From IMG/VR virus record IMGVR_UViG_3300009709_000003, positions 64,001 through 128,000 of that record: 64,000 nucleotides of DNA; one strand, 5' to 3'. The notes under the pieces were generated by a model. That model saw nothing but the letters and a program-made list of their open reading frames with translations, searched no databases and had not been told where the DNA came from. Positions within the stretch are counted from its first letter, which is position 1. Each line of letters starts with the position of its first letter. This DNA is from a virus. Position numbers and translations under genes: made by a program. Positions 1 through 64,000 of the stretch are shown here, piece by piece.

Positions 1-1190
1 CACATGGACCCATCTCCATTAATTTTCGAAATGGCACCTGCCACCATGCCGGCACGGTCTTTATTCTTGGGTGTAGACTGGAAAAGTGTCTGATTAAAAA
101 CCTTATCCCCCACCTTAGCAGACGCTTCCGCTTTACCATTTTCAGTCCTTATAATCACAGAGTCATGACTGAAAGTGGACGGATCAGGTTCCGGTTCGTC
201 TTTAATGCGATTTTTATCAGAAAGAGGCTCGCTATAGGTATTTTCTTCACGTTTCAGAGCATGTTCCGCCGCATCGTCAACTTGTTTCTGTTCGTATGGT
301 TTTAACTTAAAAGGCTCGTTGCCCATCCCAGTACCAGATTCCAGGAATTCGGCCATAGTTTCATCAGTGGCATTGTTAACCCATTTACGCAACACAAGTA
401 GATCGTTCAAAGTGTTGTCGTCTGCGTCGTTTTTAGTGGCCGCTTCTAGTTCTTGTTCTACAGACTCTAAAGCAACCTCTTTGGCATTATCAGGGCTAGC
501 GTTATTATCTCGCATTCTGTCATGAAGATCAGCGAGTAGATCACGCATCGTTAAAGTTTTTTTTTGACCTTGGATTTTAGCCCCACCGTTGCCGCCATAC
601 CCAGCGAAATCATTCTCCAACTTCATGGCTTCAGAAGACATGCTCATAATGTCTTTGGCTACTTCTGGGTCAAGACCTGGCTGTTTGGCCAAGGTCTCTA
701 GTTGTTTACGAGTCTCTGACATCATCTTTTGTTTTTGGTCAGGCGGTAGATTTCCACTCATTTGAGCCATTGACTGAGAAAACAAAGTAGATGCTCGACC
801 CAATACGGCATTTTGCATTGGATTATCATTACGTCCAAGCCGAATGATCTTACGAGTGTTAGCTACAATTTGGGGATGCAATTTAACATTTGTCTCTAAA
901 ACTTCTTGTGCCGGGCTATTCAATCCCGCAGTGTAGGCTTGATAGGCAACTCCTACCAATTCGGACCATGATTCCATCGGAAATTTGCTAGATTCCGCAG
1001 TCAACACATTACTGGCTACAGTTAAAGGAACAGAATCAACAAGGATCGTGGCAGACTTACCATTATCCGACAAAGCAGTTGCGAGTGTGCCGGCTTTGAT
1101 TTTAAATGCACGTTTAAGACGTTTTCCGTCTCCAACGTTGGTTGTGGTGTCGTGCGCTACGACTACTTTGTCACCAAATACGTATGTCAT
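1..1190 (-). CDS. Hypothetical protein, partial (runs off window start)
   Basis: Manual translation from ATG at 1190 (MTYVFGDKVVVAHDTT...GQKKTLTMRDLLADLHDRM...) stays open as far as I translated; probably absent from the ORF track because it has no stop in the window. Confidence 0.75.
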   Translation of the reverse strand, partial: MTYVFGDKVVVAHDTTTNVGDGKRLKRAFKIKAGTLATALSDNGKSATILVDSVPLTVASNVLTAESSKFPMESWSELVGVAYQAYTAGLNSPAQEVLETNVKLHPQIVANTRKIIRLGRNDNPMQNAVLGRASTLFSQSMAQMSGNLPPDQKQKMMSETRKQLETLAKQPGLDPEVAKDIMSMSSEAMKLENDFAGYGGNGGAKIQGQKKTLTMRDLLADLHDRMRDNNASPDNAKEVALESVEQELEAATKNDADDNTLNDLLVLRKWVNNATDETMAEFLESGTGMGNEPFKLKPYEQKQVDDAAEHALKREENTYSEPLSDKNRIKDEPEPDPSTFSHDSVIIRTENGKAEASAKVGDKVFNQTLFQSTPKNKDRAGMVAGAISKINGDGSM

Positions 1191-1244
1191 ATCATACCCT
1201 CACGAAGTAATCATGCCTTATTGGTCTAATGGGCACGCATATTT

Positions 1245-1616
1245 TTACGATACGAGGTTAAGCCCTAACGCGGTCAACAGATCAATAGCGGCGTCCATGC
1301 TGACAGGTTTACCTGCCTTAGATACATGGGTAAGCGCATCATATAGTTGTTTGTGTGTAATAGTAAGCGAATTGCGTACATCTACGTTAGCTAGAGTCAT
1401 TTTACGAGATGACCCCGATCCACCCGTCTTATCTCGGGGCATGATGATCAACCCCATACTCTGCAGACGCTCTACATGGCGAACTACTGCATGTATGGAA
1501 GATACCTTCATAAAATCCGCAATCTCGCGGAAGGAAGGAGCATAGTGGTTGGTGTCAATATATCTCTTGATATACTCGTAAACTTCTCTTTGTCGTTCGG
1601 TAAGTGCCTGAGCCAT
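1245..1616 (-). CDS. LexA-type winged-helix DNA-binding protein (N-terminal domain only, no S24 peptidase domain)
   Basis: LTERQREVYEYI...YAPSFREIADFMKVSSIHAVVRHVERLQSMGLI matches the LexA N-terminal domain; only 123 aa. Confidence 0.85.
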   Translation of the reverse strand: MAQALTERQREVYEYIKRYIDTNHYAPSFREIADFMKVSSIHAVVRHVERLQSMGLIIMPRDKTGGSGSSRKMTLANVDVRNSLTITHKQLYDALTHVSKAGKPVSMDAAIDLLTALGLNLVS

Positions 1617-1713
1617 GTATTACTCCTACGATTCTATAGTAAACCTTAAAATAAATACGGCTATATACTACTTTATATTAATACTAGTGTATGATACTTA
1701 CCTACACTATGAT

Positions 1714-1731
1714 CTGGCAGGACTCTTGCAA
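1714..1731 (+). promoter_or_regulatory. Sigma-54-type -24/-12 promoter
   Basis: CTGGCAGGACTCTTGCAA (GG-N10-GC), intergenic, upstream of RBS AGGA and ATG 1767. Confidence 0.7.
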
Positions 1732-1766
1732 TGTTTTCAGTACTAAATTCAACCACAGGACTACCG

Positions 1767-2462
1767 ATGTATCCGTCTTTGAACAAACCGCTTCCTCCGA
1801 TTCAGGGATATCTTACCTCTGCACAAAACACCGGTATGACTCTAGAGGCCATGGCTGCCATTGCCGCAGCAATCAGTTTTGGCGTGAATTTGGCAGTTCT
1901 TGCTTACGGGTTGGCCGCATTTCAATCTCACATTGATCAGAAGTTGCAGGATGTGGATAACCATCTTGGTGTAGTTGAAACTCGTTTACATGAAGACATG
2001 GACGTCAACGTTATCAATCTGAAAATTCACGTATTGAAACGTGACGTAGACCCTGCTTTTGCGGTGCAAATTGCAAAGTTGGTATCTAAGTATGCAAAAA
2101 TCTATCAGCGTGACCCAGACTTGATTTTGGCAGTCATTAAGGTGGAATCGGGTTTCAATCCAAATGCAGTTAGTGAAGTTGGCGCTACCGGACTGATGCA
2201 ACTTATGCCGCACTGGATTAAAATTTTTGGCTTGACTGGCGATCTTACCGATCCAGAAGTGTCTATTCGTTATGGTATGCAAGTTTTGAACTTCTATTCT
2301 GGTATGTATAGTGGAAATGTCAAACTCGGCCTCATTGCTTACAATGCCGGACCGGGGTATGTGAATTCAACAGAAAAGCCAAACCCGGAATACGCTAACA
2401 AAGTAATAAGTGTTTACAACCAACTGAAAGAGCTTAACATTGGTAGCAGTAGCAACAACTGA
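1767..2462 (+). CDS. Lytic transglycosylase (SLT domain) with N-terminal hydrophobic helix
   Basis: LILAVIKVESGFNPNAVSEVGATGLMQLMP and AYNAGPG are SLT motifs; start moved to 1767 on RBS and promoter evidence. Confidence 0.9.
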   Translation: MYPSLNKPLPPIQGYLTSAQNTGMTLEAMAAIAAAISFGVNLAVLAYGLAAFQSHIDQKLQDVDNHLGVVETRLHEDMDVNVINLKIHVLKRDVDPAFAVQIAKLVSKYAKIYQRDPDLILAVIKVESGFNPNAVSEVGATGLMQLMPHWIKIFGLTGDLTDPEVSIRYGMQVLNFYSGMYSGNVKLGLIAYNAGPGYVNSTEKPNPEYANKVISVYNQLKELNIGSSSNN

Positions 2463-2814
2463 AGATGTATTTACGTACAAGATGGAACCCGCTCCCACGG
2501 TTAATACCGCTAAGAGTGGCATTCCATCTATCGTAAATTGTTCCGTAATCATTAACCAATTTAATGATGTTGATGCATACCAGATAGCCGTATCTTTTGA
2601 TGAACAAATGTTTATGTTTTTTACTTCCAGAGAAAATACTATGGTCACTATTCTTTTAGATGGTGCACCTTTAGTGTACAAACATTGGAAGGACACAAAG
2701 TGGAGTAGGCATTCTGGCCGTGGCTATGACTATTTTAAGAATAAACTCCCTAGTGCGATTTGCGATAAAGTACAGCACATCATTTTAACCCGATTTAAGG
2801 AAAGTGCAGAATGA
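2440..2814 (+). CDS. Hypothetical protein
   Basis: ORF coupled to neighbours; start uncertain. Confidence 0.55.
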   Translation: MVAVATTEDVFTYKMEPAPTVNTAKSGIPSIVNCSVIINQFNDVDAYQIAVSFDEQMFMFFTSRENTMVTILLDGAPLVYKHWKDTKWSRHSGRGYDYFKNKLPSAICDKVQHIILTRFKESAE

Positions 2815-3101
2815 ATTCTAAATTGTTTATTGTTTCTTTGGTTCTTGGTTTGTCTGCTGTTGGTTGCGTGTCCAAGTCCACCGGCAGCACCAAAAACGCT
2901 AATGATGTTGGTCACATTGCACAGGATGCAAATACTCTACAAAAGATCGCGTGCCGCGTGCAACTCGATCTGATGAGTGATGTCTGTGCGCCTGCAGCAA
3001 CTGGGAAAGTTACTGAACTTTGTGTCAAGGTTGATGGTAAACTTGGTTTGTGTGCACCCGTTTTGGTGGTGGACCCAAACACCGTTTCTCCGTCTCCATG
3101 A
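2811..3101 (+). CDS. Putative lipoprotein
   Basis: Signal peptide ending in lipobox-like SAVG-C; ATGA overlap with the upstream gene. Confidence 0.6.
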   Translation: MNSKLFIVSLVLGLSAVGCVSKSTGSTKNANDVGHIAQDANTLQKIACRVQLDLMSDVCAPAATGKVTELCVKVDGKLGLCAPVLVVDPNTVSPSP

Positions 3102-3249
3102 TTCAATTCATTTGCGTCCTACATAATAAAACGCACGTCTTTAGCATGAGTGATATCATTCTTGCTAAAGACGAAGCGTCTGCCGCTAAATTATATAGAG
3201 ACTTACTACCAGATAGTGCGCAACATCTATCTATCAGCGCACACAGACT

Positions 3250-3972
3250 TTAGGCTAAAATTGCAGCGTACATACTGTCTCGACGGGCTCTGTTAATCTC
3301 TGTAGCTTTTTCGACTGGGCCACGCACAATACCATCAGAAAAACCAAGTGCAGCTGCTTCAGTGGTAGAGAAATACGCATCTACTTTGCTGTCGAAGTTG
3401 TCACGCAAAAATTTAGCAATTTCTTCTTCTGAAGAATTGGCGAAGCGTCCTTGTGATCGAAGTCTAGCTGTGTAAATGCGTTCCATCATTTTGTTGCTAC
3501 GTTGTAGAGACGCATAGGCACTTTCTGCTTCACCCTTAGCAGTACCTTCAAAACCCCAATATCCATAGTGAATCATGTATTCTGTTGGAGGACGCATCAC
3601 AAACTTGTCAGCTGCAAGCGGAATAATACTTGTCATACTGCGACAATGCTTTAAACCAATAATTGTAGTAGGATTAGGACTATTTAGAAGAGCACCAAAC
3701 ATTTGCATGCCATCTTCCCAATTCCCACCTTCAGATCCCAAATAAATCGTAATAGGTTTAGTAGGATCCAGTTTAGCAAGAAAACACATGTTTTGTTCAA
3801 AACGATCAGCCATGGCGAAAGTTACGCCATGCTCAACACCTACTTCTGCAATGTGGTCTTCACGCTCATCGCTGCCCACATAAATAGTGAATGCGTCTGC
3901 ATCGATACGGCAATCCTGCCAAGTCCAAAGTCTATTTTCGAAAGTTGAGTACCTAGATTTTGGTGTCGCCAT
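3250..3972 (-). CDS. clpP: ClpP-family serine protease
   Basis: IYLGSEGG, CRSM (catalytic Ser), MIHY (His), VDAYFSTTEAAALGFSD (Asp) follow the ClpP pattern. Confidence 0.85.
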   Translation of the reverse strand: MATPKSRYSTFENRLWTWQDCRIDADAFTIYVGSDEREDHIAEVGVEHGVTFAMADRFEQNMCFLAKLDPTKPITIYLGSEGGNWEDGMQMFGALLNSPNPTTIIGLKHCRSMTSIIPLAADKFVMRPPTEYMIHYGYWGFEGTAKGEAESAYASLQRSNKMMERIYTARLRSQGRFANSSEEEIAKFLRDNFDSKVDAYFSTTEAAALGFSDGIVRGPVEKATEINRARRDSMYAAILA

Positions 3973-4093
3973 AATTGCATACCTTTATACTATATGTGAG
4001 CCATATCGGCGCATCTATTATGTAATCATATCTAATGGGTGCTTCGAGATACCAATCAAAGAACAACGCCATATTAAAATCTGAGGTATAACA

Positions 4094-5008
4094 ATGACAC
4101 AAAACGTGAAAGCTCTTTGCATAGATGGTGGCGGTATACGAGGTTTGATACCACTGGTAAGCCTTGCTTATTTGGAACAAAAAACCGGGAAACCATGCAA
4201 TCAATTGTTTAATTATATTGGTGGTACATCTACGGGAGGCATTATAGCCCTGGGTCTTGCCGCTGGTCTACCAGCAACCACATTAACCGCTCTATATGTG
4301 CAGCAGGGTGCAAAAATATTCTCAAGTTCGTGGTGGTACAAGTTAACCAACCTGGGAAACTTTGCCGGACCTAAATATCCAGCGAGTGGTATAGAGAGTG
4401 TTTTGAAAGTGCAATTTAACAATCAAACCACTAAAGATCTAAAGACCAATGCTATGGTGGTTTCTTACAATATATCAAATCATACTGTTAAATTGTTTAA
4501 CAGCTGGGAAGACCAAACATATTATATTAGAGATCTGTGCAGAGCGACAACTGCCGCGCCTACATATTTTCCACCCGCCAATATCGGCAACACTAACGGT
4601 ACGGACAAGTCTTGGTACATAGATGGCGGCTTGGTAGCAAACAATCCAAGTATGTGTTTGGTTACTGAGATCTGCAAAAGAGAACAAACCATACCAGCCA
4701 ATATATCAATGCTTTCATTAGGTACTGGTCTCAATGAGGGTTCAATCGATGGTACAGTGGCAAGTAAATGGGGAGAACTCCCTTGGGCTTCTAATGTTAT
4801 AGACGTTGGAATGAATGGCACACAGGATTTGGCAGACACACAAGCATCTTTGGTGCTTAGTCGATATGTACGAGTGCAACCCCCAAATGGTTTAGCCTCT
4901 CAATCTATGGACGACGTTTCCACCGGATCCTTAAAGACATTGCAAGATATAGGTACACGCATGGTCGCACTGTGTGGTGATAGTATGCTTGCATTGGTGA
5001 ACTCATGA
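4094..5008 (+). CDS. Patatin-like phospholipase
   Basis: DGGGIRG oxyanion motif, GTSTG nucleophile, AAPTYF, DGGLVANNP. Confidence 0.93.
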   Translation: MTQNVKALCIDGGGIRGLIPLVSLAYLEQKTGKPCNQLFNYIGGTSTGGIIALGLAAGLPATTLTALYVQQGAKIFSSSWWYKLTNLGNFAGPKYPASGIESVLKVQFNNQTTKDLKTNAMVVSYNISNHTVKLFNSWEDQTYYIRDLCRATTAAPTYFPPANIGNTNGTDKSWYIDGGLVANNPSMCLVTEICKREQTIPANISMLSLGTGLNEGSIDGTVASKWGELPWASNVIDVGMNGTQDLADTQASLVLSRYVRVQPPNGLASQSMDDVSTGSLKTLQDIGTRMVALCGDSMLALVNS

Positions 5009-5340
5009 GTAACGTATTAGACGCTTGGCTTCGACAGCTTGCTGAAACAATTGCTAAGTTGAAAAACACGCCTTTCCCTACATCTGTAGTGGGATTACGC
5101 GTAAAATTTTATACAGAAACTGAGCAATATGTCATCTGCAGAGTTGCAAACGCGGCGCAAGTTATGCCATCTTTAAGGGCTAACGTTCGCCCTGAGCCGT
5201 ATGACAAATTGCTTGAAGGTGCTGGGCCAGAAGGGGTACGTATGCGTCTAGAGTATATTCTTGATTCTGATTCGGACGCTAATCTAGTGCAGGCTGATGA
5301 TATGGCACAGTCCACACGCTGGACCAATTTTAAAATCTAA
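5005..5340 (+). CDS. Hypothetical protein
   Basis: ATGA-coupled to the patatin gene. Confidence 0.6.
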   Translation: MSNVLDAWLRQLAETIAKLKNTPFPTSVVGLRVKFYTETEQYVICRVANAAQVMPSLRANVRPEPYDKLLEGAGPEGVRMRLEYILDSDSDANLVQADDMAQSTRWTNFKI

Positions 5341-7287
5341 TCAGGTATTAAAAGCAGCAAGTTGCGCCGCAAATGCCTGACCCCAGGCCGTCCATGTAAG
5401 CGTCATACCCACTTGCGATCCACCATTAGCGGCTGATGTATCCACCAACAAATTGGGTGGGGTAGCTTGATGCAGGCACCACGCGGTGTATGGCACACCG
5501 TTTGTGTTGCACCATTGCATGAGTTGTGTGCATTCTGCAACCGTCATATATAGACCAGTGCTGTCTGCTGTGTTTACAGCGGGGCCAAACTCTTCGATGT
5601 AAACTGGAATCTTTGCCGCTGCTGCTTCAAACAACGTAGGCCAATCGGTAGCGTGGTTGTAAGCGTGACAAGCATACAAAACCTGAGTATCCTGCAATGG
5701 ATTAGCTGCCCAATAGCTAACATTACGTGCATATTCGTCAACACCAGCTACAACGATAACATGCTTAACAGAATTAACTTGGGCCTCCATTTGTCGAATT
5801 TGAGTAATGCACTGTTGCACTGCATTCCTATACGTCAAAACAGCAGCAGTTTGAGTCGGATCAGACTCATTAGCCGTGCCGTTATTGCGTGGTTCATTAC
5901 ACAGACCAATCATCAATCCTTGCGCATTTGGAAATGAGGACGCAATATATGCGGCCAAAGGCGCTGTAGACATTGTGGGTTGTCCACCTACAGATGGAGA
6001 CAGACTACTGTCGATCCAAAAAGAAGCATTAACTACGGCACCCTTAGAGAGGATGTAAGAAATAACCGATTTAACTGTGGTCCAATAGGACTGATCACCC
6101 AAAACATTCTCAGCAGTTGTGTAGGTCTCCAACAAATATCGGAAAAAGTTCACCCCGTTTGCCATCGCGAAATCGACACGACGCATGATTTCTTGAGCTG
6201 AGACAGCGTAAGTCAAACCAGTCGCCGAATTATCGCCACGCAAATCGCATATATTAACACCTTTACCAAGCCACGCCTTACCGTTTCCATCCACCAATCC
6301 AACACCGCTAACAGTAACAGAAGGTTGTCCAGAAATAGCCGCAACTGGCGCAGTGTCAGGAGTAGGATTGGGCACACTTGTGGGAGGATTCGGGTTAACG
6401 ATCAAAGCAATATTGTTAAGTTCCACTGGGTTCAAAGTGCCAGCCGTTGAGTTTTGAAACAACACATTTGTAAAAGTAGAAAAGGCAGGAAGTCCCATGT
6501 CGGTCCACAAAACCGTCATAGTAGTTTTTGTGGCTGGTGGTACAATAACTTTATTTGCCACCTGAGTCTGATCTGTATACAATGCCACAGAAACAGATTG
6601 CTTACCATCCGACAAAACATCAAACTGAACACCCAAATAATTTTGAGAAGCCACAGGAGCGTCATTCATGTTATTAAGACTGACAGCGGTATATGGACCC
6701 ATAGTGGCTTTAATAGCCTTGGTGCCCATAGTGTCACTTACAAATGCTTCAGTGGCCCAAGTATAATCTCGCCAAGAGTTTTGGAGACCGTTCTGATATA
6801 AATAATACAATGAACGAGTGGTTGGTGATGTCGTGGTCGGTGCAGTGGTTGTGGGAGCAACTGTTGTAGGAGTTGCCGTTACAGGGGCCGTGGTTGTGGG
6901 CGCAACTGTTGTAGGAGTTGCCGTTACAGGGGCCGTGGTTGTGGGCGCAACTGTTGTAGGAGTTGCCGTTACAGGGGCCGTGGTTGTGGGCGCAACAGTA
7001 ACAGGAGCCATAGTTACGGGTGCTGCAGTCGTAGGAGCGGCAGTAACTGGAGCCGATGTAGTAGGTGCGGTCGTCGTAGGAGCCGTTGTAACTGGTGCCG
7101 TAGTGGTCGGTGCGGTCGTCGTAGGTGCCGTGGTGACAGGAGCAGTGGCTCCCCAAGCGTAAGAAGAATCCGGCACAAAAACTAAACTAGTACCGTTAAC
7201 TGTTACGAGCCAACCGTTTGGCACCTGCAAACGCCAAACATTACCTACTACTCCAGATACTTGTTCCCAAACAGCTGCAACGGTCAT
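5341..7287 (-). CDS. GH5-like (cellulase family) glycoside hydrolase with Thr/Pro linker and probable carbohydrate-binding domain
   Basis: GVNICD, FFRY, CNEP (acid/base), HAY, IEEFG (nucleophile), YTAW; long TTAP repeats. Confidence 0.85.
   Translation of the reverse strand: MTVAAVWEQVSGVVGNVWRLQVPNGWLVTVNGTSLVFVPDSSYAWGATAPVTTAPTTTAPTTTAPVTTAPTTTAPTTSAPVTAAPTTAAPVTMAPVTVAPTTTAPVTATPTTVAPTTTAPVTATPTTVAPTTTAPVTATPTTVAPTTTAPTTTSPTTRSLYYLYQNGLQNSWRDYTWATEAFVSDTMGTKAIKATMGPYTAVSLNNMNDAPVASQNYLGVQFDVLSDGKQSVSVALYTDQTQVANKVIVPPATKTTMTVLWTDMGLPAFSTFTNVLFQNSTAGTLNPVELNNIALIVNPNPPTSVPNPTPDTAPVAAISGQPSVTVSGVGLVDGNGKAWLGKGVNICDLRGDNSATGLTYAVSAQEIMRRVDFAMANGVNFFRYLLETYTTAENVLGDQSYWTTVKSVISYILSKGAVVNASFWIDSSLSPSVGGQPTMSTAPLAAYIASSFPNAQGLMIGLCNEPRNNGTANESDPTQTAAVLTYRNAVQQCITQIRQMEAQVNSVKHVIVVAGVDEYARNVSYWAANPLQDTQVLYACHAYNHATDWPTLFEAAAAKIPVYIEEFGPAVNTADSTGLYMTVAECTQLMQWCNTNGVPYTAWCLHQATPPNLLVDTSAANGGSQVGMTLTWTAWGQAFAAQLAAFNT
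6845..6996. repeat. 45-bp tandem repeat (about 3.4 copies) encoding the APTTTAPVTATPTTV linker
   Basis: gtggttgtgggcgcaactgttgtaggagttgccgttacaggggcc at 6845, 6890, 6935, partial at 6980. Confidence 0.9.
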
Positions 7288-7355
7288 AAAATCTCCAGTG
7301 TTAAGCTACTGGTTATTCGTATATATATGCCACTGTAGCTTTATGCCCGGCCAGA

Positions 7356-7646
7356 TTACTTACCGAATAGACGTCTGTATTGACGACCAGTTTTAGCATA
7401 TGCACGAATATGATTCTTCGTGTAGTAGTACTTGCCATCACGAGGACTATCCCACTCATTCCATGGGGATAACTCTACTTCGGCCTTATACACCAAATCG
7501 TCTTCTGTGTCTACAAGTTTAGAGATCTCGTGTAGTAACGCTCGTTGCCGGGATCTTTCCTTACCGGCGCGTTCCCTGGTGTAAGGACGCACAGACTCAG
7601 CAGTAGTGACTCCAGTAACCGGTGTATGCTTTTTAGACCTGCTCAT
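7356..7646 (-). CDS. Small basic hypothetical protein
   Basis: MSRSKKHTPV...DGKYY-type basic ORF in a run of minus-strand genes. Confidence 0.65.
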   Translation of the reverse strand: MSRSKKHTPVTGVTTAESVRPYTRERAGKERSRQRALLHEISKLVDTEDDLVYKAEVELSPWNEWDSPRDGKYYYTKNHIRAYAKTGRQYRRLFGK

Positions 7647-7651
7647 AAATA

Positions 7652-7936
7652 TTAGTAAACGTTGCGTTTTAGACGGGCATGTCCAGGAATAACTTGATAT
7701 TCTGGATCGTTATGCTTCGGGCTGAAAATCCTAAATCCTGGCAAAACCTTTTCATTTGGTCGAAGCTGATCTGCTGGCACTTCTGGAATGTCAATATTAA
7801 CATCCATATACGCGTTACCTGCACCCTTTTGGGCACGAATCCATTCAGCAGCTTCAGGAGCAGCCTGCCACAGTCTTGTTCTGCCAGTTTTCGTATTCAA
7901 AATGGTGCGCACAATATTCCAACATTCATTTACCAT
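7652..7936 (-). CDS. Hypothetical protein
   Basis: AGGAG RBS upstream. Confidence 0.65.
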   Translation of the reverse strand: MVNECWNIVRTILNTKTGRTRLWQAAPEAAEWIRAQKGAGNAYMDVNIDIPEVPADQLRPNEKVLPGFRIFSPKHNDPEYQVIPGHARLKRNVY

Positions 7937-7952
7937 AATACACTCCTGTTAA

Positions 7953-8543
7953 TTAGAGAATTTTATTTACTTTCTCTAGCTTAATAACATATTCTTCATC
8001 ATCGACTTTTAGAACTCTGGGATTATAAATCAGATTACTTAGTTCATCAATCTCATTCTTAATTGAATCCACAGTGTTCTTTGAACTATCTTGCATAATG
8101 CGTAATACGTCACGTAGGGTATGAAGACGAGTGTATAGCTTGGTATATGTCGTCGTGGCATTATGGTCTACACCATCTGCAAAAGAACGTTTTTTCTGTT
8201 CCTCATACGTTTTTTGTAACGTTCGGTAAGCCTGCTTACTTTGGTGCAGCAAGCTTTTAATACGGCGCAATTTTCGATCGTTCTTTGTAACGTTATTCTC
8301 CACACCCATAAACGTATCCTTAATCAAAGAGCCAACATAGACAGGATCTTTGATAGTAACAGAATTTTTCGATATATAACCATTCCAGAAAGCGCCCTTC
8401 GAGTTGAAGATTTTAAATTGAGCCCCATTCTCAGACGACGTAGCTGTGTATTCAATAATCGAACTGTACACAGGATTATGCTGCGCTGTAACGGTATACT
8501 CAACATTAGCAAGAACAATTTTAACGGTATTTTCTTTAGTCAT
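7953..8543 (-). CDS. Hypothetical coiled-coil protein
   Basis: 196-aa ORF. Confidence 0.6.
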   Translation of the reverse strand: MTKENTVKIVLANVEYTVTAQHNPVYSSIIEYTATSSENGAQFKIFNSKGAFWNGYISKNSVTIKDPVYVGSLIKDTFMGVENNVTKNDRKLRRIKSLLHQSKQAYRTLQKTYEEQKKRSFADGVDHNATTTYTKLYTRLHTLRDVLRIMQDSSKNTVDSIKNEIDELSNLIYNPRVLKVDDEEYVIKLEKVNKIL

Positions 8544-8594
8544 GTTGTACTATAAGTATTAGAACCTAGAACAGTTTATTATTTATAAATACGT

Positions 8595-9107
8595 ATGCAC
8601 GAAGTAGTCAAAACAAGTAAATTTGTCAACGATGTGAATCGAATATTTGCACATCATATTAGTAAATTCGGGGGCATTAAAGCGGATGTAGTAAAAGATG
8701 CTCGTCAAGCGGCATGGGTGGCTGCTCTGTCTAAGATGCAAACCTGGGATCCCAACAAAGGTGCTAAACCTGGCACATATGTATACCGCGCTATACAAGA
8801 CGCTGTTACAACTACTATCATACAATGGAAAAGCCGAGGTCTTAATAAGGACATACGCAATAAAAGCGTAGATGAGGTCATAACTTACCTTGAAGAAAAT
8901 GCTTGTGATCACCACATTGAGATCTACGCGGCACGCGATTGTCGAGTACGACTAAACAAACTTACACCAGACCAAATAGCATTGATAAATCGCCATCTTG
9001 TAGAGGGTGTAACCACTACATGTATTGGTGCACAAGGTAAAAACAACCGAACTACTGTTTGGCGACAAGTACAAGTTATCATCAATACCCTAATGAACGT
9101 TAGATAA
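8595..9107 (+). CDS. Sigma-70-family (ECF-like) RNA polymerase sigma factor
   Basis: Region 2-like DARQAAWVAALSKMQTWDPNKGAKPGTYVYRAIQ; region 4-like LNKLTPDQIALI...RTTVWRQ. Confidence 0.75.
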   Translation: MHEVVKTSKFVNDVNRIFAHHISKFGGIKADVVKDARQAAWVAALSKMQTWDPNKGAKPGTYVYRAIQDAVTTTIIQWKSRGLNKDIRNKSVDEVITYLEENACDHHIEIYAARDCRVRLNKLTPDQIALINRHLVEGVTTTCIGAQGKNNRTTVWRQVQVIINTLMNVR

Positions 9108-9111
9108 GGAG

Positions 9112-9588
9112 TTGTCGATGCAGATCTATGATCGTGCTACTAGTTGTTGGAAGGATGTATTATTGGTGGATCACTTTGGAGACGTTGTTCTAATTAAAGA
9201 CGTGAACACCGGTAACTTATTTAAACATCAACTGTCTCACGTGTGTGGTTGGATAGCGGCGACTGTTTGGGAAATATCGTACACAGATAAAGTTGTTGAC
9301 GATGTGGCACACTATTTGATATCAAACTCTGATAAGAAAGTGGCTGCTACATATGGTAATGAACAGTATCATATTAGAGAGATTAATTACACTCTTGACT
9401 GCATTTACATGGTATCACGATCCACACAACTATCGTGGACTTATCCTTTGAGCGTGTGCAAAGATTTAGTTGTGTACACCGATTTATTTTATAAACCTGA
9501 CGTACATACACAAAAATCGGTGTGCGACTGTGGTGGAGCAAAAGCTAATACTACCCATAGTCAATGGTGCTCTACGTATGTTAAATAA
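9112..9588 (+). CDS. Hypothetical protein with C-terminal CDCGG-x5-HSxWC Zn-binding motif
   Basis: CDCGGAKANTTHSQWCS; paralogous to 10276..10734. Confidence 0.65.
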   Translation: MSMQIYDRATSCWKDVLLVDHFGDVVLIKDVNTGNLFKHQLSHVCGWIAATVWEISYTDKVVDDVAHYLISNSDKKVAATYGNEQYHIREINYTLDCIYMVSRSTQLSWTYPLSVCKDLVVYTDLFYKPDVHTQKSVCDCGGAKANTTHSQWCSTYVK

Positions 9589-9739
9589 ACCAAAATGGTT
9601 GGAAAGATTAACCAAGGCTAGACATCTTACTTCTAACTCACAAGCTACCCCTTTTGAGCAAGAAGAACGGTGGAAATTTGCCTTGGTACAAATTATGCGT
9701 ATTATTAGAGATACACATTGGACACCTAAGCCATAGAAT

Positions 9740-10081
9740 ATGAAACTTATTATTGCGGGCACAAGGACATTTAACGATTTCACACTTCTATGTACAAGTC
9801 TAGTACCCTACGAATCTATTGTTACAGAAGTTGTGTCGGGTACGGCATCTGGCGCGGATCAAATGGGTGAGTACTGGGCAGAAGCTCTAGGCATACCAGT
9901 AAAACGTTTCCCGGCGCAATGGGACCTACTCGGAAATTCAGCCGGATATATAAGAAATCAAGTAATGGCTGAATACGCTGAAAGTCTCGTAGCTTTCCAT
10001 GACGGCAAAAGTCGTGGCACACAGCATATGATTAATTTAGCGCGTAAGCACGGACTTCAAGTGAAAGTAATACAATACTAG
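9740..10081 (+). CDS. SLOG-family protein (YspA/DUF2493-like)
   Basis: IIAGTRTF, VSGTASGAD, AGYIRNQVM, DGKSRGTQHMI. Confidence 0.85.
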   Translation: MKLIIAGTRTFNDFTLLCTSLVPYESIVTEVVSGTASGADQMGEYWAEALGIPVKRFPAQWDLLGNSAGYIRNQVMAEYAESLVAFHDGKSRGTQHMINLARKHGLQVKVIQY

Positions 10082-10275
10082 ATTTTAAATTCTCGCGCCA
10101 ATTTCGCAAGTTTGATTTCTAATTTTTGTATCTTGCTGTCAATTTGACGTGCAGCTTCCCAATTTTTAAAACGCAACGCATTGTAAAGGTTGTGTTTATG
10201 GCCTTCAAGTCGCTTATTTATTAATTCCAACATTTGTATTCCCGCGCTCGCGCATATTGTACAATCGTACACTTA

Positions 10276-10734
10276 TTAGATATTAGTCGAACACCAACTT
10301 GAATGTGGTAGTCGAAGTTTGATTCCACCGCAATCGCACGTATTGCTTCTAAGATGAGAGATTTGCAAAGGAATACTACGCTCGTAAGATTTAATTGCAT
10401 AGTCCCCAACAAACCAAGTGTTAACTGGTATAGAGATACCGTCATTGGTAGTAGCTATACCAGTAGAATTTACTGAAATTATATAGTATAAAGAGTTATT
10501 TACACACCGAATCCAAATATCTTTATCATTAGATTCGATCATTTGAAACATTAAATCTTCTACAGTAGCTACAGGTGACACCAAATTCGAGTACCAGCTT
10601 TGATTGGTCCTATATTCCGAGAACAACAACTCAATTGGCGGTCCATATTGCTGCTCGATCAAAATATGATCATGGGCTTTAATTCCAATTACAGCATGGG
10701 CTCTGCCTGTATTTCGGTTATATAGGTGTAACAC
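10276..10734 (-). CDS. Hypothetical protein with C-terminal CDCGG-x5-HSxWC motif
   Basis: CDCGGIKLRLPHSSWCS; paralog of 9112..9588. Confidence 0.65.
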   Translation of the reverse strand: MLHLYNRNTGRAHAVIGIKAHDHILIEQQYGPPIELLFSEYRTNQSWYSNLVSPVATVEDLMFQMIESNDKDIWIRCVNNSLYYIISVNSTGIATTNDGISIPVNTWFVGDYAIKSYERSIPLQISHLRSNTCDCGGIKLRLPHSSWCSTNI

Positions 10735-11325
10735 TTATTTACTCTTTCTTCTCTTACGTCGTCTTGGAGTCTCTATAGCCAATGCGAGTGTCATACCCGA
10801 TTTCAGTCTACTGTCTAGCATTGAGCGTGTCAGACCAAATTTTGTTTCTAATTGTCTAACTGTGTAAAGATTTCCGTTGTACTCATATGTATTCTTGGTA
10901 GGTATTGGACGATGTTTGCCTGAGTGAGCAGGCGCGTATGGTTTCTTAAGAGCTTCCACGAAAGTAAGACCACCATTAATCCTCACTTTAAGAATACCGT
11001 ATGGAATTTCAAATTCCGAGGCCCACTCACGTAACGTTTGAGACTTGCCGCGAAATTCATGTAGTTTAACGCACAGTGACCGCACGGGTGTCTCTAAAGA
11101 TTCAGCGATAGACCAACCTTGCCGTAGACGCGTAGATACTGTACTATATGACAGTTTCAGATCACCACCGTATTTATCTACCAGTTCAGAGATAGATAGT
11201 GTATCTCCTTTATAAGTATACTTCGCAGCTCGCACTTGACTTAAATGCTTTGGCACGAACATTTCTTCTTGGGGAGTGTTATGTTTAATTCGACTACGTA
11301 GGGTCTTTTTGTTTATCGTTTGCAT
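10735..11325 (-). CDS. Triple-repeat HTH-like DNA-binding protein
   Basis: Three YxG...T(L/I)xE(W/L)...RLxxGxxxxxAxxxP units, as seen in HNH-associated DNA-binding tails; no nuclease motif. Confidence 0.7.
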   Translation of the reverse strand: MQTINKKTLRSRIKHNTPQEEMFVPKHLSQVRAAKYTYKGDTLSISELVDKYGGDLKLSYSTVSTRLRQGWSIAESLETPVRSLCVKLHEFRGKSQTLREWASEFEIPYGILKVRINGGLTFVEALKKPYAPAHSGKHRPIPTKNTYEYNGNLYTVRQLETKFGLTRSMLDSRLKSGMTLALAIETPRRRKRRKSK

Positions 11326-11379
11326 GGTTTTTTGAATCTATATAAGCAACTGTTGTATTTTGATTTGTATATTAAACTA

Positions 11380-11982
11380 TTATTTCGATTTCTTTCGGAT
11401 TTTATGCTTGACAGGTGTTTCAACAGCTTGTTGGGGAGTCATGCCTGTCTTTAATCGTGCATGCAGCGTTTCACGCTTTACGTCTGAAAGCACCGATAGC
11501 TCAGCAAGAGAATAAAACGACCCATAAAGCTCATACACTTTATTGGCAAATTTATTAATAATACCACCACTACAGGGTACTATGTATGGAAGTTTCATCG
11601 CCTCCTCTAAAGTCATACTACCATGCTTCATACGATAGTTCAGTGTTTGGTGTGGAATACCACAATACAAAGACCATTCTCGCAATGATTTCTTCGTGCC
11701 GTTGATTTCATACATCTTGGCCGGTCGATCACGCAAAGGAGTTTCGATAGCGCTTACCACACTCCAACCCCGACAATGCAAACGATTGTAAATTACGTTT
11801 GGAGTTAAGTTCAATTCTTTCCCGTATTTTTCACACAACTCTGTGATAGTTAGCTCTTCATTTTTATATAAATAACGTTTAGCCTTAAACCTTCTGAGTG
11901 ACTCATTTAAATATACTTCTTCTTCAGGTGTTCCGCGACGTTTGCGACTTTCTATAGTAGAATGATTTGGTGCTGAACTCAT
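11380..11982 (-). CDS. Triple-repeat HTH-like DNA-binding protein, tandem paralog
   Basis: Same architecture as 10735..11325, including TPxEE N-terminus and KSK C-terminus. Confidence 0.7.
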   Translation of the reverse strand: MSSAPNHSTIESRKRRGTPEEEVYLNESLRRFKAKRYLYKNEELTITELCEKYGKELNLTPNVIYNRLHCRGWSVVSAIETPLRDRPAKMYEINGTKKSLREWSLYCGIPHQTLNYRMKHGSMTLEEAMKLPYIVPCSGGIINKFANKVYELYGSFYSLAELSVLSDVKRETLHARLKTGMTPQQAVETPVKHKIRKKSK

Positions 11983-12015
11983 ATGTGTACTCCGTACCGG
12001 GTTTCCTATTTAGTA

Positions 12016-12033
12016 TCGCAAGCCTCGTGCCAA
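12016..12033 (-). promoter_or_regulatory. Sigma-54-type promoter
   Basis: Reverse complement TTGGCACGAGGCTTGCGA, upstream of GGAG RBS and ATG 11982. Confidence 0.8.
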
Positions 12034-12070
12034 AGATAAACCTATAAATTATCTTACATTTATATACATG

Positions 12071-12352
12071 CTAGGCATTGGTCTTTAAAGCTTCGATGCG
12101 TTCTACAATGACTAGTTTCATTGTTTTTAGTGCCCACGAAGTTGTTTTTTCTGCTTCAGCTAAAGCCCATTCCAACTCCTTGATGCGAACATCGCGCACA
12201 TATTCGGTATCGTCGCGGCGCATTTCTTTTTGCAGCACTGCTTCCGCACGTTCACAGCGGTCTTCGAGTTCAATTACGCGCCTACGCCAACTCGCTGGAA
12301 TTTCAGCGGTGTCGCGAGCGTATTCCTGCATTTCATCGCTCAACTTACTCAT
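12071..12352 (-). CDS. Hypothetical coiled-coil protein (KLSDE module)
   Basis: MSKLSDEMQ start with ATGA overlap. Confidence 0.6.
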   Translation of the reverse strand: MSKLSDEMQEYARDTAEIPASWRRRVIELEDRCERAEAVLQKEMRRDDTEYVRDVRIKELEWALAEAEKTTSWALKTMKLVIVERIEALKTNA

Positions 12353-12999
12353 TGATCGTCCCCGTAAAGGGCCACTTCGGCTTGATGAATAATTTCGTTT
12401 AATTGTTTCCACAATTTTTGTTGTTCAAAATTCCATTCAGACTTAATAAGCGCTTCTTGCATGTTCCAGGCTCTGTCTATACACATTAGCAGTTCCATTC
12501 TGTTTCGTTTACTCAACTTTTGCCGACTCATCACTTTACCTCTTCACAGTCAGTGTTAATACGAGTAATACCTTTTTCGCATTTACAGCAAGCGTCTGGA
12601 ATAAGCCAGTCACTCAATTCCGCACAAATGAACTCTGCACCTACCCGGTGGTCTGGCGAGTTTTTTAGGTATTCGCTGCCACTATACCGTGCAACGCGGT
12701 AACGTTTTCCAACCACAAACTTAAGTGCTGCTTCCCGTGCTCTATAGATGTAATCGAACGGCCCGTCAGGTTGAATCGTTGGTAACCTCATGTTACTTCT
12801 CCTCTTTGCTTTCAGGTTGTGGGTCTAAATAATCTAGTGCATCATAAATAGCGTCAAGCGCTTCGTCTACTTGCGGGGTTGTGCGATATGGATAAAGTCG
12901 TTTTTCTGCGTCTATTAGCGCTTTAATGGCACGCATTTTTTGATGACGTACCAAGTGTATAGAATCTTGAACATACTCAAGGTCGATTAAATTACTCAT
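12349..12999 (-). CDS. Three small hypothetical genes (12349..12534, 12531..12791, 12793..12999)
   Basis: Translationally coupled ORFs with RBSs. Confidence 0.55.
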
Positions 13000-13259
13000 T
13001 TTCCACCCCTGAGAATAGCCAAATCCAAAATATCCCTAGAGTAACTACGAGACTCGGAATCCGCATCGTCTACCCATCGTTCCACTATCTGACGAAGGCG
13101 TACGCATTCCGCAAGGTAATCGGCGGTTTCGGTATCTTCACCGACTGGCACCCCTGCAACATACTCCGCTCCCGGTATTTGCCATTTATGTGGCACTGGA
13201 GAAATACCGCTCGCCCACCCTAAAATCTCCTTAGCCGTGCTCAACTTTTTGTCACTCAT
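12996..13259 (-). CDS. Module-A family hypothetical protein
   Basis: KLSTAKEILGWA...ETADYLAECVRLR. Confidence 0.7.
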   Translation of the reverse strand: MSDKKLSTAKEILGWASGISPVPHKWQIPGAEYVAGVPVGEDTETADYLAECVRLRQIVERWVDDADSESRSYSRDILDLAILRGGK

Positions 13260-14239
13260 TTCTTTCCTACCTTCCCTTCAAGGGCGCTAATTTCATGAAT
13301 AAAATCGTCTAAGCTGTTTTCGTTTACTATACGAGGCTGAATTTTTGCCCAATTTTCAAATCGCTCTGCCAACGTTTTCTTTATAGGTACCTTGAATTGC
13401 ACGGTGGCGCGTGCGATTTCAACGCAAGCATCGGGGCGGAAGCTATCACTTAGACAAGCATTCAAGCTGATATGGTTGGGTTTCTTGTTGATAGGCTCCC
13501 ACAACACAACTTCCTTTTCAATAATATCAAATTGCTCACTTGGCTGGTCGTTATTCTGGCTTTCTGCGCCCCTATTCGCTGGAATATCGGCACTTTGAGG
13601 TGCGTCGAGGATTGCTAGTATACAATCCAGCTCATCGCCCTCATATTCTGTGCATCGAGTTTTTCCGTCCAGACATGATTCCCTTACGCGCTCCAGCTTG
13701 GCCAGGGCGGCGTCGCGTTCGGTACGTGCTTCGTTTCTTTCCCGCTGCAAAAGGGCAGCAACTTCGCGTTCGCTGTAAACAGACATCTCTGCCGCAGATT
13801 TTTCACGCCGCACCTCCTCCAATAGAGCAACGTGTATCGCAAGGCTGCGCGCCTGAGCATCGTTGTCGGCGCGGAGAGCGTCAATACACGCTTGCTGGCC
13901 GTGAGCATTAGCGTTTAGGTTCTGCCAATTTTCCAACTCACCCTTTAGCCGCTCGATTTCGTCCATCATGGCGTCGCGTTCCTCAAGCAAATCATCGACC
14001 ACTTTTGGATATCCAGCTTCGGAACAGGCTTCTCGCATACGAACCATTTGTGCGTTCAGCCGCTCATTTTCCGCTTCCAATTCGCGTGCGCGTTCCACCC
14101 ACGCTGTATTGTACGTAACACGTTCTCGTAATTCCTCGTTATCGAATTCTAATGCACGGAGAGCGTCTTGAAAACCAAGTTCTACCGGTGTATTAATCAT
14201 AAATTTAATTAAACGATCGCTCAATTTTTCACTACTCAT
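13256..14239 (-). CDS. Module-B family coiled-coil protein
   Basis: ERDAALAKLERVR...FDIIEKEVVL...EIARATVQFKVP..TLAERFE. Confidence 0.75.
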   Translation of the reverse strand: MSSEKLSDRLIKFMINTPVELGFQDALRALEFDNEELRERVTYNTAWVERARELEAENERLNAQMVRMREACSEAGYPKVVDDLLEERDAMMDEIERLKGELENWQNLNANAHGQQACIDALRADNDAQARSLAIHVALLEEVRREKSAAEMSVYSEREVAALLQRERNEARTERDAALAKLERVRESCLDGKTRCTEYEGDELDCILAILDAPQSADIPANRGAESQNNDQPSEQFDIIEKEVVLWEPINKKPNHISLNACLSDSFRPDACVEIARATVQFKVPIKKTLAERFENWAKIQPRIVNENSLDDFIHEISALEGKVGKK

Positions 14240-14411
14240 TACCGTTCTCCGTCTTCAATAGGGATCCAAAAAGTTTTGCTTCGTTGGCGTAATCGAATTG
14301 GCTAATAGGGTAATGATTGTCATGCTCACCACCTTTAACAGGTTCACCACACATACACGTTTCCTTAGATCTTTCTTCGGATTCGTGCTCAATTTCTTCC
14401 TCTAAAGTCAT
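14232..14411 (-). CDS. Small CMCG/NHxP protein (59 aa, not in ORF track)
   Basis: MTLEEEIEHESEERSKETCMCGEPVKGGEHDNHYPISQFDY; paralog of 29568..29750. Confidence 0.6.
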   Translation of the reverse strand: MTLEEEIEHESEERSKETCMCGEPVKGGEHDNHYPISQFDYANEAKLFGSLLKTENGNE

Positions 14412-14655
14412 CTCGGTCTCCTACCCGCGCACTCGAATTAAAGTACGCACTGGCACCGTACCGACAGTCTTACGCGGGTTGCAATACACAACTTTGTCGC
14501 CGACTCGCAATTCGATATTTACTTCGGTATTCATTTGCTGCTCTTCAACTCCTCGCTCAATTTACTCATTTCGATCTCCTAAGGAATAAAGGTTGCCAGG
14601 CAGTATTATAGCGGCAGTTATCTCTTGAATACTTTAAATAAAGACAAAACTAGAA

Positions 14656-14673
14656 TTGCAAAATCCGTACCAG
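14656..14673 (-). promoter_or_regulatory. Sigma-54-type promoter
   Basis: Reverse complement CTGGTACGGATTTTGCAA, at the head of the leftward gene run. Confidence 0.7.
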
Positions 14674-14960
14674 GGGACCCACGACTTTTGGGCGCAAAAA
14701 TACATCTTACACTGGTATATACTATTTAACTAATCTGAGATCGTCAGGGTCAACAAACCACAAACCGGTAATGGCGATCTCCTGCTCAGGATCGCGTACC
14801 AGATAACCATCCACATCGAAAGCAGCAATCACCCAAATCTTGTACGGATTCGGTGCGTCTACGATGATAACCCTGTCACCAACTTTAAAGTCCATAACTT
14901 ACCTCTTTATATGAAAAGAAACGTAGGGGACCCAGAAAATCTATCGCAAAAATACATCTT
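14672..14960. repeat. Bipartite direct repeat AGGGGACCCA-N10/11-CGCAAAAATACATCTT (14672-14708 and 14925-14960)
   Basis: Two copies flanking the 14722..14895 ORF. Confidence 0.8.
14722..14895 (-). CDS. Small SH3/KOW-like protein (57 aa)
   Basis: MDFKVGDRVIIVDAPNPYKIWVI...; GAGGT RBS. Confidence 0.6.
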   Translation of the reverse strand: MDFKVGDRVIIVDAPNPYKIWVIAAFDVDGYLVRDPEQEIAITGLWFVDPDDLRLVK

Positions 14961-15112
14961 CGTACAATTATAATATCTGACTTCGAAATATTATGCGGTG
15001 TCGCGCGATAAGCCCGCCAACGATTGTGGTTATATTTTCGGCTTACGCTTTGAAGGTGTTTGGGAGGCCCTGGAGTGGGCCTCCCTTACTTTTCCTTGAT
15101 TGGGTCTTCGTC

Positions 15113-15316
15113 TTACCCTTGCTCTGCCGTGAAAAAGGCGCGGCGTTGGGCGTCACGGCGGTCAAGTTCCGCGTTGCATCTGCGAACGAACGACCATGCT
15201 TGAGAGACCGTGTCGGCGTCGAGGTATCCGTCTGCCTCCTTAATGCTGTCCAGTTCCGCCCACTGGTTTTCGATTGCTTGCTCAAGTTGCTCGTCTGTCA
15301 TAAAGTTAAAGTCCAT
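15113..15316 (-). CDS. Small acidic hypothetical protein
   Basis: Has its own promoter and AGGAG RBS cassette. Confidence 0.7.
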   Translation of the reverse strand: MDFNFMTDEQLEQAIENQWAELDSIKEADGYLDADTVSQAWSFVRRCNAELDRRDAQRRAFFTAEQG

Positions 15317-15340
15317 GAGAAACTCCTGTTAAGAGGGGAA

Positions 15341-15358
15341 TTGCAAGAGACGGGCCAA
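15341..15358 (-). promoter_or_regulatory. Sigma-54-type promoter in repeated promoter-RBS cassette
   Basis: Reverse complement TTGGCCCGTCTCTTGCAA followed by TTCCCCTCTTAACAGGAGTTT. Confidence 0.8.
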
Positions 15359-15359
15359 A

Positions 15360-15521
15360 TTAGAAATTCAGGCGTGGCTGGGCATTGGGGTTGATGTTCT
15401 TCTTTTGGAGACGGCCATGAACGGTCGCCTTTGACTGGACCATCTGGGTGGAAGATGTAGGCGTAGGTGGGAGGATTTCGATTTTGCCGCCGCGTGAAAG
15501 AAATTGCTCGATCGTTTCCAT
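15360..15521 (-). CDS. 53-aa protein with SutA-like RNA polymerase-binding motif (not in ORF track)
   Basis: METIEQFLSRGGKIEILPP; AGGAG RBS; own promoter. Confidence 0.6.
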   Translation of the reverse strand: METIEQFLSRGGKIEILPPTPTSSTQMVQSKATVHGRLQKKNINPNAQPRLNF

Positions 15522-15555
15522 GTGTACTCCTGAAAGAAAAAGGTTAAGAGGGAAA

Positions 15556-15573
15556 TTGCAAAGGCGATGCCAA
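15556..15573 (-). promoter_or_regulatory. Sigma-54-type promoter cassette
   Basis: Reverse complement TTGGCATCGCCTTTGCAA followed by TTTCCCTCTTAAC. Confidence 0.82.
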
Positions 15574-15578
15574 TCACT

Positions 15579-15785
15579 TCACTCGTGGCTAGGCACATCG
15601 TCCTCGACGAAGTAGTTCTGGGTGTCTTCAATGACGTCGCCGCCATACCATTCAGCACTCCAGCCGCAAAGCTCCTTAAGCTGAGCTGGGGTGAGCTGCT
15701 TCGGGTCCTGGTCAACCGGGATTTCGACGTCTGCATACTCAACGGACTCGACGATTCTCGTGATTGTGATGGTTTTTGTTTCCAT
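15579..15785 (-). CDS. Small acidic hypothetical protein
   Basis: METKTITITRIVESVEYADVEI; cassette RBS. Confidence 0.7.
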   Translation of the reverse strand: METKTITITRIVESVEYADVEIPVDQDPKQLTPAQLKELCGWSAEWYGGDVIEDTQNYFVEDDVPSHE

Positions 15786-15809
15786 GTAAAACTCCTGTTA
15801 AGAGGGGAA

Positions 15810-15827
15810 TTGCAAAGGCGATGCCAA
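15810..15827 (-). promoter_or_regulatory. Sigma-54-type promoter cassette
   Basis: Reverse complement TTGGCATCGCCTTTGCAA (identical to 15556) followed by TTCCCCTCTTAACAGGAG. Confidence 0.82.
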
Positions 15828-15902
15828 TCACTCGACCTGGTCAGACAGGCGAGCAATAAGGACTATCAGTACCAAAAAGAAAAAGGCGACTGGTTGTTCC
15901 AT
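15828..15902 (-). CDS. 24-aa single-transmembrane micropeptide
   Basis: MEQPVAFFFLVLIVLIARLSDQVE; GGGAG RBS; fills the gap between cassettes. Confidence 0.5.
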   Translation of the reverse strand: MEQPVAFFFLVLIVLIARLSDQVE

Positions 15903-15932
15903 AGCTGCTCCCTAAGTTTAAAACGGTGCCAG

Positions 15933-16076
15933 TCAATAGGCCAGCTCCACCCGCAGCCATTGGGTGGTCAGGACGCGGGCCAGCGAGCGGCGGGCCAAGG
16001 TCTTGGCTTCCTCAATGGAGCGAGCCTGGATGGAAAGGACGAACTTGTTGTCTATAAAGCAAGAGTAGGTGTGCAT
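15933..16076 (-). CDS. Small hypothetical protein, near-leaderless
   Basis: MHTYSCFIDNKFVLSIQARSIEEAK; ATG about 3 nt after predicted +1. Confidence 0.55.
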   Translation of the reverse strand: MHTYSCFIDNKFVLSIQARSIEEAKTLARRSLARVLTTQWLRVELAY

Positions 16077-16088
16077 ATTTAAGTAAAA

Positions 16089-16158
16089 TTGCAAGGAGGG
16101 TGCCAAATGTGGTAAGTAGGATAAGGTGGGATATACGGGGTTGGCACGGTCCCTGCAA
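16089..16158. promoter_or_regulatory. Divergent pair of sigma-54-type promoters (16089-16106 minus, 16141-16158 plus)
   Basis: TTGGCACCCTCCTTGCAA (reverse complement) and TTGGCACGGTCCCTGCAA; marks the strand switch of the gene arrays. Confidence 0.82.
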
Positions 16159-16192
16159 TGAAAATCCCGTACCCTTTTTGCAGGAGCGCAGC

Positions 16193-16381
16193 ATGACGAC
16201 GGAACTCGCAAGAACTCTTAAGTTGGTATTCCAAAACGGTCGCTTTGTGGCCAAGAACGCTTTCGGGACTATCTGCTTTTTGTCCGAGGACCGCCGTCAG
16301 GTCCAGGTCTGGATTGAGGAGCAGATTCGCATGTCGAAACTGCAGGAGCCGGTCCGCAGCCTGGCATCGCTTTTGCAATAA
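16193..16381 (+). CDS. Small hypothetical protein
   Basis: AGGAG RBS, MTTELARTLKLVF. Confidence 0.65.
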   Translation: MTTELARTLKLVFQNGRFVAKNAFGTICFLSEDRRQVQVWIEEQIRMSKLQEPVRSLASLLQ

Positions 16382-16433
16382 AGAAGGTATGGGGAGTTAA
16401 GCACAGGTCGCAAGACTGGCACGATTCCTGCAA
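16361..16433 (+). promoter_or_regulatory. Two tandem sigma-54-type promoters (16361-16378 and 16416-16433)
   Basis: CTGGCATCGCTTTTGCAA and CTGGCACGATTCCTGCAA. Confidence 0.75.
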
Positions 16434-16466
16434 TTTTAAAAGTAGACACCAAACAGGAGAAGACAG

Positions 16467-16712
16467 ATGGGTAAACTCGAAGCCATCGCTCGCCTTGAAG
16501 AGATCAAAGAAGAGATGCAAGCTCTGCTTTTAGAGGCCAGTCATCTGGTGCGACAATACGCCGGGGAGCGCTCCATCTCAGACAGAGCACATGCCTACTG
16601 GGTGCCACATATCGAACAGGCGCTTGAGACAACCGGTTACGACACCGACATGACGGGTACCATCAAGGAGATGGAAGAGTCAATCGAGGAAGAGCCAGCC
16701 GAAGCTGAATAA
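16467..16712 (+). CDS. Small acidic hypothetical protein
   Basis: AGGAG RBS. Confidence 0.7.
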   Translation: MGKLEAIARLEEIKEEMQALLLEASHLVRQYAGERSISDRAHAYWVPHIEQALETTGYDTDMTGTIKEMEESIEEEPAEAE

Positions 16713-16714
16713 CA

Positions 16715-16764
16715 CGGCGAAACCCCGCAGGGGGTCCTAGGGTCAGACCCTAGCTGACGAGCCG
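16715..16764 (+). ncRNA. Hammerhead ribozyme, type II
   Basis: CGGC-GAAA-CCCC(GCAG)GGGG-UC^-CUAGGGU(CAG)ACCCUAG-CUGACGA-GCCG; full core and three helices; predicted cleavage after C16736. Confidence 0.92.
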
Positions 16765-16796
16765 AGTAACAAAGTAACATACAACAAGCGGACCAA

Positions 16797-17003
16797 GTGA
16801 AGACCTACATCGTGACGGTGACGACGACAGAGATCTACGAAATTGACGCACCTAACATCCTGATGGCAGAAATGCTGAAGGACGGCATCCTGGAAGCTGA
16901 CGATATCGCGATCGAGCGAATGGTGATGGTAGACCGGTCAGTTACAATATCGACGACAGCTAAAATCGCAGATGTGGCACCAGTTTTGCAACAGAAAAAG
17001 TAA
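16797..17003 (+). CDS. Small acidic protein (KT[YF]IVT family)
   Basis: MKTYIVTVTTTEIYEIDA. Confidence 0.6.
   Translation: MKTYIVTVTTTEIYEIDAPNILMAEMLKDGILEADDIAIERMVMVDRSVTISTTAKIADVAPVLQQKK
16974..16991 (+). promoter_or_regulatory. Sigma-54-type promoter cassette
   Basis: GTGGCACCAGTTTTGCAA-CAGAAAAAGTAAC; near-identical to 17897. Confidence 0.8.
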
Positions 17004-17018
17004 CCACAGGAGAACAGC

Positions 17019-17516
17019 ATGAAGACGTTCATTGTAACACGCACCACGGTTGAGACTTTTATGATTCAAAGCGAAGACGCAGAAGGCGATATCGCGCACG
17101 GCAACATCGTCCTCGACAACGAAATGCCTACACATAGTGACACTGAAATTGTGTCGCGCGAAATGCTCGACGCGCCTGAGTACCGGGTTGTCATCATCGA
17201 AGAGAACATCGGTTGGAACGAGTTTAAGGGCGATTTTGAGAACGCGGAAGACGAAGCAGAAGCTAAGGAGGCATTCTACAAACACGGCGTTTACGGGTAT
17301 TCTGTCGAGATGCGCACTGTGGTTGACGGGCAATGGGACGACGTTGACAGTTGCTTTGGTTTCTTGGGCAACGAAAGGCAGTACATGTTGGACGTGGCAA
17401 TCGAACACATCCCAAAAGGTGTGGATGCCAAGATTTGGGAAAGTTTTTGCAATGCAGCTGAAGCTACTGAGACCAATGAAACGGTCACTGGTATTGGTGC
17501 GAGTGAAGCAGCCTAA
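17019..17516 (+). CDS. Very acidic hypothetical protein (KTFIVT N-terminus)
   Basis: AGGAG RBS; D/E-rich; VDSCFGF motif. Confidence 0.7.
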   Translation: MKTFIVTRTTVETFMIQSEDAEGDIAHGNIVLDNEMPTHSDTEIVSREMLDAPEYRVVIIEENIGWNEFKGDFENAEDEAEAKEAFYKHGVYGYSVEMRTVVDGQWDDVDSCFGFLGNERQYMLDVAIEHIPKGVDAKIWESFCNAAEATETNETVTGIGASEAA

Positions 17517-17518
17517 CA

Positions 17519-17568
17519 GGACGAAACCGCTTCGGCGGTCTGCTCGTAAAACGGGCACTGACGAGTCC
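17519..17568 (+). ncRNA. Hammerhead ribozyme, type II
   Basis: GGAC-GAAA-CCGC(UUCG)GCGG-UC^-UGCUCGU(AAA)ACGGGCA-CUGACGA-GUCC; predicted cleavage after C17540; RBS AAGGAG follows immediately. Confidence 0.92.
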
Positions 17569-17580
17569 AAGGAGAACGAC

Positions 17581-17889
17581 ATGGCAACGCAAGAGGAAAT
17601 CGAGGCAGTCCGCGACAATCTGGCAGACTATGGCCTCAGTGACGAGGTGATCTCGTTGGCGATCGACATATTTGGTGTTCATGCAGCGGATGCCCTTGAT
17701 GGCGGCGCTTATCAAGGCAAATACAATTCACTCAGCCACTATGCGTCAGAATACGTGGACGAAATTGGCCTACTCCATGGTTTGGATGACGTTATCGTCA
17801 AATATTTTGACTTTGAGTCGTATGGCCGCGATTTGGTGTCAGGTGGTGATGTAGTATACGAGAATGGCCACGTTTTTATTGCCAATTAA
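17581..17889 (+). CDS. ArdA-like antirestriction protein (short, C-terminal domains)
   Basis: YQGKYNSLSHYASEYVDE...KYFDFESYGRDLVSGGD...NGHVF resembles the ArdA C-terminus; true start 17581 from RBS. Confidence 0.7.
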   Translation: MATQEEIEAVRDNLADYGLSDEVISLAIDIFGVHAADALDGGAYQGKYNSLSHYASEYVDEIGLLHGLDDVIVKYFDFESYGRDLVSGGDVVYENGHVFIAN

Positions 17890-17896
17890 AACAAGC

Positions 17897-17914
17897 TTGG
17901 CACCAGTTTTGCAA
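17897..17914 (+). promoter_or_regulatory. Sigma-54-type promoter cassette
   Basis: TTGGCACCAGTTTTGCAA-ACAGAAAAGTAAC. Confidence 0.82.
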
Positions 17915-17939
17915 ACAGAAAAGTAACACGGGGGACAAC

Positions 17940-18203
17940 GTGAAAAAGAACGCAGCGCAACAAGCCTTGACCAACGCAGTGAACCGCGCCATCGCAAATG
18001 GAGCACCAGTGTACGAGAATCAACCCGTTGAGACGCCAAAACTCAAAACCTTTATCGTAACGCAGACCATAGTAAAGACCTTTGAAGTGCAAGAAGACGA
18101 CGCAGATAAAGCCAAAAGTGCGGTATTGACGTCCCGTTTTATTACTGGGACACAGACTGTAAACACTGTCGTAACAGAGAAGCTCGAAGGTGGCGTAATA
18201 TGA
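17940..18203 (+). CDS. Hypothetical protein with internal KTFIVT module
   Basis: GTG start, GGGGGA RBS. Confidence 0.6.
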   Translation: MKKNAAQQALTNAVNRAIANGAPVYENQPVETPKLKTFIVTQTIVKTFEVQEDDADKAKSAVLTSRFITGTQTVNTVVTEKLEGGVI

Positions 18204-18381
18204 ACATCCGAATTGGAGTTTACGTTAGTCTTTATGTGGGTCTTGGCGAACAATTCATGGACCAAGTACATACAGACTGGGCAGTAGTCCAACCTGGATT
18301 CTTTAAGAAAGAACTCCAGTAAACAAACACCTTAACCCGAAAGCCCGCCTAGTGCGGGCATCGGCATTAAGAGAGGGTAAC

Positions 18382-19743
18382 ATGCGATTTAAGGTAGGGC
18401 AAGTCATTCGTAACCTTGATTCTGTCATCCCTCAATTTAAATGGCGGATTGATAGAGTTACAGAAAACGGGTACGTAGTGACGCCCCTGATTTATAAGGA
18501 CATCTACAAAGAACGTTTTCTCTCTGCTCACGACAGATTGGTTTTGGCAGAAGGGAATGGAGACAACAAGTGACAACACTTAAACGGAAATTCCCGCGCC
18601 GGGTGTACGGTAAGCGTGAACACAACTTGATGTTGCGACAACAGGCACTCATGCCACTGACATACAAGCCTTTCGAGCAAGCGATATATAATCAAGGCTG
18701 GCTAGATGCGAAGACGGCCATAGTGGAACAAGAATTGCAGGACATTTCAAACATGTTCACTGACCTGGAAAAGGACAACAAGCAATGAATCCAATTAAAA
18801 ATTACAGTGTAACCTGCAACTGCAAGTGTAACTGCCCAAAGTGTAACAAGAGAAAGTAACATGGAAGACAAACAAGTGAACCATAAAACCCGCAAATTGA
18901 GTGACGAGTTGGAGAGAACCCCAGAATGGGGAGTGTCCACCGGATTCGAAATTCGTACTATTGAAGCCATCCGCAACTTGGAATTTAACCTGCATGAGGC
19001 GCAAAAGGCCGCTGAAGATGCACACTTTTTGCTGACAGCAGAGGTTAAACGAGCAGAATCCGCTGAAGCCCGCATTAAAGAACTAGAGTCCACGTGTATT
19101 AAAGAATTTGAAAAGGGATACGACCAGGCCCTGTCTGAAGTTGGTGTCAAATGGGACGGGAACAAATTTGTAAAGAAAAATGGGGAGTCACATGAGTAAG
19201 TCAAAACTGCTTGATAGTAAACAGAAGATCATCAACTACGTGCAAAAACGACGTGATCGTATTGGTGAGGAACGAGATCTAATAACGAGGTTTGCCGAAG
19301 TACGTAAGTTGGAAGAACAAGCCAAAATAGCACGTCGAGCCTATGAACAACGGTGTGAGGCTACACGACCAGAATTCAATGCTGCTTGGGACCGTGTCAG
19401 TATGGACGCCAAGAAATATTTGAATGCCTTGGTAGCCGGCACGCCCGTAACAGTGGATACGGATGCAGATGAGATGCGGGACAGACTTGTCAAACCTACC
19501 CTTGGTGTGGTAGAATAATCCCATAAATTTCAACTTGGAGGGCACTTGGCGGACAAAGAGTCTGACACACTGCAGTACACCAGCGCAGAGGAGATTCATT
19601 CAGACCTACAAGAAATTAGAAGGAAAATCCAGGAGATCACAGCTAAGCGGCGAGCATTTTTATCCTCGTACCTAAACAAGATTTTTACATCTAACTTAGA
19701 GGAAGAGAAAAATGAAACACAATCCATTCATAGACGCCATTAA
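18382..19743 (+). CDS. Run of small hypothetical genes (18382..18573, 18570..18788, 18861..19199, 19192..19518, 19546..19743)
   Basis: Coupled plus-strand ORFs with RBSs. Confidence 0.55.
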
Positions 19744-20104
19744 CAAGGCTTTCCCTAACATGGAGAAGATCTACGCCGAACTCGAAGAACAATTCGAACC
19801 AGGTGTGATCAGAGCGGCAGTAAAAACCTTTGGCATGGACCACGCTATCAAGGCTCTGAATCAAGGCGCATATCGAGGTAGATTTAAAAGTGTGGGCGCA
19901 TACGCAGAATCTGTGATTGCAGACCTGGCCATCCTGAACAACGACTTGTTGAAACTTTACTTTGACTACGACGCGTTCACTCGGGATCTGGGCCATGACG
20001 TCCATTTTATCGATGGGTACATTTTTGACATTGAATACGGACCTGGTATTACCTCATCAAGATCTATCATTGTGGATGACGAGGAAGACCATGAAATTCA
20101 GTGA
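19712..20104 (+). CDS. Second ArdA-like protein
   Basis: GAYRGRFKSVGAYAE...LYFDYDAFTRDL...DGYIF; paralog of 17581. Confidence 0.65.
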   Translation: MKHNPFIDAINKAFPNMEKIYAELEEQFEPGVIRAAVKTFGMDHAIKALNQGAYRGRFKSVGAYAESVIADLAILNNDLLKLYFDYDAFTRDLGHDVHFIDGYIFDIEYGPGITSSRSIIVDDEEDHEIQ

Positions 20105-20814
20105 CCTATTGGTAGGAGACGCCTTTGCTTGCCGGTTTGGGATTCTGAAGAAGGAAGGAGCCGGGCATGCTTTACACATTGACTCGCATGGGTTAAGTAG
20201 TTCAATCAACTCTGCTCATTCGGTCGTGTTTTTACCCTCCGTCAAAATCATCATGGAAAGCGAATACAAGGAGATTTTGAAAGAGTGTAAGAGAATCGGC
20301 TTGTCTATCAAGATTCAACAGTTGGTTGAGTCGTATTTAAAACGTCAAGGTGTGTTTGCTGAGACCGAACCGGTAAACATGCACTACCCTGCTCGATTAG
20401 CCGCCACGGTGGATATGATTGAAGCGATAGAACATCAACACGATGCATTATTGGCAGGTGAAACACACGATGATTTTACAGAAGAGGAAGTTCAAACGGC
20501 CTTGCAAGTTTTCAAAGACGCACTCGACATGCTTGAACTTACCCGCAAACAAATCCGATCAAAGATCTTTTAAAGGAATCCCATTTATGTCTGATTCTCC
20601 TTACAACCCCGCTCTTCTGTCTGCACAACTTGTGGCGGTAGGGCTGTCTATTCACGCTGTAGAACAACAGTATGAGGACGTAAAGAATGGTGAGATACTT
20701 GAACACCTTAGTCACGCAGAAAGGGAAGCGGCAGGTGTTGCATTTGAACTTATTCTCACAGGGTTGAATGTAAGACGATCTCAGATATCAACTATTTTGG
20801 ATGGGTGTAGGTAG
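20091..20814 (+). CDS. Two hypothetical genes (20091..20573, 20587..20814) sharing a helical module
   Basis: PARLAATVDMIEAIEHQH..E vs PALLSAQLVAVGLSIHAVEQQY..E. Confidence 0.55.
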
Positions 20815-20835
20815 GATAGTATCTTACTTATAAAT

Positions 20836-20853
20836 TTGGCATAGTCATTGCAG
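20836..20853 (+). promoter_or_regulatory. Sigma-54-type promoter
   Basis: TTGGCATAGTCATTGCAG upstream of the helicase. Confidence 0.75.
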
Positions 20854-20883
20854 ATAAATCGTAACATCTGTCTGGAGTGGTCT

Positions 20884-21897
20884 ATGCAACTTCGAGATTA
20901 TCAAATTAAAGTCATCGACCAGGTAATCTCGAACATTAGGGGAGGGGACACGTCAGTTTTGATTGAATCTCCCACAGGCAGTGGAAAGACAATTATGGGG
21001 ATTGCTTTGGCCGCCAAACTCGGCAACGAACAACGTGTCGGATGGGTGGCTACACGCCGCAATCTGTTGGCGCAGGCCAAAGAGGCCCAAATGCAATGGG
21101 CACCTTCCATGAAATTCTTCCCTATCTCTGCCTTTGAGAAGTCCCCTCCCCTAGTTGACATTCTCATCATTGATGAAGCCCACCACACGGCGACAACGAG
21201 TATTTCAGACATCTTGATTCAATCTAAAGCCAAAATCGTCATCGGGTTGACTGCTACGCCCTTTCGTTCAGACGGTATGATGTTGGCGTTCAAGTCCCAG
21301 GTAAAGGGCTGTGGAATTCACACCCTCATCCAAGACGGTTGGTTGTCTCCTTTCGACCATTTTTCAATCAAAGATTGGTCACCAAAAGAAGTTGTGAACA
21401 CATATCTGAGAGAGCAAGACCGCTTTGGTAAATCCTGCATCTTTTTCCACACTCGGAAAGAGTGTCAGACAGCCATGAACCTGCTGCGTGCGGGTGGGGT
21501 AGAGTGCGAGTTGGTGACGGGAGAGAGCGACCGAGAGCGCCAACTTCATCAATTCGAGACCGGTAAGACCAAAGTGCTGGTCAACATGATGGTCCTCACT
21601 GAGGGTTTCGATGCCCCCGACTTGCAGTCTATTTTCATCCGGGATTCAAGTAAAGGTCCCACCATTCAGATGGGTGGGAGAGTGTTGCGGAAAGTGCCGG
21701 GAATCGCTGTAAAGAATATCGTCCAGAGTGTAAACACACGGATGCCGTTCACCCGGGTTGCAACGGCCAAGACGCAATATCTGTATGAAGACGATAGGTG
21801 GGTGAGTATCACCGCCAACCCACATGTTGAGAAAATGGTCAATGTCGCTCTCAGTCAGTTGCGACGCAACGTGTTGAAAAATATACGGGAGTATTAA
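20884..21897 (+). CDS. Superfamily 2 DEAH helicase (ResIII/UvsW-like)
   Basis: LRDYQ, SPTGSGKT, DEAHH, TATP, LTEGFD, QMGGRVLR. Confidence 0.92.
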   Translation: MQLRDYQIKVIDQVISNIRGGDTSVLIESPTGSGKTIMGIALAAKLGNEQRVGWVATRRNLLAQAKEAQMQWAPSMKFFPISAFEKSPPLVDILIIDEAHHTATTSISDILIQSKAKIVIGLTATPFRSDGMMLAFKSQVKGCGIHTLIQDGWLSPFDHFSIKDWSPKEVVNTYLREQDRFGKSCIFFHTRKECQTAMNLLRAGGVECELVTGESDRERQLHQFETGKTKVLVNMMVLTEGFDAPDLQSIFIRDSSKGPTIQMGGRVLRKVPGIAVKNIVQSVNTRMPFTRVATAKTQYLYEDDRWVSITANPHVEKMVNVALSQLRRNVLKNIREY

Positions 21898-21899
21898 TC

Positions 21900-21917
21900 C
21901 TGGCACGAGAGATGCAA
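21900..21917 (+). promoter_or_regulatory. Sigma-54-type promoter cassette
   Basis: CTGGCACGAGAGATGCAA-TAAAAATCCCGTACCCTT; downstream part matches the 16141 cassette. Confidence 0.78.
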
Positions 21918-21959
21918 TAAAAATCCCGTACCCTTCGATCAACTTCCCAGGAGTTTAAC

Positions 21960-23024
21960 ATGATGAGCCAAGCAAGCCTGAACGATTTGAACGATTTCTA
22001 CACCAACGTCGTAAGTTTGCGCGATTTGTCCGTTCCTACCCCAGCAACCACCGACCGGAAAGCCGACCGCATGCCCAGCACTGTTTTCGTACATGGGCGC
22101 AAATACACAGCCGGTCGCCGTTTCTGGCAGTCCATCTTTGCGAAGTACGGTGTGGGCGACACTACCCTCCGTTATTTCACTCCTATGGAGTTGATCAGCC
22201 GCATCATCGAGCGCCGCAAGACCGACACTCTCCGTATTACTTCTATCTCTGGTCAACTGCAGGGTGTATCAGCCACGACCCGTCAGGAGACGACGCCCAC
22301 ACAAATCATCAGCTTGGGTGAACGCAGCGGGTTTCTCCCCGTTCAATATTACAATGGGGAACTTATCCTGGCGAAGTCGGTGGACCAAGCTTTCAAGATT
22401 GGCAACGACGAGTTCCAATTGAAGCACTATGCAAAAGTCCCTGTTGATGGCTACGGTAACCCTATGGTGATTATCGCACCAGAGCGTTTGGCCTGTCTCA
22501 ATCAGCTTGTGACTTGGGGCTTGGATTTCGGACAAAAGATTCAAATCGGACGTGGCATGTATCACGCCCTGGGTCAGGCCCTCCCAGCGTTTGAGAATGA
22601 AGAAGCCCTGGTGATTATGCGCAAGCGTCTTCAAGCAAGCCTTGAGACGGTAGCCAGCCTTGGTGAAGTACGAGAGACCCAACGTTTATTGGCAACCACC
22701 TACCCTAAGGCCGTGCCCGCATTCCAAGAAGCGGTTGGCGACCTGGCGCGTAAGTATGGCGTCACCAACTTGGACGCCATCGGACCGGTTCAGCAGCGCG
22801 TGCTCCCCACCGATGCCCGAGTGTATGACTTGATCAACATGCTCACCGAAGCTGCTACGCACGGCACGAGCCAGCATGTCACCACCAAGATGAACGCCCG
22901 CGTTGGCCGGTTGTTGGCCCGCCCGCAGTTTGATTTGGAGGGTATGGGTGACGAGGTGCCAGTGCAACCAAAAGCCACGTTCTTCACGCCCGAAATGTTG
23001 ACAACAAATCTGGATGCGGATTAA
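21960..23024 (+). CDS. DUF932-like protein
   Basis: ERLACLNQL resembles the RLxCxNG motif; YDLINMLTEAATH. Confidence 0.55.
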   Translation: MMSQASLNDLNDFYTNVVSLRDLSVPTPATTDRKADRMPSTVFVHGRKYTAGRRFWQSIFAKYGVGDTTLRYFTPMELISRIIERRKTDTLRITSISGQLQGVSATTRQETTPTQIISLGERSGFLPVQYYNGELILAKSVDQAFKIGNDEFQLKHYAKVPVDGYGNPMVIIAPERLACLNQLVTWGLDFGQKIQIGRGMYHALGQALPAFENEEALVIMRKRLQASLETVASLGEVRETQRLLATTYPKAVPAFQEAVGDLARKYGVTNLDAIGPVQQRVLPTDARVYDLINMLTEAATHGTSQHVTTKMNARVGRLLARPQFDLEGMGDEVPVQPKATFFTPEMLTTNLDAD

Positions 23025-23185
23025 TCAAATGTTGGACGAACTATTTTGCTTGGTGTTCGACGCGTTTCAAATAATTGTGAGTTGGTACATCGATGTACTT
23101 TACGTCGTGAGCCAACACCACAACCGGATGATAGACTGGTACAATTCACGCACTTACTTTTCATTTACGAAGGATGAGGAAAACC

Positions 23186-23425
23186 ATGGAAACGATTAGC
23201 GTAGAGTCATCGCATATGGCGACTATGGGTTACGAACCGGACACCAAAGTGTTGCAGATTGGATTTAAGAACAACACTCTTTATGAGTACTTTGACGTAC
23301 CGCCCAATGTCTGGGAAGAATTCAAGGCTGCCGAAAGCAAAGGTAAGTACCTGGCCAAGTTTATTAAAGGTACCTATCAATACAAGAAAGTGGAAACGCC
23401 GCCCACAGAAGAAGTAAAACCTTAG
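23186..23425 (+). CDS. KTSC domain protein
   Basis: VESSHMATMGY...LQIGF...YEYFDVP..VW..F..AESKGKY....IKG.Y. Confidence 0.9.
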   Translation: METISVESSHMATMGYEPDTKVLQIGFKNNTLYEYFDVPPNVWEEFKAAESKGKYLAKFIKGTYQYKKVETPPTEEVKP

Positions 23426-23667
23426 TAGACGTCGCCGTTCTCTTCAATCTTCTTGTCTTCCAACTGTGCTACCACTCGACGATAAAACTCCAACTTAGCG
23501 CCTTCAAGTGCGCCAAGTACATCGTTCATGACTTGGTAGTTCATCTTCGTGCCCATCATATACGACCGAATGAGTTGAGTGATACAGTAGTTCAGTTCAC
23601 CCGGATCCCCAGGAAACACTTCTTGAGCATCCAGAGCGTAGCGCCGGGTCTGTTTGATATATGGCAT
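23422..23667 (-). CDS. Conserved phage protein (DUF6899-like)
   Basis: MPYIK...PGELNY..GALEGAKLEFYRR...ENGDVY. Confidence 0.7.
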   Translation of the reverse strand: MPYIKQTRRYALDAQEVFPGDPGELNYCITQLIRSYMMGTKMNYQVMNDVLGALEGAKLEFYRRVVAQLEDKKIEENGDVY

Positions 23668-23668
23668 C

Positions 23669-23986
23669 TTACGACTTGGTCGAAGTGGTAGGTGTAGCGG
23701 GAGTCACACCCGTACTGACAGCAACAGGTGGAAGCTTGGCTGCCACAGCCTCGGCAAGCTTTGCTGCCTGAGCCTTAGCGGCTGCTTCTGCGGGAGTATC
23801 CAGGACGTGAATACTCTTAGCTGCGTCCCCCATTTGCACGACTTCAACTGCCGCTCCAGCCACGTCGCCATGGGCCGCGTCTGCAACTGTCACGGCTGCT
23901 CGTTCAACCGTCACCGCCGCTGCTTTCGCGTTGTGCCACGTAAAGAGCTTCCCGAACCAACTCCCGATCGCCTTTAGGAAATTCAT
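23669..23986 (-). CDS. Ala-rich hypothetical protein
   Basis: GAGGA RBS, amphipathic N-terminus. Confidence 0.6.
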   Translation of the reverse strand: MNFLKAIGSWFGKLFTWHNAKAAAVTVERAAVTVADAAHGDVAGAAVEVVQMGDAAKSIHVLDTPAEAAAKAQAAKLAEAVAAKLPPVAVSTGVTPATPTTSTKS

Positions 23987-24274
23987 GATTGTCCTCTTCG
24001 TGGAACTCAGTCCCACACTTTGTACACTTCATGTACATATAAGGAGCGATGTACCACCCGTTATGCTTGCCTGGACGATGTTGCGCTTCAAGGATATGTT
24101 GTTTACACATGTCACTGTATCGTATTAAGAGCGACCGGATAAATTATGTAGTACACGACCTTATATTACCCACATGAAGTACGTTGGATACGCTTTCGGA
24201 GTCGTAGCGGTAATCGCCTTTACTGGACAGTCTCTGTGGCGAGCATGGGTTGAACACAACGAAGAGGATAATGT

Positions 24275-24682
24275 ATGAAATTCTTTTTTAAACGTAAAGA
24301 CGGCGGCCAAGATTCCTATGTTACAGGCTATTGGCTCATTGAAGCTAAGAAGGCCTTCTCTGTTTGCCTCCTCCGATTTGATGAGAACACCAGGGAGAAT
24401 TATCACTCCCATGCGTTTAATTGTTTCTCTTGGGTGCTTACCGGTGGTCTCTCTGAACAATTTTACACAGGCACCAATAAAGCGGTGGTTAAGATCCCTC
24501 ACCTTCCCTCTTTCAAGCCGTTTATCACTCGTAAGACTACCCTCCACCGAGTGAAGTCTCTGCCAGGCAAGGGTACATCGTGGGTCCTCTCATTCCGTGG
24601 CCCATGGGAAGATACTTGGCACGAAGTAGATAAGCACAACAACGTGATCAATCTCACCCATGGGCGAAAGGTCGTAACTTGA
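24275..24682 (+). CDS. Cupin-like protein
   Basis: HSHAF...SWVLTGGLSE...HRV...WVLSFRGP. Confidence 0.6.
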   Translation: MKFFFKRKDGGQDSYVTGYWLIEAKKAFSVCLLRFDENTRENYHSHAFNCFSWVLTGGLSEQFYTGTNKAVVKIPHLPSFKPFITRKTTLHRVKSLPGKGTSWVLSFRGPWEDTWHEVDKHNNVINLTHGRKVVT

Positions 24683-25116
24683 AATACCTACTTCTTCTAC
24701 TGCTCCCAGCGTGTGCTAGTGCTAGTCCTGTTCCTTTCCGTAAGGCCCAGTGGCAAGCCGGACAACAATGCGTTGTGTACCAACGTGCTAAGTGCCGAGG
24801 TAAGGCTGGCACGGTTTACACCTGTTATCTGTGTCGTACCGGGGACACTGAGGGTGAACCGTCAGATTACAACGTTCCCCGATAAATCGGTAGAGCATGC
24901 GTCTTATACACACATACAAGCGAGAGAACGAAATGTAGAGAGACGCCGCCAAGCTGTAGCACCGATGATACCCGGTGAAGTGTAGCCTCGCACAGGAGCA
25001 TTGGACAACGCCGCGCTCCCGGCCTACAGCCAAATCGATACGGATGTCAAACTTTTTGGCAGGGGTTCGTCGCGTACATCCGGATTGAAATAGGATAGAA
25101 TAATTTCATTGTCAGA

Positions 25117-25234
25117 CAAAACCGATCGGTTTTGATCGCTCCCTTCTTCGTTTGATTTTCTACCCAATACCTCAGCACTTCGCTTAAGAATTTATACACC
25201 ACATATAATTGTATAAAACAAAACCGATCGGTTT
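25117..25234. repeat. Duplicated palindrome CAAAACCGATCGGTTT(TG) at 25117-25134 and 25219-25234 in a ~1 kb non-coding block
   Basis: The first copy is a perfect 18-bp palindrome. Confidence 0.85.
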
Positions 25235-26013
25235 AGTTCGTGCGCTTTACCTACATCAAACTACATTTGCGGTGCGTGTCAGATTGAACGTTCATACACT
25301 TTTAATTTCCCGCAGCCCCGTTTTTAAACGTAGCATTCGACGCGAATACTAGAGCCGCAACTAACCCACCGACGCAAAAGGAAAGTACACTCCCGGCCCT
25401 CCCAGATATGGTGGTACCCGAACTTACAGACAAAGACGCGGAAGCTTACATTCCTGTGTACGTTTTATCAGTAGAGTGTACGTAGCAACAAGTGGTCTGT
25501 GGGGTTAGATTTAGTCTAGGTAAGGTGTAAATCTGTTACGGGTTGAAATAGTCTACTTTCCCTTCTCCATACGGTCTTCATTTGTTCTTTTAAAAGAGGA
25601 GCGTATTTTCTGCGGCACGGACAAACGTCACGGCCCGTACAGGAGAATCAAGGTGAGTACGAGGGCCAATGTGTAATAACCTCTCCTACTGTTTATAGGA
25701 GGACCATAAGTACTAGAGGTAAGATCATTAAAACAGAGTAACATAACAACCATTGATGCGATTTTCATTTTATTTCTGCTAAGGATGGATGATGTTTTAT
25801 ACTTAATTCTTATAGAACATAAATAGTATATAAATGAATACGGTATGTAAAATATAAACAAACATGGGAAAGTGTACACACAGGGACTTTTACTCTGACA
25901 AACACACCAAAAAATCCCGGGTTGTGGGGTTACCGATGTATTAAATGTCGGAAATGGCGTCCACTATTTTTGTGGGGCGGCGAAGGTTGGCAAGTGGACG
26001 AGAAGGGAGAAGA

Positions 26014-26418
26014 ATGATGCAGGCGAACCATTTGATTTTTGCGGTAGGTAGTGTGGTAGTAGGGATTCTTGGAGTCGCATACATCCGATATTCGAAACCA
26101 TTTACGGAGACTAAAATTTCTGAGGTGGTGGGACGTCCTCGTTTAAATTGGGTGGTTGGTAGCTATGTGGCCGGTGATAAACTGTGGACTGCCGATGCGT
26201 CTTTCCATAAAAGAATCGGTCTAACCAGTCAGCAGAGCCATGATTTGATGGAGGGGCGGGCCATTGTGGTCGATGACATTTTATTTGATAAGCTTATCAG
26301 GGAACAAACTCCTTTCATCTCTTCCTATAAAGAACAAAAAGGCGTATGTTTAATGTTTCCAGTTATATGGCGTAAGTCAGATCATGAAAAGTTATATAAG
26401 GAATACTACTTAAAGTAA
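26014..26418 (+). CDS. Membrane-anchored hypothetical protein
   Basis: N-terminal transmembrane helix. Confidence 0.55.
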   Translation: MMQANHLIFAVGSVVVGILGVAYIRYSKPFTETKISEVVGRPRLNWVVGSYVAGDKLWTADASFHKRIGLTSQQSHDLMEGRAIVVDDILFDKLIREQTPFISSYKEQKGVCLMFPVIWRKSDHEKLYKEYYLK

Positions 26419-26436
26419 TTGGCACGGCGGTTGCAA
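26419..26436 (+). promoter_or_regulatory. Sigma-54-type promoter
   Basis: TTGGCACGGCGGTTGCAA (consensus match), then AGGAG RBS and ATG 26463. Confidence 0.85.
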
Positions 26437-26462
26437 TAAATTCCTCAACAGGAGAGAAATAC

Positions 26463-26666
26463 ATGGGTACAAAGCAGCGTATGATTATGTGGGGGCCGGG
26501 TGGTGGTGGTACGGACACGCACGTACAGTTTTTTGAACGCGGTGATAAGAACGCCAACAAGTTATTTGATCAACTTGTAGAGCTAGGTATGCCAAGCGTA
26601 ACCGCTTTGAATGTCGTTCTCCACAGTTCAGATGCCAGCTATGTGGACGAAAAGGTCGAAGAATAA
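26463..26666 (+). CDS. Small hypothetical protein
   Basis: Promoter and RBS present. Confidence 0.65.
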   Translation: MGTKQRMIMWGPGGGGTDTHVQFFERGDKNANKLFDQLVELGMPSVTALNVVLHSSDASYVDEKVEE

Positions 26667-26837
26667 TATGACAAACGAAGAATGGCAAGCACTTTGCATC
26701 CTGAGCAGTATACTCTTAGGGACAATGCTGGCGGTTCTACTGAAACGCTTTATCAAGCTTTGATTCTCGCTATGATGTGAGAGACGATATGACGGCGACC
26801 TTCAATTTATACGTGATAAACCTTCATGGAGTTCAAA

Positions 26838-27131
26838 ATGACAAGAACTAAGTTAGATACGGCGGCGGATGTTTTGCGTTGGGCTGGAATGGGCTTTAAA
26901 GATATGGGCGACCTGGGTGACTACGAAACCGCCGCCTACATTGCGGATGCTGTGACGATGTATCGACAGCGGCTAATAGACCACCCTGCCACGACTAAAC
27001 GCGTTCTAGAAAACGAGCGGCTGCGCCAAGCATTCGATGCGCTAGAAAAGCTTGGCTACGACAGTGGCGACTTGCTAGTACTGGAAGTTTTACAGAGCGT
27101 ACGCAACACAATGAAAGACAACAATAAGTAA
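26838..27131 (+). CDS. Module-A family protein
   Basis: KLDTAADVLRWA...ETAAYIADAV...ENERLRQAF. Confidence 0.7.
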   Translation: MTRTKLDTAADVLRWAGMGFKDMGDLGDYETAAYIADAVTMYRQRLIDHPATTKRVLENERLRQAFDALEKLGYDSGDLLVLEVLQSVRNTMKDNNK

Positions 27132-27375
27132 TCGCCGGACAAAAATTAGTTCTTGTTCCTTAAATGTGAAATATAGCGCCTAAGTCCGTGATTCCCCAAT
27201 CTGGTGTGAGATACAACAAGGGGAGCAAACGGTAAGTGAGCCAATAAAAGATACCTAAATGTCCACGTGACACGCAAAGATACCGCTAAACGACGAAATG
27301 GGTTCATGTAAGGCGTATAGCATTAGAGATACTCTCAATAAACAAAGCATTATACAACCGAGTAGGGAGATTCAA

Positions 27376-27738
27376 ATGATTTCACGGCAAGCTATTTTTG
27401 ATTCCGTAGTGACACAGATGTTGGCCCAAAAACGAAAGTCCATGATAGGTGGCAAGTGCAAATACCGTGGTGAGAATGGACTGAAATGCGCGGTAGGTTG
27501 TGTACTTCCGGATGAGGTCTATACACCTGACCTTGAAGTTGGAATATCAGGTTTAATTGCTAAGCTGAAGAAGAGATACGGCGATTGTGAAATGGTTCGA
27601 GAGATGTGGCGGGACGAAGACTTATTGCGGTCTTTACAGCGTGTTCACGACTATCAACCGCCTAAGTCTTGGTATGAACGTTTTGGTCTAGTGGCCTATA
27701 AGTATGGATTGAAAATGCCCACAGGACTTTTGAAGTAA
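27376..27738 (+). CDS. Conserved phage hypothetical protein
   Basis: CKYRGENGLKCAVGCVLPDEVY...LQRVHD. Confidence 0.65.
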   Translation: MISRQAIFDSVVTQMLAQKRKSMIGGKCKYRGENGLKCAVGCVLPDEVYTPDLEVGISGLIAKLKKRYGDCEMVREMWRDEDLLRSLQRVHDYQPPKSWYERFGLVAYKYGLKMPTGLLK

Positions 27739-28335
27739 GGAAGGCTTGATATGAACGACTCGGTCAAAAAAGCAACAGATGAACAACTCCAACAAGAATT
27801 GAAGCGCCGCCAGCAAGACCGCGAGAGGGAAAAGCAGCGAGAAATCGAAGAATTAGAAGATCGTATTGCATGTCTTAAAAATCCTAATAGACATTCTCGT
27901 AAGTGTACTTGTTTTGTGTGTGGTGGGGATTTTTAATGTACACACTTAAGGCAGTGGCAGCGGGGTTCTTGTTGCCGTTATTTGTTTTTTCCTCGCAGGC
28001 GTACTTTTCGCCTTTGTCTGGGCGATTGAGCAGTTTGGCATCCGGGTTCTCTGCGTGGTGATTTTCCTAATTGTGTGGTTTATAGGGTACCTAATGTCTA
28101 GGGACGGACGAGGAAAATAAATGAAGACTGGTATTTTGCTGTTGATGATGTTTGGTATTTCTGGTTGCGTTACTGATGCTAAGGCTTGTTGGGGAGACTA
28201 CTGCAAACCCGAAACTGTTTTGGTACGACCAATAAGGAATGAACATACCACCATTTATCAAATTGTGGATGCGGAAAACGGCATTGTTTGCTATACTCGG
28301 GGCGACGGTCTTTCGTGTGTGAAAGCGAATACAAA

Positions 28336-29121
28336 ATGAACAAGAAAGAAGAACTTTTACGGTGGTTAAAGACAACCAGCAATTTCCAAGCGATTGGCAT
28401 GCCTGTAAGTATGCACGAACTCATCAAAGAGGCACTCGCTGAGGAGTTTAAAGCAGGATGTTCGGAAAGTGCGACAGCACTTAATCCCGAAATCGAGAAG
28501 TTGCAGCGTGAATTAAAGTCGCGTGCAGACGCCATCAAAGAGCGCGACGCTGCGCGTGCGGAGTTGGCGGCAGAGAAACGGCGTGCTGACCGTTTGGCGG
28601 CGGGCGAAGAAATTGAAAGCGATTATCTGGTCGCTTCCGACCATAAAATACTTGGACTTATTGCCGAACGCGACGAAGCCCTATCCAAACTGAGGCAACT
28701 GCGTGAATACGTTGAGACACGTGGTCAGTATTGGGCTTGGCGTACTGATCTACTTGCAATTCTTAATCCGCCGCGTGAAACCGTGCATCAGTATTGTGAG
28801 AAACACGAGGACTGCGCCTGTTTGGACAGCATCGCTAACATTGAAAGTACATCACCCACCAAAGTTGCATATGATCTTGTTGAGCGCGAAGTGGTTCTGG
28901 TGAAGGATCAATACAGTTCAAGTGCACAAGTTGTAGACTACCCATCTCATTTCGCCGAGATGAGGAAACATTTATGGCTAGGTGGGATCGCTAAAGTAAC
29001 TTTTAAAGTGCCACGTAAGAGTTTAGCAGAGCGTTTGGAGGCCGCAGTGGAATCCGGTTCAACGGAAGAATTTGCTGAAGCCATTAAAGCGGTACGTGAA
29101 TTGGAAAGTAAGGTAAAGTAA
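28336..29121 (+). CDS. Module D+B mosaic protein
   Basis: KEELLRW...LIKEALAEEFKAG then ERDEALSKL...YDLVEREVVL...FKVPRKSLAERLE. Confidence 0.7.
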   Translation: MNKKEELLRWLKTTSNFQAIGMPVSMHELIKEALAEEFKAGCSESATALNPEIEKLQRELKSRADAIKERDAARAELAAEKRRADRLAAGEEIESDYLVASDHKILGLIAERDEALSKLRQLREYVETRGQYWAWRTDLLAILNPPRETVHQYCEKHEDCACLDSIANIESTSPTKVAYDLVEREVVLVKDQYSSSAQVVDYPSHFAEMRKHLWLGGIAKVTFKVPRKSLAERLEAAVESGSTEEFAEAIKAVRELESKVK

Positions 29122-29206
29122 TGTGGCGTTGGTTGTTGCTTCCTGTGTTGCTGGTTTACGAAAATACTGTGGGTTATGGCACAATCGACACCCTAGACAA
29201 AATTAT

Positions 29207-29567
29207 TGACTGGATGGAGGACTGACATGATCAAAAAGTGGAGTGACGAGGAAATTAGTAAAGTGTGTGAAGAAGCACTTAGGACTTATGACCATCCACT
29301 TATAGTGGGACAGCTCGCCAGCATGCTGCTAGATGCACGGAGCGAGATTTCGGCTTTAAAGAAGCTATGTGAATATCAAGTGATAGCAGAGATGGTTTTT
29401 CAAAATGCACGTAATGATGCGGCACTGGAAGCCTTAACCAGTTTTGCGTTTTATGTGGCTCAAGAATGTGCAACTCCATTGGCCAACGAAGCTATATGTG
29501 AATTGCATCGTCGTATTAATGCTCTTAAGGGGAATACAAAAAGCCTATGACTGGATGGAGGATTGAC
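29207..29567 (+). repeat. 20-bp RBS-containing direct repeat TGACTGGATGGAGGA(C/T)TGAC (29207-29226, 29548-29567)
   Basis: 19/20 identical; each copy is followed directly by a start codon. Confidence 0.85.
29227..29550 (+). CDS. Module-C family protein
   Basis: KWSDEEISKVCEEA...MLLDARSEISALK...ALEAL. Confidence 0.7.
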   Translation: MIKKWSDEEISKVCEEALRTYDHPLIVGQLASMLLDARSEISALKKLCEYQVIAEMVFQNARNDAALEALTSFAFYVAQECATPLANEAICELHRRINALKGNTKSL

Positions 29568-29750
29568 TTGAACGAGGAAAAGCAAAACTTGACGCATGCT
29601 AGTCTAGAAGAAGAGGCTGAGCAGGATGCAAAAGATTACTGCATGTGTGGTGAACGCATGGACACCCACAGTGTATATAACAATCACAGTCCTGTTAGCG
29701 TGTATGATTATACAAAATCACAAGAAAGCGTAGATCATGAGCCTAAGTAA
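29568..29750 (+). CDS. Small CMCG/NHxP protein
   Basis: Paralog of 14232..14411; TTG start after GGAGG. Confidence 0.6.
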   Translation: MNEEKQNLTHASLEEEAEQDAKDYCMCGERMDTHSVYNNHSPVSVYDYTKSQESVDHEPK

Positions 29751-30210
29751 ACGGTTGAAATATAGTGAAGGTGGCGAATTGCTTGGTCTTGATCCAGGGA
29801 TGGACATCATCGGAGAAATCGAAGATCTAGAGTTTTATCTTGATCAGGCTCATCAGGCTCTTCGACACAATGAAAAACTTCAACAGGATCTTGCTGTTAA
29901 CAGATCGGTCGAAACGAAACATAGTAATCTAAAATTTAAGTACCCAAGGGGTAGCAATCTTATTGATATCGACGGCAACATAGGTGAAGTTGTTGAAGAT
30001 AAAGGCGACACCGTGCACTACCGTGTTGGGCATGCGCAATTTGAATATACGAAAAACCACGTGTTTCCATACACTAAACGTGGTGCTTTTGAATTGTTTC
30101 TTCGTTGGGTCAGGAGCATTTAAAATGATCAAGTGTCCACACTGCCATCATTCTTGTATAGTACCCACAACAGAATGTATCAATTGTGAACGTTCACTGA
30201 GGGTTAAATC

Positions 30211-30561
30211 GTGAAAGTTAGTACTCTCTTAAAGAAAACGCGTAAAATCATCGCTAAAGAAGAAAATTGGACCAGAGACGCTGACGCTAGAGCCGCTAAC
30301 GGTAACGCCATAGGTGTGCATACCCAGGGAGCGTGCGCCTATTGTGTAGGAGGAGCACTGCAAAAAGCATATGGAGATCATTATTTGATTGGGAACACCA
30401 CATTCTTGAAAGCGGCCAGACTTTTACACGAAGATGCTCAACGTTATGGATTCCAAGGTTTTGTGCATGCCAATGACAGCGCAGCCACCACCCATAAACA
30501 AGTTTTACGGGCTATCGATCGATGTATTGAAGTTGCTAAAAAGGAGGAATTTAATGCATAA
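30211..30561 (+). CDS. DUF6197-like protein
   Basis: WT...YCVGGAL...ND...TTHKQVL; paralog of 36191. Confidence 0.65.
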   Translation: MKVSTLLKKTRKIIAKEENWTRDADARAANGNAIGVHTQGACAYCVGGALQKAYGDHYLIGNTTFLKAARLLHEDAQRYGFQGFVHANDSAATTHKQVLRAIDRCIEVAKKEEFNA

Positions 30562-30736
30562 ATATTTAGTTACAGTAGAGATGACTCGCACCGAGTTTGA
30601 CTCAGTCGAAATTGAAGTTGAGGCAAAGGACGAGAAATCTGCTCGTAAACAGGCAGAAGAAACTGTTAAGAATAATCCGAATTACGATGACTGGGAAGAT
30701 TATGACGCTGGTGCAGTCGAGAAATTGGATCCATAA
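30554..30736 (+). CDS. Small acidic DpnD/PcfM-like protein
   Basis: KYLVTVEM...VEIEVEAKDEKSARKQA. Confidence 0.55.
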   Translation: MHKYLVTVEMTRTEFDSVEIEVEAKDEKSARKQAEETVKNNPNYDDWEDYDAGAVEKLDP

Positions 30737-30990
30737 TGGTAGAAAAACATCCAGGATTGGTCATACTTTTGATTACGGGGGTTCTATTTGTAGGCATCGC
30801 CTATCTTATCTCTATTGAGGAGAATTGGGAACACACTAGTAAGTGTGAATACATCTCCACACATCATTGTTACTATCTAGATACTTATTCTACCCCAGGT
30901 ATGCATGTTACCTACACCTGCGTACTTAACAACGGCCCCATTACAACCCATCAAGATATCGACGTTCCAGGCAAGTGCAAATAGTAAATC

Positions 30991-31008
30991 TTGGCATGTC
31001 TTGTGCAA
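30991..31008 (+). promoter_or_regulatory. Sigma-54-type promoter (predicts leaderless mRNA)
   Basis: TTGGCATGTCTTGTGCAA; predicted +1 about 31018, ATG at 31019 with no SD. Confidence 0.7.
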
Positions 31009-31018
31009 TACTAAACGT

Positions 31019-31429
31019 ATGGCAAACATCGCTCGTTTAGAAGCCCTAGCTGACTGGATTGAAACCAATGTCACACCCGAACAATTCTATTTCGGGGATT
31101 TTTGGAATGGGGTAGCCTACAGCCCTGACCAAGCGTGTGGAACGGTCGCATGCCTGTGCGGTTGGGCTCCCGCTGTGTTTCCCGAATTGCAGCAGGCATG
31201 GAATAAGAGTTTGCATTATTCCAAGTTTAACAGCGCTGTAGTTCAAGTATTTCTAGATCTATCAACTGATGATTTTCACAGATTGTTCCTACCTGGTGAC
31301 GAATGCGACGGATTAAGCGGACTTCAAAAAGATGCCAGTCTGGCCGACGCTATTTTTCATCTCCGTTGGGAAATCGAACAATTTAAAACGGAACTGACAT
31401 GTGATCCTCTAACTACGAGAAAGACATGA
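31019..31429 (+). CDS. Conserved phage hypothetical protein (CGTxAC motif)
   Basis: RLEALADW...ACGTVACLCGWA...LF. Confidence 0.65.
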   Translation: MANIARLEALADWIETNVTPEQFYFGDFWNGVAYSPDQACGTVACLCGWAPAVFPELQQAWNKSLHYSKFNSAVVQVFLDLSTDDFHRLFLPGDECDGLSGLQKDASLADAIFHLRWEIEQFKTELTCDPLTTRKT

Positions 31430-32044
31430 CCAACAAAGAAATAAATCGACTGGCTCTGTTGTTGATTAAACAAGCCACATGCGACCATAGTGGTGGTAGG
31501 GTGTATGGTTTTAAGACCACTTGTATTTCCTGTGGTAAAGTTCTCAAGGAAGTATGGGGTCGTAGGCGATGAATTTGAAACTGGTCGTTAACAACAAGGA
31601 CGAAACACTCCCGACTGTCCATGAATTATGGAAGGAAGGTCGGAGTAACTATTGGGGTAGAAGCCCTAAATTGTTATGTCGCATCATCGGATGTTCGCCT
31701 GGCAGTGGTGGTATTCGTAAAGTTAGTTGTATGTCTCTATGGGGAGATTTGTTTGAGTGCAAGCGGTGTTGCCGCATTATCGCAGTAGATGCGTGGGATT
31801 AAGATGAACACAAAAAGAAATACGTCGATGCAAGCGGACATTCTACTCTTGATCGACAAGGTGGACAGGTTGCAAGCCGAAGTCGCGAGCCTTAAACGCG
31901 AAATGCGAAAATCAAACGAGCCTAAACAAATCGTTGCGTTTAAAACGTGGCGATACGGCGACCGTATTTTCCGCGTGCCTGCTGAAACTTTTCGTCGTAC
32001 GTCAGCCCATAAATGGGTTCGTTATGAAACGGAAGAAGGTTACG

Positions 32045-32431
32045 ATGAGTAAACGTGAGTGGACAGACGCAGAACTGAAAGCTGTATGTAAGGAAGCTTA
32101 CGTGCGCGTGCCTGACCGAATGCATGTATATTCTTTCGATCCGCTTGAATGCGCACGTATGGTACTGGATGCCAGAGCGGAAGTTGCGGCCCTGAAGCAA
32201 AAATGCTTTGATCTCCAAGAAGAATTGCAGTGCGATCGTGATGTTATGGCAGACTATGAGAACCGTTTAGCAAGACTACGTGACGGCGACGACATTAAAG
32301 TCGCTCGTATCGAAGGAGCTATTGAAGCCTTAGATTGGGCACAGGAACAAGTCTATGTTGATGGAAGTTATGCCCGTCATAACATCAAAAATCGCATCAC
32401 CGTACTTGAACTAGAAAAGAGCAGCAAATGA
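32045..32431 (+). CDS. Module-C family protein
   Basis: EWTDAELKAVCKEA...MVLDARAEVAALK...IEGAIEALDW. Confidence 0.7.
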   Translation: MSKREWTDAELKAVCKEAYVRVPDRMHVYSFDPLECARMVLDARAEVAALKQKCFDLQEELQCDRDVMADYENRLARLRDGDDIKVARIEGAIEALDWAQEQVYVDGSYARHNIKNRITVLELEKSSK

Positions 32432-32612
32432 ACTACCAAATTATCGTCATGAAAGACGAATACTACTCTTTTATTTTGAATCTCAAGAATGGTGAGATTA
32501 TCACAGAAATGTCTAGGATGGATGGGTTTCGATCTATGGCTGAGGCTAAAGAGCAAGCCTACAAACTTATTCCCGCTGATGCAGACTATGAGATCATCTA
32601 CGGAGAAGCATC

Positions 32613-32936
32613 GTGAAAAACTTTATTAGCAATGTGCTCTCTTTTATGAAGAGAGATGCGACTTCCGATAGTGAAGCGGCTATTCAATCAATTTTATTGG
32701 AAGCCAAAACCCACAGGGACTTGGCAATTATGGTATTACAGGCACGTACGGAGTGCGATTTGCTCAGTGATTTACTTAGAACCGCGTCCAAGCAAGCTAA
32801 GATTGATACCTTGAAGTGGGTCTCTAAGTATTATGGTCATTTTTATTCACAGAATTGGTATGGTAGGACCAAGGACTACTTGAAAACTTATATTGATTTG
32901 CGTATTGGTGATCTAGAAAGAGGCAATGATGAGTAA
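32613..32936 (+). CDS. Module-C family protein
   Basis: MVLQARTECDLL...KIDTLKWV. Confidence 0.6.
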   Translation: MKNFISNVLSFMKRDATSDSEAAIQSILLEAKTHRDLAIMVLQARTECDLLSDLLRTASKQAKIDTLKWVSKYYGHFYSQNWYGRTKDYLKTYIDLRIGDLERGNDE

Positions 32937-33452
32937 TACACTGTTTTATTTCTTGTGCGAAGTATGGCCTATCGGACTTACCATTGGTGTCATTCTTACA
33001 GTGGGTGTTTATGCCGCAGTCAATATCTATAGCAAACATGGGAAGAAATCCTATGAGTGAAGTAGAACTTTGGCGTAAAAGCTACATGGCTCGTCTTAAA
33101 AGCTATATCGACACCTACGATTTTGTTAAGATTGCAGCGGCTAGTGAATTGGTTGACGCAGAGAAAATCTTGGCTCAATTGTCCGATATAGACGATGCAT
33201 ACGACCAACATCATGTGGTAGTGCAAATGGAACGACTGCTACGAGTAATTGATCAGACATATCGTGATGCAAAAGCGATTCTTGGTACCATGCAGAGTAT
33301 GTTCGATTCGGAAGGAAAGAGGCGTTAGTGATCCGTACTATTGTTGGGCTACTAATTGGTGTTCTAATTGCAATTTCGTTCCCAATTGGTTTTCTGATTG
33401 GAAAATGGAATGATAAACGCAATCGAAGACACAATAAACAAGTAGGTGAAAC

Positions 33453-33689
33453 ATGCCTGTAAGTCGTGCCGATCACTTGAAAAAGGTTCTAGCTTCTTGG
33501 TGGGATAACCGAGACGGTGGTACTTTTGAAAGCAGTTATATACTTGAATTAGTAGACGCGGCTATACAAGAAGCCTATGAAAAGGGGCGATCAAAGCCTC
33601 ATCCCCACATTCACAAATGTGAGGAATTCTTTTATGAACCTAGCACAGAGCGACATCACTGCGTAGACTGTGGGAAGCCAGCGTCATGA
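33453..33689 (+). CDS. Module-D family protein with C-terminal Zn finger
   Basis: SRADHLK...LVDAAIQEAYEKGR...CVDCG. Confidence 0.6.
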   Translation: MPVSRADHLKKVLASWWDNRDGGTFESSYILELVDAAIQEAYEKGRSKPHPHIHKCEEFFYEPSTERHHCVDCGKPAS

Positions 33690-34079
33690 ATGAACCAGGT
33701 GAATTGAGATATACTTGCGCAGCCTGTTTGGTGAGTAATGTTAAAGGCTGCAAGCGTTGTGCTAAAGAATTGACCACTATTATGGTGGCCCATACCATAG
33801 GTACTGCGGCTATGGAAGCAATGGCCGCTTTTAAAGCACCCCTATTGAAAAAGGAGGACGACGATGAGGATCCCTAAATTTGCATACTGCAGAAAATGCA
33901 ATAAGACCGTAAATCACGTCGTAGAAACCACCAATCAGGGGCATGTTATAAACGGTGAACTTTACACTTGGGATCGATTGTTGAAACATGCACTGCCTAA
34001 AAGCGATAGGTTTGCATGGAAAGGTTTTCCAATCCCACCACACAACTGCACACAAGAATTTGGGAAGTAGAGGCGACAG

Positions 34080-35054
34080 ATGAGTAAGAAAAAATTAAGC
34101 GAACGAATTTCTATTATCAATGGTACCTTGGTTCACCTTGACGCCCCATCTACGATAGCACATGTGGACCATATTATGTTAGCGATTTCTCAGTTGGAGT
34201 CCGAAAACGAACGTTTACAGGCTGAGAACGAATATATTGAAAGACACCTCGATGAACTTTGCGAAGCCGCCTTGTACTACATGCGCAAAGAGCGCGATGG
34301 TTTGGAGGAGGAACGTAATCACCTGAGAGCAGCACTTACTATCTCTGACTCGAAACTGTTTGAAGCCGACAAAAAGCTTGCAAACGCTAGTACAACGATT
34401 AACGATCTGATTAAGCAACGAGATGAAGCGCGCACAGAACTAGAAAAATATAAAACGCCAGTTTTTGAAGACGTATTGATGCGTAATCAAGAGCTTACTG
34501 CCGAATTGGCTAGAGTGTTGAAGAAAGATGATCAGCTTCTAAAGCGATTGGCTGAAGTTCTAGAATGGGCCAAATGGGCAGTTAAACCTGGAAGCGTTAC
34601 TATGAATCAGGACATGCATGAGGAAGTAGCGGGTCTTATCAAGAAGATTGAAAGTAATGAGGTGTCTGCGGAAGAATGTGTACAAGGTATTGGTTCGTTG
34701 CTTGGCGAAGATAAAGATTCGTACACTTGGGAAGAAGTATACAACGCCATGGACCCAAACAGCAAACGCTGCAAACCGACAAAATCATCAGTGGATGATC
34801 AAACATATGAAACTGTTCAAGTGCCTGTAACTCTCCGCAGATATGCGAACGGTCGGTGGCAAGTAGATGAGAGTGACCTAGTTCCACAAGGTGACAATAT
34901 AATTGCTGAAGGTGTAGCCACTTTTGCGATCCCTAAAGCTGAACATAAGACACTCGTGGAACGACTGCGTGCAGTTGGTGCACACAACGTTTTTCCTATT
35001 CCTGAAGAATTATTGAATGAAGTTGCCGAACTTGAAAACAAGGTGAAGCAATGA
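34080..35054 (+). CDS. Module-B family coiled-coil protein
   Basis: KLSERI...YETVQVPVTL...IAEGVATFAIP..TLVERL..ELENKVK. Confidence 0.7.
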   Translation: MSKKKLSERISIINGTLVHLDAPSTIAHVDHIMLAISQLESENERLQAENEYIERHLDELCEAALYYMRKERDGLEEERNHLRAALTISDSKLFEADKKLANASTTINDLIKQRDEARTELEKYKTPVFEDVLMRNQELTAELARVLKKDDQLLKRLAEVLEWAKWAVKPGSVTMNQDMHEEVAGLIKKIESNEVSAEECVQGIGSLLGEDKDSYTWEEVYNAMDPNSKRCKPTKSSVDDQTYETVQVPVTLRRYANGRWQVDESDLVPQGDNIIAEGVATFAIPKAEHKTLVERLRAVGAHNVFPIPEELLNEVAELENKVKQ

Positions 35055-35254
35055 GCGACAACAAAAGTAGTAGGGCAGATGAGTTGCGTGAATGGGTAAA
35101 CTGGTACAAGTCGTTACATGGAGCAATTCCTGCACATAAAATCTTTAACTTGGAGCCACTAATCGAAGCTGCGTTGGCCGAAGCACGTGAAGCAGGTCGT
35201 AAGGAAGAAGCAGAAGCGATCTATAAAAACTTTAACGTGATGAGAAGGCTATGA
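35051..35254 (+). CDS. Stand-alone module-D protein
   Basis: SRADELREW...LIEAALAEAREAGR. Confidence 0.65.
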   Translation: MSDNKSSRADELREWVNWYKSLHGAIPAHKIFNLEPLIEAALAEAREAGRKEEAEAIYKNFNVMRRL

Positions 35255-36204
35255 CACTACCGAAACTAGATACAGCTATGGATGTTTTAGATTGGGCGCG
35301 ATGGGCCGATGAAGACTTTGATTCCATGGGAAGGCTAGTAAAAGGCTTAGACGTAGAAACCGCCGAGTATATAGCAGAGTGCATACGACTTCGAAAGTTA
35401 TTTGAAAATGTGGACAGTTGGGCGGGCGCATGGCCTATGTCCTACGATGAGTATGGCCGGCGTATGGAGTATCTGCGTAACTCGATAAAAAGCCCCGACA
35501 GCGACGTAGATTTAAAACTTGAAAGAGATACAAATAAGTGATAATGTACGGTTTGTTATCACTATTTGTAGGGTATGACACCACACCTCACGATTATCAA
35601 TTAGGTAGCAGTCCTGTACACTACGCTGTTGACCTAGAACACAACGTAGTTTGTTACTGGTACGAGTCATCTTTGGGCGCTCCTAGTTTATTCTGTGTAC
35701 AAATGGACCAAAGGGGAAATAGCAAATGAAATCAAAAATTATTAAATGTCTTACTACTCCCCATGGGGTTCTTGACTGGGCGGAAAATGCCTGTACACCG
35801 TCTAATTGGGACGATGAGACAGCGAAATTTATAGCGGAATGCGTACGGTTGCGACTAGCTTTTGAAGCGGCAGAATCGGAAATGCACAATCTACCTCTGG
35901 GTGATGCCAATCGCCAATATGGTGATAGCACGTATAACCATGCCCAACATTGGCTACGTCCATTACGTCAAGCCATTGGCGAGAAATCAAAATGAAGCCA
36001 GACTTGACTACCACAGAAGGCGTCATGTGGGCTTTTAACCACTATGCCGCAAATACTTGGTACAATCAGGAAGAAACACGGAAAACTGCTGCCTATATAG
36101 CGGAATGCGTACGCTTACGCCAGACAATCGATAAAACAAAGCAAATTAGCGAAAACCAAGAGCCTATATTATCAAGTTTAGGAGTGTACAATGCGTCCAA
36201 GTAA
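35251..36204 (+). CDS. Three module-A paralogs (35251..35541, 35726..35995, 35992..36204) plus 35538..35729
   Basis: ETAEYIAECIRLR, ETAKFIAECVRLR, KTAAYIAECVRLR. Confidence 0.7.
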
Positions 36205-36541
36205 AATTCTAGAAAAAGCAATGGAAGCGATAGAGCATCCTAAACATTGGACGAAAGGACATGCAGCCCGCACTTCCAAAGGTGAAATGTGCTGTACGGG
36301 GTATCATGATGCCGTGAGTTTTTGTGCGGTTGGTGCGGTTTGCAGGTTAAATTATTTGGTACCACATAGACAGCTAGGCATAGCTATTGAATATCTACAT
36401 AAAGACGCGAAGCGTTATGGGTATGAAAATGCTGCCCGAGCGAACGACGATCCAAAGACTACCCATAAACAAGTTCTAGAAGCTTTTAAACGTTGTATCA
36501 AAGCCGCCAAAAAAGCAGAAGTTACACCATGGGAAAGATAA
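36191..36541 (+). CDS. DUF6197-like protein
   Basis: WTKG...FCAVGAV...NDDPKTTHKQVL. Confidence 0.65.
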   Translation: MRPSKILEKAMEAIEHPKHWTKGHAARTSKGEMCCTGYHDAVSFCAVGAVCRLNYLVPHRQLGIAIEYLHKDAKRYGYENAARANDDPKTTHKQVLEAFKRCIKAAKKAEVTPWER

Positions 36542-36781
36542 TTAATAAGATTAAATCTTTATTTCGTAGGAGAGCAAAGATGAACGATGGAAAATCTGCT
36601 GCACTCGCAGCTCGTCTGCAGTATTTGACAGAGGCTACGGCTGAACTCACCAAATTGAATGACAAATTGATAGAGTTACGTGCTGCCCTTGATCACCTAA
36701 ATTACGTTATGGTTAATGCTACTAAACAAGTCAAAACTAAACCTGATAAATTTGAAGAATTGAACTGATCATAGATATGGC

Positions 36782-37549
36782 ATGAGGTATTCACTTCTAG
36801 TCATATTTTTCATAGTTGGTTGCGGTACTGGTTCAGTCTCTCCGACATACACATCAACGGCTATAGACATAACCAACGCGTACGTAGAGACCAACCTACC
36901 CTACAATTTTCAAGACGTTATTCAAGGTGCTGTTGGTGATTGTTGGTTAGTATCAAGCATTGTAGCACTAGCCTTAAACGATCAAAACGCTCTAAATACC
37001 GTTGTTAATTCTGACGGGCAAAAATACAAAATAAATATATTTGTTGGCAGCAAATGGGCATCTACTGTTGTTGACAGTATAGACGTGGAAAACAGCATCG
37101 AAAACGGTGGATCCATGTGGGGCGACGCAATAGAACAAGGAGTTGCCAATCTTAATAGCGTACTTCATTTCTTGGACGGGGAAAGTGGCGATAGTGGCAT
37201 CACGGACAACGTACCTAGTGCGGCATTTACCATGTTGACCAGCTTGAAGTCAACTCGTGTTGTTGCCTCTGACCCATCACTATGGTATTCTTTGCTGGAT
37301 AAGAATGGCACACCGTGTGTCGCAGACACTCTTAGCAACCCATCGGAATCTTATATTATAGGCAGCCATACTTATACTGTTATAGCTAGCGGCTTGTATA
37401 AGGGTGTGGAAGCTGTTATGCTTAGAAATCCATGGAAGTCCAACCCTGTTGGTGGAATTGGCACACCTGAATTACAGCATGTAGGAGTAATCGTGGTTGA
37501 TTTACAAACTTTTAAAAAGAACTTTACAGACATCGAGTGGGTGGAGTGA
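36782..37549 (+). CDS. Calpain-like (peptidase C2) cysteine protease, lipoprotein
   Basis: QGAVGDCWLVSSI, HTYTV, LRNPW catalytic triad; lipobox IVG-C. Confidence 0.85.
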   Translation: MRYSLLVIFFIVGCGTGSVSPTYTSTAIDITNAYVETNLPYNFQDVIQGAVGDCWLVSSIVALALNDQNALNTVVNSDGQKYKINIFVGSKWASTVVDSIDVENSIENGGSMWGDAIEQGVANLNSVLHFLDGESGDSGITDNVPSAAFTMLTSLKSTRVVASDPSLWYSLLDKNGTPCVADTLSNPSESYIIGSHTYTVIASGLYKGVEAVMLRNPWKSNPVGGIGTPELQHVGVIVVDLQTFKKNFTDIEWVE

Positions 37550-38773
37550 CCGCATGTATCCTGAGCCAGAAGACCATGAATTTAGCACAAGTTTCCGCAC
37601 ACTAATTTGGGCGACCATAATTATTTGTGTTATTACCATTTTGTTTCGAATTGTGTTCGACGGGAAGCAGGCTATCGCAAAAGCAGAAAATGCTAGAGCG
37701 CTACAATATGTGGCAGACCATCATTGCGTGATAGAAGATTTGTATGTGTCACTTGAGGATGCGACTATAAAAGGTGTGCCATACGTCTGTCCAAATGGAC
37801 AAATTATTTGGATTAAGAAAGTACGTTAGGTATGACCTATTTTCTACTATTTGTAATCGCATGTCTAAATGATACATTGCTTACACGCTACTACATAGAA
37901 GCTACGTTGGGCCACCGTTACAAGTGTATGTTGCTGGTTGCCTGTCAGCAGGTAGTCAGCGGTACGTCAATGTGGTTTACAATCGTCGATGTGAAGTTTG
38001 GCTCACGAGAACAGTTAATTCGATGGGTGGTTGTTGCTATGGGATACGTGATAGCACCTCTTTGGTCTGTTAGACCAGAAAAACCTAGCAAATGACTTAC
38101 AACTCAGCCTTTGCAGAAGACCTTTCCGGTTTCTTGTGGATGGTTAAAGAAGATCGCCTTGCCGAGTGCATTGACCATCTGCTTTTTATGCAAGCCCAAG
38201 GTTTCTTGACGAAAGAAGAAGTTACTTGGTGGATAGGCCCTAAAGTGCTCGAAAATTTTGAGGCTCAGCGTCATCACTTTGATCTGTAGGAGTTTAATGT
38301 GGGATATAGCGAACACTCATTTATGGTGAGAGTTGGCTTCTTTAGAGAGAGCGGTAAATGGTACTCCACTGAGGCTGTCAGTATGGAGGGGCATTATAAA
38401 ATACAAGGACCAAAAGAAGCTTTAGCAGCAGCTTTACAGAAACATTTGAATGGTAGGCATAGTGGTATGACTGCTGTATGTCTAGAGCCATACCACGAGT
38501 TTAGCTATCCGGTTATTGTCAAAATTCCGTAACATGTAAACAAATTTAAGGAGATTTTATGAGGAAAATTGTTTTTAATTTTAAGGACACAATGGACCAG
38601 ATTGTTTATCGGGTGCACGCTAATTCGTACATTCGAGCCTGTTCTATCATGGATAAATACTTGGGTGGTAGTTTTGTCTATGAAGAAAACATCGATGAAT
38701 ACACTCGACCTGGTTCTGGGTACATCGTTCAGGATGTGACTCAAATGGACATCAAGTAATAGGAGATACCTGC

Positions 38774-39406
38774 ATGGCGTATCCACACCATCCTCGGTTT
38801 AGAAGTGATCTACGCTTTGATTGGTTTACTTCTGATCCTCATTTCCTGCATAAAAATATCATTACATTTGCGAATCGTCCGTTCGGAACGGTTGAGCAGA
38901 TGGACGCAGCCATGATCAATGCTTGGAACGATTGTGTGCAACCAGGTCAGAATATTCTTTGCTTGGGTGATTTCAGCCTGTCAAAGGATCAAACTGCTCT
39001 GGATCGAATTATGAGTCGGCTGCAAGGTAATAAATTTATTATTCCGGGGAACCACGAAGCTTGGCTTAAACATCAACAGTTGCATCACTATTGGACTATT
39101 CTCAACGATGTTGAGAGGTTTGTATTGATCGACGAGCGCACTCAAGATAAGCACAATTGTATAGCTTCACATTTCCCCTTTTACACATGGGAGGGTGCCC
39201 ATAAAGGCAATTTCATGCTACATGGTCACTGTCATAGCAACATCGATGCGGCTAATGCCAATACAACACGTATCGATTTGGGTGTAGATAGTACTGCGAA
39301 GTGGACGGGGTCTTATAGACCGGTCTCTGCGAGAGAAGTATTAACCAAATTGAAGACAAAAGTTTACACACCAGTAGACCATCACGGGTTCAAGAATGAA
39401 GATTAA
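38774..39406 (+). CDS. Calcineurin-like metallophosphoesterase
   Basis: FTSDPH, LGDF, GNHE, SHFP, HGHCH. Confidence 0.9.
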   Translation: MAYPHHPRFRSDLRFDWFTSDPHFLHKNIITFANRPFGTVEQMDAAMINAWNDCVQPGQNILCLGDFSLSKDQTALDRIMSRLQGNKFIIPGNHEAWLKHQQLHHYWTILNDVERFVLIDERTQDKHNCIASHFPFYTWEGAHKGNFMLHGHCHSNIDAANANTTRIDLGVDSTAKWTGSYRPVSAREVLTKLKTKVYTPVDHHGFKNED

Positions 39407-40157
39407 ACACATCGACGACATTCACACCGAATTTCACCGCGATCAAGGTCTTGATTTTGTTACATCTATTGTAAATCCAGGTGATGTGGACGTTCTTACT
39501 CTTGGTGGTGATATCAAGACTGCAAAAGACACTTGCGACCGTCTTAAGCCATTCACTGACGAATTTCCACATGTGGTGTACGTGCTGGGCAATCATGACT
39601 ACTACGGTGGTTCAGCACAGCAAGTACATGATGACATTCGCGAGTGGGTTGAAACTAACCACGTTTCAAACTTTTACTTTCTTCACAATGAAAGTAAGAA
39701 AATCGACAATGTAACCTTTCATGGTACAACCCTGTGGGTACCTAATCCAGGACCCGGCGCGCATCAAATTATATCCAGACGCATGAATGATTTTGTGCAG
39801 ATTACAGACTTGATTAAAGATCCCTACTGGCTCTACAAGCAAAATGAAGATGCCGTATTATTTCTGGCAGACAATATCAAGGAAGGCGATGTGGTAGTCA
39901 CCCATCATCTGCCATCGGCCCAGCTGATTTCCCCTGAGTATGGTGGGTCAGATACAAATTGTGCTTATCACGACAATTTGGATAACTTGATTTTACGGAC
40001 CAAACCGAAACTGTGGCTCCATGGTCATTCCCATACTTCGGCACAAATCAAAATTGGTGACACCCTGTGTGTACGTAACCCTTATGGATATTTTGTGGAT
40101 GAATATTGGAGTCAAACAAATTCCAACTTCGACTACGATTTGGTGCTAGACGCATAA
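39396..40157 (+). CDS. Calcineurin-like metallophosphoesterase
   Basis: DDIH, GGDI, GNHD, THHLP, HGHSH, NPYGY. Confidence 0.9.
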   Translation: MKIKHIDDIHTEFHRDQGLDFVTSIVNPGDVDVLTLGGDIKTAKDTCDRLKPFTDEFPHVVYVLGNHDYYGGSAQQVHDDIREWVETNHVSNFYFLHNESKKIDNVTFHGTTLWVPNPGPGAHQIISRRMNDFVQITDLIKDPYWLYKQNEDAVLFLADNIKEGDVVVTHHLPSAQLISPEYGGSDTNCAYHDNLDNLILRTKPKLWLHGHSHTSAQIKIGDTLCVRNPYGYFVDEYWSQTNSNFDYDLVLDA

Positions 40158-40426
40158 ATATAAGAAATCTAGGCAATATTATATAGGGTATGCCTTCTCG
40201 TTGTAACTACGCTTAAAAAGGTTATTTAAAATGTCTAAATTGATGCCGGACATTAAAATTTTGGTTAACGCTGTTCGATCTGTATTGGGCAAGCAATCTA
40301 CTAAACACGTGTCCATTGGTTTGAAGCTATATAAAGATGAGTATGGATACGTTGTAGTCGATAACAATACCGCCTGCAATGGTAAGCTTGTGGCTACAGG
40401 CACCCACACCTTCACACTTAAATAAA

Positions 40427-40444
40427 TTGGCACGGAATTTGCAA
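40427..40444 (+). promoter_or_regulatory. Sigma-54-type promoter
   Basis: TTGGCACGGAATTTGCAA, then AGGAG and ATG 40466. Confidence 0.85.
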
Positions 40445-40465
40445 TACATCAATATAGGAGTTAAC

Positions 40466-41007
40466 ATGTTCCATCGTAACAAGGGTAAGATCTTTCTGCT
40501 GCTAGCCGCTATCGTAATCGATTGGGTCGTATTTGATGGCAAATACCGGAAAGCCCTAGTCGCCAAGATGCGTGGACTTAAGGATAGTACCGTAGAGTGG
40601 TTTCTGTCACACCCTGCCGTACAAGAAGAAGACAAGAAATGAAAACCACGCTGAAAATCTTCGTGGCTTTGTTTGCCCTGGTGGGAATTTTCCTTACCTG
40701 GTTGGTGTGGCCTATCCTACATCTCTTTGGTGTCGTCCTTAAGGCGGCTCCTAGGGTCATGATTATCTTGTTTATGCTTGGACTTGCAACACACGGATAC
40801 CGGGATTTGTTTTCGCTCATCCCTACTGTCTCTCAATGTCAATTGAGCGGCATTTTAATGGTGGCCAGTTTCTTGATTGCTGTATATGCCTTCTTTTCAG
40901 AAAAATTCATGTGGTTTCCTCTGGCATTGATTTTGATGTTGAGTGTGGGCGCGATAGCCGGTACACACGCACGTGATAACAATACATGCCATGCTCAGAA
41001 ACATTGA
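40466..41007 (+). CDS. Two membrane proteins (40466..40642, 40639..41007)
   Basis: One and about four hydrophobic helices. Confidence 0.6.
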
Positions 41008-41018
41008 AAGGTTTTAAC

Positions 41019-41573
41019 ATGCGTAACATTATCCTGATCCTAGCCTTTTGTACTGGTTGTGCTCATGTACCCCTATATAGTCGAGATACCGGCAAGCCTG
41101 ATCATAGGGTATATACTTGCTTGCTTACACAAGCAGAATGTGACCGGGCAGATGTGGCAGCCAAGGTTGTAAACGACTTGGTTGGTCATAAAGTGTTGAT
41201 TCGTGACGATCAAAAGTTTGATTTGGCTATTGTGGCTAATTCTGATAGATTCTTTATGTTTGATAGCCAACCTGCATACCGGGTGAGTGCTAACCAAGTG
41301 GACACATTTATCGAGACATCGTTGGTTGTTAACGACAAGTTTGCCGCATATAACAATGATAATATTGTGGTGTATGTGTCAGCCAATAGCTTAAATGACC
41401 GGCAAGAATCAGTTATGTTTATGCATGAATTCTTGCACTCGCTTGGATTTGGGCATGTAAATAATGCGATATCAGGCATGAACCCTAAGCAGTCAATCGA
41501 CGACCTTGGGTTTACAGAGTATGACTACCAATCTGTACATAACGCTTATAACGGGCTAGACTACACACCATAA
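41019..41573 (+). CDS. Matrixin-like metzincin metalloprotease, lipoprotein
   Basis: HEFLHSLGFGH plus Met-turn (SGMNP); lipobox CTG-C. Confidence 0.8.
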   Translation: MRNIILILAFCTGCAHVPLYSRDTGKPDHRVYTCLLTQAECDRADVAAKVVNDLVGHKVLIRDDQKFDLAIVANSDRFFMFDSQPAYRVSANQVDTFIETSLVVNDKFAAYNNDNIVVYVSANSLNDRQESVMFMHEFLHSLGFGHVNNAISGMNPKQSIDDLGFTEYDYQSVHNAYNGLDYTP

Positions 41574-42454
41574 TGAAAGAGGACCAAATGGGCCACCATA
41601 GACTTGAAGCCGCACAAAACCGCATCGACGACCTTGAAGCCGAGAACAAGCGACTGAAAGATGAATTGAAGGAGCTACGCAATCCTACGAATGTCGGATG
41701 GGCTCAGGTACTCCGTGAGCGCGACGAAGCGTGGACTGCGGCTATAGAGAACGGTAAGTTTATCTACCACATAAGTACCGAACGCGACGCCGCCCTGGCC
41801 AAGCTGGAGAAAGTGCGCGCCGATTTAGAGCGTTTGCGTGCATGCTATGCTGATGTGCACGGTCAACTCGCTTCTGCAGAAGTTGAGCGCAATGACATTC
41901 GCAATACATTGTCTAATGTGAGTAATTGGGCACATGAGCGCGATCGACCAGACTCTACGCACTCCACCGACGGTTTCTTGACCGCTCAAGCTGAGATTCG
42001 TGAGATTCTTGATGCGCCGCCTGGCGTGGTTCAGGTCGATCCTGAGGATTTGCAAGCTACTATTGAAAAATTCAAAAACTCACCGCGTGGATCATCTGGT
42101 GAGTCAAAACGTAAAAGTGCAGAGTGGCTCCTTGGAAAGGAAGACACATCTTACGACATCATCGAACGGGAGGTTGTTCTATGCGGTAATGGCCGTTTCG
42201 TGAATGGCGTAGAGGAGCTGTATGTCTCCGAATCATGCCAAGTCGGCAACGTTGCCGGTGAAATCGCACGCGCCACCGTGCAATTTAAAGTTCCGCGCCA
42301 GGCTAAGGCTAGTTTGGCGGATCGCTTGGAATATTTGCTTCGTACAGGTAAGCAGATGCCCGGTACTGATTCCACCTTGGTAGACGAAGTGCGAACGTTG
42401 GAGGCCAGACAAATGACCCTTTTAAAAGGTGACGAGGAAAATGAGCGTAGTTAG
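41573..42454 (+). CDS. Module-B family coiled-coil protein
   Basis: TERDAALAKLE...YDIIEREVVL...EIARATVQFKVP..SLADRLE. Confidence 0.75.
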   Translation: MKEDQMGHHRLEAAQNRIDDLEAENKRLKDELKELRNPTNVGWAQVLRERDEAWTAAIENGKFIYHISTERDAALAKLEKVRADLERLRACYADVHGQLASAEVERNDIRNTLSNVSNWAHERDRPDSTHSTDGFLTAQAEIREILDAPPGVVQVDPEDLQATIEKFKNSPRGSSGESKRKSAEWLLGKEDTSYDIIEREVVLCGNGRFVNGVEELYVSESCQVGNVAGEIARATVQFKVPRQAKASLADRLEYLLRTGKQMPGTDSTLVDEVRTLEARQMTLLKGDEENERS

Positions 42455-42839
42455 TCCACGTGGTTATTGTAAAGCTTGTTGGCAGGTACCAAAGTCATAC
42501 ACGCAATGGATGGCGATAGCTGCACAATACAAGAACTTGTACCAACTGAGCAGATTGAATGGGGCTCATGAGAACAATATTGAAATGTATTATGATGTAT
42601 GGAAGGCAGCTGTAAAAGAAGCTGACTCATTGCTAGATAAGCTGAGTAAGGCGAAAGAGCTGCGTCAGTGGATACAATCTTTAGGATTCAGTGATGCCCG
42701 TATTGCCAACCGACTTGAACTACTCGAAGCGGCATTTGCCGAAGTATATGCCGAAGGCCGTGAGAGTGTTTGGCAAGATGAGCAGAGAGCAGCTAAAGAA
42801 CGTTCTGACAAGATCAAGAAGGAGCATGGTCTAAAATGA
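42441..42839 (+). CDS. Hypothetical protein with C-terminal module D
   Basis: SKAKELRQW...LLEAAFAEVYAEGR. Confidence 0.6.
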   Translation: MSVVSPRGYCKACWQVPKSYTQWMAIAAQYKNLYQLSRLNGAHENNIEMYYDVWKAAVKEADSLLDKLSKAKELRQWIQSLGFSDARIANRLELLEAAFAEVYAEGRESVWQDEQRAAKERSDKIKKEHGLK

Positions 42840-43717
42840 AATGGCTGTACGACAAATGGCTGGACTGGCAGTGGAAACGCGAACACTCAAAATGGTTGGC
42901 AGAAACAGAAGCTGTCTACTTGTTAAATAGCAAACTCACGTTGTTGATGCCAGACAATAAAGTGGCACAAGAAGTATTTAAATACGCACAGTATGAATAT
43001 CAACGTGCTTTGCAAGTTGACCCAAAATGGAGAAAGAAATGAAACGCGTCTGGAGTGTTAAAGAAGTTGATCAGCTACTCGACGAAATCGCCGAATTACA
43101 AAACAAAATGGTGGTAGACAATCGTCTATTGGATAACTACAAACAGACATTGAAGAATTTAGGCTGCACATTTCGCACGAAGGGTGAACATGTAGGAACA
43201 GTTCTTACTACTCCTTATATTACTCCTTATATTACTCCACCGGACGTTGAGGCTGCCCTGTCGGCAGACCAAATCATAGACACCACCATTAAAACACTGG
43301 AATGGGTGTTGAGTAGGGGTTGGTTTATTAATGGTACACCTGGCCCAATGCAATTAGATCCCGGTGAGATTCGGGATTACATCGAAGAACTTAAGTCCAA
43401 GAAAACGTTGTAAATCCGACCAGAATATCTTCTATATGCTAGAATGAAGCATCAACCACCAAACACATACCACCAAGCAAAGCTAGCAGCAGGCAAAGCG
43501 TACCTTAAGTACATTGAGGCACGTGATTTGGCTCAGTCCTTGCATAATCACACTTGGGAGAAGCGTGTTAGTTGGGCGCTTTATTGTCCAGAGTGTGGTG
43601 AAACCAAGGATTTGCGTATCAAGAAAGATGTTTTAAAATGAGTGAACAGAAGTATCGTGCCCCCTGGCCGAAGTTCAATAAACCATTCATTATTTATAAA
43701 TCCACGAGAAAATCACG

Positions 43718-44569
43718 ATGCAAAATTTAAATACAGTAGAAGAAGTTATTCAATGGGCAAAGCAGCCAGACGAAGAAACCGCTAAGTTCATAAAGGACAG
43801 CATTGAACTGCGGCTCAGTTTTATCAACTTCCTGAAAATGAATCCTCCCTTGGACGCTCCTATGGAAATTTTCTATGGGTCTGATCTAGACACTGTACGC
43901 GAGAATGCTAGATTGCGTGCATATTTTGAACAATGCTGGTTGAGTGAGAATTTTGGCAACCGAGAACGTTATCCAGTGGGAGGACCAGGGATCGTATCAT
44001 TTGCTCACGATTTACGTGATGCAATGAATGCTAAACTTGAGGACGAAACTTCTCAAGATAAGGAGTCGTTGACAATGACTAGGAAACCTAACAAACATAT
44101 CGGCTCCAGCTTTGAGTACTTCCTTGAAGAGGAAGGTATGTTGGAGGAAGTAAACACAGCAGTAAAAATTGATTTAGAAGTTTCACCTACACATGCAACG
44201 GAGACGGTGGCCAAGATTCTTATTAACCCACCGCAATCTACTAACCACCAAATCTTTTCGGAAAATGACATCAATGATGTATGGGGAGAAACCGATGTGT
44301 CTCAACCCTACTTTCCAGATCGCGCCTATCAAGCATGTATTTTGGTGTTAGAGGCTCGTGCAGAACGCGACACATGGAAGTACCGATGCGAACAACTTAC
44401 TGTCGCCCCCAACCCAGAGTCCGATTATATCGACGGACAAATTGATGCACTTGAGTGGGTGAGCAACGAGGCGGGTGATGAAGAAGGTTATAAGTGTGGA
44501 GACACGCTTATGGATATCGACAGGCGAATTGTTCAACTACGCAAACAAAAAGAGGCACTTCCTAAATGA
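43718..44569 (+). CDS. Mosaic protein: module A + HIGSSF..FLEEEG segment + module C
   Basis: LNTVEEVIQWA..ETAKFI; KHIGSSFEYFLEEEGMLEEV; LVLEARAERD...IDGQIDALEWV. Confidence 0.7.
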   Translation: MQNLNTVEEVIQWAKQPDEETAKFIKDSIELRLSFINFLKMNPPLDAPMEIFYGSDLDTVRENARLRAYFEQCWLSENFGNRERYPVGGPGIVSFAHDLRDAMNAKLEDETSQDKESLTMTRKPNKHIGSSFEYFLEEEGMLEEVNTAVKIDLEVSPTHATETVAKILINPPQSTNHQIFSENDINDVWGETDVSQPYFPDRAYQACILVLEARAERDTWKYRCEQLTVAPNPESDYIDGQIDALEWVSNEAGDEEGYKCGDTLMDIDRRIVQLRKQKEALPK

Positions 44570-45008
44570 AGACATATCAACGCTGGGTAACTCGTAATGG
44601 TTCAATCGCGGTATTGCATGAAGAACGTGTAAATCCAGTCAGTGGGCAAGTTGAATATATAGGTGAAGTATATGACCACGTGCAAAGAAGGTGGTTCACA
44701 CAAGTTACTTGGATTGCACAATTGGCTACGTATCCAGAGTACGATCTAATTAAAGAGGATCGATAAATGACCGCCCGAGATTCGCTTAGCAGTACAGATT
44801 TAGGTGAACAGTCTAAAAATGGACATGCTTTCCATATTATATTAAACATATGGGATGCCAATAGCACAAAGCACCGGGACCAATCCGGTTTTGTGATTGC
44901 AGACACCCTACTGGATGCCATAACTTTTTATATCAACAAACACAGTGTGATCGGATCACAATATGTGACGATTCACGCTATGCCTTTTAACGCAAAGAAT
45001 GTTACATT

Positions 45009-45593
45009 ATGAACACCCTTCCGCTTTATGTATGGCTTGATCTTGAGACTTCAGGTCTTAATCCACAAACATGTCAAATTTTGGAAGTTTATGCTGAAGT
45101 AACCGACGCAGAGTGTAAACCTGTTGGTGTTCCATCTTTTCATAGGGTGTTGAAATTGACAACTGACCCGGCAAACTGGGACCCATTTGTGCAAAATATG
45201 CACCAGAAAAATGGTCTTCTCGAAGAAGCTAAACATTCAACGTTCACAACATTGAGTGAAGACTGGCAACATTGGGTCGCCAACCAACTTTTCAGTAATG
45301 GTGTATACACACAATATTTTGCAGGTAATACAGTACATTTTGATCGTAAATTTATGGAGCATGCAGACATATTGAACTCGAACGGCATGTCACACCGTCA
45401 CATGGACGTCTCATCATTGCGGATTTTATTTGATATTTTGGGTGTGCCTGCTCCGATTAAGAAAGAGGCACACCGGGCTAAAGATGATGTGCAGGAGAGT
45501 AAATCTCAGTACATGTACTACTATAATTATGCGATGGAGAAATTTAATGGAAACGTCAAACTCTTGTCCGAAATCAACGCAGAATCAAAATGA
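45009..45593 (+). CDS. orn: Oligoribonuclease (DEDDh exonuclease)
   Basis: VWLDLETSGL, MHQKNGL, GNTVHFDRKF, HRHMDVSS, HRAKDDVQES. Confidence 0.88.
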   Translation: MNTLPLYVWLDLETSGLNPQTCQILEVYAEVTDAECKPVGVPSFHRVLKLTTDPANWDPFVQNMHQKNGLLEEAKHSTFTTLSEDWQHWVANQLFSNGVYTQYFAGNTVHFDRKFMEHADILNSNGMSHRHMDVSSLRILFDILGVPAPIKKEAHRAKDDVQESKSQYMYYYNYAMEKFNGNVKLLSEINAESK

Positions 45594-45697
45594 TAACGAT
45601 GATAAACTATATGATGCAATCCTAATGCTTATGATTTCCATGGTTTTGGAATCAAAGGAACAGCAGAATGCGACCCTCTAAAGGACCTAAACCGAGT

Positions 45698-46336
45698 TTA
45701 ATTTGGACAGCGTTGCTTTTTGTGATTATGCTTTTTGTGTTTAGCTTTTTGGTGGGAGAAGCGATCAAGACATTTGTGTCTGTTGTCTCTGACATTCTTA
45801 GCCACTAAATTTGAGTACACACTTTCCAAGTGCAAAAGTCTAATCTTCTCATGCCTTGGACACATTCCAAGTCCAACACCCACCATCTCGGCAACTAGTC
45901 CATATTCTTTTGACCACCAAAACATATTCGAATGATTGGGGTCATTCATTGAGAACTTAGGGTCATGCATAGTTGTATGTGTTAATTCATGCCAAATAGG
46001 TGTGGCGAACACGCAAGTGGTAGCAGTGTTTAGAGTATGATCGTCGTACGACATAGCTACTTTTATAATGTGGTGCTCCACACCGTCCAGAGTTTCTGGA
46101 TAAGACAAACCTATGTATAAAGAATTTGGGTTATTGGTATTGGTTAGATGTACGGGGTCAGTAAATGTTTGATTCTTGTAGAAATAGTATTCTATGTTGT
46201 CTGGTACATACTGGCCTGTAACCATCTCAAAAGTGTGGATCACTTTATTCAAGTCGTGTTCACTCACCGTAGCATCCCCATGAATGCGTTCAGATAACGG
46301 AACCGACAAAATCATAAAGGCCAATAGATGTATCAT
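45698..46336 (-). CDS. Secreted zincin-like protein
   Basis: Signal peptide; WHELTH (HExxH). Confidence 0.55.
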   Translation of the reverse strand: MIHLLAFMILSVPLSERIHGDATVSEHDLNKVIHTFEMVTGQYVPDNIEYYFYKNQTFTDPVHLTNTNNPNSLYIGLSYPETLDGVEHHIIKVAMSYDDHTLNTATTCVFATPIWHELTHTTMHDPKFSMNDPNHSNMFWWSKEYGLVAEMVGVGLGMCPRHEKIRLLHLESVYSNLVAKNVRDNRHKCLDRFSHQKAKHKKHNHKKQRCPN

Positions 46337-46481
46337 GTATACTAGTTCACCTATATTTTATTAATGGAATCCAAACTATATCTAATGCGCATTTACATTA
46401 AACTCCATAACCAAGGCATGCCCTTTGACCAAATCGCCGAACACCTCGGTATGACGGCACAAGGCTTGCAAAGGATGTTGA

Positions 46482-46973
46482 ATGAAGCGAATTCTACTCC
46501 CAATACTACTGATTCTAAGTAGTTGTGCCCACACTGTTGATACCCCTGTAGATCTTAAGTACAGCGAACTTAAGAATCCGGCATATCCGTCGTTTACATA
46601 TTTTTGTCAACTCAGTGTTTCGGACTGCAGGGTGGCCGAAGCGGCGATTGCAGAAATAAACCATACGGTTGGATATCCGTTGTTGGTGAAAAAGGGTAGA
46701 CACCCGAATATCATGATCGAAAGTTTTAGAGAGTTCGATGTAGGTAGTTCACCTATATTTGACTCTGATTATTGTATTATTAGAATACGCAGCAAGACTT
46801 TCCATGATGAACAATTACAGGCATTTTTCTTGCACTATCTAGTGATAAGTCTAGGTATGCGTAAGACTCAGACCATAGATAGTGTTACAAACGAAGACTT
46901 TATCTATTACAAAATTTATCATCTAACCGCTTACGACATCCATATGTTGCGAGCCAAGTTTATGCCGATATGA
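46482..46973 (+). CDS. Lipoprotein, catalytically degenerate paralog of 41019..41573
   Basis: Lipobox LSS-C; CxLxxxxCxxA motif shared; HExxH replaced by HYLVI. Confidence 0.6.
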   Translation: MKRILLPILLILSSCAHTVDTPVDLKYSELKNPAYPSFTYFCQLSVSDCRVAEAAIAEINHTVGYPLLVKKGRHPNIMIESFREFDVGSSPIFDSDYCIIRIRSKTFHDEQLQAFFLHYLVISLGMRKTQTIDSVTNEDFIYYKIYHLTAYDIHMLRAKFMPI

Positions 46974-47299
46974 AAATCACAAACAAATTATTTGACGAGA
47001 GTGTAATTGCTGCAGAACGTGGTGATTTCCACACGGAAGCTGTCTTGTTACGTAGATCACTCATCGCAGACCCATCTAACATTCTAGCCATGACTCACCT
47101 GAGTCAGAATCTCATGTTATACCAACGATATGATGAAGCGCTAGAGATTCTTTTTAAGGCAGAAAGCCTAGCGCCTACCAATCTAATGGTTATTCTAGCC
47201 ATGAACGACTTGGTGCAATCGGTGGAGATGTATGAGACTCGTAATCTTCAATCAAGAACCGGGCGCAAAGCCAGGACAGTTCGTAATCTGCGTCAATAA
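46970..47299 (+). CDS. TPR-repeat protein
   Basis: DPSN..AM..L...L....RYDEAL.....A..LAP.N. Confidence 0.7.
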   Translation: MKITNKLFDESVIAAERGDFHTEAVLLRRSLIADPSNILAMTHLSQNLMLYQRYDEALEILFKAESLAPTNLMVILAMNDLVQSVEMYETRNLQSRTGRKARTVRNLRQ

Positions 47300-48303
47300 T
47301 CGCGGCGCGCACTCATTAACAACTTGCAAACTATACACAATTACAGAAGTTTTCCCTAACTTCTACTTGGTCAAGAATGATCAGGGAATTGAGTCATATT
47401 ATGCGAAATATAGATTTAGCACTGATCCAAAAGCCGCCATCAAACTCAGATCTAGATATGCCAGAATACGAAATGACCTTTGGTGAGCGCGTCGCACGTT
47501 TACTTAGCATTCCCAAAGAAAATGCAGAATACGAACTAGAATTAATTAAGGATATCGCATGTCAAGCTCGAAAAAACCAAAGTACGAAGTAACGATCACC
47601 TTTGATTCTGGTACAGGTGAATTCCATATGCAAGCACTGGATGTATACAATCCAGATGCCAAATACTTAGACATGAATTACATTTGTAAAGCAGTCTGCC
47701 GTATTGCAGAAAACGTGATTAGCACGCTAGATAACGACCAACAAGAGACCATAAAAGACGTAGATATCACCCCATCCACGAAAAAGGGCATGAATTAAAA
47801 TGTGGAGAATTATTGACCCAGACACCAGCGAAGTTATTGCCACATTTTCGTGCATGCCCAATCTGGCTGCGATTAGAGAGTTCGTCCCCAATGCCCAATC
47901 AATGGGCGACTATAATGCTCATGGTGGAATTTTTACTGTAAAATACGGTCATTCGACCGTGGCTTGGGTTCGTAAAGATGAGCAGTGATTACTATAGTTT
48001 TGACTACGAAAATCTGCCTATAAATGTGGATGCAGAACCCACCCCACTCATGTTAATAGATTTTGCAAAACTGGAAACGATACTTAAAGATATAGCTTAT
48101 TTTCATAATGAACATTACATAGTTGATGTGGCCGAATCTAGATACACACTTATAAAGATAAATCGATCAAACCAGTTAGTGCCACAACACAAGCCTAAAA
48201 CTATGCAAGACTTTGCTGTGTTCATAACAGATTGGTTACAACACTACAAAAAGAAGATTTAACGCTAATAATTTTAGAATTTAAATATTTTTAAAGGTTT
48301 AAT

Positions 48304-49857
48304 ATGCAAACTCCACTCGTCCCATGTTGTCCTCTATGTGGTAGTGAAACCCCTAAAGTTGTTCATAATGGAGAGAGGTTTAAGTGTAAAGCTTGTGATA
48401 AAACCTTTCTTAAAGAGAAACTTACCTACAAAGAAGTTGTTTATCAACGTGCTCAAGGAAATAAGTTTGTAATTACGTCTGCAGTTAGCGACTCAAAAGC
48501 AGATGTGAATTTTTTGGCAGCTCTGGATAACTATTGCAAGCATAACCATGCGCAATTGTTGATTGTGCCAGTCCCATATCGAAATCCAACCTCAAATACT
48601 GAGCACCCAAACAGGGTATATGATGTAATCTTAAGTAAATATTTCATCCAAAAACCTGTTGAGCTTGGTCACAAACTTATGTTGTTTTCCAATGTTCACA
48701 TTCAGCCTACTGCTAGTCGTCCACTCAGCAGCATGCAATCTTTTGGTGGTGAAAAATCAGCTATCTTCGGTCATCCCAAAGTGGCCGCTGAATTTGTAGC
48801 TACCCGTCTTGGTAAGGAACCCAAGACCGTTCTTACTACAGGTGCCGTAACCAAATCTAGATATGGCGACTCAAAGGCTGGTATTAAGGGCGATTTCCAC
48901 CACGTGATTGGTGCGCTAGTTGTCGAAATTGATGAAGAAGCTTTTCATTGGCGGCATGTGTACGCTAATAAGGATGGGTCTTTTTTTGACGTAGACTTGA
49001 AGTATTTCGCAGACGGCACAGTTTCTAAAATTCTAGAAGTAGCCACCACCAAGAAAGATGCTGAAATCATCTTGACCTGTGGTGATCTGCATGCGGTTAG
49101 AGCAGACCCAGTTGCCCTTGAACAGACCTTTTTTGCAAAAGATAGTATCTTCCACTCGGTGAGGCCATCTGTGGTGATGATTCATGACGGGCTTGATTTT
49201 CAGAGTGCCAGTCATCACAATGGTTTTTTCACTAATATGCGTCTTCACAATAAAGGTGAACGTTCAGTTCAAAAAGAACTTGAGGCCACTTGTGCATTGA
49301 TAGACCGAATTGCCGAGTTGGATCCAAACGTTCAGATTGTGATTGTAGACTCAAACCACCCGCGTCATATGGGTAGATGGCTTGAGAACCTACATAACGC
49401 GCACGACTACGAAAATGCTCTGATTTATCACAAGACCAAGACAGCCTGGATTGAAGCTATTCTAGCGGATAAAGAATTTGACGCTTTTGCATTTTGGGCT
49501 AAACAGCTTCTTAAGCATGGCAACCAAGTTCTATTCTTAGGAAAAAATCAGTCATATGTAAGAAACGGCATAGAATACGCCATCCACGGTGACGTTGGAC
49601 CCAATGGAGCAAGAGGATCAAGACAGGCTTTTGTAAATCTAGGTAATAAGCTGGTCATCGGGCATAGTCACACTCCAGGTATCACAGATGGCGTATTTCA
49701 AGTAGGTACGACATCTCTTAAGGATCTTGGGTACAACCGGGGTTTTTCGAGCTGGTGCCACACACATTGTATTACATACCCAAACGGGAAACGTACACTA
49801 GTGTCGATCATTAATGGGTCTTGGCGCATGCCACGCAGAAAAAGTAGGCATACCTAA
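48304..49857 (+). CDS. T5 A1-like metallophosphoesterase/nuclease with N-terminal Zn ribbon
   Basis: CPLC/CKAC; FVITSA; GDLH; SNH; HGDVGPNGARGS; GHSH; GYNRGFSSW..H...YPNGKR, recalled as the A1-family pattern. Confidence 0.6.
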   Translation: MQTPLVPCCPLCGSETPKVVHNGERFKCKACDKTFLKEKLTYKEVVYQRAQGNKFVITSAVSDSKADVNFLAALDNYCKHNHAQLLIVPVPYRNPTSNTEHPNRVYDVILSKYFIQKPVELGHKLMLFSNVHIQPTASRPLSSMQSFGGEKSAIFGHPKVAAEFVATRLGKEPKTVLTTGAVTKSRYGDSKAGIKGDFHHVIGALVVEIDEEAFHWRHVYANKDGSFFDVDLKYFADGTVSKILEVATTKKDAEIILTCGDLHAVRADPVALEQTFFAKDSIFHSVRPSVVMIHDGLDFQSASHHNGFFTNMRLHNKGERSVQKELEATCALIDRIAELDPNVQIVIVDSNHPRHMGRWLENLHNAHDYENALIYHKTKTAWIEAILADKEFDAFAFWAKQLLKHGNQVLFLGKNQSYVRNGIEYAIHGDVGPNGARGSRQAFVNLGNKLVIGHSHTPGITDGVFQVGTTSLKDLGYNRGFSSWCHTHCITYPNGKRTLVSIINGSWRMPRRKSRHT

Positions 49858-52210
49858 GATAAATTCTTTCGATCATTCTTACTATATAGATGTATGCTTA
49901 CGGTCACACTCCTCATCACACTAGCCGGGAATACCAATTGCGCTCAACAATGTGATGAGGCATGTAAACCTGCTCATCTATTTCGGTATAGATGTGGTGA
50001 CCCTGGTAAGATTATTTGCGTGTGTAGTGACAATACCGTGAAACGAGTATCATGGTATACTTCATCTGGAGCTGAAGATGCGTTCAAGTAGAATTATCCA
50101 AGTCCTGGAAAAGGACACGCAAAAATTGGTTGACTATATTATTTTTAAGACTAACCCACCATTATCGGCTGTTCAAAAGGCGTTTGGTGGTAAAGTTTTG
50201 GACCCGATGTACGGTAGATATGAAATAACCATTCAGAATAAAGATATTATAGAACAATTTCTCAATAAACCTTTACAGCTGAATTCGTTCAGCTATTTCT
50301 TCATGACGAGACAATGAGCAAGAACAAAAATTCACGACGTGGCATGGGTAGTTTTCTAACAGGTGTTCCTAGGGGTCTTCGGTTGCAAATTGAACCTTAC
50401 CTAGAATCTATGAAAAACGGGCCTACTAGTTTGGACGTTTCTAAATCAAAGAATTTTTCGACCAAGTCAGACTCATCGCAACAAAACTCACCAGTAGACG
50501 ATTAAATTTACCATGCAAACTTGGGCAGTACACAATGGACTCGATTTATTCGGGTTCATACAGATAACTTCTATATTCTCTGACCGAGAAATAATGGTTG
50601 CCCTTAATGTACTTTTGCACGCCGCACTTAGACAAACCGATTTCATAGTGAGACGTCGTGAAAATAACGATAATGAAGTCTATGACGTGTTTTTATACCC
50701 CGAACGTGTACACTATTGTACTCTTCGATTGAAATACTGAAAAGAAACAAAAATATAGTATATATGGTTGATGAAAACGTCGTTCGATGTAATATGTGGT
50801 ATACCGAAAAGAAACAAACGTTTCTCTCGAAATAATTCTTTTGTAAAATTATTTATAAAACTAACATGACGACTTCCGTACCAATTCAGAACTTCAATCA
50901 TCCGGATGGGTATGGCTCAATCACCATTTTTTCAAGAGGTGAACGCTTGTGCAGCTATTCAAAACTGCCAGGCATCGACATGAATCAAGAACTTCATATC
51001 CTACATGTGGATGACAAGGTTCATGCTCTACCATTTACGAATTCTTATGTCTGGCTCAGTAAAAACATAAAGTCTCCCGCTAATACCATGGAAGACAATC
51101 AACTTAAATATTTTTTAATAGTATATTGTAAACTCAACACAAATGCTTCTTATTATTTACTAAACAGGAAAATACATGAACAACAGTAATTTTTATTCTA
51201 AGTACTCACATGTCGTCAACGGTAGTGTTCGTAAGGCCACCACCGAAGAAGTAACCACCTACACGTGGGCTCGCCACGGCAGTGTATGTACAATCAAGTG
51301 TGTTGGATGTGGGGTTGAACGTAGTGTCGCTACCCAAGATGCTTGGCAGACCAAACAGTGCGACGACTGTCAACGTAATTCATTGAATCAACGTCGTCGC
51401 GATAAACGCACAGCCAATCGTAAGGCTAAGGAGTCTAACAATGAGTGATATCGAAAATGTAACGGTTAAATTCAGCCCTGGAGCACTCGACAAGATCAAG
51501 GAAGCTTCGGATAAGCTTAAGGCTTCTGCTACAGTGGGCGATGAATCGGCCAAAAAGGAACAAAAGCCTCTTTACACCCTGCAACCAAATGAATTGCCGG
51601 TGTATGACGAGGACAAGCGTCTGGTTGGTGGATTCCCTGGCCAAAGTTTGGCCGGATTTAAGGTGGCTGGTTTCAAAGTAAAGACCGTTAAAGGTTTGGA
51701 ACGAGTGATCCTTACCCTTGAGGCAAACGTTGAGGATATTGGTGCCGGGACCATGGATATTGGTGGAGTACTAAACAGCTTTACCAATCACATGACGACA
51801 GGCATACACACGGGTTTGCGAGTCATGCCATCAACCAATAAGTAAACTATGAAAGTTATATTCATATCTCTCCAGACCGACATTTCCGGGTATGACCTGC
51901 TTGATTCCATATGTGAAAAAGTCAAAGGTAAGTTTAACATTACCCTTGACATGATAAATATACACCATAGGAAGGATAGATGGATCGTATTGTCATCGGT
52001 TATATCTGATGGAGAGTATGAATCTCTTCGATTTAATAAATATTCTGGCGGTTTCAATCTTACATTTGCTGGGACGGACGATAGCGAAAGTTCTATCTAC
52101 ACTCCTTTCGTTATATTCAAATCGGCGTATCCACCGCCACCCTACACCCATGTGGACTTGGCTGACATATACAATAATCACCCACATCATAAATACATAG
52201 ATTAGAAGGT

Positions 52211-52615
52211 ATGTTAGTCCCAACCACACCAGAAAATGAACAAAAAGTCCTCTCAAAATCCGGAAAATATAGGATTTTTATATATGGAACTTTACAAGGG
52301 AACCACGCAAAAGTTACCTGTGACGGCGACATACGGGTCCTCCCGGATGGTTACGCTGCAGTCAGGTTTGATCGTGATGGCATTGTACATGGTGAAGTGA
52401 TGTACGTTGATCAACACGAACTTGGTGAACTCGACAAGCGGGAAGAAAACGGTAAGCCACACTACGAACGAGTTATCGTTCGAATGAACGATGGTTTATA
52501 CGCCTATTCTTATCAATTCAAAGATCATGTATTCCAAGGTAAGACATTTAAAACCTTACCAAAAGTCAAGGGCGGCCACTGGAATTTTAAATACTTAGAA
52601 TCGGGGCATCACTAG
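52211..52615 (+). CDS. Gamma-glutamylcyclotransferase / AIG2-like protein
   Basis: IFIYGTL, VHGEV, LDKREE, YER. Confidence 0.8.
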   Translation: MLVPTTPENEQKVLSKSGKYRIFIYGTLQGNHAKVTCDGDIRVLPDGYAAVRFDRDGIVHGEVMYVDQHELGELDKREENGKPHYERVIVRMNDGLYAYSYQFKDHVFQGKTFKTLPKVKGGHWNFKYLESGHH

Positions 52616-52661
52616 CACTATATACGTACGAACATAAGGAAAATAGTACGGAAAGCTTCCC

Positions 52662-53528
52662 ATGCCCATCACCAAACCGTTTTTAGCCTACACCATCACA
52701 GATACTGCAAAACTTAAATATCCAGTTCTTTGTACTCCGAAACTCGACGGCATTCGATGCGTTAAAGTAGGCGGCAAAGCCCTAAGTCGTAGTTTTAAAC
52801 CTATTCCCAATAGGTTTATTAGAGATTGGATTGAGACAAATGTGCCGGATGGTTGTGACGGTGAAATTATGGTTGGGGACAATTTCCAAGCCGTAACCAG
52901 TGGGGTCATGTCTCATGACGGAGAGCCGGAATTCACTTACGTGATTTTTGACTATGTTACAGATCTTAATAGGCCGTATGAAGAAAGGGTAAAAGACATG
53001 GATAATTTACCTTTGCTTAACCACGCTAGGATTTTATATCCTGTCTATGTGAAAAACGAAAAAGAGTTGTTGGAGTTCGAATCTGGGTGTTTGTCTGCTG
53101 GATATGAGGGTATTATTGTGAGATCTGCAGACGGCTTTTATAAATGCGGCCGTTCTACCAGCAAAGAAGGAGGAATGGGCAAACTGAAGCGTTTCTCAGA
53201 TTCCGAAGCTGAAGTTATTGGGTTTGAAGAACTAACCATCAATCAAAATGATCAGACTCGTGATGCGTTAGGATATGCAGAACGTTCTACCGCAAAAGAA
53301 GGCATGGTTAAGGGCGGGACGCTTGGTAATCTCCTGGTGCGTGACATCCACACAAAAATTGAATTTAGTTTGGGTAGTGGATTAAATGATGCTATTCGTG
53401 ATCAGATTTGGAACAATCAAGAAAGCTATATAGGACAACTCGTTAAGTATAAATATTTTGCCTTTGGCATGAAAGATAAGGTTAGGTTTCCAGTATTTAT
53501 TGGATTTCGTCATACGGATGACTTATGA
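52662..53528 (+). CDS. ATP-dependent DNA ligase (minimal type)
   Basis: PKLDGIR, DGE, FD, EGIIVR, KLK, RFPVF. Confidence 0.93.
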   Translation: MPITKPFLAYTITDTAKLKYPVLCTPKLDGIRCVKVGGKALSRSFKPIPNRFIRDWIETNVPDGCDGEIMVGDNFQAVTSGVMSHDGEPEFTYVIFDYVTDLNRPYEERVKDMDNLPLLNHARILYPVYVKNEKELLEFESGCLSAGYEGIIVRSADGFYKCGRSTSKEGGMGKLKRFSDSEAEVIGFEELTINQNDQTRDALGYAERSTAKEGMVKGGTLGNLLVRDIHTKIEFSLGSGLNDAIRDQIWNNQESYIGQLVKYKYFAFGMKDKVRFPVFIGFRHTDDL

Positions 53529-54346
53529 ACACGCAAACATCACAATCTAGGCGACTTACTCATTATCCTGTTTGTGATACGATGGATCAAGCCCAAATTA
53601 TTGAGGCTCTTGATAAATGGCGCTCCACCAACGATGTTAGATATAGAGACAAAATTCTGGCCGCATATCAAGGTGTAGTTGTTCAGATTGCGAATAGATT
53701 ACACAGACAAGGACATCTTACCAAAGAAGATCTTGTACAAGAGGGGTTTATAGCTCTTCTATATGCGGTCAATCGATATGATCCATCTAGAGGCACTAAA
53801 TTCATGTCTTATGCATGGGCCTGCATTCAAGGCTACATGTATGTTGCTATAAACCGTGCAGTACTTATTCGGTACACCATGTCCAATGAGAGACAGAAGA
53901 TATTTTGGAAACTGCCAGGTTTGTTGTCGATGATGGATAATCACCATGACAAGGCAAATGTGCGTGAGACATTTGCCAAACAACATGATGTTGCGTTGAA
54001 AGATATAGAATACATGGAGGAATGGTATACTAATACTTGTGTAACTTCTGAAATAGAGAATGTCTCTCGCGACAAGCCATCTAATATCGAAAATTCACTA
54101 CAGAGTGAGGATTTGTACAAGATAGCAAAGAAAGCTTGGTACACCAACAATTGCGTAAGAAAAGTAGACGTATACTGGGACGTGTATGCCAGCATAGCCA
54201 AAGGTGCAACTCGCAAAGATATATGTGCTAAATATGGATATACGAGAGAAAGTATTCGTCAGATTCTTCTCCGTGTCACCGCTCACATTGAAAAAACTAT
54301 ATCAAAAGAACAAGAACCGCCATTTGTCTCAACAGATAGACAGTAG
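53525..54346 (+). CDS. Sigma-70-family sigma factor (RpoH/FliA-like)
   Basis: EDLVQEGFIALLYAVNRYDPSRGTKFMSYA; region 4 YGYTRESIRQI. Confidence 0.88.
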   Translation: MNTQTSQSRRLTHYPVCDTMDQAQIIEALDKWRSTNDVRYRDKILAAYQGVVVQIANRLHRQGHLTKEDLVQEGFIALLYAVNRYDPSRGTKFMSYAWACIQGYMYVAINRAVLIRYTMSNERQKIFWKLPGLLSMMDNHHDKANVRETFAKQHDVALKDIEYMEEWYTNTCVTSEIENVSRDKPSNIENSLQSEDLYKIAKKAWYTNNCVRKVDVYWDVYASIAKGATRKDICAKYGYTRESIRQILLRVTAHIEKTISKEQEPPFVSTDRQ

Positions 54347-55320
54347 GAGTAGTAGATGGAAGTCGGTTTTAACATAACAGTTAATTTAGACACCGGGGAC
54401 TACGAAGTCAAGGTAAATAACCTCTCCAATCCTGGGGAACCCATGGAATGGAACAAAGTTAAACGGGCTCTTGATGCAGTGTTGGGTGACTTCAACAAGT
54501 CTAAAGACGAATTAATGGTGGAACAATGACACCTACTGAAGAGATGGACAAACTAAAACAGTTTGTAAAACGTGCAGATGAATATTGCGAGCAATTTGAT
54601 AAATCGCCCATGTACGTAGCAGGGGACGGTTTTGATGACTACGGCCCATTTCTTGATATTTTTACCAACAACTACGTTTTTAGACTTAGGAACGCTTCCA
54701 CCACCATAGAAACCATGATGGTTGCTCAAAAGTTTCATGGTGTATGTATTGAAAATCCTCCTCATGTAGATGGTAAAGATCGTCCAAAACCCTACACTAA
54801 CCTTTTCTTTGCCAATCCGGCAGATTTAGTTATCTACACTAGATAATTGGAGACATCATGATCCTAAATGGCTCTTACATCATGTACTATGACCCGCTTG
54901 ATGCTCATCATACTATTATGAAGCAACAGAGGTATCAAGATAAGTTGCGCACAAGGGACTATTTCAAATTGGTAGTTTGGTCAGGAGGGGTGGAAATTAT
55001 TCAATGTGTGGACGGGGTTGAGCGTTTTCTACAACATTCGAATGAAGGTAAAAGCCCCGTAACCTTTACACCAAGACCAATCGCATTGCCAGAGTGGAAC
55101 AAATTAATGCGCAAGCTAGACATCGAATTGGATTTTGAGGATCTATCAAAGCTTCTTTTTTGAAGCCTTTATCATTGCTTGCATTCTTACATTGATATCA
55201 TCCATCTGTTTAATCAAATCTCTTATGTTGTCTTTACAAACTTGTAAACGTTGTTTAGAGGTTTGCTTAAATTCTTCCACATCTACTGCTTCTGCCAAAT
55301 GGCTTGTTTTAGACGACATT

Positions 55321-55605
55321 TTATCCCCTTACGTTATGAACTACCACATAGTCTTTTAGAGACTGAATTACAATAGTCATGCTAGTCATGGCTCTGTTAT
55401 GTTCGTCTGTCATTTCTAAGACATCACGATTGATTTCTTTTATGAGTTCCATTTGAGATTTTTGAATATCATATATTCTATTCTGCAAAGCGATGATATG
55501 TTTCCACATAACACCAATCGCAATACATAAACCGACGATAATTAAAATGATTAGGGTCCAACCAGGACCGAACTTTGTAAATTCAGCTACTATGTCGCCT
55601 ATCAT
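55321..55605 (-). CDS. Single-TM plus coiled-coil protein (possible holin)
   Basis: One transmembrane helix then a charged coiled coil. Confidence 0.4.
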   Translation of the reverse strand: MIGDIVAEFTKFGPGWTLIILIIVGLCIAIGVMWKHIIALQNRIYDIQKSQMELIKEINRDVLEMTDEHNRAMTSMTIVIQSLKDYVVVHNVRG

Positions 55606-55617
55606 ATGAAACTACCT

Positions 55618-57021
55618 TCAACTGGGCATCGACTCAAGTTCTGGTTTTGCGCCCAATTCTGGTTGATGCTCACCCTCAGGTTTTTTCTCAAGATCTTCTA
55701 AAGCTTTAGAAGTATTTTCTAGGGTGGTGCTGACTTCGCTACGCAATGCTTCATCGTTATTCTGCATGGTAGCATCTTGCAAGATATCTTGCAATTCTTG
55801 CAACATTTGCTGAAACAAGGCTAACTTCTCTTGAAGTTTATCTTGTTCCATTTGACTAACCTTAGGAATAGTTGGTTTTGGCAAAGACGTAAGATTCTTG
55901 GTCTTACGTTTCATTTTGCGATCCATCTTTTGTTGTGGGGTAAGAGTCTTTTTACCGGCATCGCGTTGACCCTCTGCGTACCAAAACTCCTCCCAATCAT
56001 TGATTTGAGAATTTTGTAGGGCAGTTTGCGCTTGTTTTACTGTACCATCAAACACGCGCCAAGATCCTACACGACTAATAAATCCACTATCTAGAGATCT
56101 AACACCTTCTAGACCCAATTTACCTCCATCGATTGTACGAACAGTAAAACGGTCGGGTGAGATCTCACTAACTTGCCAGAAACGTGTGTCGTTATGAGAA
56201 GCCACAACCATACGACCGTTGTGTTTACGCAACGCGGTCATCATCTTTAAATGATCGTCCGTCGTCCCCTCGTGCATATCATCCCATTCTGGCACTTCTA
56301 CTTGGTCTTCCAAACGAGAAGTAGTAACTTCTGGCTCAAATTCCTCGCAAGCCTGAATCATGGGACCACTATCACAAGCTTCCAGATCTAGACCATTCCC
56401 CATAGGGGCTTCAAGGGTCATTTCCGGATCCATCTCTTTTGGTGCACTTAATTCGGGTTCCATCATCAATTCAAGCATATCAGGTGGAAGTTCTTCAACT
56501 CCACTATCAGTTTGGACCGAAATGGCAGATGGCGCAAGCACGATAATATCACCAGTGGCTACTTTACCATTATTGGGGAACTTAACTCGCGACCCTACTT
56601 TGAGTGGATTCCCGAATCGGTCAGACACCTTTTGTACGGAGGCAGTACGGTTCTGTGAAACCTTTTTATGCTCCTCTTTACGGACCAGGAACATACCGTC
56701 GTCATCGGAAATCATTTCCCATAGGTAATGGGCAGATCGCCAAAAGCCCGTTCCAGCCGATTGAAAATTAGACGGCACGTCTGCAACAGAGGCAACTTTG
56801 ATGCGGGTGGGCTGATCGTCTTTAGTCTCCGAAGCCTGTTTAACAACTACAGGTGTAGAGGTTGGGGCGGTTTTAGATTTAGACTCCAAGAAACGGCTAG
56901 CGATACGAACAATGCCATCATTATCAATAGCAGAAGAATCAAAATTTTTAGATACAGTATTGGCGTTTTTCTTGTGGTCCACTTGTAGACTCCTCACGTG
57001 ACTTAGTAGATAATCGACCAT
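55618..57021 (-). CDS. Hypothetical, possibly virion-associated protein
   Basis: 467 aa with recurring K/R-x-A/S motifs. Confidence 0.55.
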   Translation of the reverse strand: MVDYLLSHVRSLQVDHKKNANTVSKNFDSSAIDNDGIVRIASRFLESKSKTAPTSTPVVVKQASETKDDQPTRIKVASVADVPSNFQSAGTGFWRSAHYLWEMISDDDGMFLVRKEEHKKVSQNRTASVQKVSDRFGNPLKVGSRVKFPNNGKVATGDIIVLAPSAISVQTDSGVEELPPDMLELMMEPELSAPKEMDPEMTLEAPMGNGLDLEACDSGPMIQACEEFEPEVTTSRLEDQVEVPEWDDMHEGTTDDHLKMMTALRKHNGRMVVASHNDTRFWQVSEISPDRFTVRTIDGGKLGLEGVRSLDSGFISRVGSWRVFDGTVKQAQTALQNSQINDWEEFWYAEGQRDAGKKTLTPQQKMDRKMKRKTKNLTSLPKPTIPKVSQMEQDKLQEKLALFQQMLQELQDILQDATMQNNDEALRSEVSTTLENTSKALEDLEKKPEGEHQPELGAKPELESMPS

Positions 57022-57278
57022 TACCTAAAAATAGCAACAGGGTATTAACAAACAATACAGGTATCGGAGATACACTATTATGGCAGAAGTTAGGATTAAA
57101 CTTAAAAAGAAATTTTCAAACGATGGAACAGAGTATTACATCGGCAACTGTGATCTAGAGCTGAACTTAGCCGACACCGTTATCATGGTATACCCAAACG
57201 ACGATGATAAGGGTGCGACACTCATTGTACGTGTCTACAATGAGGACATGCGTAAAACTGCTGGCCACGATCCAGAAA

Positions 57279-58484
57279 ATGATTGATCAAAATTTTGCAG
57301 ATTTCATACGTCTGGCACCCAAAGCTGATTTGCATCAGCATCTCGGTGGCTCTATTCGTTTGAGCACAATATTGGATCTGGCTGAACGTAATCGTATAAA
57401 ACTGCCCTATCAAACTATAGATGGGCTACAACAGAATGTATTTAAGCGACAATATGACTCATTGGCAGAGTACTTAGAATGTTTCAAATACACCAGTCTG
57501 GTAAGTCAAACCGGAGAAGCTCTTACTCGCATCGGATACGAATCCGTAGTTGACAATTATGCAGATGGAGTTACCCACCTAGAACTTAGATTTGCACCAC
57601 ATTTGCACGTTTCTCATAAAGATGGCGTTATAGATGCAATCAAATCAGTGTATGAGGGGATGAAATTAGCTGCAGATGAGATAAACGCGTCGAATCCAAA
57701 AATACCATTTAACTTTGGTATTATATGTATTGCCATGCGACACGTAACTCCAGAGAGTAGTCCATACTTTCATAGACTTGGCACGACACTAACTCTACAG
57801 GAAGCTTCCTTAAATTTGGTCCATACCGCCACATATCTCAAGTCAAGGAAACTTTACAATGTGGTTGGCTTTGATTTGGCGGGTCCTGAAAATACATTTC
57901 CTGCTAAAACGCATGCAAAGGCGTTTAGACATGCTTTTGAAAGTTTTCTTGGGACCACCGTGCACGCCGGAGAGGCATACGGGCCAGAATCTATTTATCA
58001 AGCAATCACCGATCTCTGTACAACCCGCATTGGGCATGGAACAAACCTATTGCGCACAGACATGATTAAAAAGTTCTCTAAACAAGAAGATAAACAATCC
58101 TATGTAGACGGATTGGTAGAGACCCTATCTAACAGGCGTATTCCTATAGAGATATGTTTGACCAGCAATATGATGGTAAATCCTGTAATGTGGGATAACC
58201 CTACCACTCATCCAATGAAAAATTTTATGGATAAGGGTCTAGCTTGCGTGTTGGCTACAGATAACAGAACAGTATGCAACACTACTCTAAGTAAAGAGTT
58301 CATGTTGGCTAAGGAAACATTTAACTTGTCTCTACAAGATGTAAAGAAACTTGTAATTCGAGGATTTAAACACGGATTTTACGCCGAACCCTATGTAGAA
58401 AAACGGGACTACGTGCGAAAAGTTATCGATGTTTATGAAGATTTGGAACTGAAATATTTTGGTGTGGTAAGTCCACGATATTAA
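57279..58484 (+). CDS. add: Adenosine deaminase
   Basis: DLHQHLGGS, ELRFAP, GFDLAGPE, HAGE, RIGHG, EICLTSN, TDN. Confidence 0.9.
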   Translation: MIDQNFADFIRLAPKADLHQHLGGSIRLSTILDLAERNRIKLPYQTIDGLQQNVFKRQYDSLAEYLECFKYTSLVSQTGEALTRIGYESVVDNYADGVTHLELRFAPHLHVSHKDGVIDAIKSVYEGMKLAADEINASNPKIPFNFGIICIAMRHVTPESSPYFHRLGTTLTLQEASLNLVHTATYLKSRKLYNVVGFDLAGPENTFPAKTHAKAFRHAFESFLGTTVHAGEAYGPESIYQAITDLCTTRIGHGTNLLRTDMIKKFSKQEDKQSYVDGLVETLSNRRIPIEICLTSNMMVNPVMWDNPTTHPMKNFMDKGLACVLATDNRTVCNTTLSKEFMLAKETFNLSLQDVKKLVIRGFKHGFYAEPYVEKRDYVRKVIDVYEDLELKYFGVVSPRY

Positions 58485-58646
58485 TCAAACTTTCCAGGTA
58501 ACACTGACTGGATGTGCGTCTAGCACCCGTTTAGCCTCCTTCTTACATTTAGGACAAACGGTATTAGACTTATAATCTTTCAGAGGCCGGTCCTCAGTAA
58601 ATTGCTGTTTACACTTATCATTTGTGCATTCATAACTATATCGCAT
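58485..58646 (-). CDS. FmdB-like zinc-ribbon protein (53 aa, not in ORF track)
   Basis: MRYSYECTNDKC...F...CPKCKKEAKRV. Confidence 0.65.
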   Translation of the reverse strand: MRYSYECTNDKCKQQFTEDRPLKDYKSNTVCPKCKKEAKRVLDAHPVSVTWKV

Positions 58647-58831
58647 GACTGTCTCCTGTCATTCTATTAAACTTGCCCGTGGCCATAGTGTGCACCAACT
58701 TAAGAGTCCAAAGACTCATAGGACAAGGAATTGTATCATTGTCCGCAAATTTTTTATTCCAATTTGGGATAAGCTCCATAATTAGAGCATTCTTTTCAGC
58801 AGTGCCATTATCAATGGCTTGTTGAATCTCA

Positions 58832-60115
58832 TCAAGCATTATCCGGTGTTCGGGTGATATCATCGGTTTTCCAGGTTGAGTGTTCGACCAAATAATCCAC
58901 AATCCAATTAATGTAGACACCCATGTCAACTGTAGATGGAGTAACTGCAACTTTATCTTTGCTGGAGGTTGGATAGGGTATAGAAAAAAGCACCCCCAAA
59001 TTCCAAAGTTTAAATGTGATATCGCATACATCCAACATGCGCAACTTTTCAGTTTCTAGTTCGTCGGCCTTAATCGTACCCGCTGCAAGAGATCGATTAG
59101 CCAACATCTGTACATATTCCTCAGACACAGGCGCGGATAATTTTACAACTTGGCGCACCTTATCAATAACGGTGTTCTTTTTATACTGCACCTCGGCGGT
59201 TTCCATTTGCTGAAGTGCGTTCGTTGTCAAAACTTCCCGCCAAATCTTAAGGTTATCATACCCAGCAGTAATGGCCAATTCGTCGTCAACTGGTTGTGGT
59301 TCGCAAGTAAATGTATGGTTTACCGTTACTTCGAGCGTTAATTGGTCCAATCCAATAGTTTTAGCAAATTCATTGTCCTCAAGCAAAAACATATCTCCGG
59401 ACTTTTGGCCTACCAGAACTTTTAGTAGAGAAGGTGGGCGCATATAACCTTCCAACATGCGCAGTTTCACACTTGATTCACGAAGTTCAACTACTTCATT
59501 ACCATTTGTAAAAGCTCGCACAGAAACTTCTACGGAGTCGCCAATCTCTGCCGGCAAAGAATTGCCTGCCTCATCGGTTTTGGTACGCAGAATTGGATTT
59601 GAAATCGAAAAATTGTGTGTGGCTTTATCTACTACTGCATCCACATCCAAATGTGGTAAAGATGGCAAAATAAATTGTGACATGTCAATTGGCTCCATAC
59701 TAGGGATAACCATTAAGTCACAAGTTACCTGCCAAGATTGATCATCCAATTTGCTAGCCATATGATGTGAAGTATACAACATCCGATATGGGGATTGCAA
59801 CTTCAATTCATTATCCACAAGAGATGCAAATGTTTCCCCATACACTTTCTCTGCTCCTCCCAAACGTTTTTCAAGCAAATGGCGATTAACACCCTTTCCA
59901 TTTCTAAAACCAGGAACAGAGGATTGCTTGAGGCTTTTAGCTGCAGTTTTTTCAATTTTAGTGGAAATTGCTTTACCAATTTTAACTTTAACCGCAAACA
60001 AGGCACCATCTACATGGGTACCAGTCAAATCGAATTGATCATTCTTAAAATGGAAGTTTTCCATTGGCTTTTGCCTATGAAATTGTGAAATATCTTTTCG
60101 ATCAAAATCTTGCAT
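58832..60115 (-). CDS. tig: Trigger factor-like chaperone
   Basis: Ribosome-binding loop-like VPGFRNGK; PAEIGDSVEV FKBP-like domain; DDELA. Confidence 0.8.
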   Translation of the reverse strand: MQDFDRKDISQFHRQKPMENFHFKNDQFDLTGTHVDGALFAVKVKIGKAISTKIEKTAAKSLKQSSVPGFRNGKGVNRHLLEKRLGGAEKVYGETFASLVDNELKLQSPYRMLYTSHHMASKLDDQSWQVTCDLMVIPSMEPIDMSQFILPSLPHLDVDAVVDKATHNFSISNPILRTKTDEAGNSLPAEIGDSVEVSVRAFTNGNEVVELRESSVKLRMLEGYMRPPSLLKVLVGQKSGDMFLLEDNEFAKTIGLDQLTLEVTVNHTFTCEPQPVDDELAITAGYDNLKIWREVLTTNALQQMETAEVQYKKNTVIDKVRQVVKLSAPVSEEYVQMLANRSLAAGTIKADELETEKLRMLDVCDITFKLWNLGVLFSIPYPTSSKDKVAVTPSTVDMGVYINWIVDYLVEHSTWKTDDITRTPDNA

Positions 60116-62156
60116 TGTAATCCCCTGTATAATCAACACTTGACATGTCATTTTTCTTAGTGATGGTCCAAGTGTTGTCGAAATCCATACTATTTACAAA
60201 TCTACTGTTGTGACTAATTATCAAGCACGTGTCTGTATGTTTAAGTCTATCGAAAGCCAAAATAAGATTATCTATGTTCGTGTTATCCAAGGCGTCATCA
60301 ATTTCGTCAACAGCTGCGAAATTAACTCCAACTCCACGTTCGAAAGCCAGTGTTCTCATAGCCAAAAACACAGCGAACACTATCATTTTTGATTCACCGC
60401 CTGAATACATACCAATCGGTATGTCACCCCGACCAGTAACGGAAACTATCAAGTCTATGCCTTGTTTAACACCCTTGCCTGACGCCTTTGTTTGAGCTGT
60501 CACAAATCTAGCAGTTGCACCACCAGGCCAAATTGTTTCTAATTCCTCGGCAAGCAACTGGTTAAGCCTTTCAATAGAAACGTCGTATTCCTGCAACTTT
60601 ATCTTTTTGAAATGTTTATCTAAAAATTGTGCATGCTGTACGTCAAGTAGCTTGCTCTCGATAGTACCCGCTAAGGCATTTTTCTCATCCAATGCTTTAG
60701 TATATTGGTCGCGACGAGCCACCATGTCTTCCAACTGCTTGGTGGCCACTTGTATGTCTCTGACTATAGACTTAAATGCGATTTCTTTAGTGTTCAAATG
60801 CGATTGCTTAAGTAACAAATCGTTTTTTAGACTAGAATGGTCAACTTGCGTTGACATCGCAGATATGCTCTGAAGTATTGTTTTTATTTTTAAGTCTATG
60901 TCTTTAACTAGGGCTTCTGTTTCAATGTTATAATTGCTTCGCTCAAATTGTTCCAACATAAATAGCTGTCTGTTAGCATCCGATATCAACAAGTCCAAAC
61001 TTTTTATCTTATTAACTGTTTCCTCTGAGTGATTCTCAACTGGATGGCTAGGTAAAGTTTGTTTGCAATATGGGCATATACCACTTACATTGTTCTTTAT
61101 AGCAGCAAGTTCTTTAGCCAAAATAGCCTTATCTAAGCTATATTCGGCAATTTTGGCCTTTAATTCTTCATGAGTGTCTGAGTATTTAATCGGCCTAAAA
61201 GAAACCGCACCACGCTCAAGTTGAAGAGAGTCATAGTGTTGACGCAATGCGTCCATTTGTCTAGCATGTGCTTGAGATGCCGTTTCGGCAGTTAGCAATG
61301 CTGATTGTGCTGCTGAATACTCCGCAACTGCCGTTTGTCTCTCCTGGTCTGCAACTTGCTTGGCAAGTTTCAACGACTCAAGCCCAACTACTACTTCAGA
61401 CATCTCGTGGTCGGACGGATAAGTAAACTTACTAAGCCACCCCTCCATAGTTTGATGTCGAATATTTAAAGCATCAACTTCTACCTGGATAGATGAAGCT
61501 TTAACTTTAGCTAATTCGGCAGCACGTTCCCATAAAGAAACGTCAACAACAGCTTTTATGATTTTTTCGCGTTCACCTGAAGTACCATTAGTAAGTACGG
61601 ACATAGCCCGTTGACCAATGCTCACATATGCAGAAAACTGGTCGATTGTCATCTTCAACACATCTTTGCAGACGTACTTCTGAATATCAAGAATTGTCTT
61701 GGCACCCTGTGATGTAGGACGATCATCAACCCACTCGTCCCCATCCCAATACTCTACAAACACATCTGTGCCTGTATATGTGTTTCCTGTGGAAAGTACA
61801 GTTGATGGCTCTGTGCCAATAATCGACGTACCTATTTCCTCATCAGTCCATTTCCGAGTTTGAATAACACGATATTTTATGTCATCATGATTGATGAACC
61901 AAAGTACACCAAACTGGCCTTTATTCCACAGTTTGTTTGTGTTTACAACATCTCCAGCGCCATGTCCAGTATCGTTTTCTCCAAAAGCAATCTGCTTAAC
62001 TGCATTTAGAATAGATGATTTACCAATTCCATTTGACGTGCCACGATCCACATCTGTGCCAGTAATATATACCCTACCCTGTTCGTGCAGAGGTATAGTT
62101 TTACAAACGCCATGAGAGAACATACCGGTTGTATTTACGGCCAAAAATGTAATCAC
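60102..62156 (-). CDS. sbcC: SbcC/Rad50 (gp46-like) ATPase
   Basis: NGIGKSS Walker A, CPYC zinc hook, YSGGE signature, VDE, ISH. Confidence 0.92.
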   Translation of the reverse strand: MITFLAVNTTGMFSHGVCKTIPLHEQGRVYITGTDVDRGTSNGIGKSSILNAVKQIAFGENDTGHGAGDVVNTNKLWNKGQFGVLWFINHDDIKYRVIQTRKWTDEEIGTSIIGTEPSTVLSTGNTYTGTDVFVEYWDGDEWVDDRPTSQGAKTILDIQKYVCKDVLKMTIDQFSAYVSIGQRAMSVLTNGTSGEREKIIKAVVDVSLWERAAELAKVKASSIQVEVDALNIRHQTMEGWLSKFTYPSDHEMSEVVVGLESLKLAKQVADQERQTAVAEYSAAQSALLTAETASQAHARQMDALRQHYDSLQLERGAVSFRPIKYSDTHEELKAKIAEYSLDKAILAKELAAIKNNVSGICPYCKQTLPSHPVENHSEETVNKIKSLDLLISDANRQLFMLEQFERSNYNIETEALVKDIDLKIKTILQSISAMSTQVDHSSLKNDLLLKQSHLNTKEIAFKSIVRDIQVATKQLEDMVARRDQYTKALDEKNALAGTIESKLLDVQHAQFLDKHFKKIKLQEYDVSIERLNQLLAEELETIWPGGATARFVTAQTKASGKGVKQGIDLIVSVTGRGDIPIGMYSGGESKMIVFAVFLAMRTLAFERGVGVNFAAVDEIDDALDNTNIDNLILAFDRLKHTDTCLIISHNSRFVNSMDFDNTWTITKKNDMSSVDYTGDYNARF

Positions 62157-62407
62157 TTAACATCTTCCAACTTCAAATTTGAATTCTTCATTAGTGAGAT
62201 AATGTCACGAATGAATTGGGCCTGGGCCTCATTGCCGGGCCACTTAGACGCTAACACACCGCGCAATGGGTCTGTCATAGGAGAAGTACGAAAAGAAGTT
62301 ACGTACTGACCTTTACCACCTAGAACCAAATCGTATTCTTCGCGGATTTTTTGCACTAGAGCTTTAATGTTTTTCAGATCATCACGTTCATCAAATATAT
62401 CAGACAT
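62153..62407 (-). CDS. Hypothetical protein
   Basis: Coupled between the sbcD- and sbcC-like genes. Confidence 0.6.
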   Translation of the reverse strand: MSDIFDERDDLKNIKALVQKIREEYDLVLGGKGQYVTSFRTSPMTDPLRGVLASKWPGNEAQAQFIRDIISLMKNSNLKLEDVK

Positions 62408-63510
62408 TAGTTCGCTTCCTGTTTGGCTTGGCTAATTATAGATAGACTATCCTGTATTAATTTATTGGGCTCAAGATTGCCGATCTCTTGTGCTTTTAGA
62501 TAAACTGTAAACTTATTTTCTGGCGTGTCTTTAACATTAAAACCATCCACCAGCTTAATTTTTTCAAATTGCCGTTGCACTATCAAACGTAGTGACCTAA
62601 TTGGCAATTCTTTATTTAAGAATGTAGAAACCTCATCTCTGTCAACGTCTTTGGTAGACTGAACGGTAAGTTCTATGATGGCCTCTTGACCTGGCAAAAG
62701 CACCTGTTTTATGTTTGATACAAGCACATTGAGGCTCCTTTTATCAGTCGATTGCACAACTTCTTTAAAGGGCACTGGTGATAAAGGACGAATTAACTCC
62801 ATTTCAACACCGTCTCTAGTGACTTCAAAAGCCCAAAAGCCACGCGTTTGTCCACGATCTCCCATAGAGTGATACATTGGAGCACCCATGTACAGAGAAG
62901 GACAACCAAGAAGTTGGTCTAAACGCTGAGCGGTGTGATTGTCCGCACCAATCACTAGACTAGGTTTAAATTGTTTTATGGTCTCCGGGTCTATGCCTGT
63001 ATGAACAGCTTCACCATTCGCAAAGTAGGAACCCTTTAACAATCCGTGGAAAACAACCACTAATGGACATTCAAGACGCCTATTAGACATATCTATTGGT
63101 TGACGCTCAAGACCAGACGGCATAAATAACACGTCAACATCTTCTACATGAACCACAGTATTCCGATCATACGGAATGAACTTAGATAAGTCCTTTGTAA
63201 ATATCTCGGCTCTCTGGAATGCATGTCCTGATATAGCACTACGGCGGTTACGGTCGTGATTGCCGATACATGTTAATGTGACAATGCCACGATCACAGCG
63301 TTCTTTCCAAGCACGCTCTGCAGCCATTGATACAGCTTGTTCGGGCTGAGTATTCTTATAGGCATCACCACCAAAAATTACACAAGCAACTGCACGCTTT
63401 ACAGCTTCTTCAGTAATGAGACGATCTATATCCTCTATATCGGACAGTGTCACAGCGTTTGAAAAATATCCATTATGGTAATGGATATCGCCATATCCTA
63501 GAAATTTCAT
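62407..63510 (-). CDS. sbcD: SbcD/Mre11 (gp47-like) nuclease
   Basis: GDIH, GGD, GNHD, FHG, DNH; adjacent to Rad50-like gene. Confidence 0.88.
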   Translation of the reverse strand: MKFLGYGDIHYHNGYFSNAVTLSDIEDIDRLITEEAVKRAVACVIFGGDAYKNTQPEQAVSMAAERAWKERCDRGIVTLTCIGNHDRNRRSAISGHAFQRAEIFTKDLSKFIPYDRNTVVHVEDVDVLFMPSGLERQPIDMSNRRLECPLVVVFHGLLKGSYFANGEAVHTGIDPETIKQFKPSLVIGADNHTAQRLDQLLGCPSLYMGAPMYHSMGDRGQTRGFWAFEVTRDGVEMELIRPLSPVPFKEVVQSTDKRSLNVLVSNIKQVLLPGQEAIIELTVQSTKDVDRDEVSTFLNKELPIRSLRLIVQRQFEKIKLVDGFNVKDTPENKFTVYLKAQEIGNLEPNKLIQDSLSIISQAKQEAN

Positions 63511-63512
63511 AA

Positions 63513-63896
63513 TTATTCTTTTGTAGTTTGTTCCAACAATTTTACCAAATCATATACCATAGATTTCGCAGAAAGATACAGACTGTTGGCAAGAGAGTAT
63601 TCACGCCCATACAAATATGTACGCAAATAACAAACTAAATCTAAAGCCTCCTGCAATGAATCAATCAGTTGGTCACGACCATTGCCGGGTTGAAGGTGCA
63701 CACCATGCTTTCTAACACCTTCCTTATCTCTAGCTTTCATGATTTCAATGGTGTGATTGAATGTTTCAATACTATGTTGTATACCACCAACATGTTTCAT
63801 ATCTGCTATGACGTCATCAATAACCAAATCCCAAGAATGCGGATTATCATTTTTGGTTGGTGGCTGTTGTTCCGTGATTAATTCTTGTGTATTCAT
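63513..63896 (-). CDS. Conserved phage hypothetical protein
   Basis: R...G.RKHG..LQPGNGRD.L.D..QEALD...Y. Confidence 0.65.
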   Translation of the reverse strand: MNTQELITEQQPPTKNDNPHSWDLVIDDVIADMKHVGGIQHSIETFNHTIEIMKARDKEGVRKHGVHLQPGNGRDQLIDSLQEALDLVCYLRTYLYGREYSLANSLYLSAKSMVYDLVKLLEQTTKE

Positions 63897-64000
63897 GCTA
63901 GGTTACTCATCTTTGCCGGATTGAAATAATCGTATTCCGGAGGACTTACCACTTGTCCTTGTCGTTTTTTCCAGTTGGCCAGATCTTCGAACTGGTCTCG

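What the first reader, a model, noticed from the sequence alone, without database searches (positions are those of the whole stretch)
12071..44569. Combinatorial 'Lego' family: about 20 accessory proteins assembled from five reusable modules
Seen: module A (KLxTAxxVLxWA...ETAxYIAECVRLR) at 12996, 26838, 35251, 35726, 35992, 43718. Module B (ERDxALxKL...YDxxExEVxL...FKVPxxxLAERLE) at 13256, 28336, 34080, 41573. Module C (WxDxE..VCxEA..VLxARxE..ALxW) at 29227, 32045, 32613, end of 43718 and partly 43039. Module D (RADELRxW..LIEAAxAExxxxGR) at 35051, 33453, start of 28336 and end of 42441. Module E (KLSD/ExL) at 12352, 14239, 18861, 34080. Modules occur alone or fused (D+B, E+B, A+C) with variable inserts between them. 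Inference: an actively shuffled, diversifying effector repertoire, possibly anti-defence decoys or adaptors. I recognise no family for any module.
Basis: seen in the sequence. Interest (0 to 1): 0.78.

Follow-up and report, generated by a model that had tools for sequence, protein, structure and literature searches.

The report
Modular orphan protein families in a phage
A 160-kb uncultured phage carries about 16-19 small proteins built from a handful of previously undescribed sequence modules that recur alone, as neighbours and fused; they seem to come from an old, repeatedly duplicated gene cassette, and their function is still unknown.

Summary
In this complete 160.7-kb DTR phage, window 12-45 kb encodes 16 proteins securely built from four mutually unrelated modules. 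These are A (6 copies here, 2 more elsewhere in the genome), Bc (4), C (4) and D (3-4). An N-terminal KLS[DE] head ('E') is secure only on B proteins. Three further assignments are weak: C in 43039, D in 28336, and E in 18861/12352.

Leave-one-out HMMs and shuffles exclude chance and coiled-coil composition. No module matches Pfam, PHROGs, NCBIfam, PDB sequences or known folds. Bc has only 9 representatives among 1.84 billion proteins.

The same families lie next to each other in other uncultured phage contigs, which add new architectures: stand-alone E-coil, and C-head+coil+Bc. Adjacent A and C genes in one phage correspond to the A+C fusion here. The order B-(D)-A/C recurs four times. I therefore read the set as an old, four-fold duplicated cassette with gene fusion, fission and head swapping.

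Paralogs are only 21-35% identical, so the shuffling is mostly ancient. Two perfect 35-nt and 26-nt tracts shared by two B paralogs do indicate recent micro gene conversion.

Function is unknown. A non-enzymatic coiled-coil scaffold with small helical adaptors for host takeover or anti-defence is inferred from context only.

The parts
12996..13259 (-). Module A protein (87 aa). Its start overlaps the stop of B gene 13256-14239.
   Evidence: A-HMM E=1e-24 / 3e-22; alignment.
13256..14239 (-). B protein (327 aa): E head (14015-14239), coiled coil with ERDAA motifs, AILDAP motif, Bc domain (13262-13549).
   Evidence: Pfam hits are only sub-threshold coiled-coil families.
14232..14411 (-).
   Evidence: phmmer E=4e-7 against 29547-29750.
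12071..12352 (-). Candidate stand-alone E-coil protein (93 aa, starts MSKLSDE). Weak assignment.
   Evidence: E-HMM 105/2000 shuffles reach its score; C-HMM 7/2000.
18861..19199 (+). Candidate stand-alone E-coil protein (112 aa). Marginal assignment.
   Evidence: E-HMM E=0.02-0.04; 0/2000 shuffles reach its score.
26838..27131 (+). Module A protein (97 aa), subtype with an insert and a second ENERLRQAF helix.
28336..29121 (+). B protein (261 aa): D-like head (28330-28539, weak), coiled coil, Bc (28852-29118).
   Evidence: Bc iE=4e-25. D head: leave-one-out E=0.83 but 0/2000 shuffles reach its score.
29227..29550 (+). Module C protein (107 aa).
   Evidence: Leave-one-out C-HMM E=4e-8.
29547..29750 (+). 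Family F protein (67 aa).
32045..32431 (+). Module C protein (128 aa). Modelled as four helices.
   Evidence: Leave-one-out E=9e-7; AlphaFold2 pLDDT 82.7.
32613..32936 (+). Module C protein (107 aa).
   Evidence: Leave-one-out E=8e-4.
33453..33689 (+). Module D protein (78 aa) with a Cys/His-rich C-terminal tail.
   Evidence: Leave-one-out D-HMM E=2.5e-3, top non-training hit.
34080..35054 (+). B protein (324 aa): E head, coiled coil, a stretch resembling A helix 1 (VLEWAKWA, residues ~157-187), Bc (34788-35051).
35051..35254 (+). Module D protein (67 aa). Start overlaps the stop of B; stop overlaps the start of A.
   Evidence: Leave-one-out E=7e-6.
35251..35541 (+). Module A protein (96 aa).
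35726..35995 (+). Module A protein (89 aa).
35992..36204 (+). Module A protein (70 aa).
41573..42454 (+). B protein (293 aa): short N-terminus, coiled coil, Bc (42134-42418).
   Evidence: Bc model pLDDT 78.8: three long strands plus helices.
42441..42839 (+). Protein with a unique N-terminal part and module D at its end (42636-42836).
   Evidence: Leave-one-out E=2.3e-3.
43039..43413 (+). Diverged C-like protein (124 aa). Weak assignment.
   Evidence: Leave-one-out E=0.2; 0/2000 shuffles reach its score.
43718..44569 (+). A+C fusion (283 aa): A at 43718-~44056, acidic linker, C at 44249-44560.
   Evidence: A iE=4e-16 and C iE=3.5e-32; C leave-one-out E=3e-5. It is the only long A-bearing protein found.
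13691..13725 (-). 35-nt tract, 100% identical to 41775-41809(+). Encodes TERDAALAKLE.
   Evidence: Chance of identical codons is 4.5e-6.
41775..41809 (+). Partner of the 35-nt conversion tract.
13386..13424 (-). Second tract: 39 nt at 90% identity with a 26-nt perfect core, matching 42256-42294(+). Encodes EIARATVQF.
   Evidence: Chance is 1.6e-4.
30211..30561 (+). DUF6197 paralog that closes cluster 2. Its twin at 36191-36541 closes cluster 3.
   Evidence: 36% identity, E=3e-22. DUF6197 is assigned on the identical contig L007.
26420..26435 (+). -24/-12 (sigma-54-type) promoter motif upstream of the cluster that begins with A 26838. Similar motifs lie at 14657-14672(-) and 40428-40443(+).
   Evidence: Regex scan.

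Best explanation
What it is (shown):
- A set of at least six co-occurring orphan protein families (A, B, C, D, the E head, and a sixth family F) in a lineage of uncultured phages.
- In this phage the set forms four clusters with a recurring order:
  - F-B-A on the minus strand at 12-14.4 kb
  - A...(D)B-C-F...DUF6197 at 26.8-30.6 kb
  - C,C,D...B-D-A-x-A-A-DUF6197 at 32-36.5 kb
  - B-xD-x-C'-x-A+C at 41.6-44.6 kb

How it arose (inferred):
- An ancestral multigene cassette (B, D, A, C) was duplicated several times long ago.
- The copies then diverged by fusion of neighbouring genes (A+C), fission, and replacement of the N-terminal head of the B protein (E, D-like, C-like or none).
- Short gene-conversion tracts at conserved motifs still pass between paralogs.

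How it probably works (inferred, not shown):
- The proteins are non-enzymatic.
- B is a coiled-coil oligomeric scaffold ending in a small beta/alpha domain.
- A, C and D are small helical partner or adaptor domains that act with B.
- Each cassette copy would provide a variant specificity towards a host factor during takeover or counter-defence.
For: Real, protein-level families:
- BLAST with composition correction, leave-one-out HMMs and shuffles all support them.
- A-motif codons differ at synonymous sites among paralogs and among other phages, so selection acts on the protein.

Not one family: hhalign finds no relationship between modules.

Co-occurrence in independent phages:
- L001 has B, a homolog of 12531-12791 and A.
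- L005/L006 has E-coil, B, a D-like 78-aa gene (5/2000 shuffles), A' and C as consecutive genes, plus DUF6197 and patatin.
- L012 has a stand-alone E-coil immediately upstream of a C-head+coil+Bc protein.
- L013 has an E'+coil+Bc protein.

Fusion and fission:
- Adjacent A' and C genes in L005 correspond to the single A+C ORF 43718 here.
- Translational coupling is suggested by overlapping stop/start codons B-A (13256-13259), B-D (35051-35054) and D-A (35251-35254).

Cassette duplication:
- Clusters 2 and 3 both end in a DUF6197 paralog.
- Family F flanks B in clusters 1 and 2.

Age: Bc identities are 21-35% within the genome and 26-48% to other phages. Codon identity outside the tracts is 39%.

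Ongoing exchange: 35-nt and 26-nt perfect tracts occur only between 13256- and 41573. Other phages encode the same peptides with different codons.

Non-enzymatic, helical or coiled:
- Pfam gives only sub-threshold coiled-coil hits.
- The C model is four helices. The Bc model is three strands plus helices.

Context:
- An ArdA homolog lies at 17137-17889.
- The region is the plus-strand block of small ORFs between the structural and replication blocks.
- Sigma-54-type promoter motifs lie upstream of three of the clusters.
Against: - No experiment or homology bears on function.
- The Bc tree is unresolved, so the timing and order of duplications cannot be established.
- Nearest-paralog relations are not congruent between families. 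B 13256- is closest to 41573, while its neighbour A 12996- is closest to 35251. This fits either shuffling or unequal rates, and weakens a simple whole-cassette duplication model.
- Gene order is similar across clusters but not identical.
- The D head of 28336, the C-like 43039 and the D-like L005 gene are weak assignments.
- Only fragments of the related phages are available.
Confidence: 0.62

Rival explanations
1. Free combinatorial ('Lego') domain shuffling that is active now. Under this reading the modules are independently mobile units, recombined at conserved linker motifs to generate new effector architectures.
For: - B proteins carry different heads: E, D-like, C-like or none.
- Perfect 35/26-nt tracts sit at conserved motifs and could serve as recombination sites.
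- Nearest-paralog relations are incongruent between neighbouring genes.
Against: - Paralogs are 21-35% identical and synonymous sites are saturated.
- Apart from the two tracts, no DNA-level similarity exists between module copies.
- Only three or four distinct fused architectures exist among about 30 proteins seen in all phages.
- Gene order is largely conserved, which free shuffling would erase.
Confidence: 0.2
2. The families are regulators or accessory factors of the phage's own transcription or DNA metabolism, for example modulators of a sigma-54-dependent programme or nucleoid-type DNA binders. On this view they are not anti-host effectors.
For: - Sigma-54-type -24/-12 motifs lie upstream of three of the clusters.
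- An HTH_8 (Fis-type) gene lies immediately upstream of B in L005.
- Weak structural rows link the Bc model to phi29 p6-type double-strand-binding proteins.
Against: - The p6 match is insignificant: Foldseek E=0.13 with TM 0.17, and VIA Z=2.4 with rmsd 4.7 over 54 residues.
- Module proteins are acidic to neutral (pI 4.5-6.7), not basic as most DNA binders are.
- Four to eight diverged paralogs are unusual for a core regulator.
- No HTH or other DNA-binding family is detected.
Confidence: 0.1
3. Artefact: the similarities are due to coiled-coil or low-complexity composition, or to chance short motifs in a long list of small ORFs.
For: - The N-terminal halves of B proteins are coiled coil and attract sub-threshold coiled-coil Pfam hits.
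- Module E is only a 5-residue motif. KLS[DE] occurs 3 times in about 50,600 residues, close to chance expectation overall.
Against: - A, Bc, C and D are not coiled-coil repeats.
- Composition-corrected BLAST, leave-one-out HMMs (left-out members are the top non-training hits, E 4e-8 to 2.5e-3) and self-shuffles (0/2000) all hold.
- Homologs with the same motifs occur in other phages.
Confidence: 0.03

Closest known systems
Paralogous multigene families and mosaic accessory ('early' or 'hyperplastic') regions of large phages, e.g. T4-like hyperplastic regions and the paralogous head-protein families of phiKZ-like phages (my own knowledge, not tested here)
   Same: Clusters of small, fast-evolving genes of unknown function. 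They are expanded by duplication inside one phage genome, are often translationally coupled, and sit apart from the structural and replication modules.
   Different: Here the families are new: no Pfam, PHROG or NCBIfam match. At least five of them travel together across phages. They show gene fusion/fission and head swapping between families, not just duplication within one family.
Anti-defence gene islands around ArdA/Ocr-type genes in phage early regions and plasmid leading regions (my own knowledge; ArdA presence tested)
   Same: The neighbourhood contains an ArdA homolog. The proteins are small, acidic to neutral and non-enzymatic.
   Different: - No module matches ArdA or any described anti-defence family.
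- pI values (4.5-6.7) are not those of DNA mimics.
- The clusters lie downstream of sigma-54-type promoter motifs rather than typical early sigma-70 promoters.
- No functional test exists.
Rosetta-stone / composite gene families (fusion of interacting neighbours) and polymorphic effector systems with swapped heads (my own knowledge)
   Same: - Separate neighbouring genes in one genome (A' and C in L005) are one ORF in another (43718).
- A conserved C-terminal part (coil+Bc) is combined with alternative N-terminal heads.
   Different: There is no toxin or enzymatic domain, no immunity gene and no secretion signal. The heads are short helical units that also exist as free proteins.
phi29 p6 histone-like double-strand DNA-binding protein (PDB 8pw4)
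   Same: It is the top PDB Foldseek row for the Bc model, and several p6-type phage proteins appear in the BFVD list.
   Different: The scores are at noise level: E=0.13 with TM 0.17, and VIA Z=2.4. The order of secondary-structure elements and the charge do not argue for homology.

Membership tests
Any curated protein family (Pfam-A, PHROGs v4, NCBIfam 20) | Profile match at or above the curated or significant threshold | tested here: not met
   - Ten module proteins were scanned in each library.
- Pfam gave only sub-threshold coiled-coil hits (best 20.9 bits against a 31.9 cutoff).
- PHROGs gave E>=0.0035 on coiled-coil stretches.
- NCBIfam gave SMC-type coiled-coil noise.
Composite (domain-shuffled) gene family | Each module is significantly similar across proteins and not explained by composition | tested here: met
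   Leave-one-out HMM E from 4e-8 to 2.5e-3 for A, C and D members. Bc iE<=4e-25. Shuffles 0/2000.
Composite (domain-shuffled) gene family | The same module occurs alone and in at least two different fused contexts | tested here: met
   - C: alone (29227, 32045, 32613, L005), fused after A (43718), and as the head of a Bc protein (P0021).
- E-coil: alone (L005 161 aa, L012 99 aa) and fused to Bc (13256-, 34080, P0004, P0019, P0022).
-.
Composite (domain-shuffled) gene family | Recent or ongoing recombination between copies | tested here: inconclusive
   Two perfect tracts (35 nt and 26 nt) link 13256- and 41573. There is no other DNA-level similarity, and paralogs are otherwise saturated.
ArdA/Ocr-type DNA-mimic antirestriction proteins | PF07275 match or a strongly acidic DNA-mimic composition | tested here: not met
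   No PF07275 hit for any module protein. pI values are 4.5-6.7, and up to 8.8 for some. A separate ArdA gene lies at 17137-17889.
phi29 p6-like double-strand DNA-binding proteins | Shared fold with a solved p6 structure (8pw4) | tested here: inconclusive
   Foldseek E=0.13, TM 0.17/0.21. VIA-align Z=2.4, rmsd 4.7, 54 aligned.
Tad1 (anti-Thoeris sponge) | Shared fold over the whole domain | tested here: inconclusive
   Best VIA row is 7uav_A with Z=5.1, rmsd 3.5 and 48 aligned. It covers only the C-terminal helical hairpin (model 58-106), tied with many unrelated hairpins.
DUF1380 / YgaA-type plasmid leading-region proteins | Sequence or feature similarity above chance | tested here: not met
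   These are the nearest named Atlas clusters, but scores are 0.78-0.82, a level that a third of shuffled proteins reach. No Pfam PF07128 hit at E<=0.1.

The most novel reading that the evidence does not exclude
The families form a self-assembling, combinatorial adaptor system.
- Coiled-coil B scaffolds carry exchangeable heads (E, D or C).
- They dock free A, C and D proteins through a shared Trp-anchored helix (the motif ..VLxWA.. recurs in A, in the middle of B, and in C and D).
- The hypervariable loop between the two conserved A helices would be the target-binding surface.
- Short identical nucleotide tracts at conserved motifs would let the phage exchange parts between cassettes.
- The outcome would be a diversifiable panel of inhibitors of host defence or takeover targets.
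Probability: 0.1. Interest if true: 0.8.

Novelty: new variant of a known kind. Interest (0 to 1): 0.48.

Why it matters
If the families do act together, they define a previously undescribed multi-protein system of a poorly known lineage of large environmental phages. The Bc domain has only nine cluster representatives among 1.84 billion proteins. No copy was found in 185,579 prokaryote species genomes by motif scan.

The system combines three things: conserved neighbourhood, Rosetta-stone fusions and micro gene conversion. Together these form a compact natural example of how phage accessory proteins are rebuilt from parts. They also give concrete pairs (B with D, A with C) to test for binding.

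Without a host or an assay it remains a well-documented set of orphan families rather than a new mechanism.

Tried and rejected
Searches for relatives:
- IMG/VR pattern scans with B and A alignments: pattern matches but no confirmed relatives.
- INPHARED phages: megablast of 26-45 kb and tblastn of A and B proteins gave no match.
- Degenerate DNA pattern for YIAECVRLRQ: 0 hits in genome contigs and 0 in metagenome contigs.
- 'Longer' protein search for fused A forms: only the window's own 43718.
- L007 is 100% identical to window 16838-37131, so it gives no independent information.

Searches for known folds or families:
- PDB sequence profiles for A and C: only designed repeats, keratin and coiled-coil noise.
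- Bc model: Foldseek PDB found nothing at E<=0.001. VIA-align against 48,161 chains gave best Z 4.8, helical hairpin only. BFVD best E=7e-3, to uncharacterised phage proteins. On a second look, p6 scored Z 2.4 and the Tad1 hairpin Z 5.1.
- C model: Foldseek PDB and ESM Atlas shape search gave nothing above TM 0.47.
- Atlas language-model search for A and Bc: best 0.89 and 0.82, below the level of a lead.

Other tests:
- Complex prediction of the A and C halves of 43718: no verdict (score 0.01). This is neither support nor evidence against binding.
- Bc phylogeny: star tree with no supported forks.
- hhalign between modules: none related. Best was Bc helices against the E head, P=7e-4 and probability 26%.
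- A lipoprotein-like pair (28121-28339 and 35538-35729) looked similar by eye but was not significant by phmmer.
- The neighbours of B in L001 (55 aa and 82 aa) do not match D or C.
- Papers: no description found. DUF6197 appears only in a genome announcement. One related sample, ERZ12293582, is a Sphagnum peat-moss metagenome.

Full report
**Setting.** The window is bases 64001-128000 of a complete 160,708-bp virus record with direct terminal repeats.
- The flagged interval lies in a block of mostly plus-strand small ORFs, between a minus-strand structural block and a minus-strand replication block.
- Recognisable genes in or near the interval:
  - an ArdA homolog (17137-17889)
  - a helicase (20848-21897)
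  - a calpain-type protease (36782-37549)
  - two metallophosphatases
  - an RNase T-type exonuclease (45009-45593)
- The phage has no close cultured relative. Megablast of 19 kb finds nothing, and its SbcC-like protein is about 24% identical to Herelleviridae proteins.

*Module A.* It is a helix (L.T..VL.WA), a loop of 8-35 residues, and a second helix (ETAxYIAECVRLRQ).
- A profile recovers the six named copies and two more outside the window, with a clear gap to the next ORFs.
- The codons of the conserved A motif differ at synonymous sites between copies and between phages, so selection acts on the protein.

*Module B.* It is a full architecture: head, coiled coil with ERDAA motifs, a Trp helix, an AILDAP motif, and a ~90-residue C-terminal domain (Bc). 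The four named proteins share it.

*Modules C and D.* I used leave-one-out profiles against all 2,670 stop-to-stop ORFs of the genome. In each supported case below the left-out member was the best non-training hit.

| Module | Member | Leave-one-out E | Shuffles reaching its score |
|---|---|---|---|
| C | 29227 | 4e-8 | |
| C | 32045 | 9e-7 | |
| C | end of 43718 | 3e-5 | |
| C | 32613 | 8e-4 | |
| C | 43039 | 0.2 (fails) | 0/2000 |
| D | 35051 | 7e-6 | |
| D | 33453 | 2.5e-3 | |
| D | 42441 | 2.3e-3 | |
| D | head of 28336 | 0.83 (fails) | 0/2000 |

The two failures both beat every one of 2000 shuffles of themselves, so they are weak but not empty.

*Module E.* It is a five-residue N-terminal motif.
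- It is secure as the head of B proteins 13256- and 34080 and of B homologs elsewhere.
- It is marginal in 18861 and not significant at 12352.

*Other points.*
- Profile-profile comparison shows the modules are not versions of one another.
- Two DUF6197 paralogs belong to the same clusters.

**Known families.** None applies.
- Pfam, PHROGs and NCBIfam give only sub-threshold coiled-coil noise.
- PDB sequence profiles give noise.
- AlphaFold2 models are confident enough to search with. Bc has pLDDT 78.8 (three long strands, then helices). C has pLDDT 82.7 (four helices).
- Neither model matches a solved or predicted fold above background.
- A recurrent weak signal to phi29 p6-type DNA binders did not survive a second look (Z 2.4).

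**Distribution.**
- An exhaustive HMMER search of 1.84 billion cluster representatives with the Bc profile found nine proteins. Four are the window's own.
- Module A has about ten further homologs, all in metagenome assemblies.
- A degenerate DNA pattern for its core motif hits nothing in 185,579 species genomes or in JGI metagenomes.

The external contigs are informative:

| Contig | Content |
|---|---|
| L001 | B, a 79%-identical homolog of 12531-12791, and A |
| L005/L006 (53 kb) | E-coil, B, a D-like gene (5/2000 shuffles), A' and C as consecutive genes, plus DUF6197 and patatin |
| L012 | A stand-alone E-coil gene directly followed by a protein with a C-type head, coil and Bc |
| L013 | An E'+coil+Bc protein |
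| L002-L004 (41-kb temperate phage) | A only |

So the families travel together, and modules do occur alone and in different fusions in independent genomes.

**How the repertoire arose.** In the window the families form four clusters with a recurring order (B, then D, then A and/or C).
- Clusters 2 and 3 both end in DUF6197. F flanks B in clusters 1 and 2.
- Stop/start overlaps link B-A, B-D and D-A.
- The A+C protein 43718 consists of a complete A, an acidic linker and a complete C. This is exactly what fusing the adjacent A' and C genes of L005 would give.
- These facts favour an old cassette that was duplicated and then remodelled by fusion, fission and head replacement.

Evidence that the divergence is old:
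- Bc paralogs are 21-35% identical, no closer to each other than to other phages.
- The tree is a star.
- Identical residues outside two short tracts use the same codon in 25 of 64 cases, roughly the codon-usage expectation.

Against that background two islands of perfect nucleotide identity stand out between 13256- and 41573:
- 35 nt encoding TERDAALAKLE, and 26 nt encoding EIARATVQ(F).
- Chance probabilities are 4.5e-6 and 1.6e-4.
- Other phages encode the same peptides with other codons.
- Micro gene conversion is the simplest reading. It shows that paralogs still exchange sequence at conserved motifs. Those are also the places where heads could be swapped.
- Nearest-paralog relations of neighbouring genes are not congruent, so a pure block-duplication model is too simple.

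**Function.** Nothing here shows it.
- The proteins lack enzymatic, membrane or secretion signatures. They are acidic to neutral and helical or coiled.
- They sit in an accessory region with ArdA, downstream of sigma-54-type -24/-12 motifs at 14672(-), 26420(+) and 40428(+).
- My working model, an inference only, is a coiled-coil B scaffold with small helical partners. The cassette copies would provide different specificities for host takeover or counter-defence.
- A complex prediction for the A and C halves of 43718 gave no verdict and is not used either way.

**Verdict.**
The 'no known family' statement holds.
- 'Actively shuffled effector repertoire' is only partly supported. Modularity is real, but most of it is ancient, cassette duplication explains much of it, and the effector role is untested.
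- This is a new, very rare set of co-occurring phage families showing a known kind of evolution.

Noticed in passing
window 14232-14411(-) and 29547-29750(+): A sixth small paralogous family (F), with shared CMCGE...H..NH.P.S..DY, sits next to B genes in two clusters. It is probably a metal-binding mini-protein. phmmer E=4e-7.
   Followed up: partly
window 13691-13725(-) / 41775-41809(+) and 13386-13424(-) / 42256-42294(+): Perfect 35-nt and 26-nt identities, in inverted orientation and 28 kb apart, inside otherwise saturated paralogs. The tracts are GC-rich (about 69%) in a 44% GC genome. Recombination between them would invert the intervening segment.
   Followed up: yes
window 14657-14672(-), 15572(-), 15826(-), 16105(-), 16362, 16975, 17898, 20837, 26420, 40428 (+): Ten matches to a sigma-54-type -24/-12 motif (TGGCAC-N5-TTGCA). 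Three lie upstream of module clusters. Several sit in ~35-nt repeated intergenic units at 15312-15346, 15543-15578 and 15781-15832.
   Followed up: partly
window 30211-30561 and 36191-36541: Two DUF6197 paralogs (36% identical) each close a module cluster. A DUF6197 gene also lies in the related contig L005.
   Followed up: partly
C-termini of A proteins, e.g. window 12996-13025(-); L010 396-425; L005 4229-4258: The recurrent C-terminal tail ...KGGxK is encoded by AAGGGGGG-type sequence 8-10 nt before the overlapping start of the next gene. This apparent protein motif is probably shaped by the downstream ribosome-binding site.
   Followed up: partly
window 10735-11325(-) and 11380-11982(-): Tandem paralogs of 196 and 200 aa (37% identity, E=2e-40) with weak PVL_ORF50 and winged-helix hints, just downstream of module cluster 1.
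   Followed up: no
window 36782-37549, 38774-39406, 39396-40157: A calpain-family cysteine protease with a lipoprotein-like N-terminus, and two adjacent calcineurin-like metallophosphatases, lie between module clusters 3 and 4.
   Followed up: no
module proteins generally, e.g. 34080 residues ~157-170, 35051 residues ~8-20, 32613 residues ~60-72: A Trp-anchored helix (..[LV][LR][ED]W[AV]..) recurs in A, in the middle of B proteins, and in C and D. It occurs 11 times per 54 Trp in module proteins against 14 per 571 elsewhere. The pattern was defined post hoc and the copies are not independent.
   Followed up: partly
window 40986-41573 and 46482-46973: A weak paralog pair (20% identity over 171 aa, E=2e-5) of lipoprotein-like proteins. 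One lies directly upstream of B 41573.
   Followed up: no
L012 10664-12019 and L008 6508-7622: Contigs carrying B or A homologs also carry dGTP_diPhyd_N and NT5C nucleotide-metabolism genes and patatin. This suggests that the phages holding these families form one broader lineage.
   Followed up: no

Follow-up and report, generated by a model that had tools for sequence, protein, structure and literature searches.

[quoted passage not shown] Cleavage in vitro was seen with three tandem arrangements, and for the set from Agrobacterium also on expression in E. coli. The triple hammerhead arrangement of Agrobacterium tumefaciens flanks ardA, and in three Legionella strains ardA lies immediately downstream of a hammerhead. 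Circular or spliced products were considered and sought in the same study; neither was detected. Most of the type II hammerheads described carry a pseudoknot, which is needed for fast cleavage at low Mg2+; a contact between loop I and the tail is predicted in about 40% of all hammerheads and is not obligatory (PMC3088659). Olzog et al (2021; PMC8782182) reported three type II hammerheads near phage-like genes that cleave in vivo in Desulfovibrio vulgaris. The ends left by cleavage, a 2',3'-cyclic phosphate and a 5'-OH, are those joined by RtcB ligases (PMC8782182).

The locus described here belongs to a phage genome assembled from a moss metagenome, a virus record of 160,708 bp with direct terminal repeats and 43% G+C. 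A search for sequencing runs that contain this DNA gave the moss metagenome alone, its likely source, and no RNA run. The window, by which we mean the whole stretch of DNA that was analysed, is 64 kb long (bases 64001-128000 of the record), and positions are counted from its first letter. It contains two hammerheads in consecutive intergenic gaps, with these parts:

16714-16764, + strand: hammerhead 1 (HH1), type II, with a leading conserved A; predicted cut between C16736 and C16737
16715-16718 and 16761-16764, + strand: HH1 stem II (CGGC with GCCG)
16719-16722, + strand: HH1 GAAA
16722-16726 and 16731-16735, + strand: HH1 stem III, with loop GCAG
16736, + strand: HH1 C17
16737-16743 and 16747-16753, + strand: HH1 stem I
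16754-16760, + strand: HH1 CUGACGA
17518-17568, + strand: hammerhead 2 (HH2), type II; predicted cut between C17540 and U17541
17519-17522 and 17565-17568, + strand: HH2 stem II (GGAC with GUCC)
17523-17526, + strand: HH2 GAAA; its stem III has a UUCG loop
17540, + strand: HH2 C17
17541-17547 and 17551-17557, + strand: HH2 stem I
17558-17564, + strand: HH2 CUGACGA

The setting closely resembles the published ones. As in the prophage clusters, co-oriented hammerheads bracket one or two small genes, and, as in the Agrobacterium and Legionella cases, a gene of the ArdA anti-restriction type comes directly after a ribozyme (PMC3088659). Three things set the locus apart from those clusters: the pair belongs to a phage whose 160-kb genome has direct terminal repeats, the ArdA-like protein is only 102 aa long, and hammerhead junctions alternate with junctions that carry sigma-54-like motifs. 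The hammerheads of D. vulgaris (cyPhyRNA-seq; PMC8782182) share the type II topology and the position beside hypothetical and phage-like genes; cutting inside cells was shown there, whereas our pair comes from another organism and other loci and is known from sequence. Hammerheads between phage genes, with ardA next to them, are an arrangement known since 2011, and the find is real and ordinary.

Both sites have the same order of parts, namely the 5' strand of stem II, GAAA, the stem III hairpin, the cut site, the stem I hairpin, CUGACGA, and the 3' strand of stem II. [quoted passage not shown] In each hammerhead, stem II is open and 4 bp long, stem III has 5 bp and is capped by a tetraloop, and stem I has 7 bp and a loop of 3 nt. 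By the criteria of Perreault et al (2011), the type II core is complete in both, with CUGACGA, GAAA, the A-U pair that closes stem III, and C17. All 16 pairs (4 + 5 + 7) are standard in HH1 and again in HH2, including the core-adjacent pairs 10.1-11.1, 1.1-2.1, and 15.1-16.1, and the ViennaRNA minimum-energy fold is exactly the three-way junction for each. A structured scan that covered all 160,708 bp on both strands gave HH1 and HH2 as the only well-formed sites; chance alone would yield 0.017 sites per genome even at looser thresholds (60 sequences simulated with a first-order Markov model of the genome). Judged from their sequences, HH1 and HH2 are complete, genuine type II hammerheads.

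An earlier note on this DNA had described two intact hammerheads with a full core and three helices, a description borne out by direct reading and by the minimum-energy folds. It had also called the helices completely different yet still paired. Comparison of the two ribozymes upholds the pairing and part of the difference: both sides are changed at 8 of the 16 pairs with pairing kept, but stem III differs at a single pair. The selection on structure that was read from this stands, the helices being conserved through compensatory change. The placement was also given correctly, since at both sites stem II begins 3 nt after a TAA stop codon, that of an 81-aa ORF (16710-16712) for HH1 and that of a 165-aa ORF (17514-17516) for HH2. 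Counted from its leading A, each hammerhead starts 2 nt past the stop.

Comparison with the described family places the pair within it, with one structural difference. Like the type II hammerheads (RF02276, clan CL00010; PMC3088659), HH1 and HH2 have the core CUGANGA, GAAA, the A15.1-U16.1 pair, and C at H17, in the same permutation; they also share with RF02276 a short stem II, a conserved A before stem II, and a location in intergenic phage DNA. Unlike RF02276, they have no pseudoknot between loop I and the 3' tail, and their loops are shorter than those of the Rfam seed. Neither HH1 nor HH2 has a tail complementary to loop I, and no tertiary pairing is common to the two. A 4-bp match of loop I to CUGA at 16705-16708 occurs in HH1 only, and we treat it as chance.

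RF02276 (Hammerhead_II) is the best Rfam family for both ribozymes, with 26.6 bits for HH1 and 23.1 for HH2 in a 1.1-kb search, below the gathering cut-off of 37. The Rfam check that had been proposed for these sites therefore names the right family for both at scores that fall short of its threshold. At the gathering cut-off, Rfam returns nothing in the window or in the rest of the genome, and its permissive E-value mode on all 64 kb gives no matches; a single-family RF02276 search of the genome gives a sub-threshold match for HH2 only. Within the window, the two hammerheads are the sole Rfam candidates, and the part of the genome outside the window contains no other ribozymes, RNA families, or tRNA genes. 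The scores are low because the seed alignment has longer loops and a pseudoknot tail, and not through any defect in HH1 or HH2. We read the sub-threshold score as a limit of the Rfam seed and as no argument against membership.

We also scanned IMG/VR contigs with a pattern in which 17 core bases and two spacings are fixed and the helices are left unspecified. This core-only pattern occurs in at least 119 viral contigs, where a rough estimate gives about 10 by chance. All three helices are paired in 131 of the 132 core-pattern matches listed. In the subfamily alignment of the matches listed, which includes HH1 and HH2, 98.6% of helix cells are standard pairs, and the covariation score is 0.739; shuffling lowers it to 0.170, and sliding the partners to 0.107 or less. 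We then built a covariance model (R1) solely from 112 foreign phage copies, leaving out HH1 and HH2. R1 scores HH1 at 66.5 bits (16714-16772) and HH2 at 65.6 bits (17518-17576); part of this score is due by construction to the fixed search pattern, and the share contributed by the helices is independent of it. Searched against the 160-kb genome, R1 finds HH1 and HH2 only.

Several unpaired positions are conserved in the subfamily as well: among the copies listed, A1 is present in 110 of 112, U30 in 111 of 112, and A32 in 82 of 112, and all three are found in HH1 and HH2. Loop I and the tail show no covariation in the compact subfamily. In the 3' tail of 14 of the 112 foreign copies listed (alignment A3, columns 52-59), we observed GUCAG, which is complementary to the core CUGAC and could be a masking helix; it is absent from HH1 and HH2. 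On their alignment and model scores, HH1 and HH2 belong to a compact, pseudoknot-free type II subfamily that is abundant in phage contigs. A separate look at 20 viral contigs (L005-L077) gave no compact copies with Rfam at the gathering cut-off, whereas R1 finds them there at 57-77 bits. The earlier note's proposal of an undescribed system gives way to the precedent of Perreault et al (2011; PMC3088659) and to the recurrence of the same compact form in so many viral contigs, often in arrays.

The genes around the two ribozymes are small, and the three upstream of HH2 are acidic:

16467-16712, + strand: 81-aa acidic ORF, pI 4.4, with a strong AGGAG site
16797-17003, + strand: 68-aa acidic ORF, the first gene between the hammerheads, with a GTG start, a weak ribosome-binding site, and pI 4.5
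17019-17516, + strand: 165-aa very acidic ORF, the second gene between the hammerheads, pI 4.2; an orphan
17581-17889, + strand: 102-aa ArdA-like anti-restriction gene (PF07275, E 3.5e-12; phrog_2059, E 8.5e-13)
19712-20104: ArdA-like paralogue of 130 aa, matching the C-terminal part of the ArdA profile only, with no hammerhead before the gene

The 81-aa ORF has no match in Pfam or PHROG. Compared with 5.8 billion proteins, the 165-aa protein matches only itself, and nothing of use about its function came from Pfam, PHROGs, or the protein atlas. An N-terminal KT(Y/F)IVT motif is common to the 68-aa and 165-aa ORFs (E 0.001) and is also found in the ORF at 17940-18203. The 102-aa ArdA-like protein covers the C-terminal part of the ArdA profile. 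Its ATG lies 12 nt past the end of HH2, and the 3' strand of HH2 stem II abuts the AAGGAG ribosome-binding site. The two co-oriented hammerheads thus lie on the coding strand around two ORFs, with 804 nt between the predicted cuts (fragment 16737-17540).

The phage has no close relative among those searched: blastn of 6 kb against GenBank phages was empty, as were searches of viral contigs with the 165-aa, ArdA-like, and A1-like proteins. The best tblastn match of the A1-like protein has 44% identity and comes from Xanthomonas phage XacN1. Elsewhere in the window we noted genes for this T5 A1-like DNA transfer protein, whose best match is thus to a Xanthomonas jumbo phage, for SbcC- and SbcD-like nuclease subunits, and for a DNA helicase:

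48304-49857, 60102-62156, 62407-63510, and 20848-21897: together, the T5 A1-like, SbcC-/SbcD-like, and DNA helicase genes

Promoter-like sequences are spread through the same region:

16362-16377 and 16417-16432, + strand: two sigma-54-like -24/-12 motifs upstream of the 81-aa ORF
16975-16990, + strand: sigma-54-like motif between the hammerheads, upstream of the 165-aa ORF
17898-17913, + strand: identical 16-mer of the motif at 16975, after the ArdA-like gene

The window has 15 copies of the motif TGGCA-N7-TGCA, where 0.74 would be expected; they span 1715-40443 and are densest at 15557-17913. A slightly looser form, TGGCA-N7-TGC[AT], has 21 matches across the genome. Near 16.1 kb, the copies diverge from each other, ahead of small genes. 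The 16-mer is followed by a near-identical CAGAAAA(A)GTAAC leader at 16975-17018 and 17898-17939, before two different genes whose products have the N-terminal motif KTFIVT in common. These two segments look like a duplicated module made up of a promoter, a leader, and a gene start.

A profile search of the phage found no sigma-54 activator and no sigma-54 DNA-binding family. The candidate motif may represent use of the host sigma-54 without a recognisable activator, or it may be a look-alike promoter for another factor. The lack of a sigma-54 or activator gene despite the enrichment of the motif is a separate and more unusual matter, and we found no paper on sigma-54 early promoters in phages. 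In other hammerhead-bearing phage contigs the motif is at chance, with 17 matches in 1.04 Mb (about 1 per 64 kb). There is therefore no general coupling of sigma-54 motifs to hammerheads, as had been suggested for this locus; the two co-occur here without being a system.

The same motifs change how the locus is read. The hammerheads do flank two ORFs, as the earlier note had it, but the view of a two-gene segment bracketed by ribozymes hides the promoter-like site at 16975 inside that segment. Given the promoter-like sites at 16362/16417, 16975, and 17898, the layout reads as a repeated unit and not as a single bracket; it looks more like promoter-gene-ribozyme-gene, twice over, than like one bracketed unit.

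We consider it probable that HH1 and HH2 are two working type II hammerheads, transcribed in rightward polycistronic mRNAs, that split these promoter-gene-ribozyme-gene units. The motif itself, the family membership, and the typical placement are all observed in this genome. From them we infer that the sites are transcribed, that they are cut in vivo, and that stability or translation is affected. Rightward polycistronic mRNAs, made from the promoter-like sites at 16362/16417 and 16975, would carry the hammerheads, each of which would cut itself after C17 (16736 and 17540). On the upstream product, the GC-rich hairpin of stem III would form the 3' end and bear a 2',3'-cyclic phosphate; the downstream product would open with the stem I hairpin, at whose base the 5'-OH would lie. 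The 4-bp stem II alone would hold the two products together, and they should separate immediately, with little chance of religation. In this way the units would be divided into single-gene or otherwise short messages whose ends are capped by hairpins.

For the ArdA-like gene, the mRNA would always begin at 17541, with one fixed 40-nt leader, whichever promoter was used. A comparable effect is the basis of the RiboJ-type insulator, an engineered part derived from a satellite-RNA hammerhead of type III. Set ahead of a ribosome-binding site, the hammerhead strips off variable upstream RNA and leaves a fixed leader that starts with a hairpin. HH2 likewise sits directly upstream of the ribosome-binding site of the ArdA-like gene, and it may serve a similar natural role. 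The stabilisation of ends and the insulation of the leader draw on general knowledge of RNA decay and on engineered ribozyme insulators, and on this analogy the products would have stabilised ends and the ArdA leader would be insulated.

With no pseudoknot in HH1 or HH2, cleavage could be slow. Alternatively to working ribozymes, the motifs might be inactive or very slow ones, retained mainly as intergenic structures rich in hairpins or left over from cassette exchange, with no appreciable cleavage in the cell. The failure to find a pseudoknot or any other obvious tertiary contact is consistent with this, as are the scores below the Rfam cut-off and the stem III loop of HH1, GCAG, which is rare in a subfamily that usually has G..A or UUCG loops. 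Against it, every core position matches the active consensus and every helix pair is intact in both ribozymes, and the conserved unpaired A1, U30, and A32 are in place. Moreover, in more than 100 phages the core stays invariant while the helices covary, a pattern not easily accounted for unless catalysis is under selection. We regard inactivity as improbable, and working ribozymes remain our preferred reading.

The foreign copies also show how such ribozymes are placed. Among the matches listed, an ORF of at least 50 codons ends no more than 60 nt upstream in 116 of 119 foreign copies, stem II lies -2 to +4 nt from the stop codon in 95 of the 119 (21 with a 2-nt gap, as here), and the next start codon is mostly 6-45 nt away. 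About one third of the 100 foreign loci scanned with R1 carry two to seven copies. The largest arrays that we noted, L069:7306-9688 and L074:228-5393, have seven hammerheads each on one strand, at a spacing of about 240-1700 nt, and are far larger than the pair in the window. The genes downstream of the foreign copies listed are mostly small, highly varied, and without a known family; ArdA follows 2 of 106 copies, and a RecBCD inhibitor of the T7 Gp5.9 type follows 1.

Foreign hammerheads from the same phage resemble each other in part. Their stem II identity is 0.90, compared with 0.53 for random pairs, and their 3' tails are also alike; for stem I, stem III, and the loops, the likeness does not exceed that of random pairs. 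Foreign pairs with this likeness of stem II include those of L002, L015, L019, L054, L069, L082, L087, L109, and others. Common descent, with the long helices under pressure to diverge, could account for the likeness, as could a requirement that the copies be cross-compatible.

These observations raise the possibility that the hammerheads act at the DNA level as markers of cassette boundaries, short shared sequences that aid the exchange of small anti-defence cassettes, with RNA cleavage being secondary. The variety of the downstream genes would suit such a role, although few of those listed are anti-defence genes; so would the make-up of the region, an array of small genes with repeated promoter and ribosome-binding-site modules, and the sharing of stem II and tail within a phage. 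The common core, however, amounts to about 17 scattered bases among helices that differ, which makes the copies poor recombination substrates; the compensatory changes point to selection on the RNA fold, and no recombination junction was observed. We therefore think a primary role as boundary markers quite improbable, and favour self-cleavage of the mRNA as the function of the pair.

Ribozyme-flanked RNAs that form circles include viroid-like RNAs, retrozymes, and the engineered twister-based Tornado system. In these systems, the ends are joined via a helix or a re-formed ribozyme together with a known ligase. The pair in the window has one feature in common with them: given a read-through transcript, cuts after 16736 and 17540 would release, as had been claimed, an 804-nt RNA with two acidic ORFs (pI 4.5 and 4.2), and this one fragment, cut by both ribozymes, would bear a 5'-OH as well as a 2',3'-cyclic phosphate, ends that are substrates of RtcB (PMC8782182). 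Joined by a host ligase of the RtcB type or by reversal of the hammerhead reaction, the fragment would become a stable circle, an early mRNA that encodes two acidic proteins with a possible anti-defence role. Other phages lend the idea some weight, since the matching of stem II within phages means that excised fragments could re-form a hammerhead at the junction; the junction stem II is fully paired in 29 of 46 neighbouring foreign pairs, compared with 26% of random pairs. If circles were made, phage hammerhead pairs would be a natural circular-mRNA device.

The window pair is off this foreign trend. Only 2 of the 4 pairs of the junction stem II can form between HH1 and HH2, which puts them in the lowest group, and folding of the junction sequence yields no hammerhead. 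The earlier note had seen the mismatched junction as a safeguard against re-cleavage, an idea that is undercut by the fully paired junctions of the foreign neighbours. Unlike those of the known circle-forming systems, the ends of the fragment are unpaired with each other: the first and last 70 nt give -26.0 kcal/mol, compared with -26.4 +/- 4.6 for shuffled sequence, and both ends sit in hairpins. A family search, in line with the check that had been suggested, found no RtcB gene in the phage. Many transcripts would also begin within the segment, from the promoter-like site at 16975. Perreault et al detected no circular or spliced products from such arrangements (PMC3088659), and our literature search gave no report of hammerheads that make natural circular mRNAs in phages. 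Taken together, these points make circularisation of the 804-nt fragment, and with it a circular message for the two acidic proteins, very unlikely.

Accordingly, neither a new system nor a circular RNA can any longer be claimed for this window. As the phage is uncultivated and has no known relatives, the locus alone does not make the role of the ribozymes more testable. What it provides is a clean further example of a 15-year-old pattern, in which self-cleaving ribozymes lie between small phage genes and before a gene of the ArdA type. It also means that standard annotation at the Rfam cut-off misses an abundant, compact, pseudoknot-free form of the type II hammerhead in phages.

Follow-up and report, generated by a model that had tools for sequence, protein, structure and literature searches.

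A predicted type II hammerhead ribozyme of a compact class fills the spacer in front of an ArdA-like gene in a 160.7-kb virus genome

In this study, we examined the junction upstream of a short ArdA-like gene in a virus record of 160,708 bp that is complete and has direct terminal repeats. Coordinates refer to the window, i.e., the whole stretch of 64,000 nucleotides that was analyzed (positions 64001 to 128000 of the record), unless a contig is named. Along the locus, a variant of a sigma-54-like motif at 16417 is followed by ORF 16467, hammerhead 1, ORF 16797, a sigma-54-like motif at 16975, ORF 17019, hammerhead 2, the ArdA-like gene, a further motif at 17898, and ORF 17940. The features needed here are the following:

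16715-16764 (+), hammerhead 1, a member of the compact class, 2 nt 3' of the TAA of ORF 16467-16712
16975-16990 (+), sigma-54-like motif TGGCACCAGTTTTGCA, the nearest promoter-like element upstream of hammerhead 2
17019-17516 (+), upstream ORF of 165 amino acids without a match to any family; 2 nt separate its TAA (17514-16) from hammerhead 2
17519-17568 (+), hammerhead 2, a predicted type II hammerhead ribozyme of the compact class; loops close stems I and III, and stem II is open
17540-17541 (+), predicted self-cleavage site GUC/U, based on sequence and established hammerhead chemistry
17541-17557 (+), stem-loop I, 7 bp with an AAA loop, the predicted 5'-terminal hairpin of the ArdA-like mRNA
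17569-17574 (+), Shine-Dalgarno (SD) sequence AAGGAG, abutting the 3' strand of stem II and followed by the spacer AACGAC and the ATG at 17581
17581-17889 (+), ArdA-like gene 1 (ArdA1), 102 amino acids, C-terminal ArdA domain only, pI 4.05
17898-17913 (+), sigma-54-like motif identical to that at 16975, just after the ArdA-like stop codon and before gene 17940
19712-20104 (+), ArdA-like paralogue 2 (ArdA2), 130 amino acids, with no ribozyme in front

An earlier note on this DNA had described GTCC (17565-68) as abutting AAGGAG, with the ATG at 17581, and was exact in both coordinates and description. Hammerhead 2 reads, in strand order, GGAC (17519-22), GAA (17523-25), stem III from A17526 to U17539 with a UUCG loop, C17 (C17540), stem I from U17541 to A17557, CUGACGA (17558-64), and GUCC (17565-68). 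Stem III is A-CCGC-UUCG-GCGG-U (5 bp), stem I is UGCUCGU-AAA-ACGGGCA (7 bp), and stem II has 4 bp and is closed by the pair G10.1-C11.1 (G17565-C17522). The core C3-U4-G5-A6-N7-G8-A9 is provided by CUGACGA at 17558-17564, and G12-A13-A14 (GAA 17523-25), A15.1-U16.1 (A17526-U17539), and the cleavage triplet G-U-C are all present, so that helices of 7, 4, and 5 bp surround the core in type II connectivity. The minimum free energy (MFE) structure predicted for 17515-17585 matches the hammerhead secondary structure exactly; in a longer, 260-nt context the MFE structure has long-range pairs in place of stem III, and the z-score of the hammerhead 2 fold is -0.99. As to a tertiary contact between stems I and II, no pseudoknot was recognizable in hammerhead 2, the best complement between loop I and the tail being 2 bp. 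Judged by its core, triplet, and helices, hammerhead 2 is a complete type II hammerhead for which self-cleavage is predicted.

Rfam scans of the whole window, at the gathering threshold and with E values up to 10, missed both hammerheads. When a 111-nt stretch was searched, the RF02276 match to hammerhead 2 scored 23.1 bits, below the gathering score of 37. We therefore report the result of a descriptor that covers all three topologies with a strict core and stems of at least 4, 3, and 4 bp. In the 160,708-bp genome it matched only twice, at hammerhead 2 and hammerhead 1, and 60 dinucleotide-preserving shuffles of the genome gave a mean of 0.03 matches each. A pattern scan of IMG/VR yielded at least 119 stretches, and the descriptor found 119 complete type II hammerheads at 72 loci. 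From 34 of these foreign phage hammerheads, all of the compact subclass described below, we built the covariance model R1 with the window sequences excluded. With R1, the scores were 62.7 bits (E 9e-17) for hammerhead 2 and 60.0 bits for hammerhead 1, and nothing else in the window matched. Within its 34 sequences, both-sided changes occur at 12 of 16 pairs, while the percentage paired is true by construction, as the set was chosen by a pairing descriptor. The hammerhead identity put forward earlier is thus borne out by the full core, the two descriptor matches against 0.03 per shuffle, and the R1 score. Both hammerheads are intergenic, lie on the coding strand 2 nt past a TAA, and have a core and helices without defect. 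They have no helix sequences in common, which argues that they are not recent copies of each other.

The sampled hammerheads (n = 119; contigs L002 to L120) fall into two groups. A compact class of 58 has a stem-loop I of exactly 17 nt and a stem II of mostly 4 bp, with an A just 5' of stem II in 47 of 58, usually an A just 3' of it (35/58), and a conserved G-C and U.G topping stem-loop I. A pseudoknot of at least 4 bp between loop I and the tail occurs in 9 of these 58 compared to 48 of the 61 members of the long-loop class; such pairing with the 3' tail characterizes both the Rfam consensus and the hammerheads of Perreault et al. 2011 (PMC3088659). Hammerheads 1 and 2 fall into the compact, pseudoknot-free class, both with the rarer U-A instead of U.G atop stem I (3/34 in the sample). 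Hammerhead 2 shares with RF02276 the core, the cleavage triplet, and the open helix II and departs from it in the 17-nt stem-loop I, the 4-bp stem II, and the lack of the consensus pseudoknot between loop I and 3' tail; this class membership accounts for the low Rfam score of the window ribozymes. An SD-like motif lies 0 to 6 nt 3' of stem II in 11 of 44 compact-class cases and in 0 of 44 of the pseudoknot class, where the tail is needed for pairing. At hammerhead 2, the first two A residues of AAGGAG (17569-17574) are the "Aa" flank of the compact-class consensus, and a similar arrangement, with the SD 1 to 3 nt from stem II, is found in contigs L095 and L029. Arrays of four to six type II hammerheads, one per small-gene junction, were seen in L006, L020, L042, L056, L061, L076, and L079, and near-identical ribozyme sequences are frequent inside one array (L006, L061, and L079 among them).

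The placement of these elements relative to genes is not random. In 70% of the 119 foreign hammerheads, the first nucleotide falls between -2 and +3 nt relative to an upstream stop codon, compared to 3.9% of random same-strand positions drawn from the same loci (upstream ORFs of at least 40 codons counted), and ORFs lie on both sides in 82% compared to 11% of random positions. In the phage type II sample, the G of a UAG stop codon is often common to the ribozyme start and the upstream ORF. On the other side, the next start codon follows the ribozyme after 1 to 62 nt, with a median of 24 nt (117 of 121 hammerheads with a downstream ORF, both window ones included), and the 12 nt between hammerhead 2 and its ATG lie at the short end of this distribution. 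The direct fusion of ribozyme and ribosome-binding site (RBS) emphasized in the earlier note is therefore real as a contact but not a special design: contact with the RBS is tolerated and not rare in the compact class, and the conserved junction is the upstream stop codon, not the RBS. Genes downstream of the sampled hammerheads are mostly small (median, 97 amino acids) and without a Pfam family. DUF932 is the commonest Pfam family in this position (3/115), and Bro-N, HNH, ParB_N, and a small terminase occur once each.

The product of the gene downstream of hammerhead 2 matches Pfam ArdA (PF07275) at 47.6 bits (cutoff, 27; E 3.5e-12), over profile positions 91 to 154 of 155 only, and PHROG 2059 ("anti-restriction protein") with an E value of 8.5e-13. 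Word-based searches found no close relative of ArdA1 and none of ArdA2. An exhaustive search returned 278 relatives of ArdA1, many of about 100 to 115 amino acids and many full-length at about 170. A profile built from 30 short forms aligned with residues 83 to 162 of ArdA ORF18 (PDB 2W82; E 3.7e-15), and an AlphaFold (AF2) model with a pLDDT of 95.3 had 2W82 as its top Foldseek match in the PDB (probability, 1.00; E 9e-3; TM, 0.57 to 0.60). The resemblance to ORF18 of Tn916 covers the sequence over 83-162, where the predicted fold may match as well, and extends to strong acidity, with 20 Asp plus Glu against 4 Lys plus Arg in the 102-amino-acid product; the window protein differs from the 165-residue 2W82 in lacking a region that matches roughly its first 80 residues. 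The similarity to ArdA claimed in the earlier note therefore holds by Pfam, PHROG, and the 2W82 profile match, and we regard the ORF as an ArdA homologue without roughly the N-terminal half, with a putative antirestriction role. A mechanical ORF of 250 amino acids runs from GTG 17137 to 17889 (+), the ArdA-like frame being open through the ribozyme. ATG 17581 is supported as the true start by the SD at 17569 and by homologue alignments that begin at residue 1.

We also surveyed hammerheads at other ArdA loci. A type II hammerhead lies directly upstream of ArdA in four further cases (L087, L169, L200, and L206/L207) and directly downstream in L140 and L190. Across 80 ArdA loci we counted five hammerheads, four of which directly flank ArdA, two upstream and two downstream; assuming uniform placement and about seven junctions per locus, a rough p of ~0.03 for at least 4 of 5 makes this enrichment suggestive only. 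Among the four closest clusters of ArdA1 homologues, P0002 has hammerheads on both sides of the gene and P0003, P0005, and P0006 have none adjoining it. The closest homologue, in L206/L207, stands in the order S-AdoMet lyase, hammerhead, ArdA, hammerhead; L206/L207 thus carries an antirestriction pair punctuated by ribozymes. In L206 (3529-4692), a hammerhead at 3922-3974 is followed by a 204-amino-acid ArdA (4001-4615), a hammerhead at 4621-4675, and then the next gene.

Such neighborhoods have precedents. Prophages contain single genes and short runs of genes that are bordered by more than one hammerhead, and processing of long transcripts into gene-length mRNAs has been proposed as their role (Perreault et al. 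2011, PMC3088659). In Agrobacterium tumefaciens, ardA is flanked by three hammerheads that cleave both in vitro and in E. coli, and in three Legionella strains a hammerhead immediately precedes ardA (PMC3088659). Cleavage in vivo is documented for three type II hammerheads of D. vulgaris that lie near phage-like genes (PMC8782182). Hammerheads number in the thousands in phages and prophages, and their purpose was still called undefined in the review by Weinberg et al. 2019 (PMC6765202). Phage hammerheads that adjoin ardA have therefore been in the literature since 2011, and the present locus is a further example. Like the clusters of Perreault et al., it has two same-strand hammerheads at consecutive junctions within an early or accessory part of a phage genome, and a gene of the ArdA family directly follows one of them. 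Unlike them, it belongs to a 160.7-kb virus with direct terminal repeats and not to an integrated prophage, its ArdA is a 102-amino-acid C-terminal form, the ribozyme touches the SD, and its junctions alternate with a sigma-54-like motif. The link to ArdA drawn in the earlier note accordingly stands as far as the gene is ArdA-like, but the association was already known and is loose, with ArdA accounting for only 1 of 115 sampled downstream genes.

The sigma-54-like motif, TGGCAC-N5-TTGCA, is enriched at gene junctions, with 19 occurrences in the window compared to 3.08 expected. Its matches span 1715 to 61360, e.g., 16362, 16975, and 17898 on the plus strand and 15557, 15811, and 16090 on the minus strand. 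Between 15800 and 18600, neither a sigma-70-like promoter nor a convincing terminator was found. A blastn search of 16400-20200 against GenBank phages gave no match. The sole close relative found, the 11.4-kb contig L201, is syntenic (helicase, 87% identical; ArdA2, 72% identical) and has 13 matches to the motif (1659-9076); a search with the helicase returned this one relative above 51% identity, so that conservation of hammerhead 2 is judged against a single genome. The positional orthologue of ArdA1 in L201 is 37% identical (E 3e-19) and is preceded by TGGCACCGGTTTTGCA and no hammerhead. Three window ORFs around hammerheads 1 and 2, including ORF 17019, have no homologue in L201.

The reverse situation is found at another junction. 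The L201 gene at 670-843 (-), encoding 57 amino acids, is 57% identical to window gene 15360-15521 (-) and is preceded by a type II hammerhead of 35.6 bits at L201 858-920 (-). This hammerhead starts 1 nt past a TGA stop codon, ends 5 nt before the SD of gene 670-843, and has a loop I/tail pseudoknot GGUU/AACC. At the window counterpart (15522-15578, -), the sigma-54-like TGGCATCGCCTTTGCA is present instead. Two orthologous genes thus have a hammerhead in one phage and a promoter-like motif in the other, once in each direction. The exchange fits the idea of a defined 5' end in the earlier note, since either element would place the start of an mRNA a short way ahead of the RBS. It may instead be due to mosaic exchange of cassettes, with no selection for a 5' end, in view of the single relative and of the unrelated genes upstream of the swapped junctions. 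The exchange is the one point of the locus that is new, and only modestly so. A stronger version, in which hammerhead and sigma-54-type motif are interchangeable 5'-end makers for small early genes and translation of the ArdA-like gene requires prior cleavage, appears doubtful to us; if true, it would assign phage hammerheads a definite and testable function, that of starting a message without a promoter.

Taken together, we favor the reading that hammerhead 2 is probably a working member of the compact class that serves as gene-junction punctuation and constitutively cleaves a bicistronic transcript. ORF 17019 and the ArdA-like gene would be transcribed together, as the nearest promoter-like motif is that at 16975 and the region has no terminator. 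Once transcribed, the 50-nt ribozyme would fold and cut after C17540. The 3' end of the 5' product would consist of the UUCG hairpin of stem III and a final C that bears a 2',3'-cyclic phosphate, 24 nt past the stop codon, and these 24 nt should suffice for normal termination. The 3' product would begin with a 5'-OH at U17541 and carry a 40-nt leader composed of the 17-nt stem I hairpin, 11 unpaired nt, AAGGAG, and the remaining nucleotides up to the AUG. Cleavage would take the GGAC strand of stem II away from the ArdA-like mRNA, and the two products would be expected to separate because they are held together by the 4-bp stem II only. The outcome would resemble that of a private promoter: a separate 5' end near the RBS, and an mRNA whose decay and translation no longer depend on the upstream gene. 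Ribosomes that terminate at 17514-16 would presumably unwind the 5' strand of stem II and so compete with the uncut fold. Given that the 50-nt ribozyme fills the intergenic spacer from 2 nt past the stop codon to the SD, the locus offers a simple test system, and the close relative L201 provides a promoter-like motif at the equivalent place for comparison.

It is also possible, if clearly less probable, that the ribozyme belongs to the upstream gene, as the 3' tail of a mobile or variable cassette that provides a protected 3' end in a terminator-less operon, with the contact to the ArdA RBS a matter of mere tight packing. The tight junction is indeed with the upstream stop codon, whereas the next start codon follows at 1 to 62 nt. 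At all three window-L201 junctions the gene upstream of the hammerhead is lineage-specific, and the downstream gene is conserved at two of the three. The arrays of gene plus hammerhead with near-identical ribozymes (e.g., L006, L079, and L061) point in the same direction. However, direct repeats or other signs of mobility are absent around 16715-17568, and hammerheads 1 and 2, with their unrelated helices, are not recent copies. This reading is moreover compatible with punctuation by cleavage, as one cut makes both ends.

That the ribozyme is adapted specifically to the ArdA-like gene, whether as an insulator or as a cleavage-gated switch, seems unlikely. Here, the uncut fold would block the 30S subunit, and cleavage would free the RBS and yield a decay-resistant, hairpin-capped 5'-OH leader. 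The footprint of the 30S subunit reaches about -20 from the AUG, so that a subunit on the ArdA RBS would cover 17561-17568 (some core residues and the entire 3' strand of stem II), and initiation and the uncut ribozyme should compete. An SD 0 to 6 nt from the ribozyme is found only in the compact class, and, as described above, other ArdA genes too have a hammerhead directly upstream (L087, L169, L200, and L206/L207). Yet the predicted accessibility of the SD is no higher after cleavage: partition-function folding, a model that leaves steric effects aside, gave an unpaired probability of 0.71 to 0.73 before cleavage and 0.40 to 0.69 after it. The cleavage-gated translation switch of the earlier note is therefore unsupported. 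The spacing argues in the same direction, as the ribozyme-to-start distance at the other hammerhead-preceded ArdA genes is 21 to 27 nt and not 12. In addition, no ribozyme precedes either the L201 orthologue of ArdA1 or the paralogue at 19712, and ArdA is just one of the 115 sampled downstream genes. RNase E is hindered by a 5'-OH, and RNase J1 degrades the 5'-OH glmS product; protection of the leader would thus vary with the host RNases, holding for RNase E-type decay and not for RNase J1. As for insulation, RiboJ is an engineered synthetic insulator consisting of an sTRSV-derived ribozyme and an added hairpin. By analogy, the window element also places a hammerhead between upstream sequence and RBS and is predicted to leave a short, hairpin-capped 5'-OH leader, but it is natural, whereas RiboJ was engineered and given its additional hairpin. 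Were cleavage needed for downstream expression, the element would represent a naturally occurring parallel to the ribozyme insulators of synthetic biology.

Two further readings are far less probable than any of these. Release by hammerheads 1 and 2 of an 804-nt RNA (16737-17540, two ORFs) that a host ligase makes into a circular or spliced RNA is highly improbable. A 5'-OH and a 2',3'-cyclic phosphate are the substrate ends of RtcB-type ligases, and two cuts would leave both on one fragment; however, the promoter-like motif at 16975 lies inside the fragment, and no sequence that would bring its ends together was found. Perreault et al. raised this possibility, sought such products, and found none (PMC3088659). 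That the motif is a relic without activity or matches the pattern by chance, as the sub-gathering Rfam score, the z-score of -0.99, and the lack of a recognizable tertiary contact might suggest, is scarcely credible against 0.03 matches per shuffled genome and two found, both intergenic, on the coding strand, 2 nt past a stop codon, and intact in core and helices.

Elsewhere in the window, 20848-21897 (+) encodes the SF2 helicase, whose named distant homologues (43 to 48% identical) come from Planctomycetota (Alienimonas, Gemmataceae, and Planctomycetaceae), which may be a weak hint to the host group. An unusual phage cargo is encoded at 5341-7287 (-), a 647-amino-acid protein with a glycosyl hydrolase family 5 (cellulase) domain preceded by a subthreshold extensin-like match (34.5 bits; cutoff, 105).
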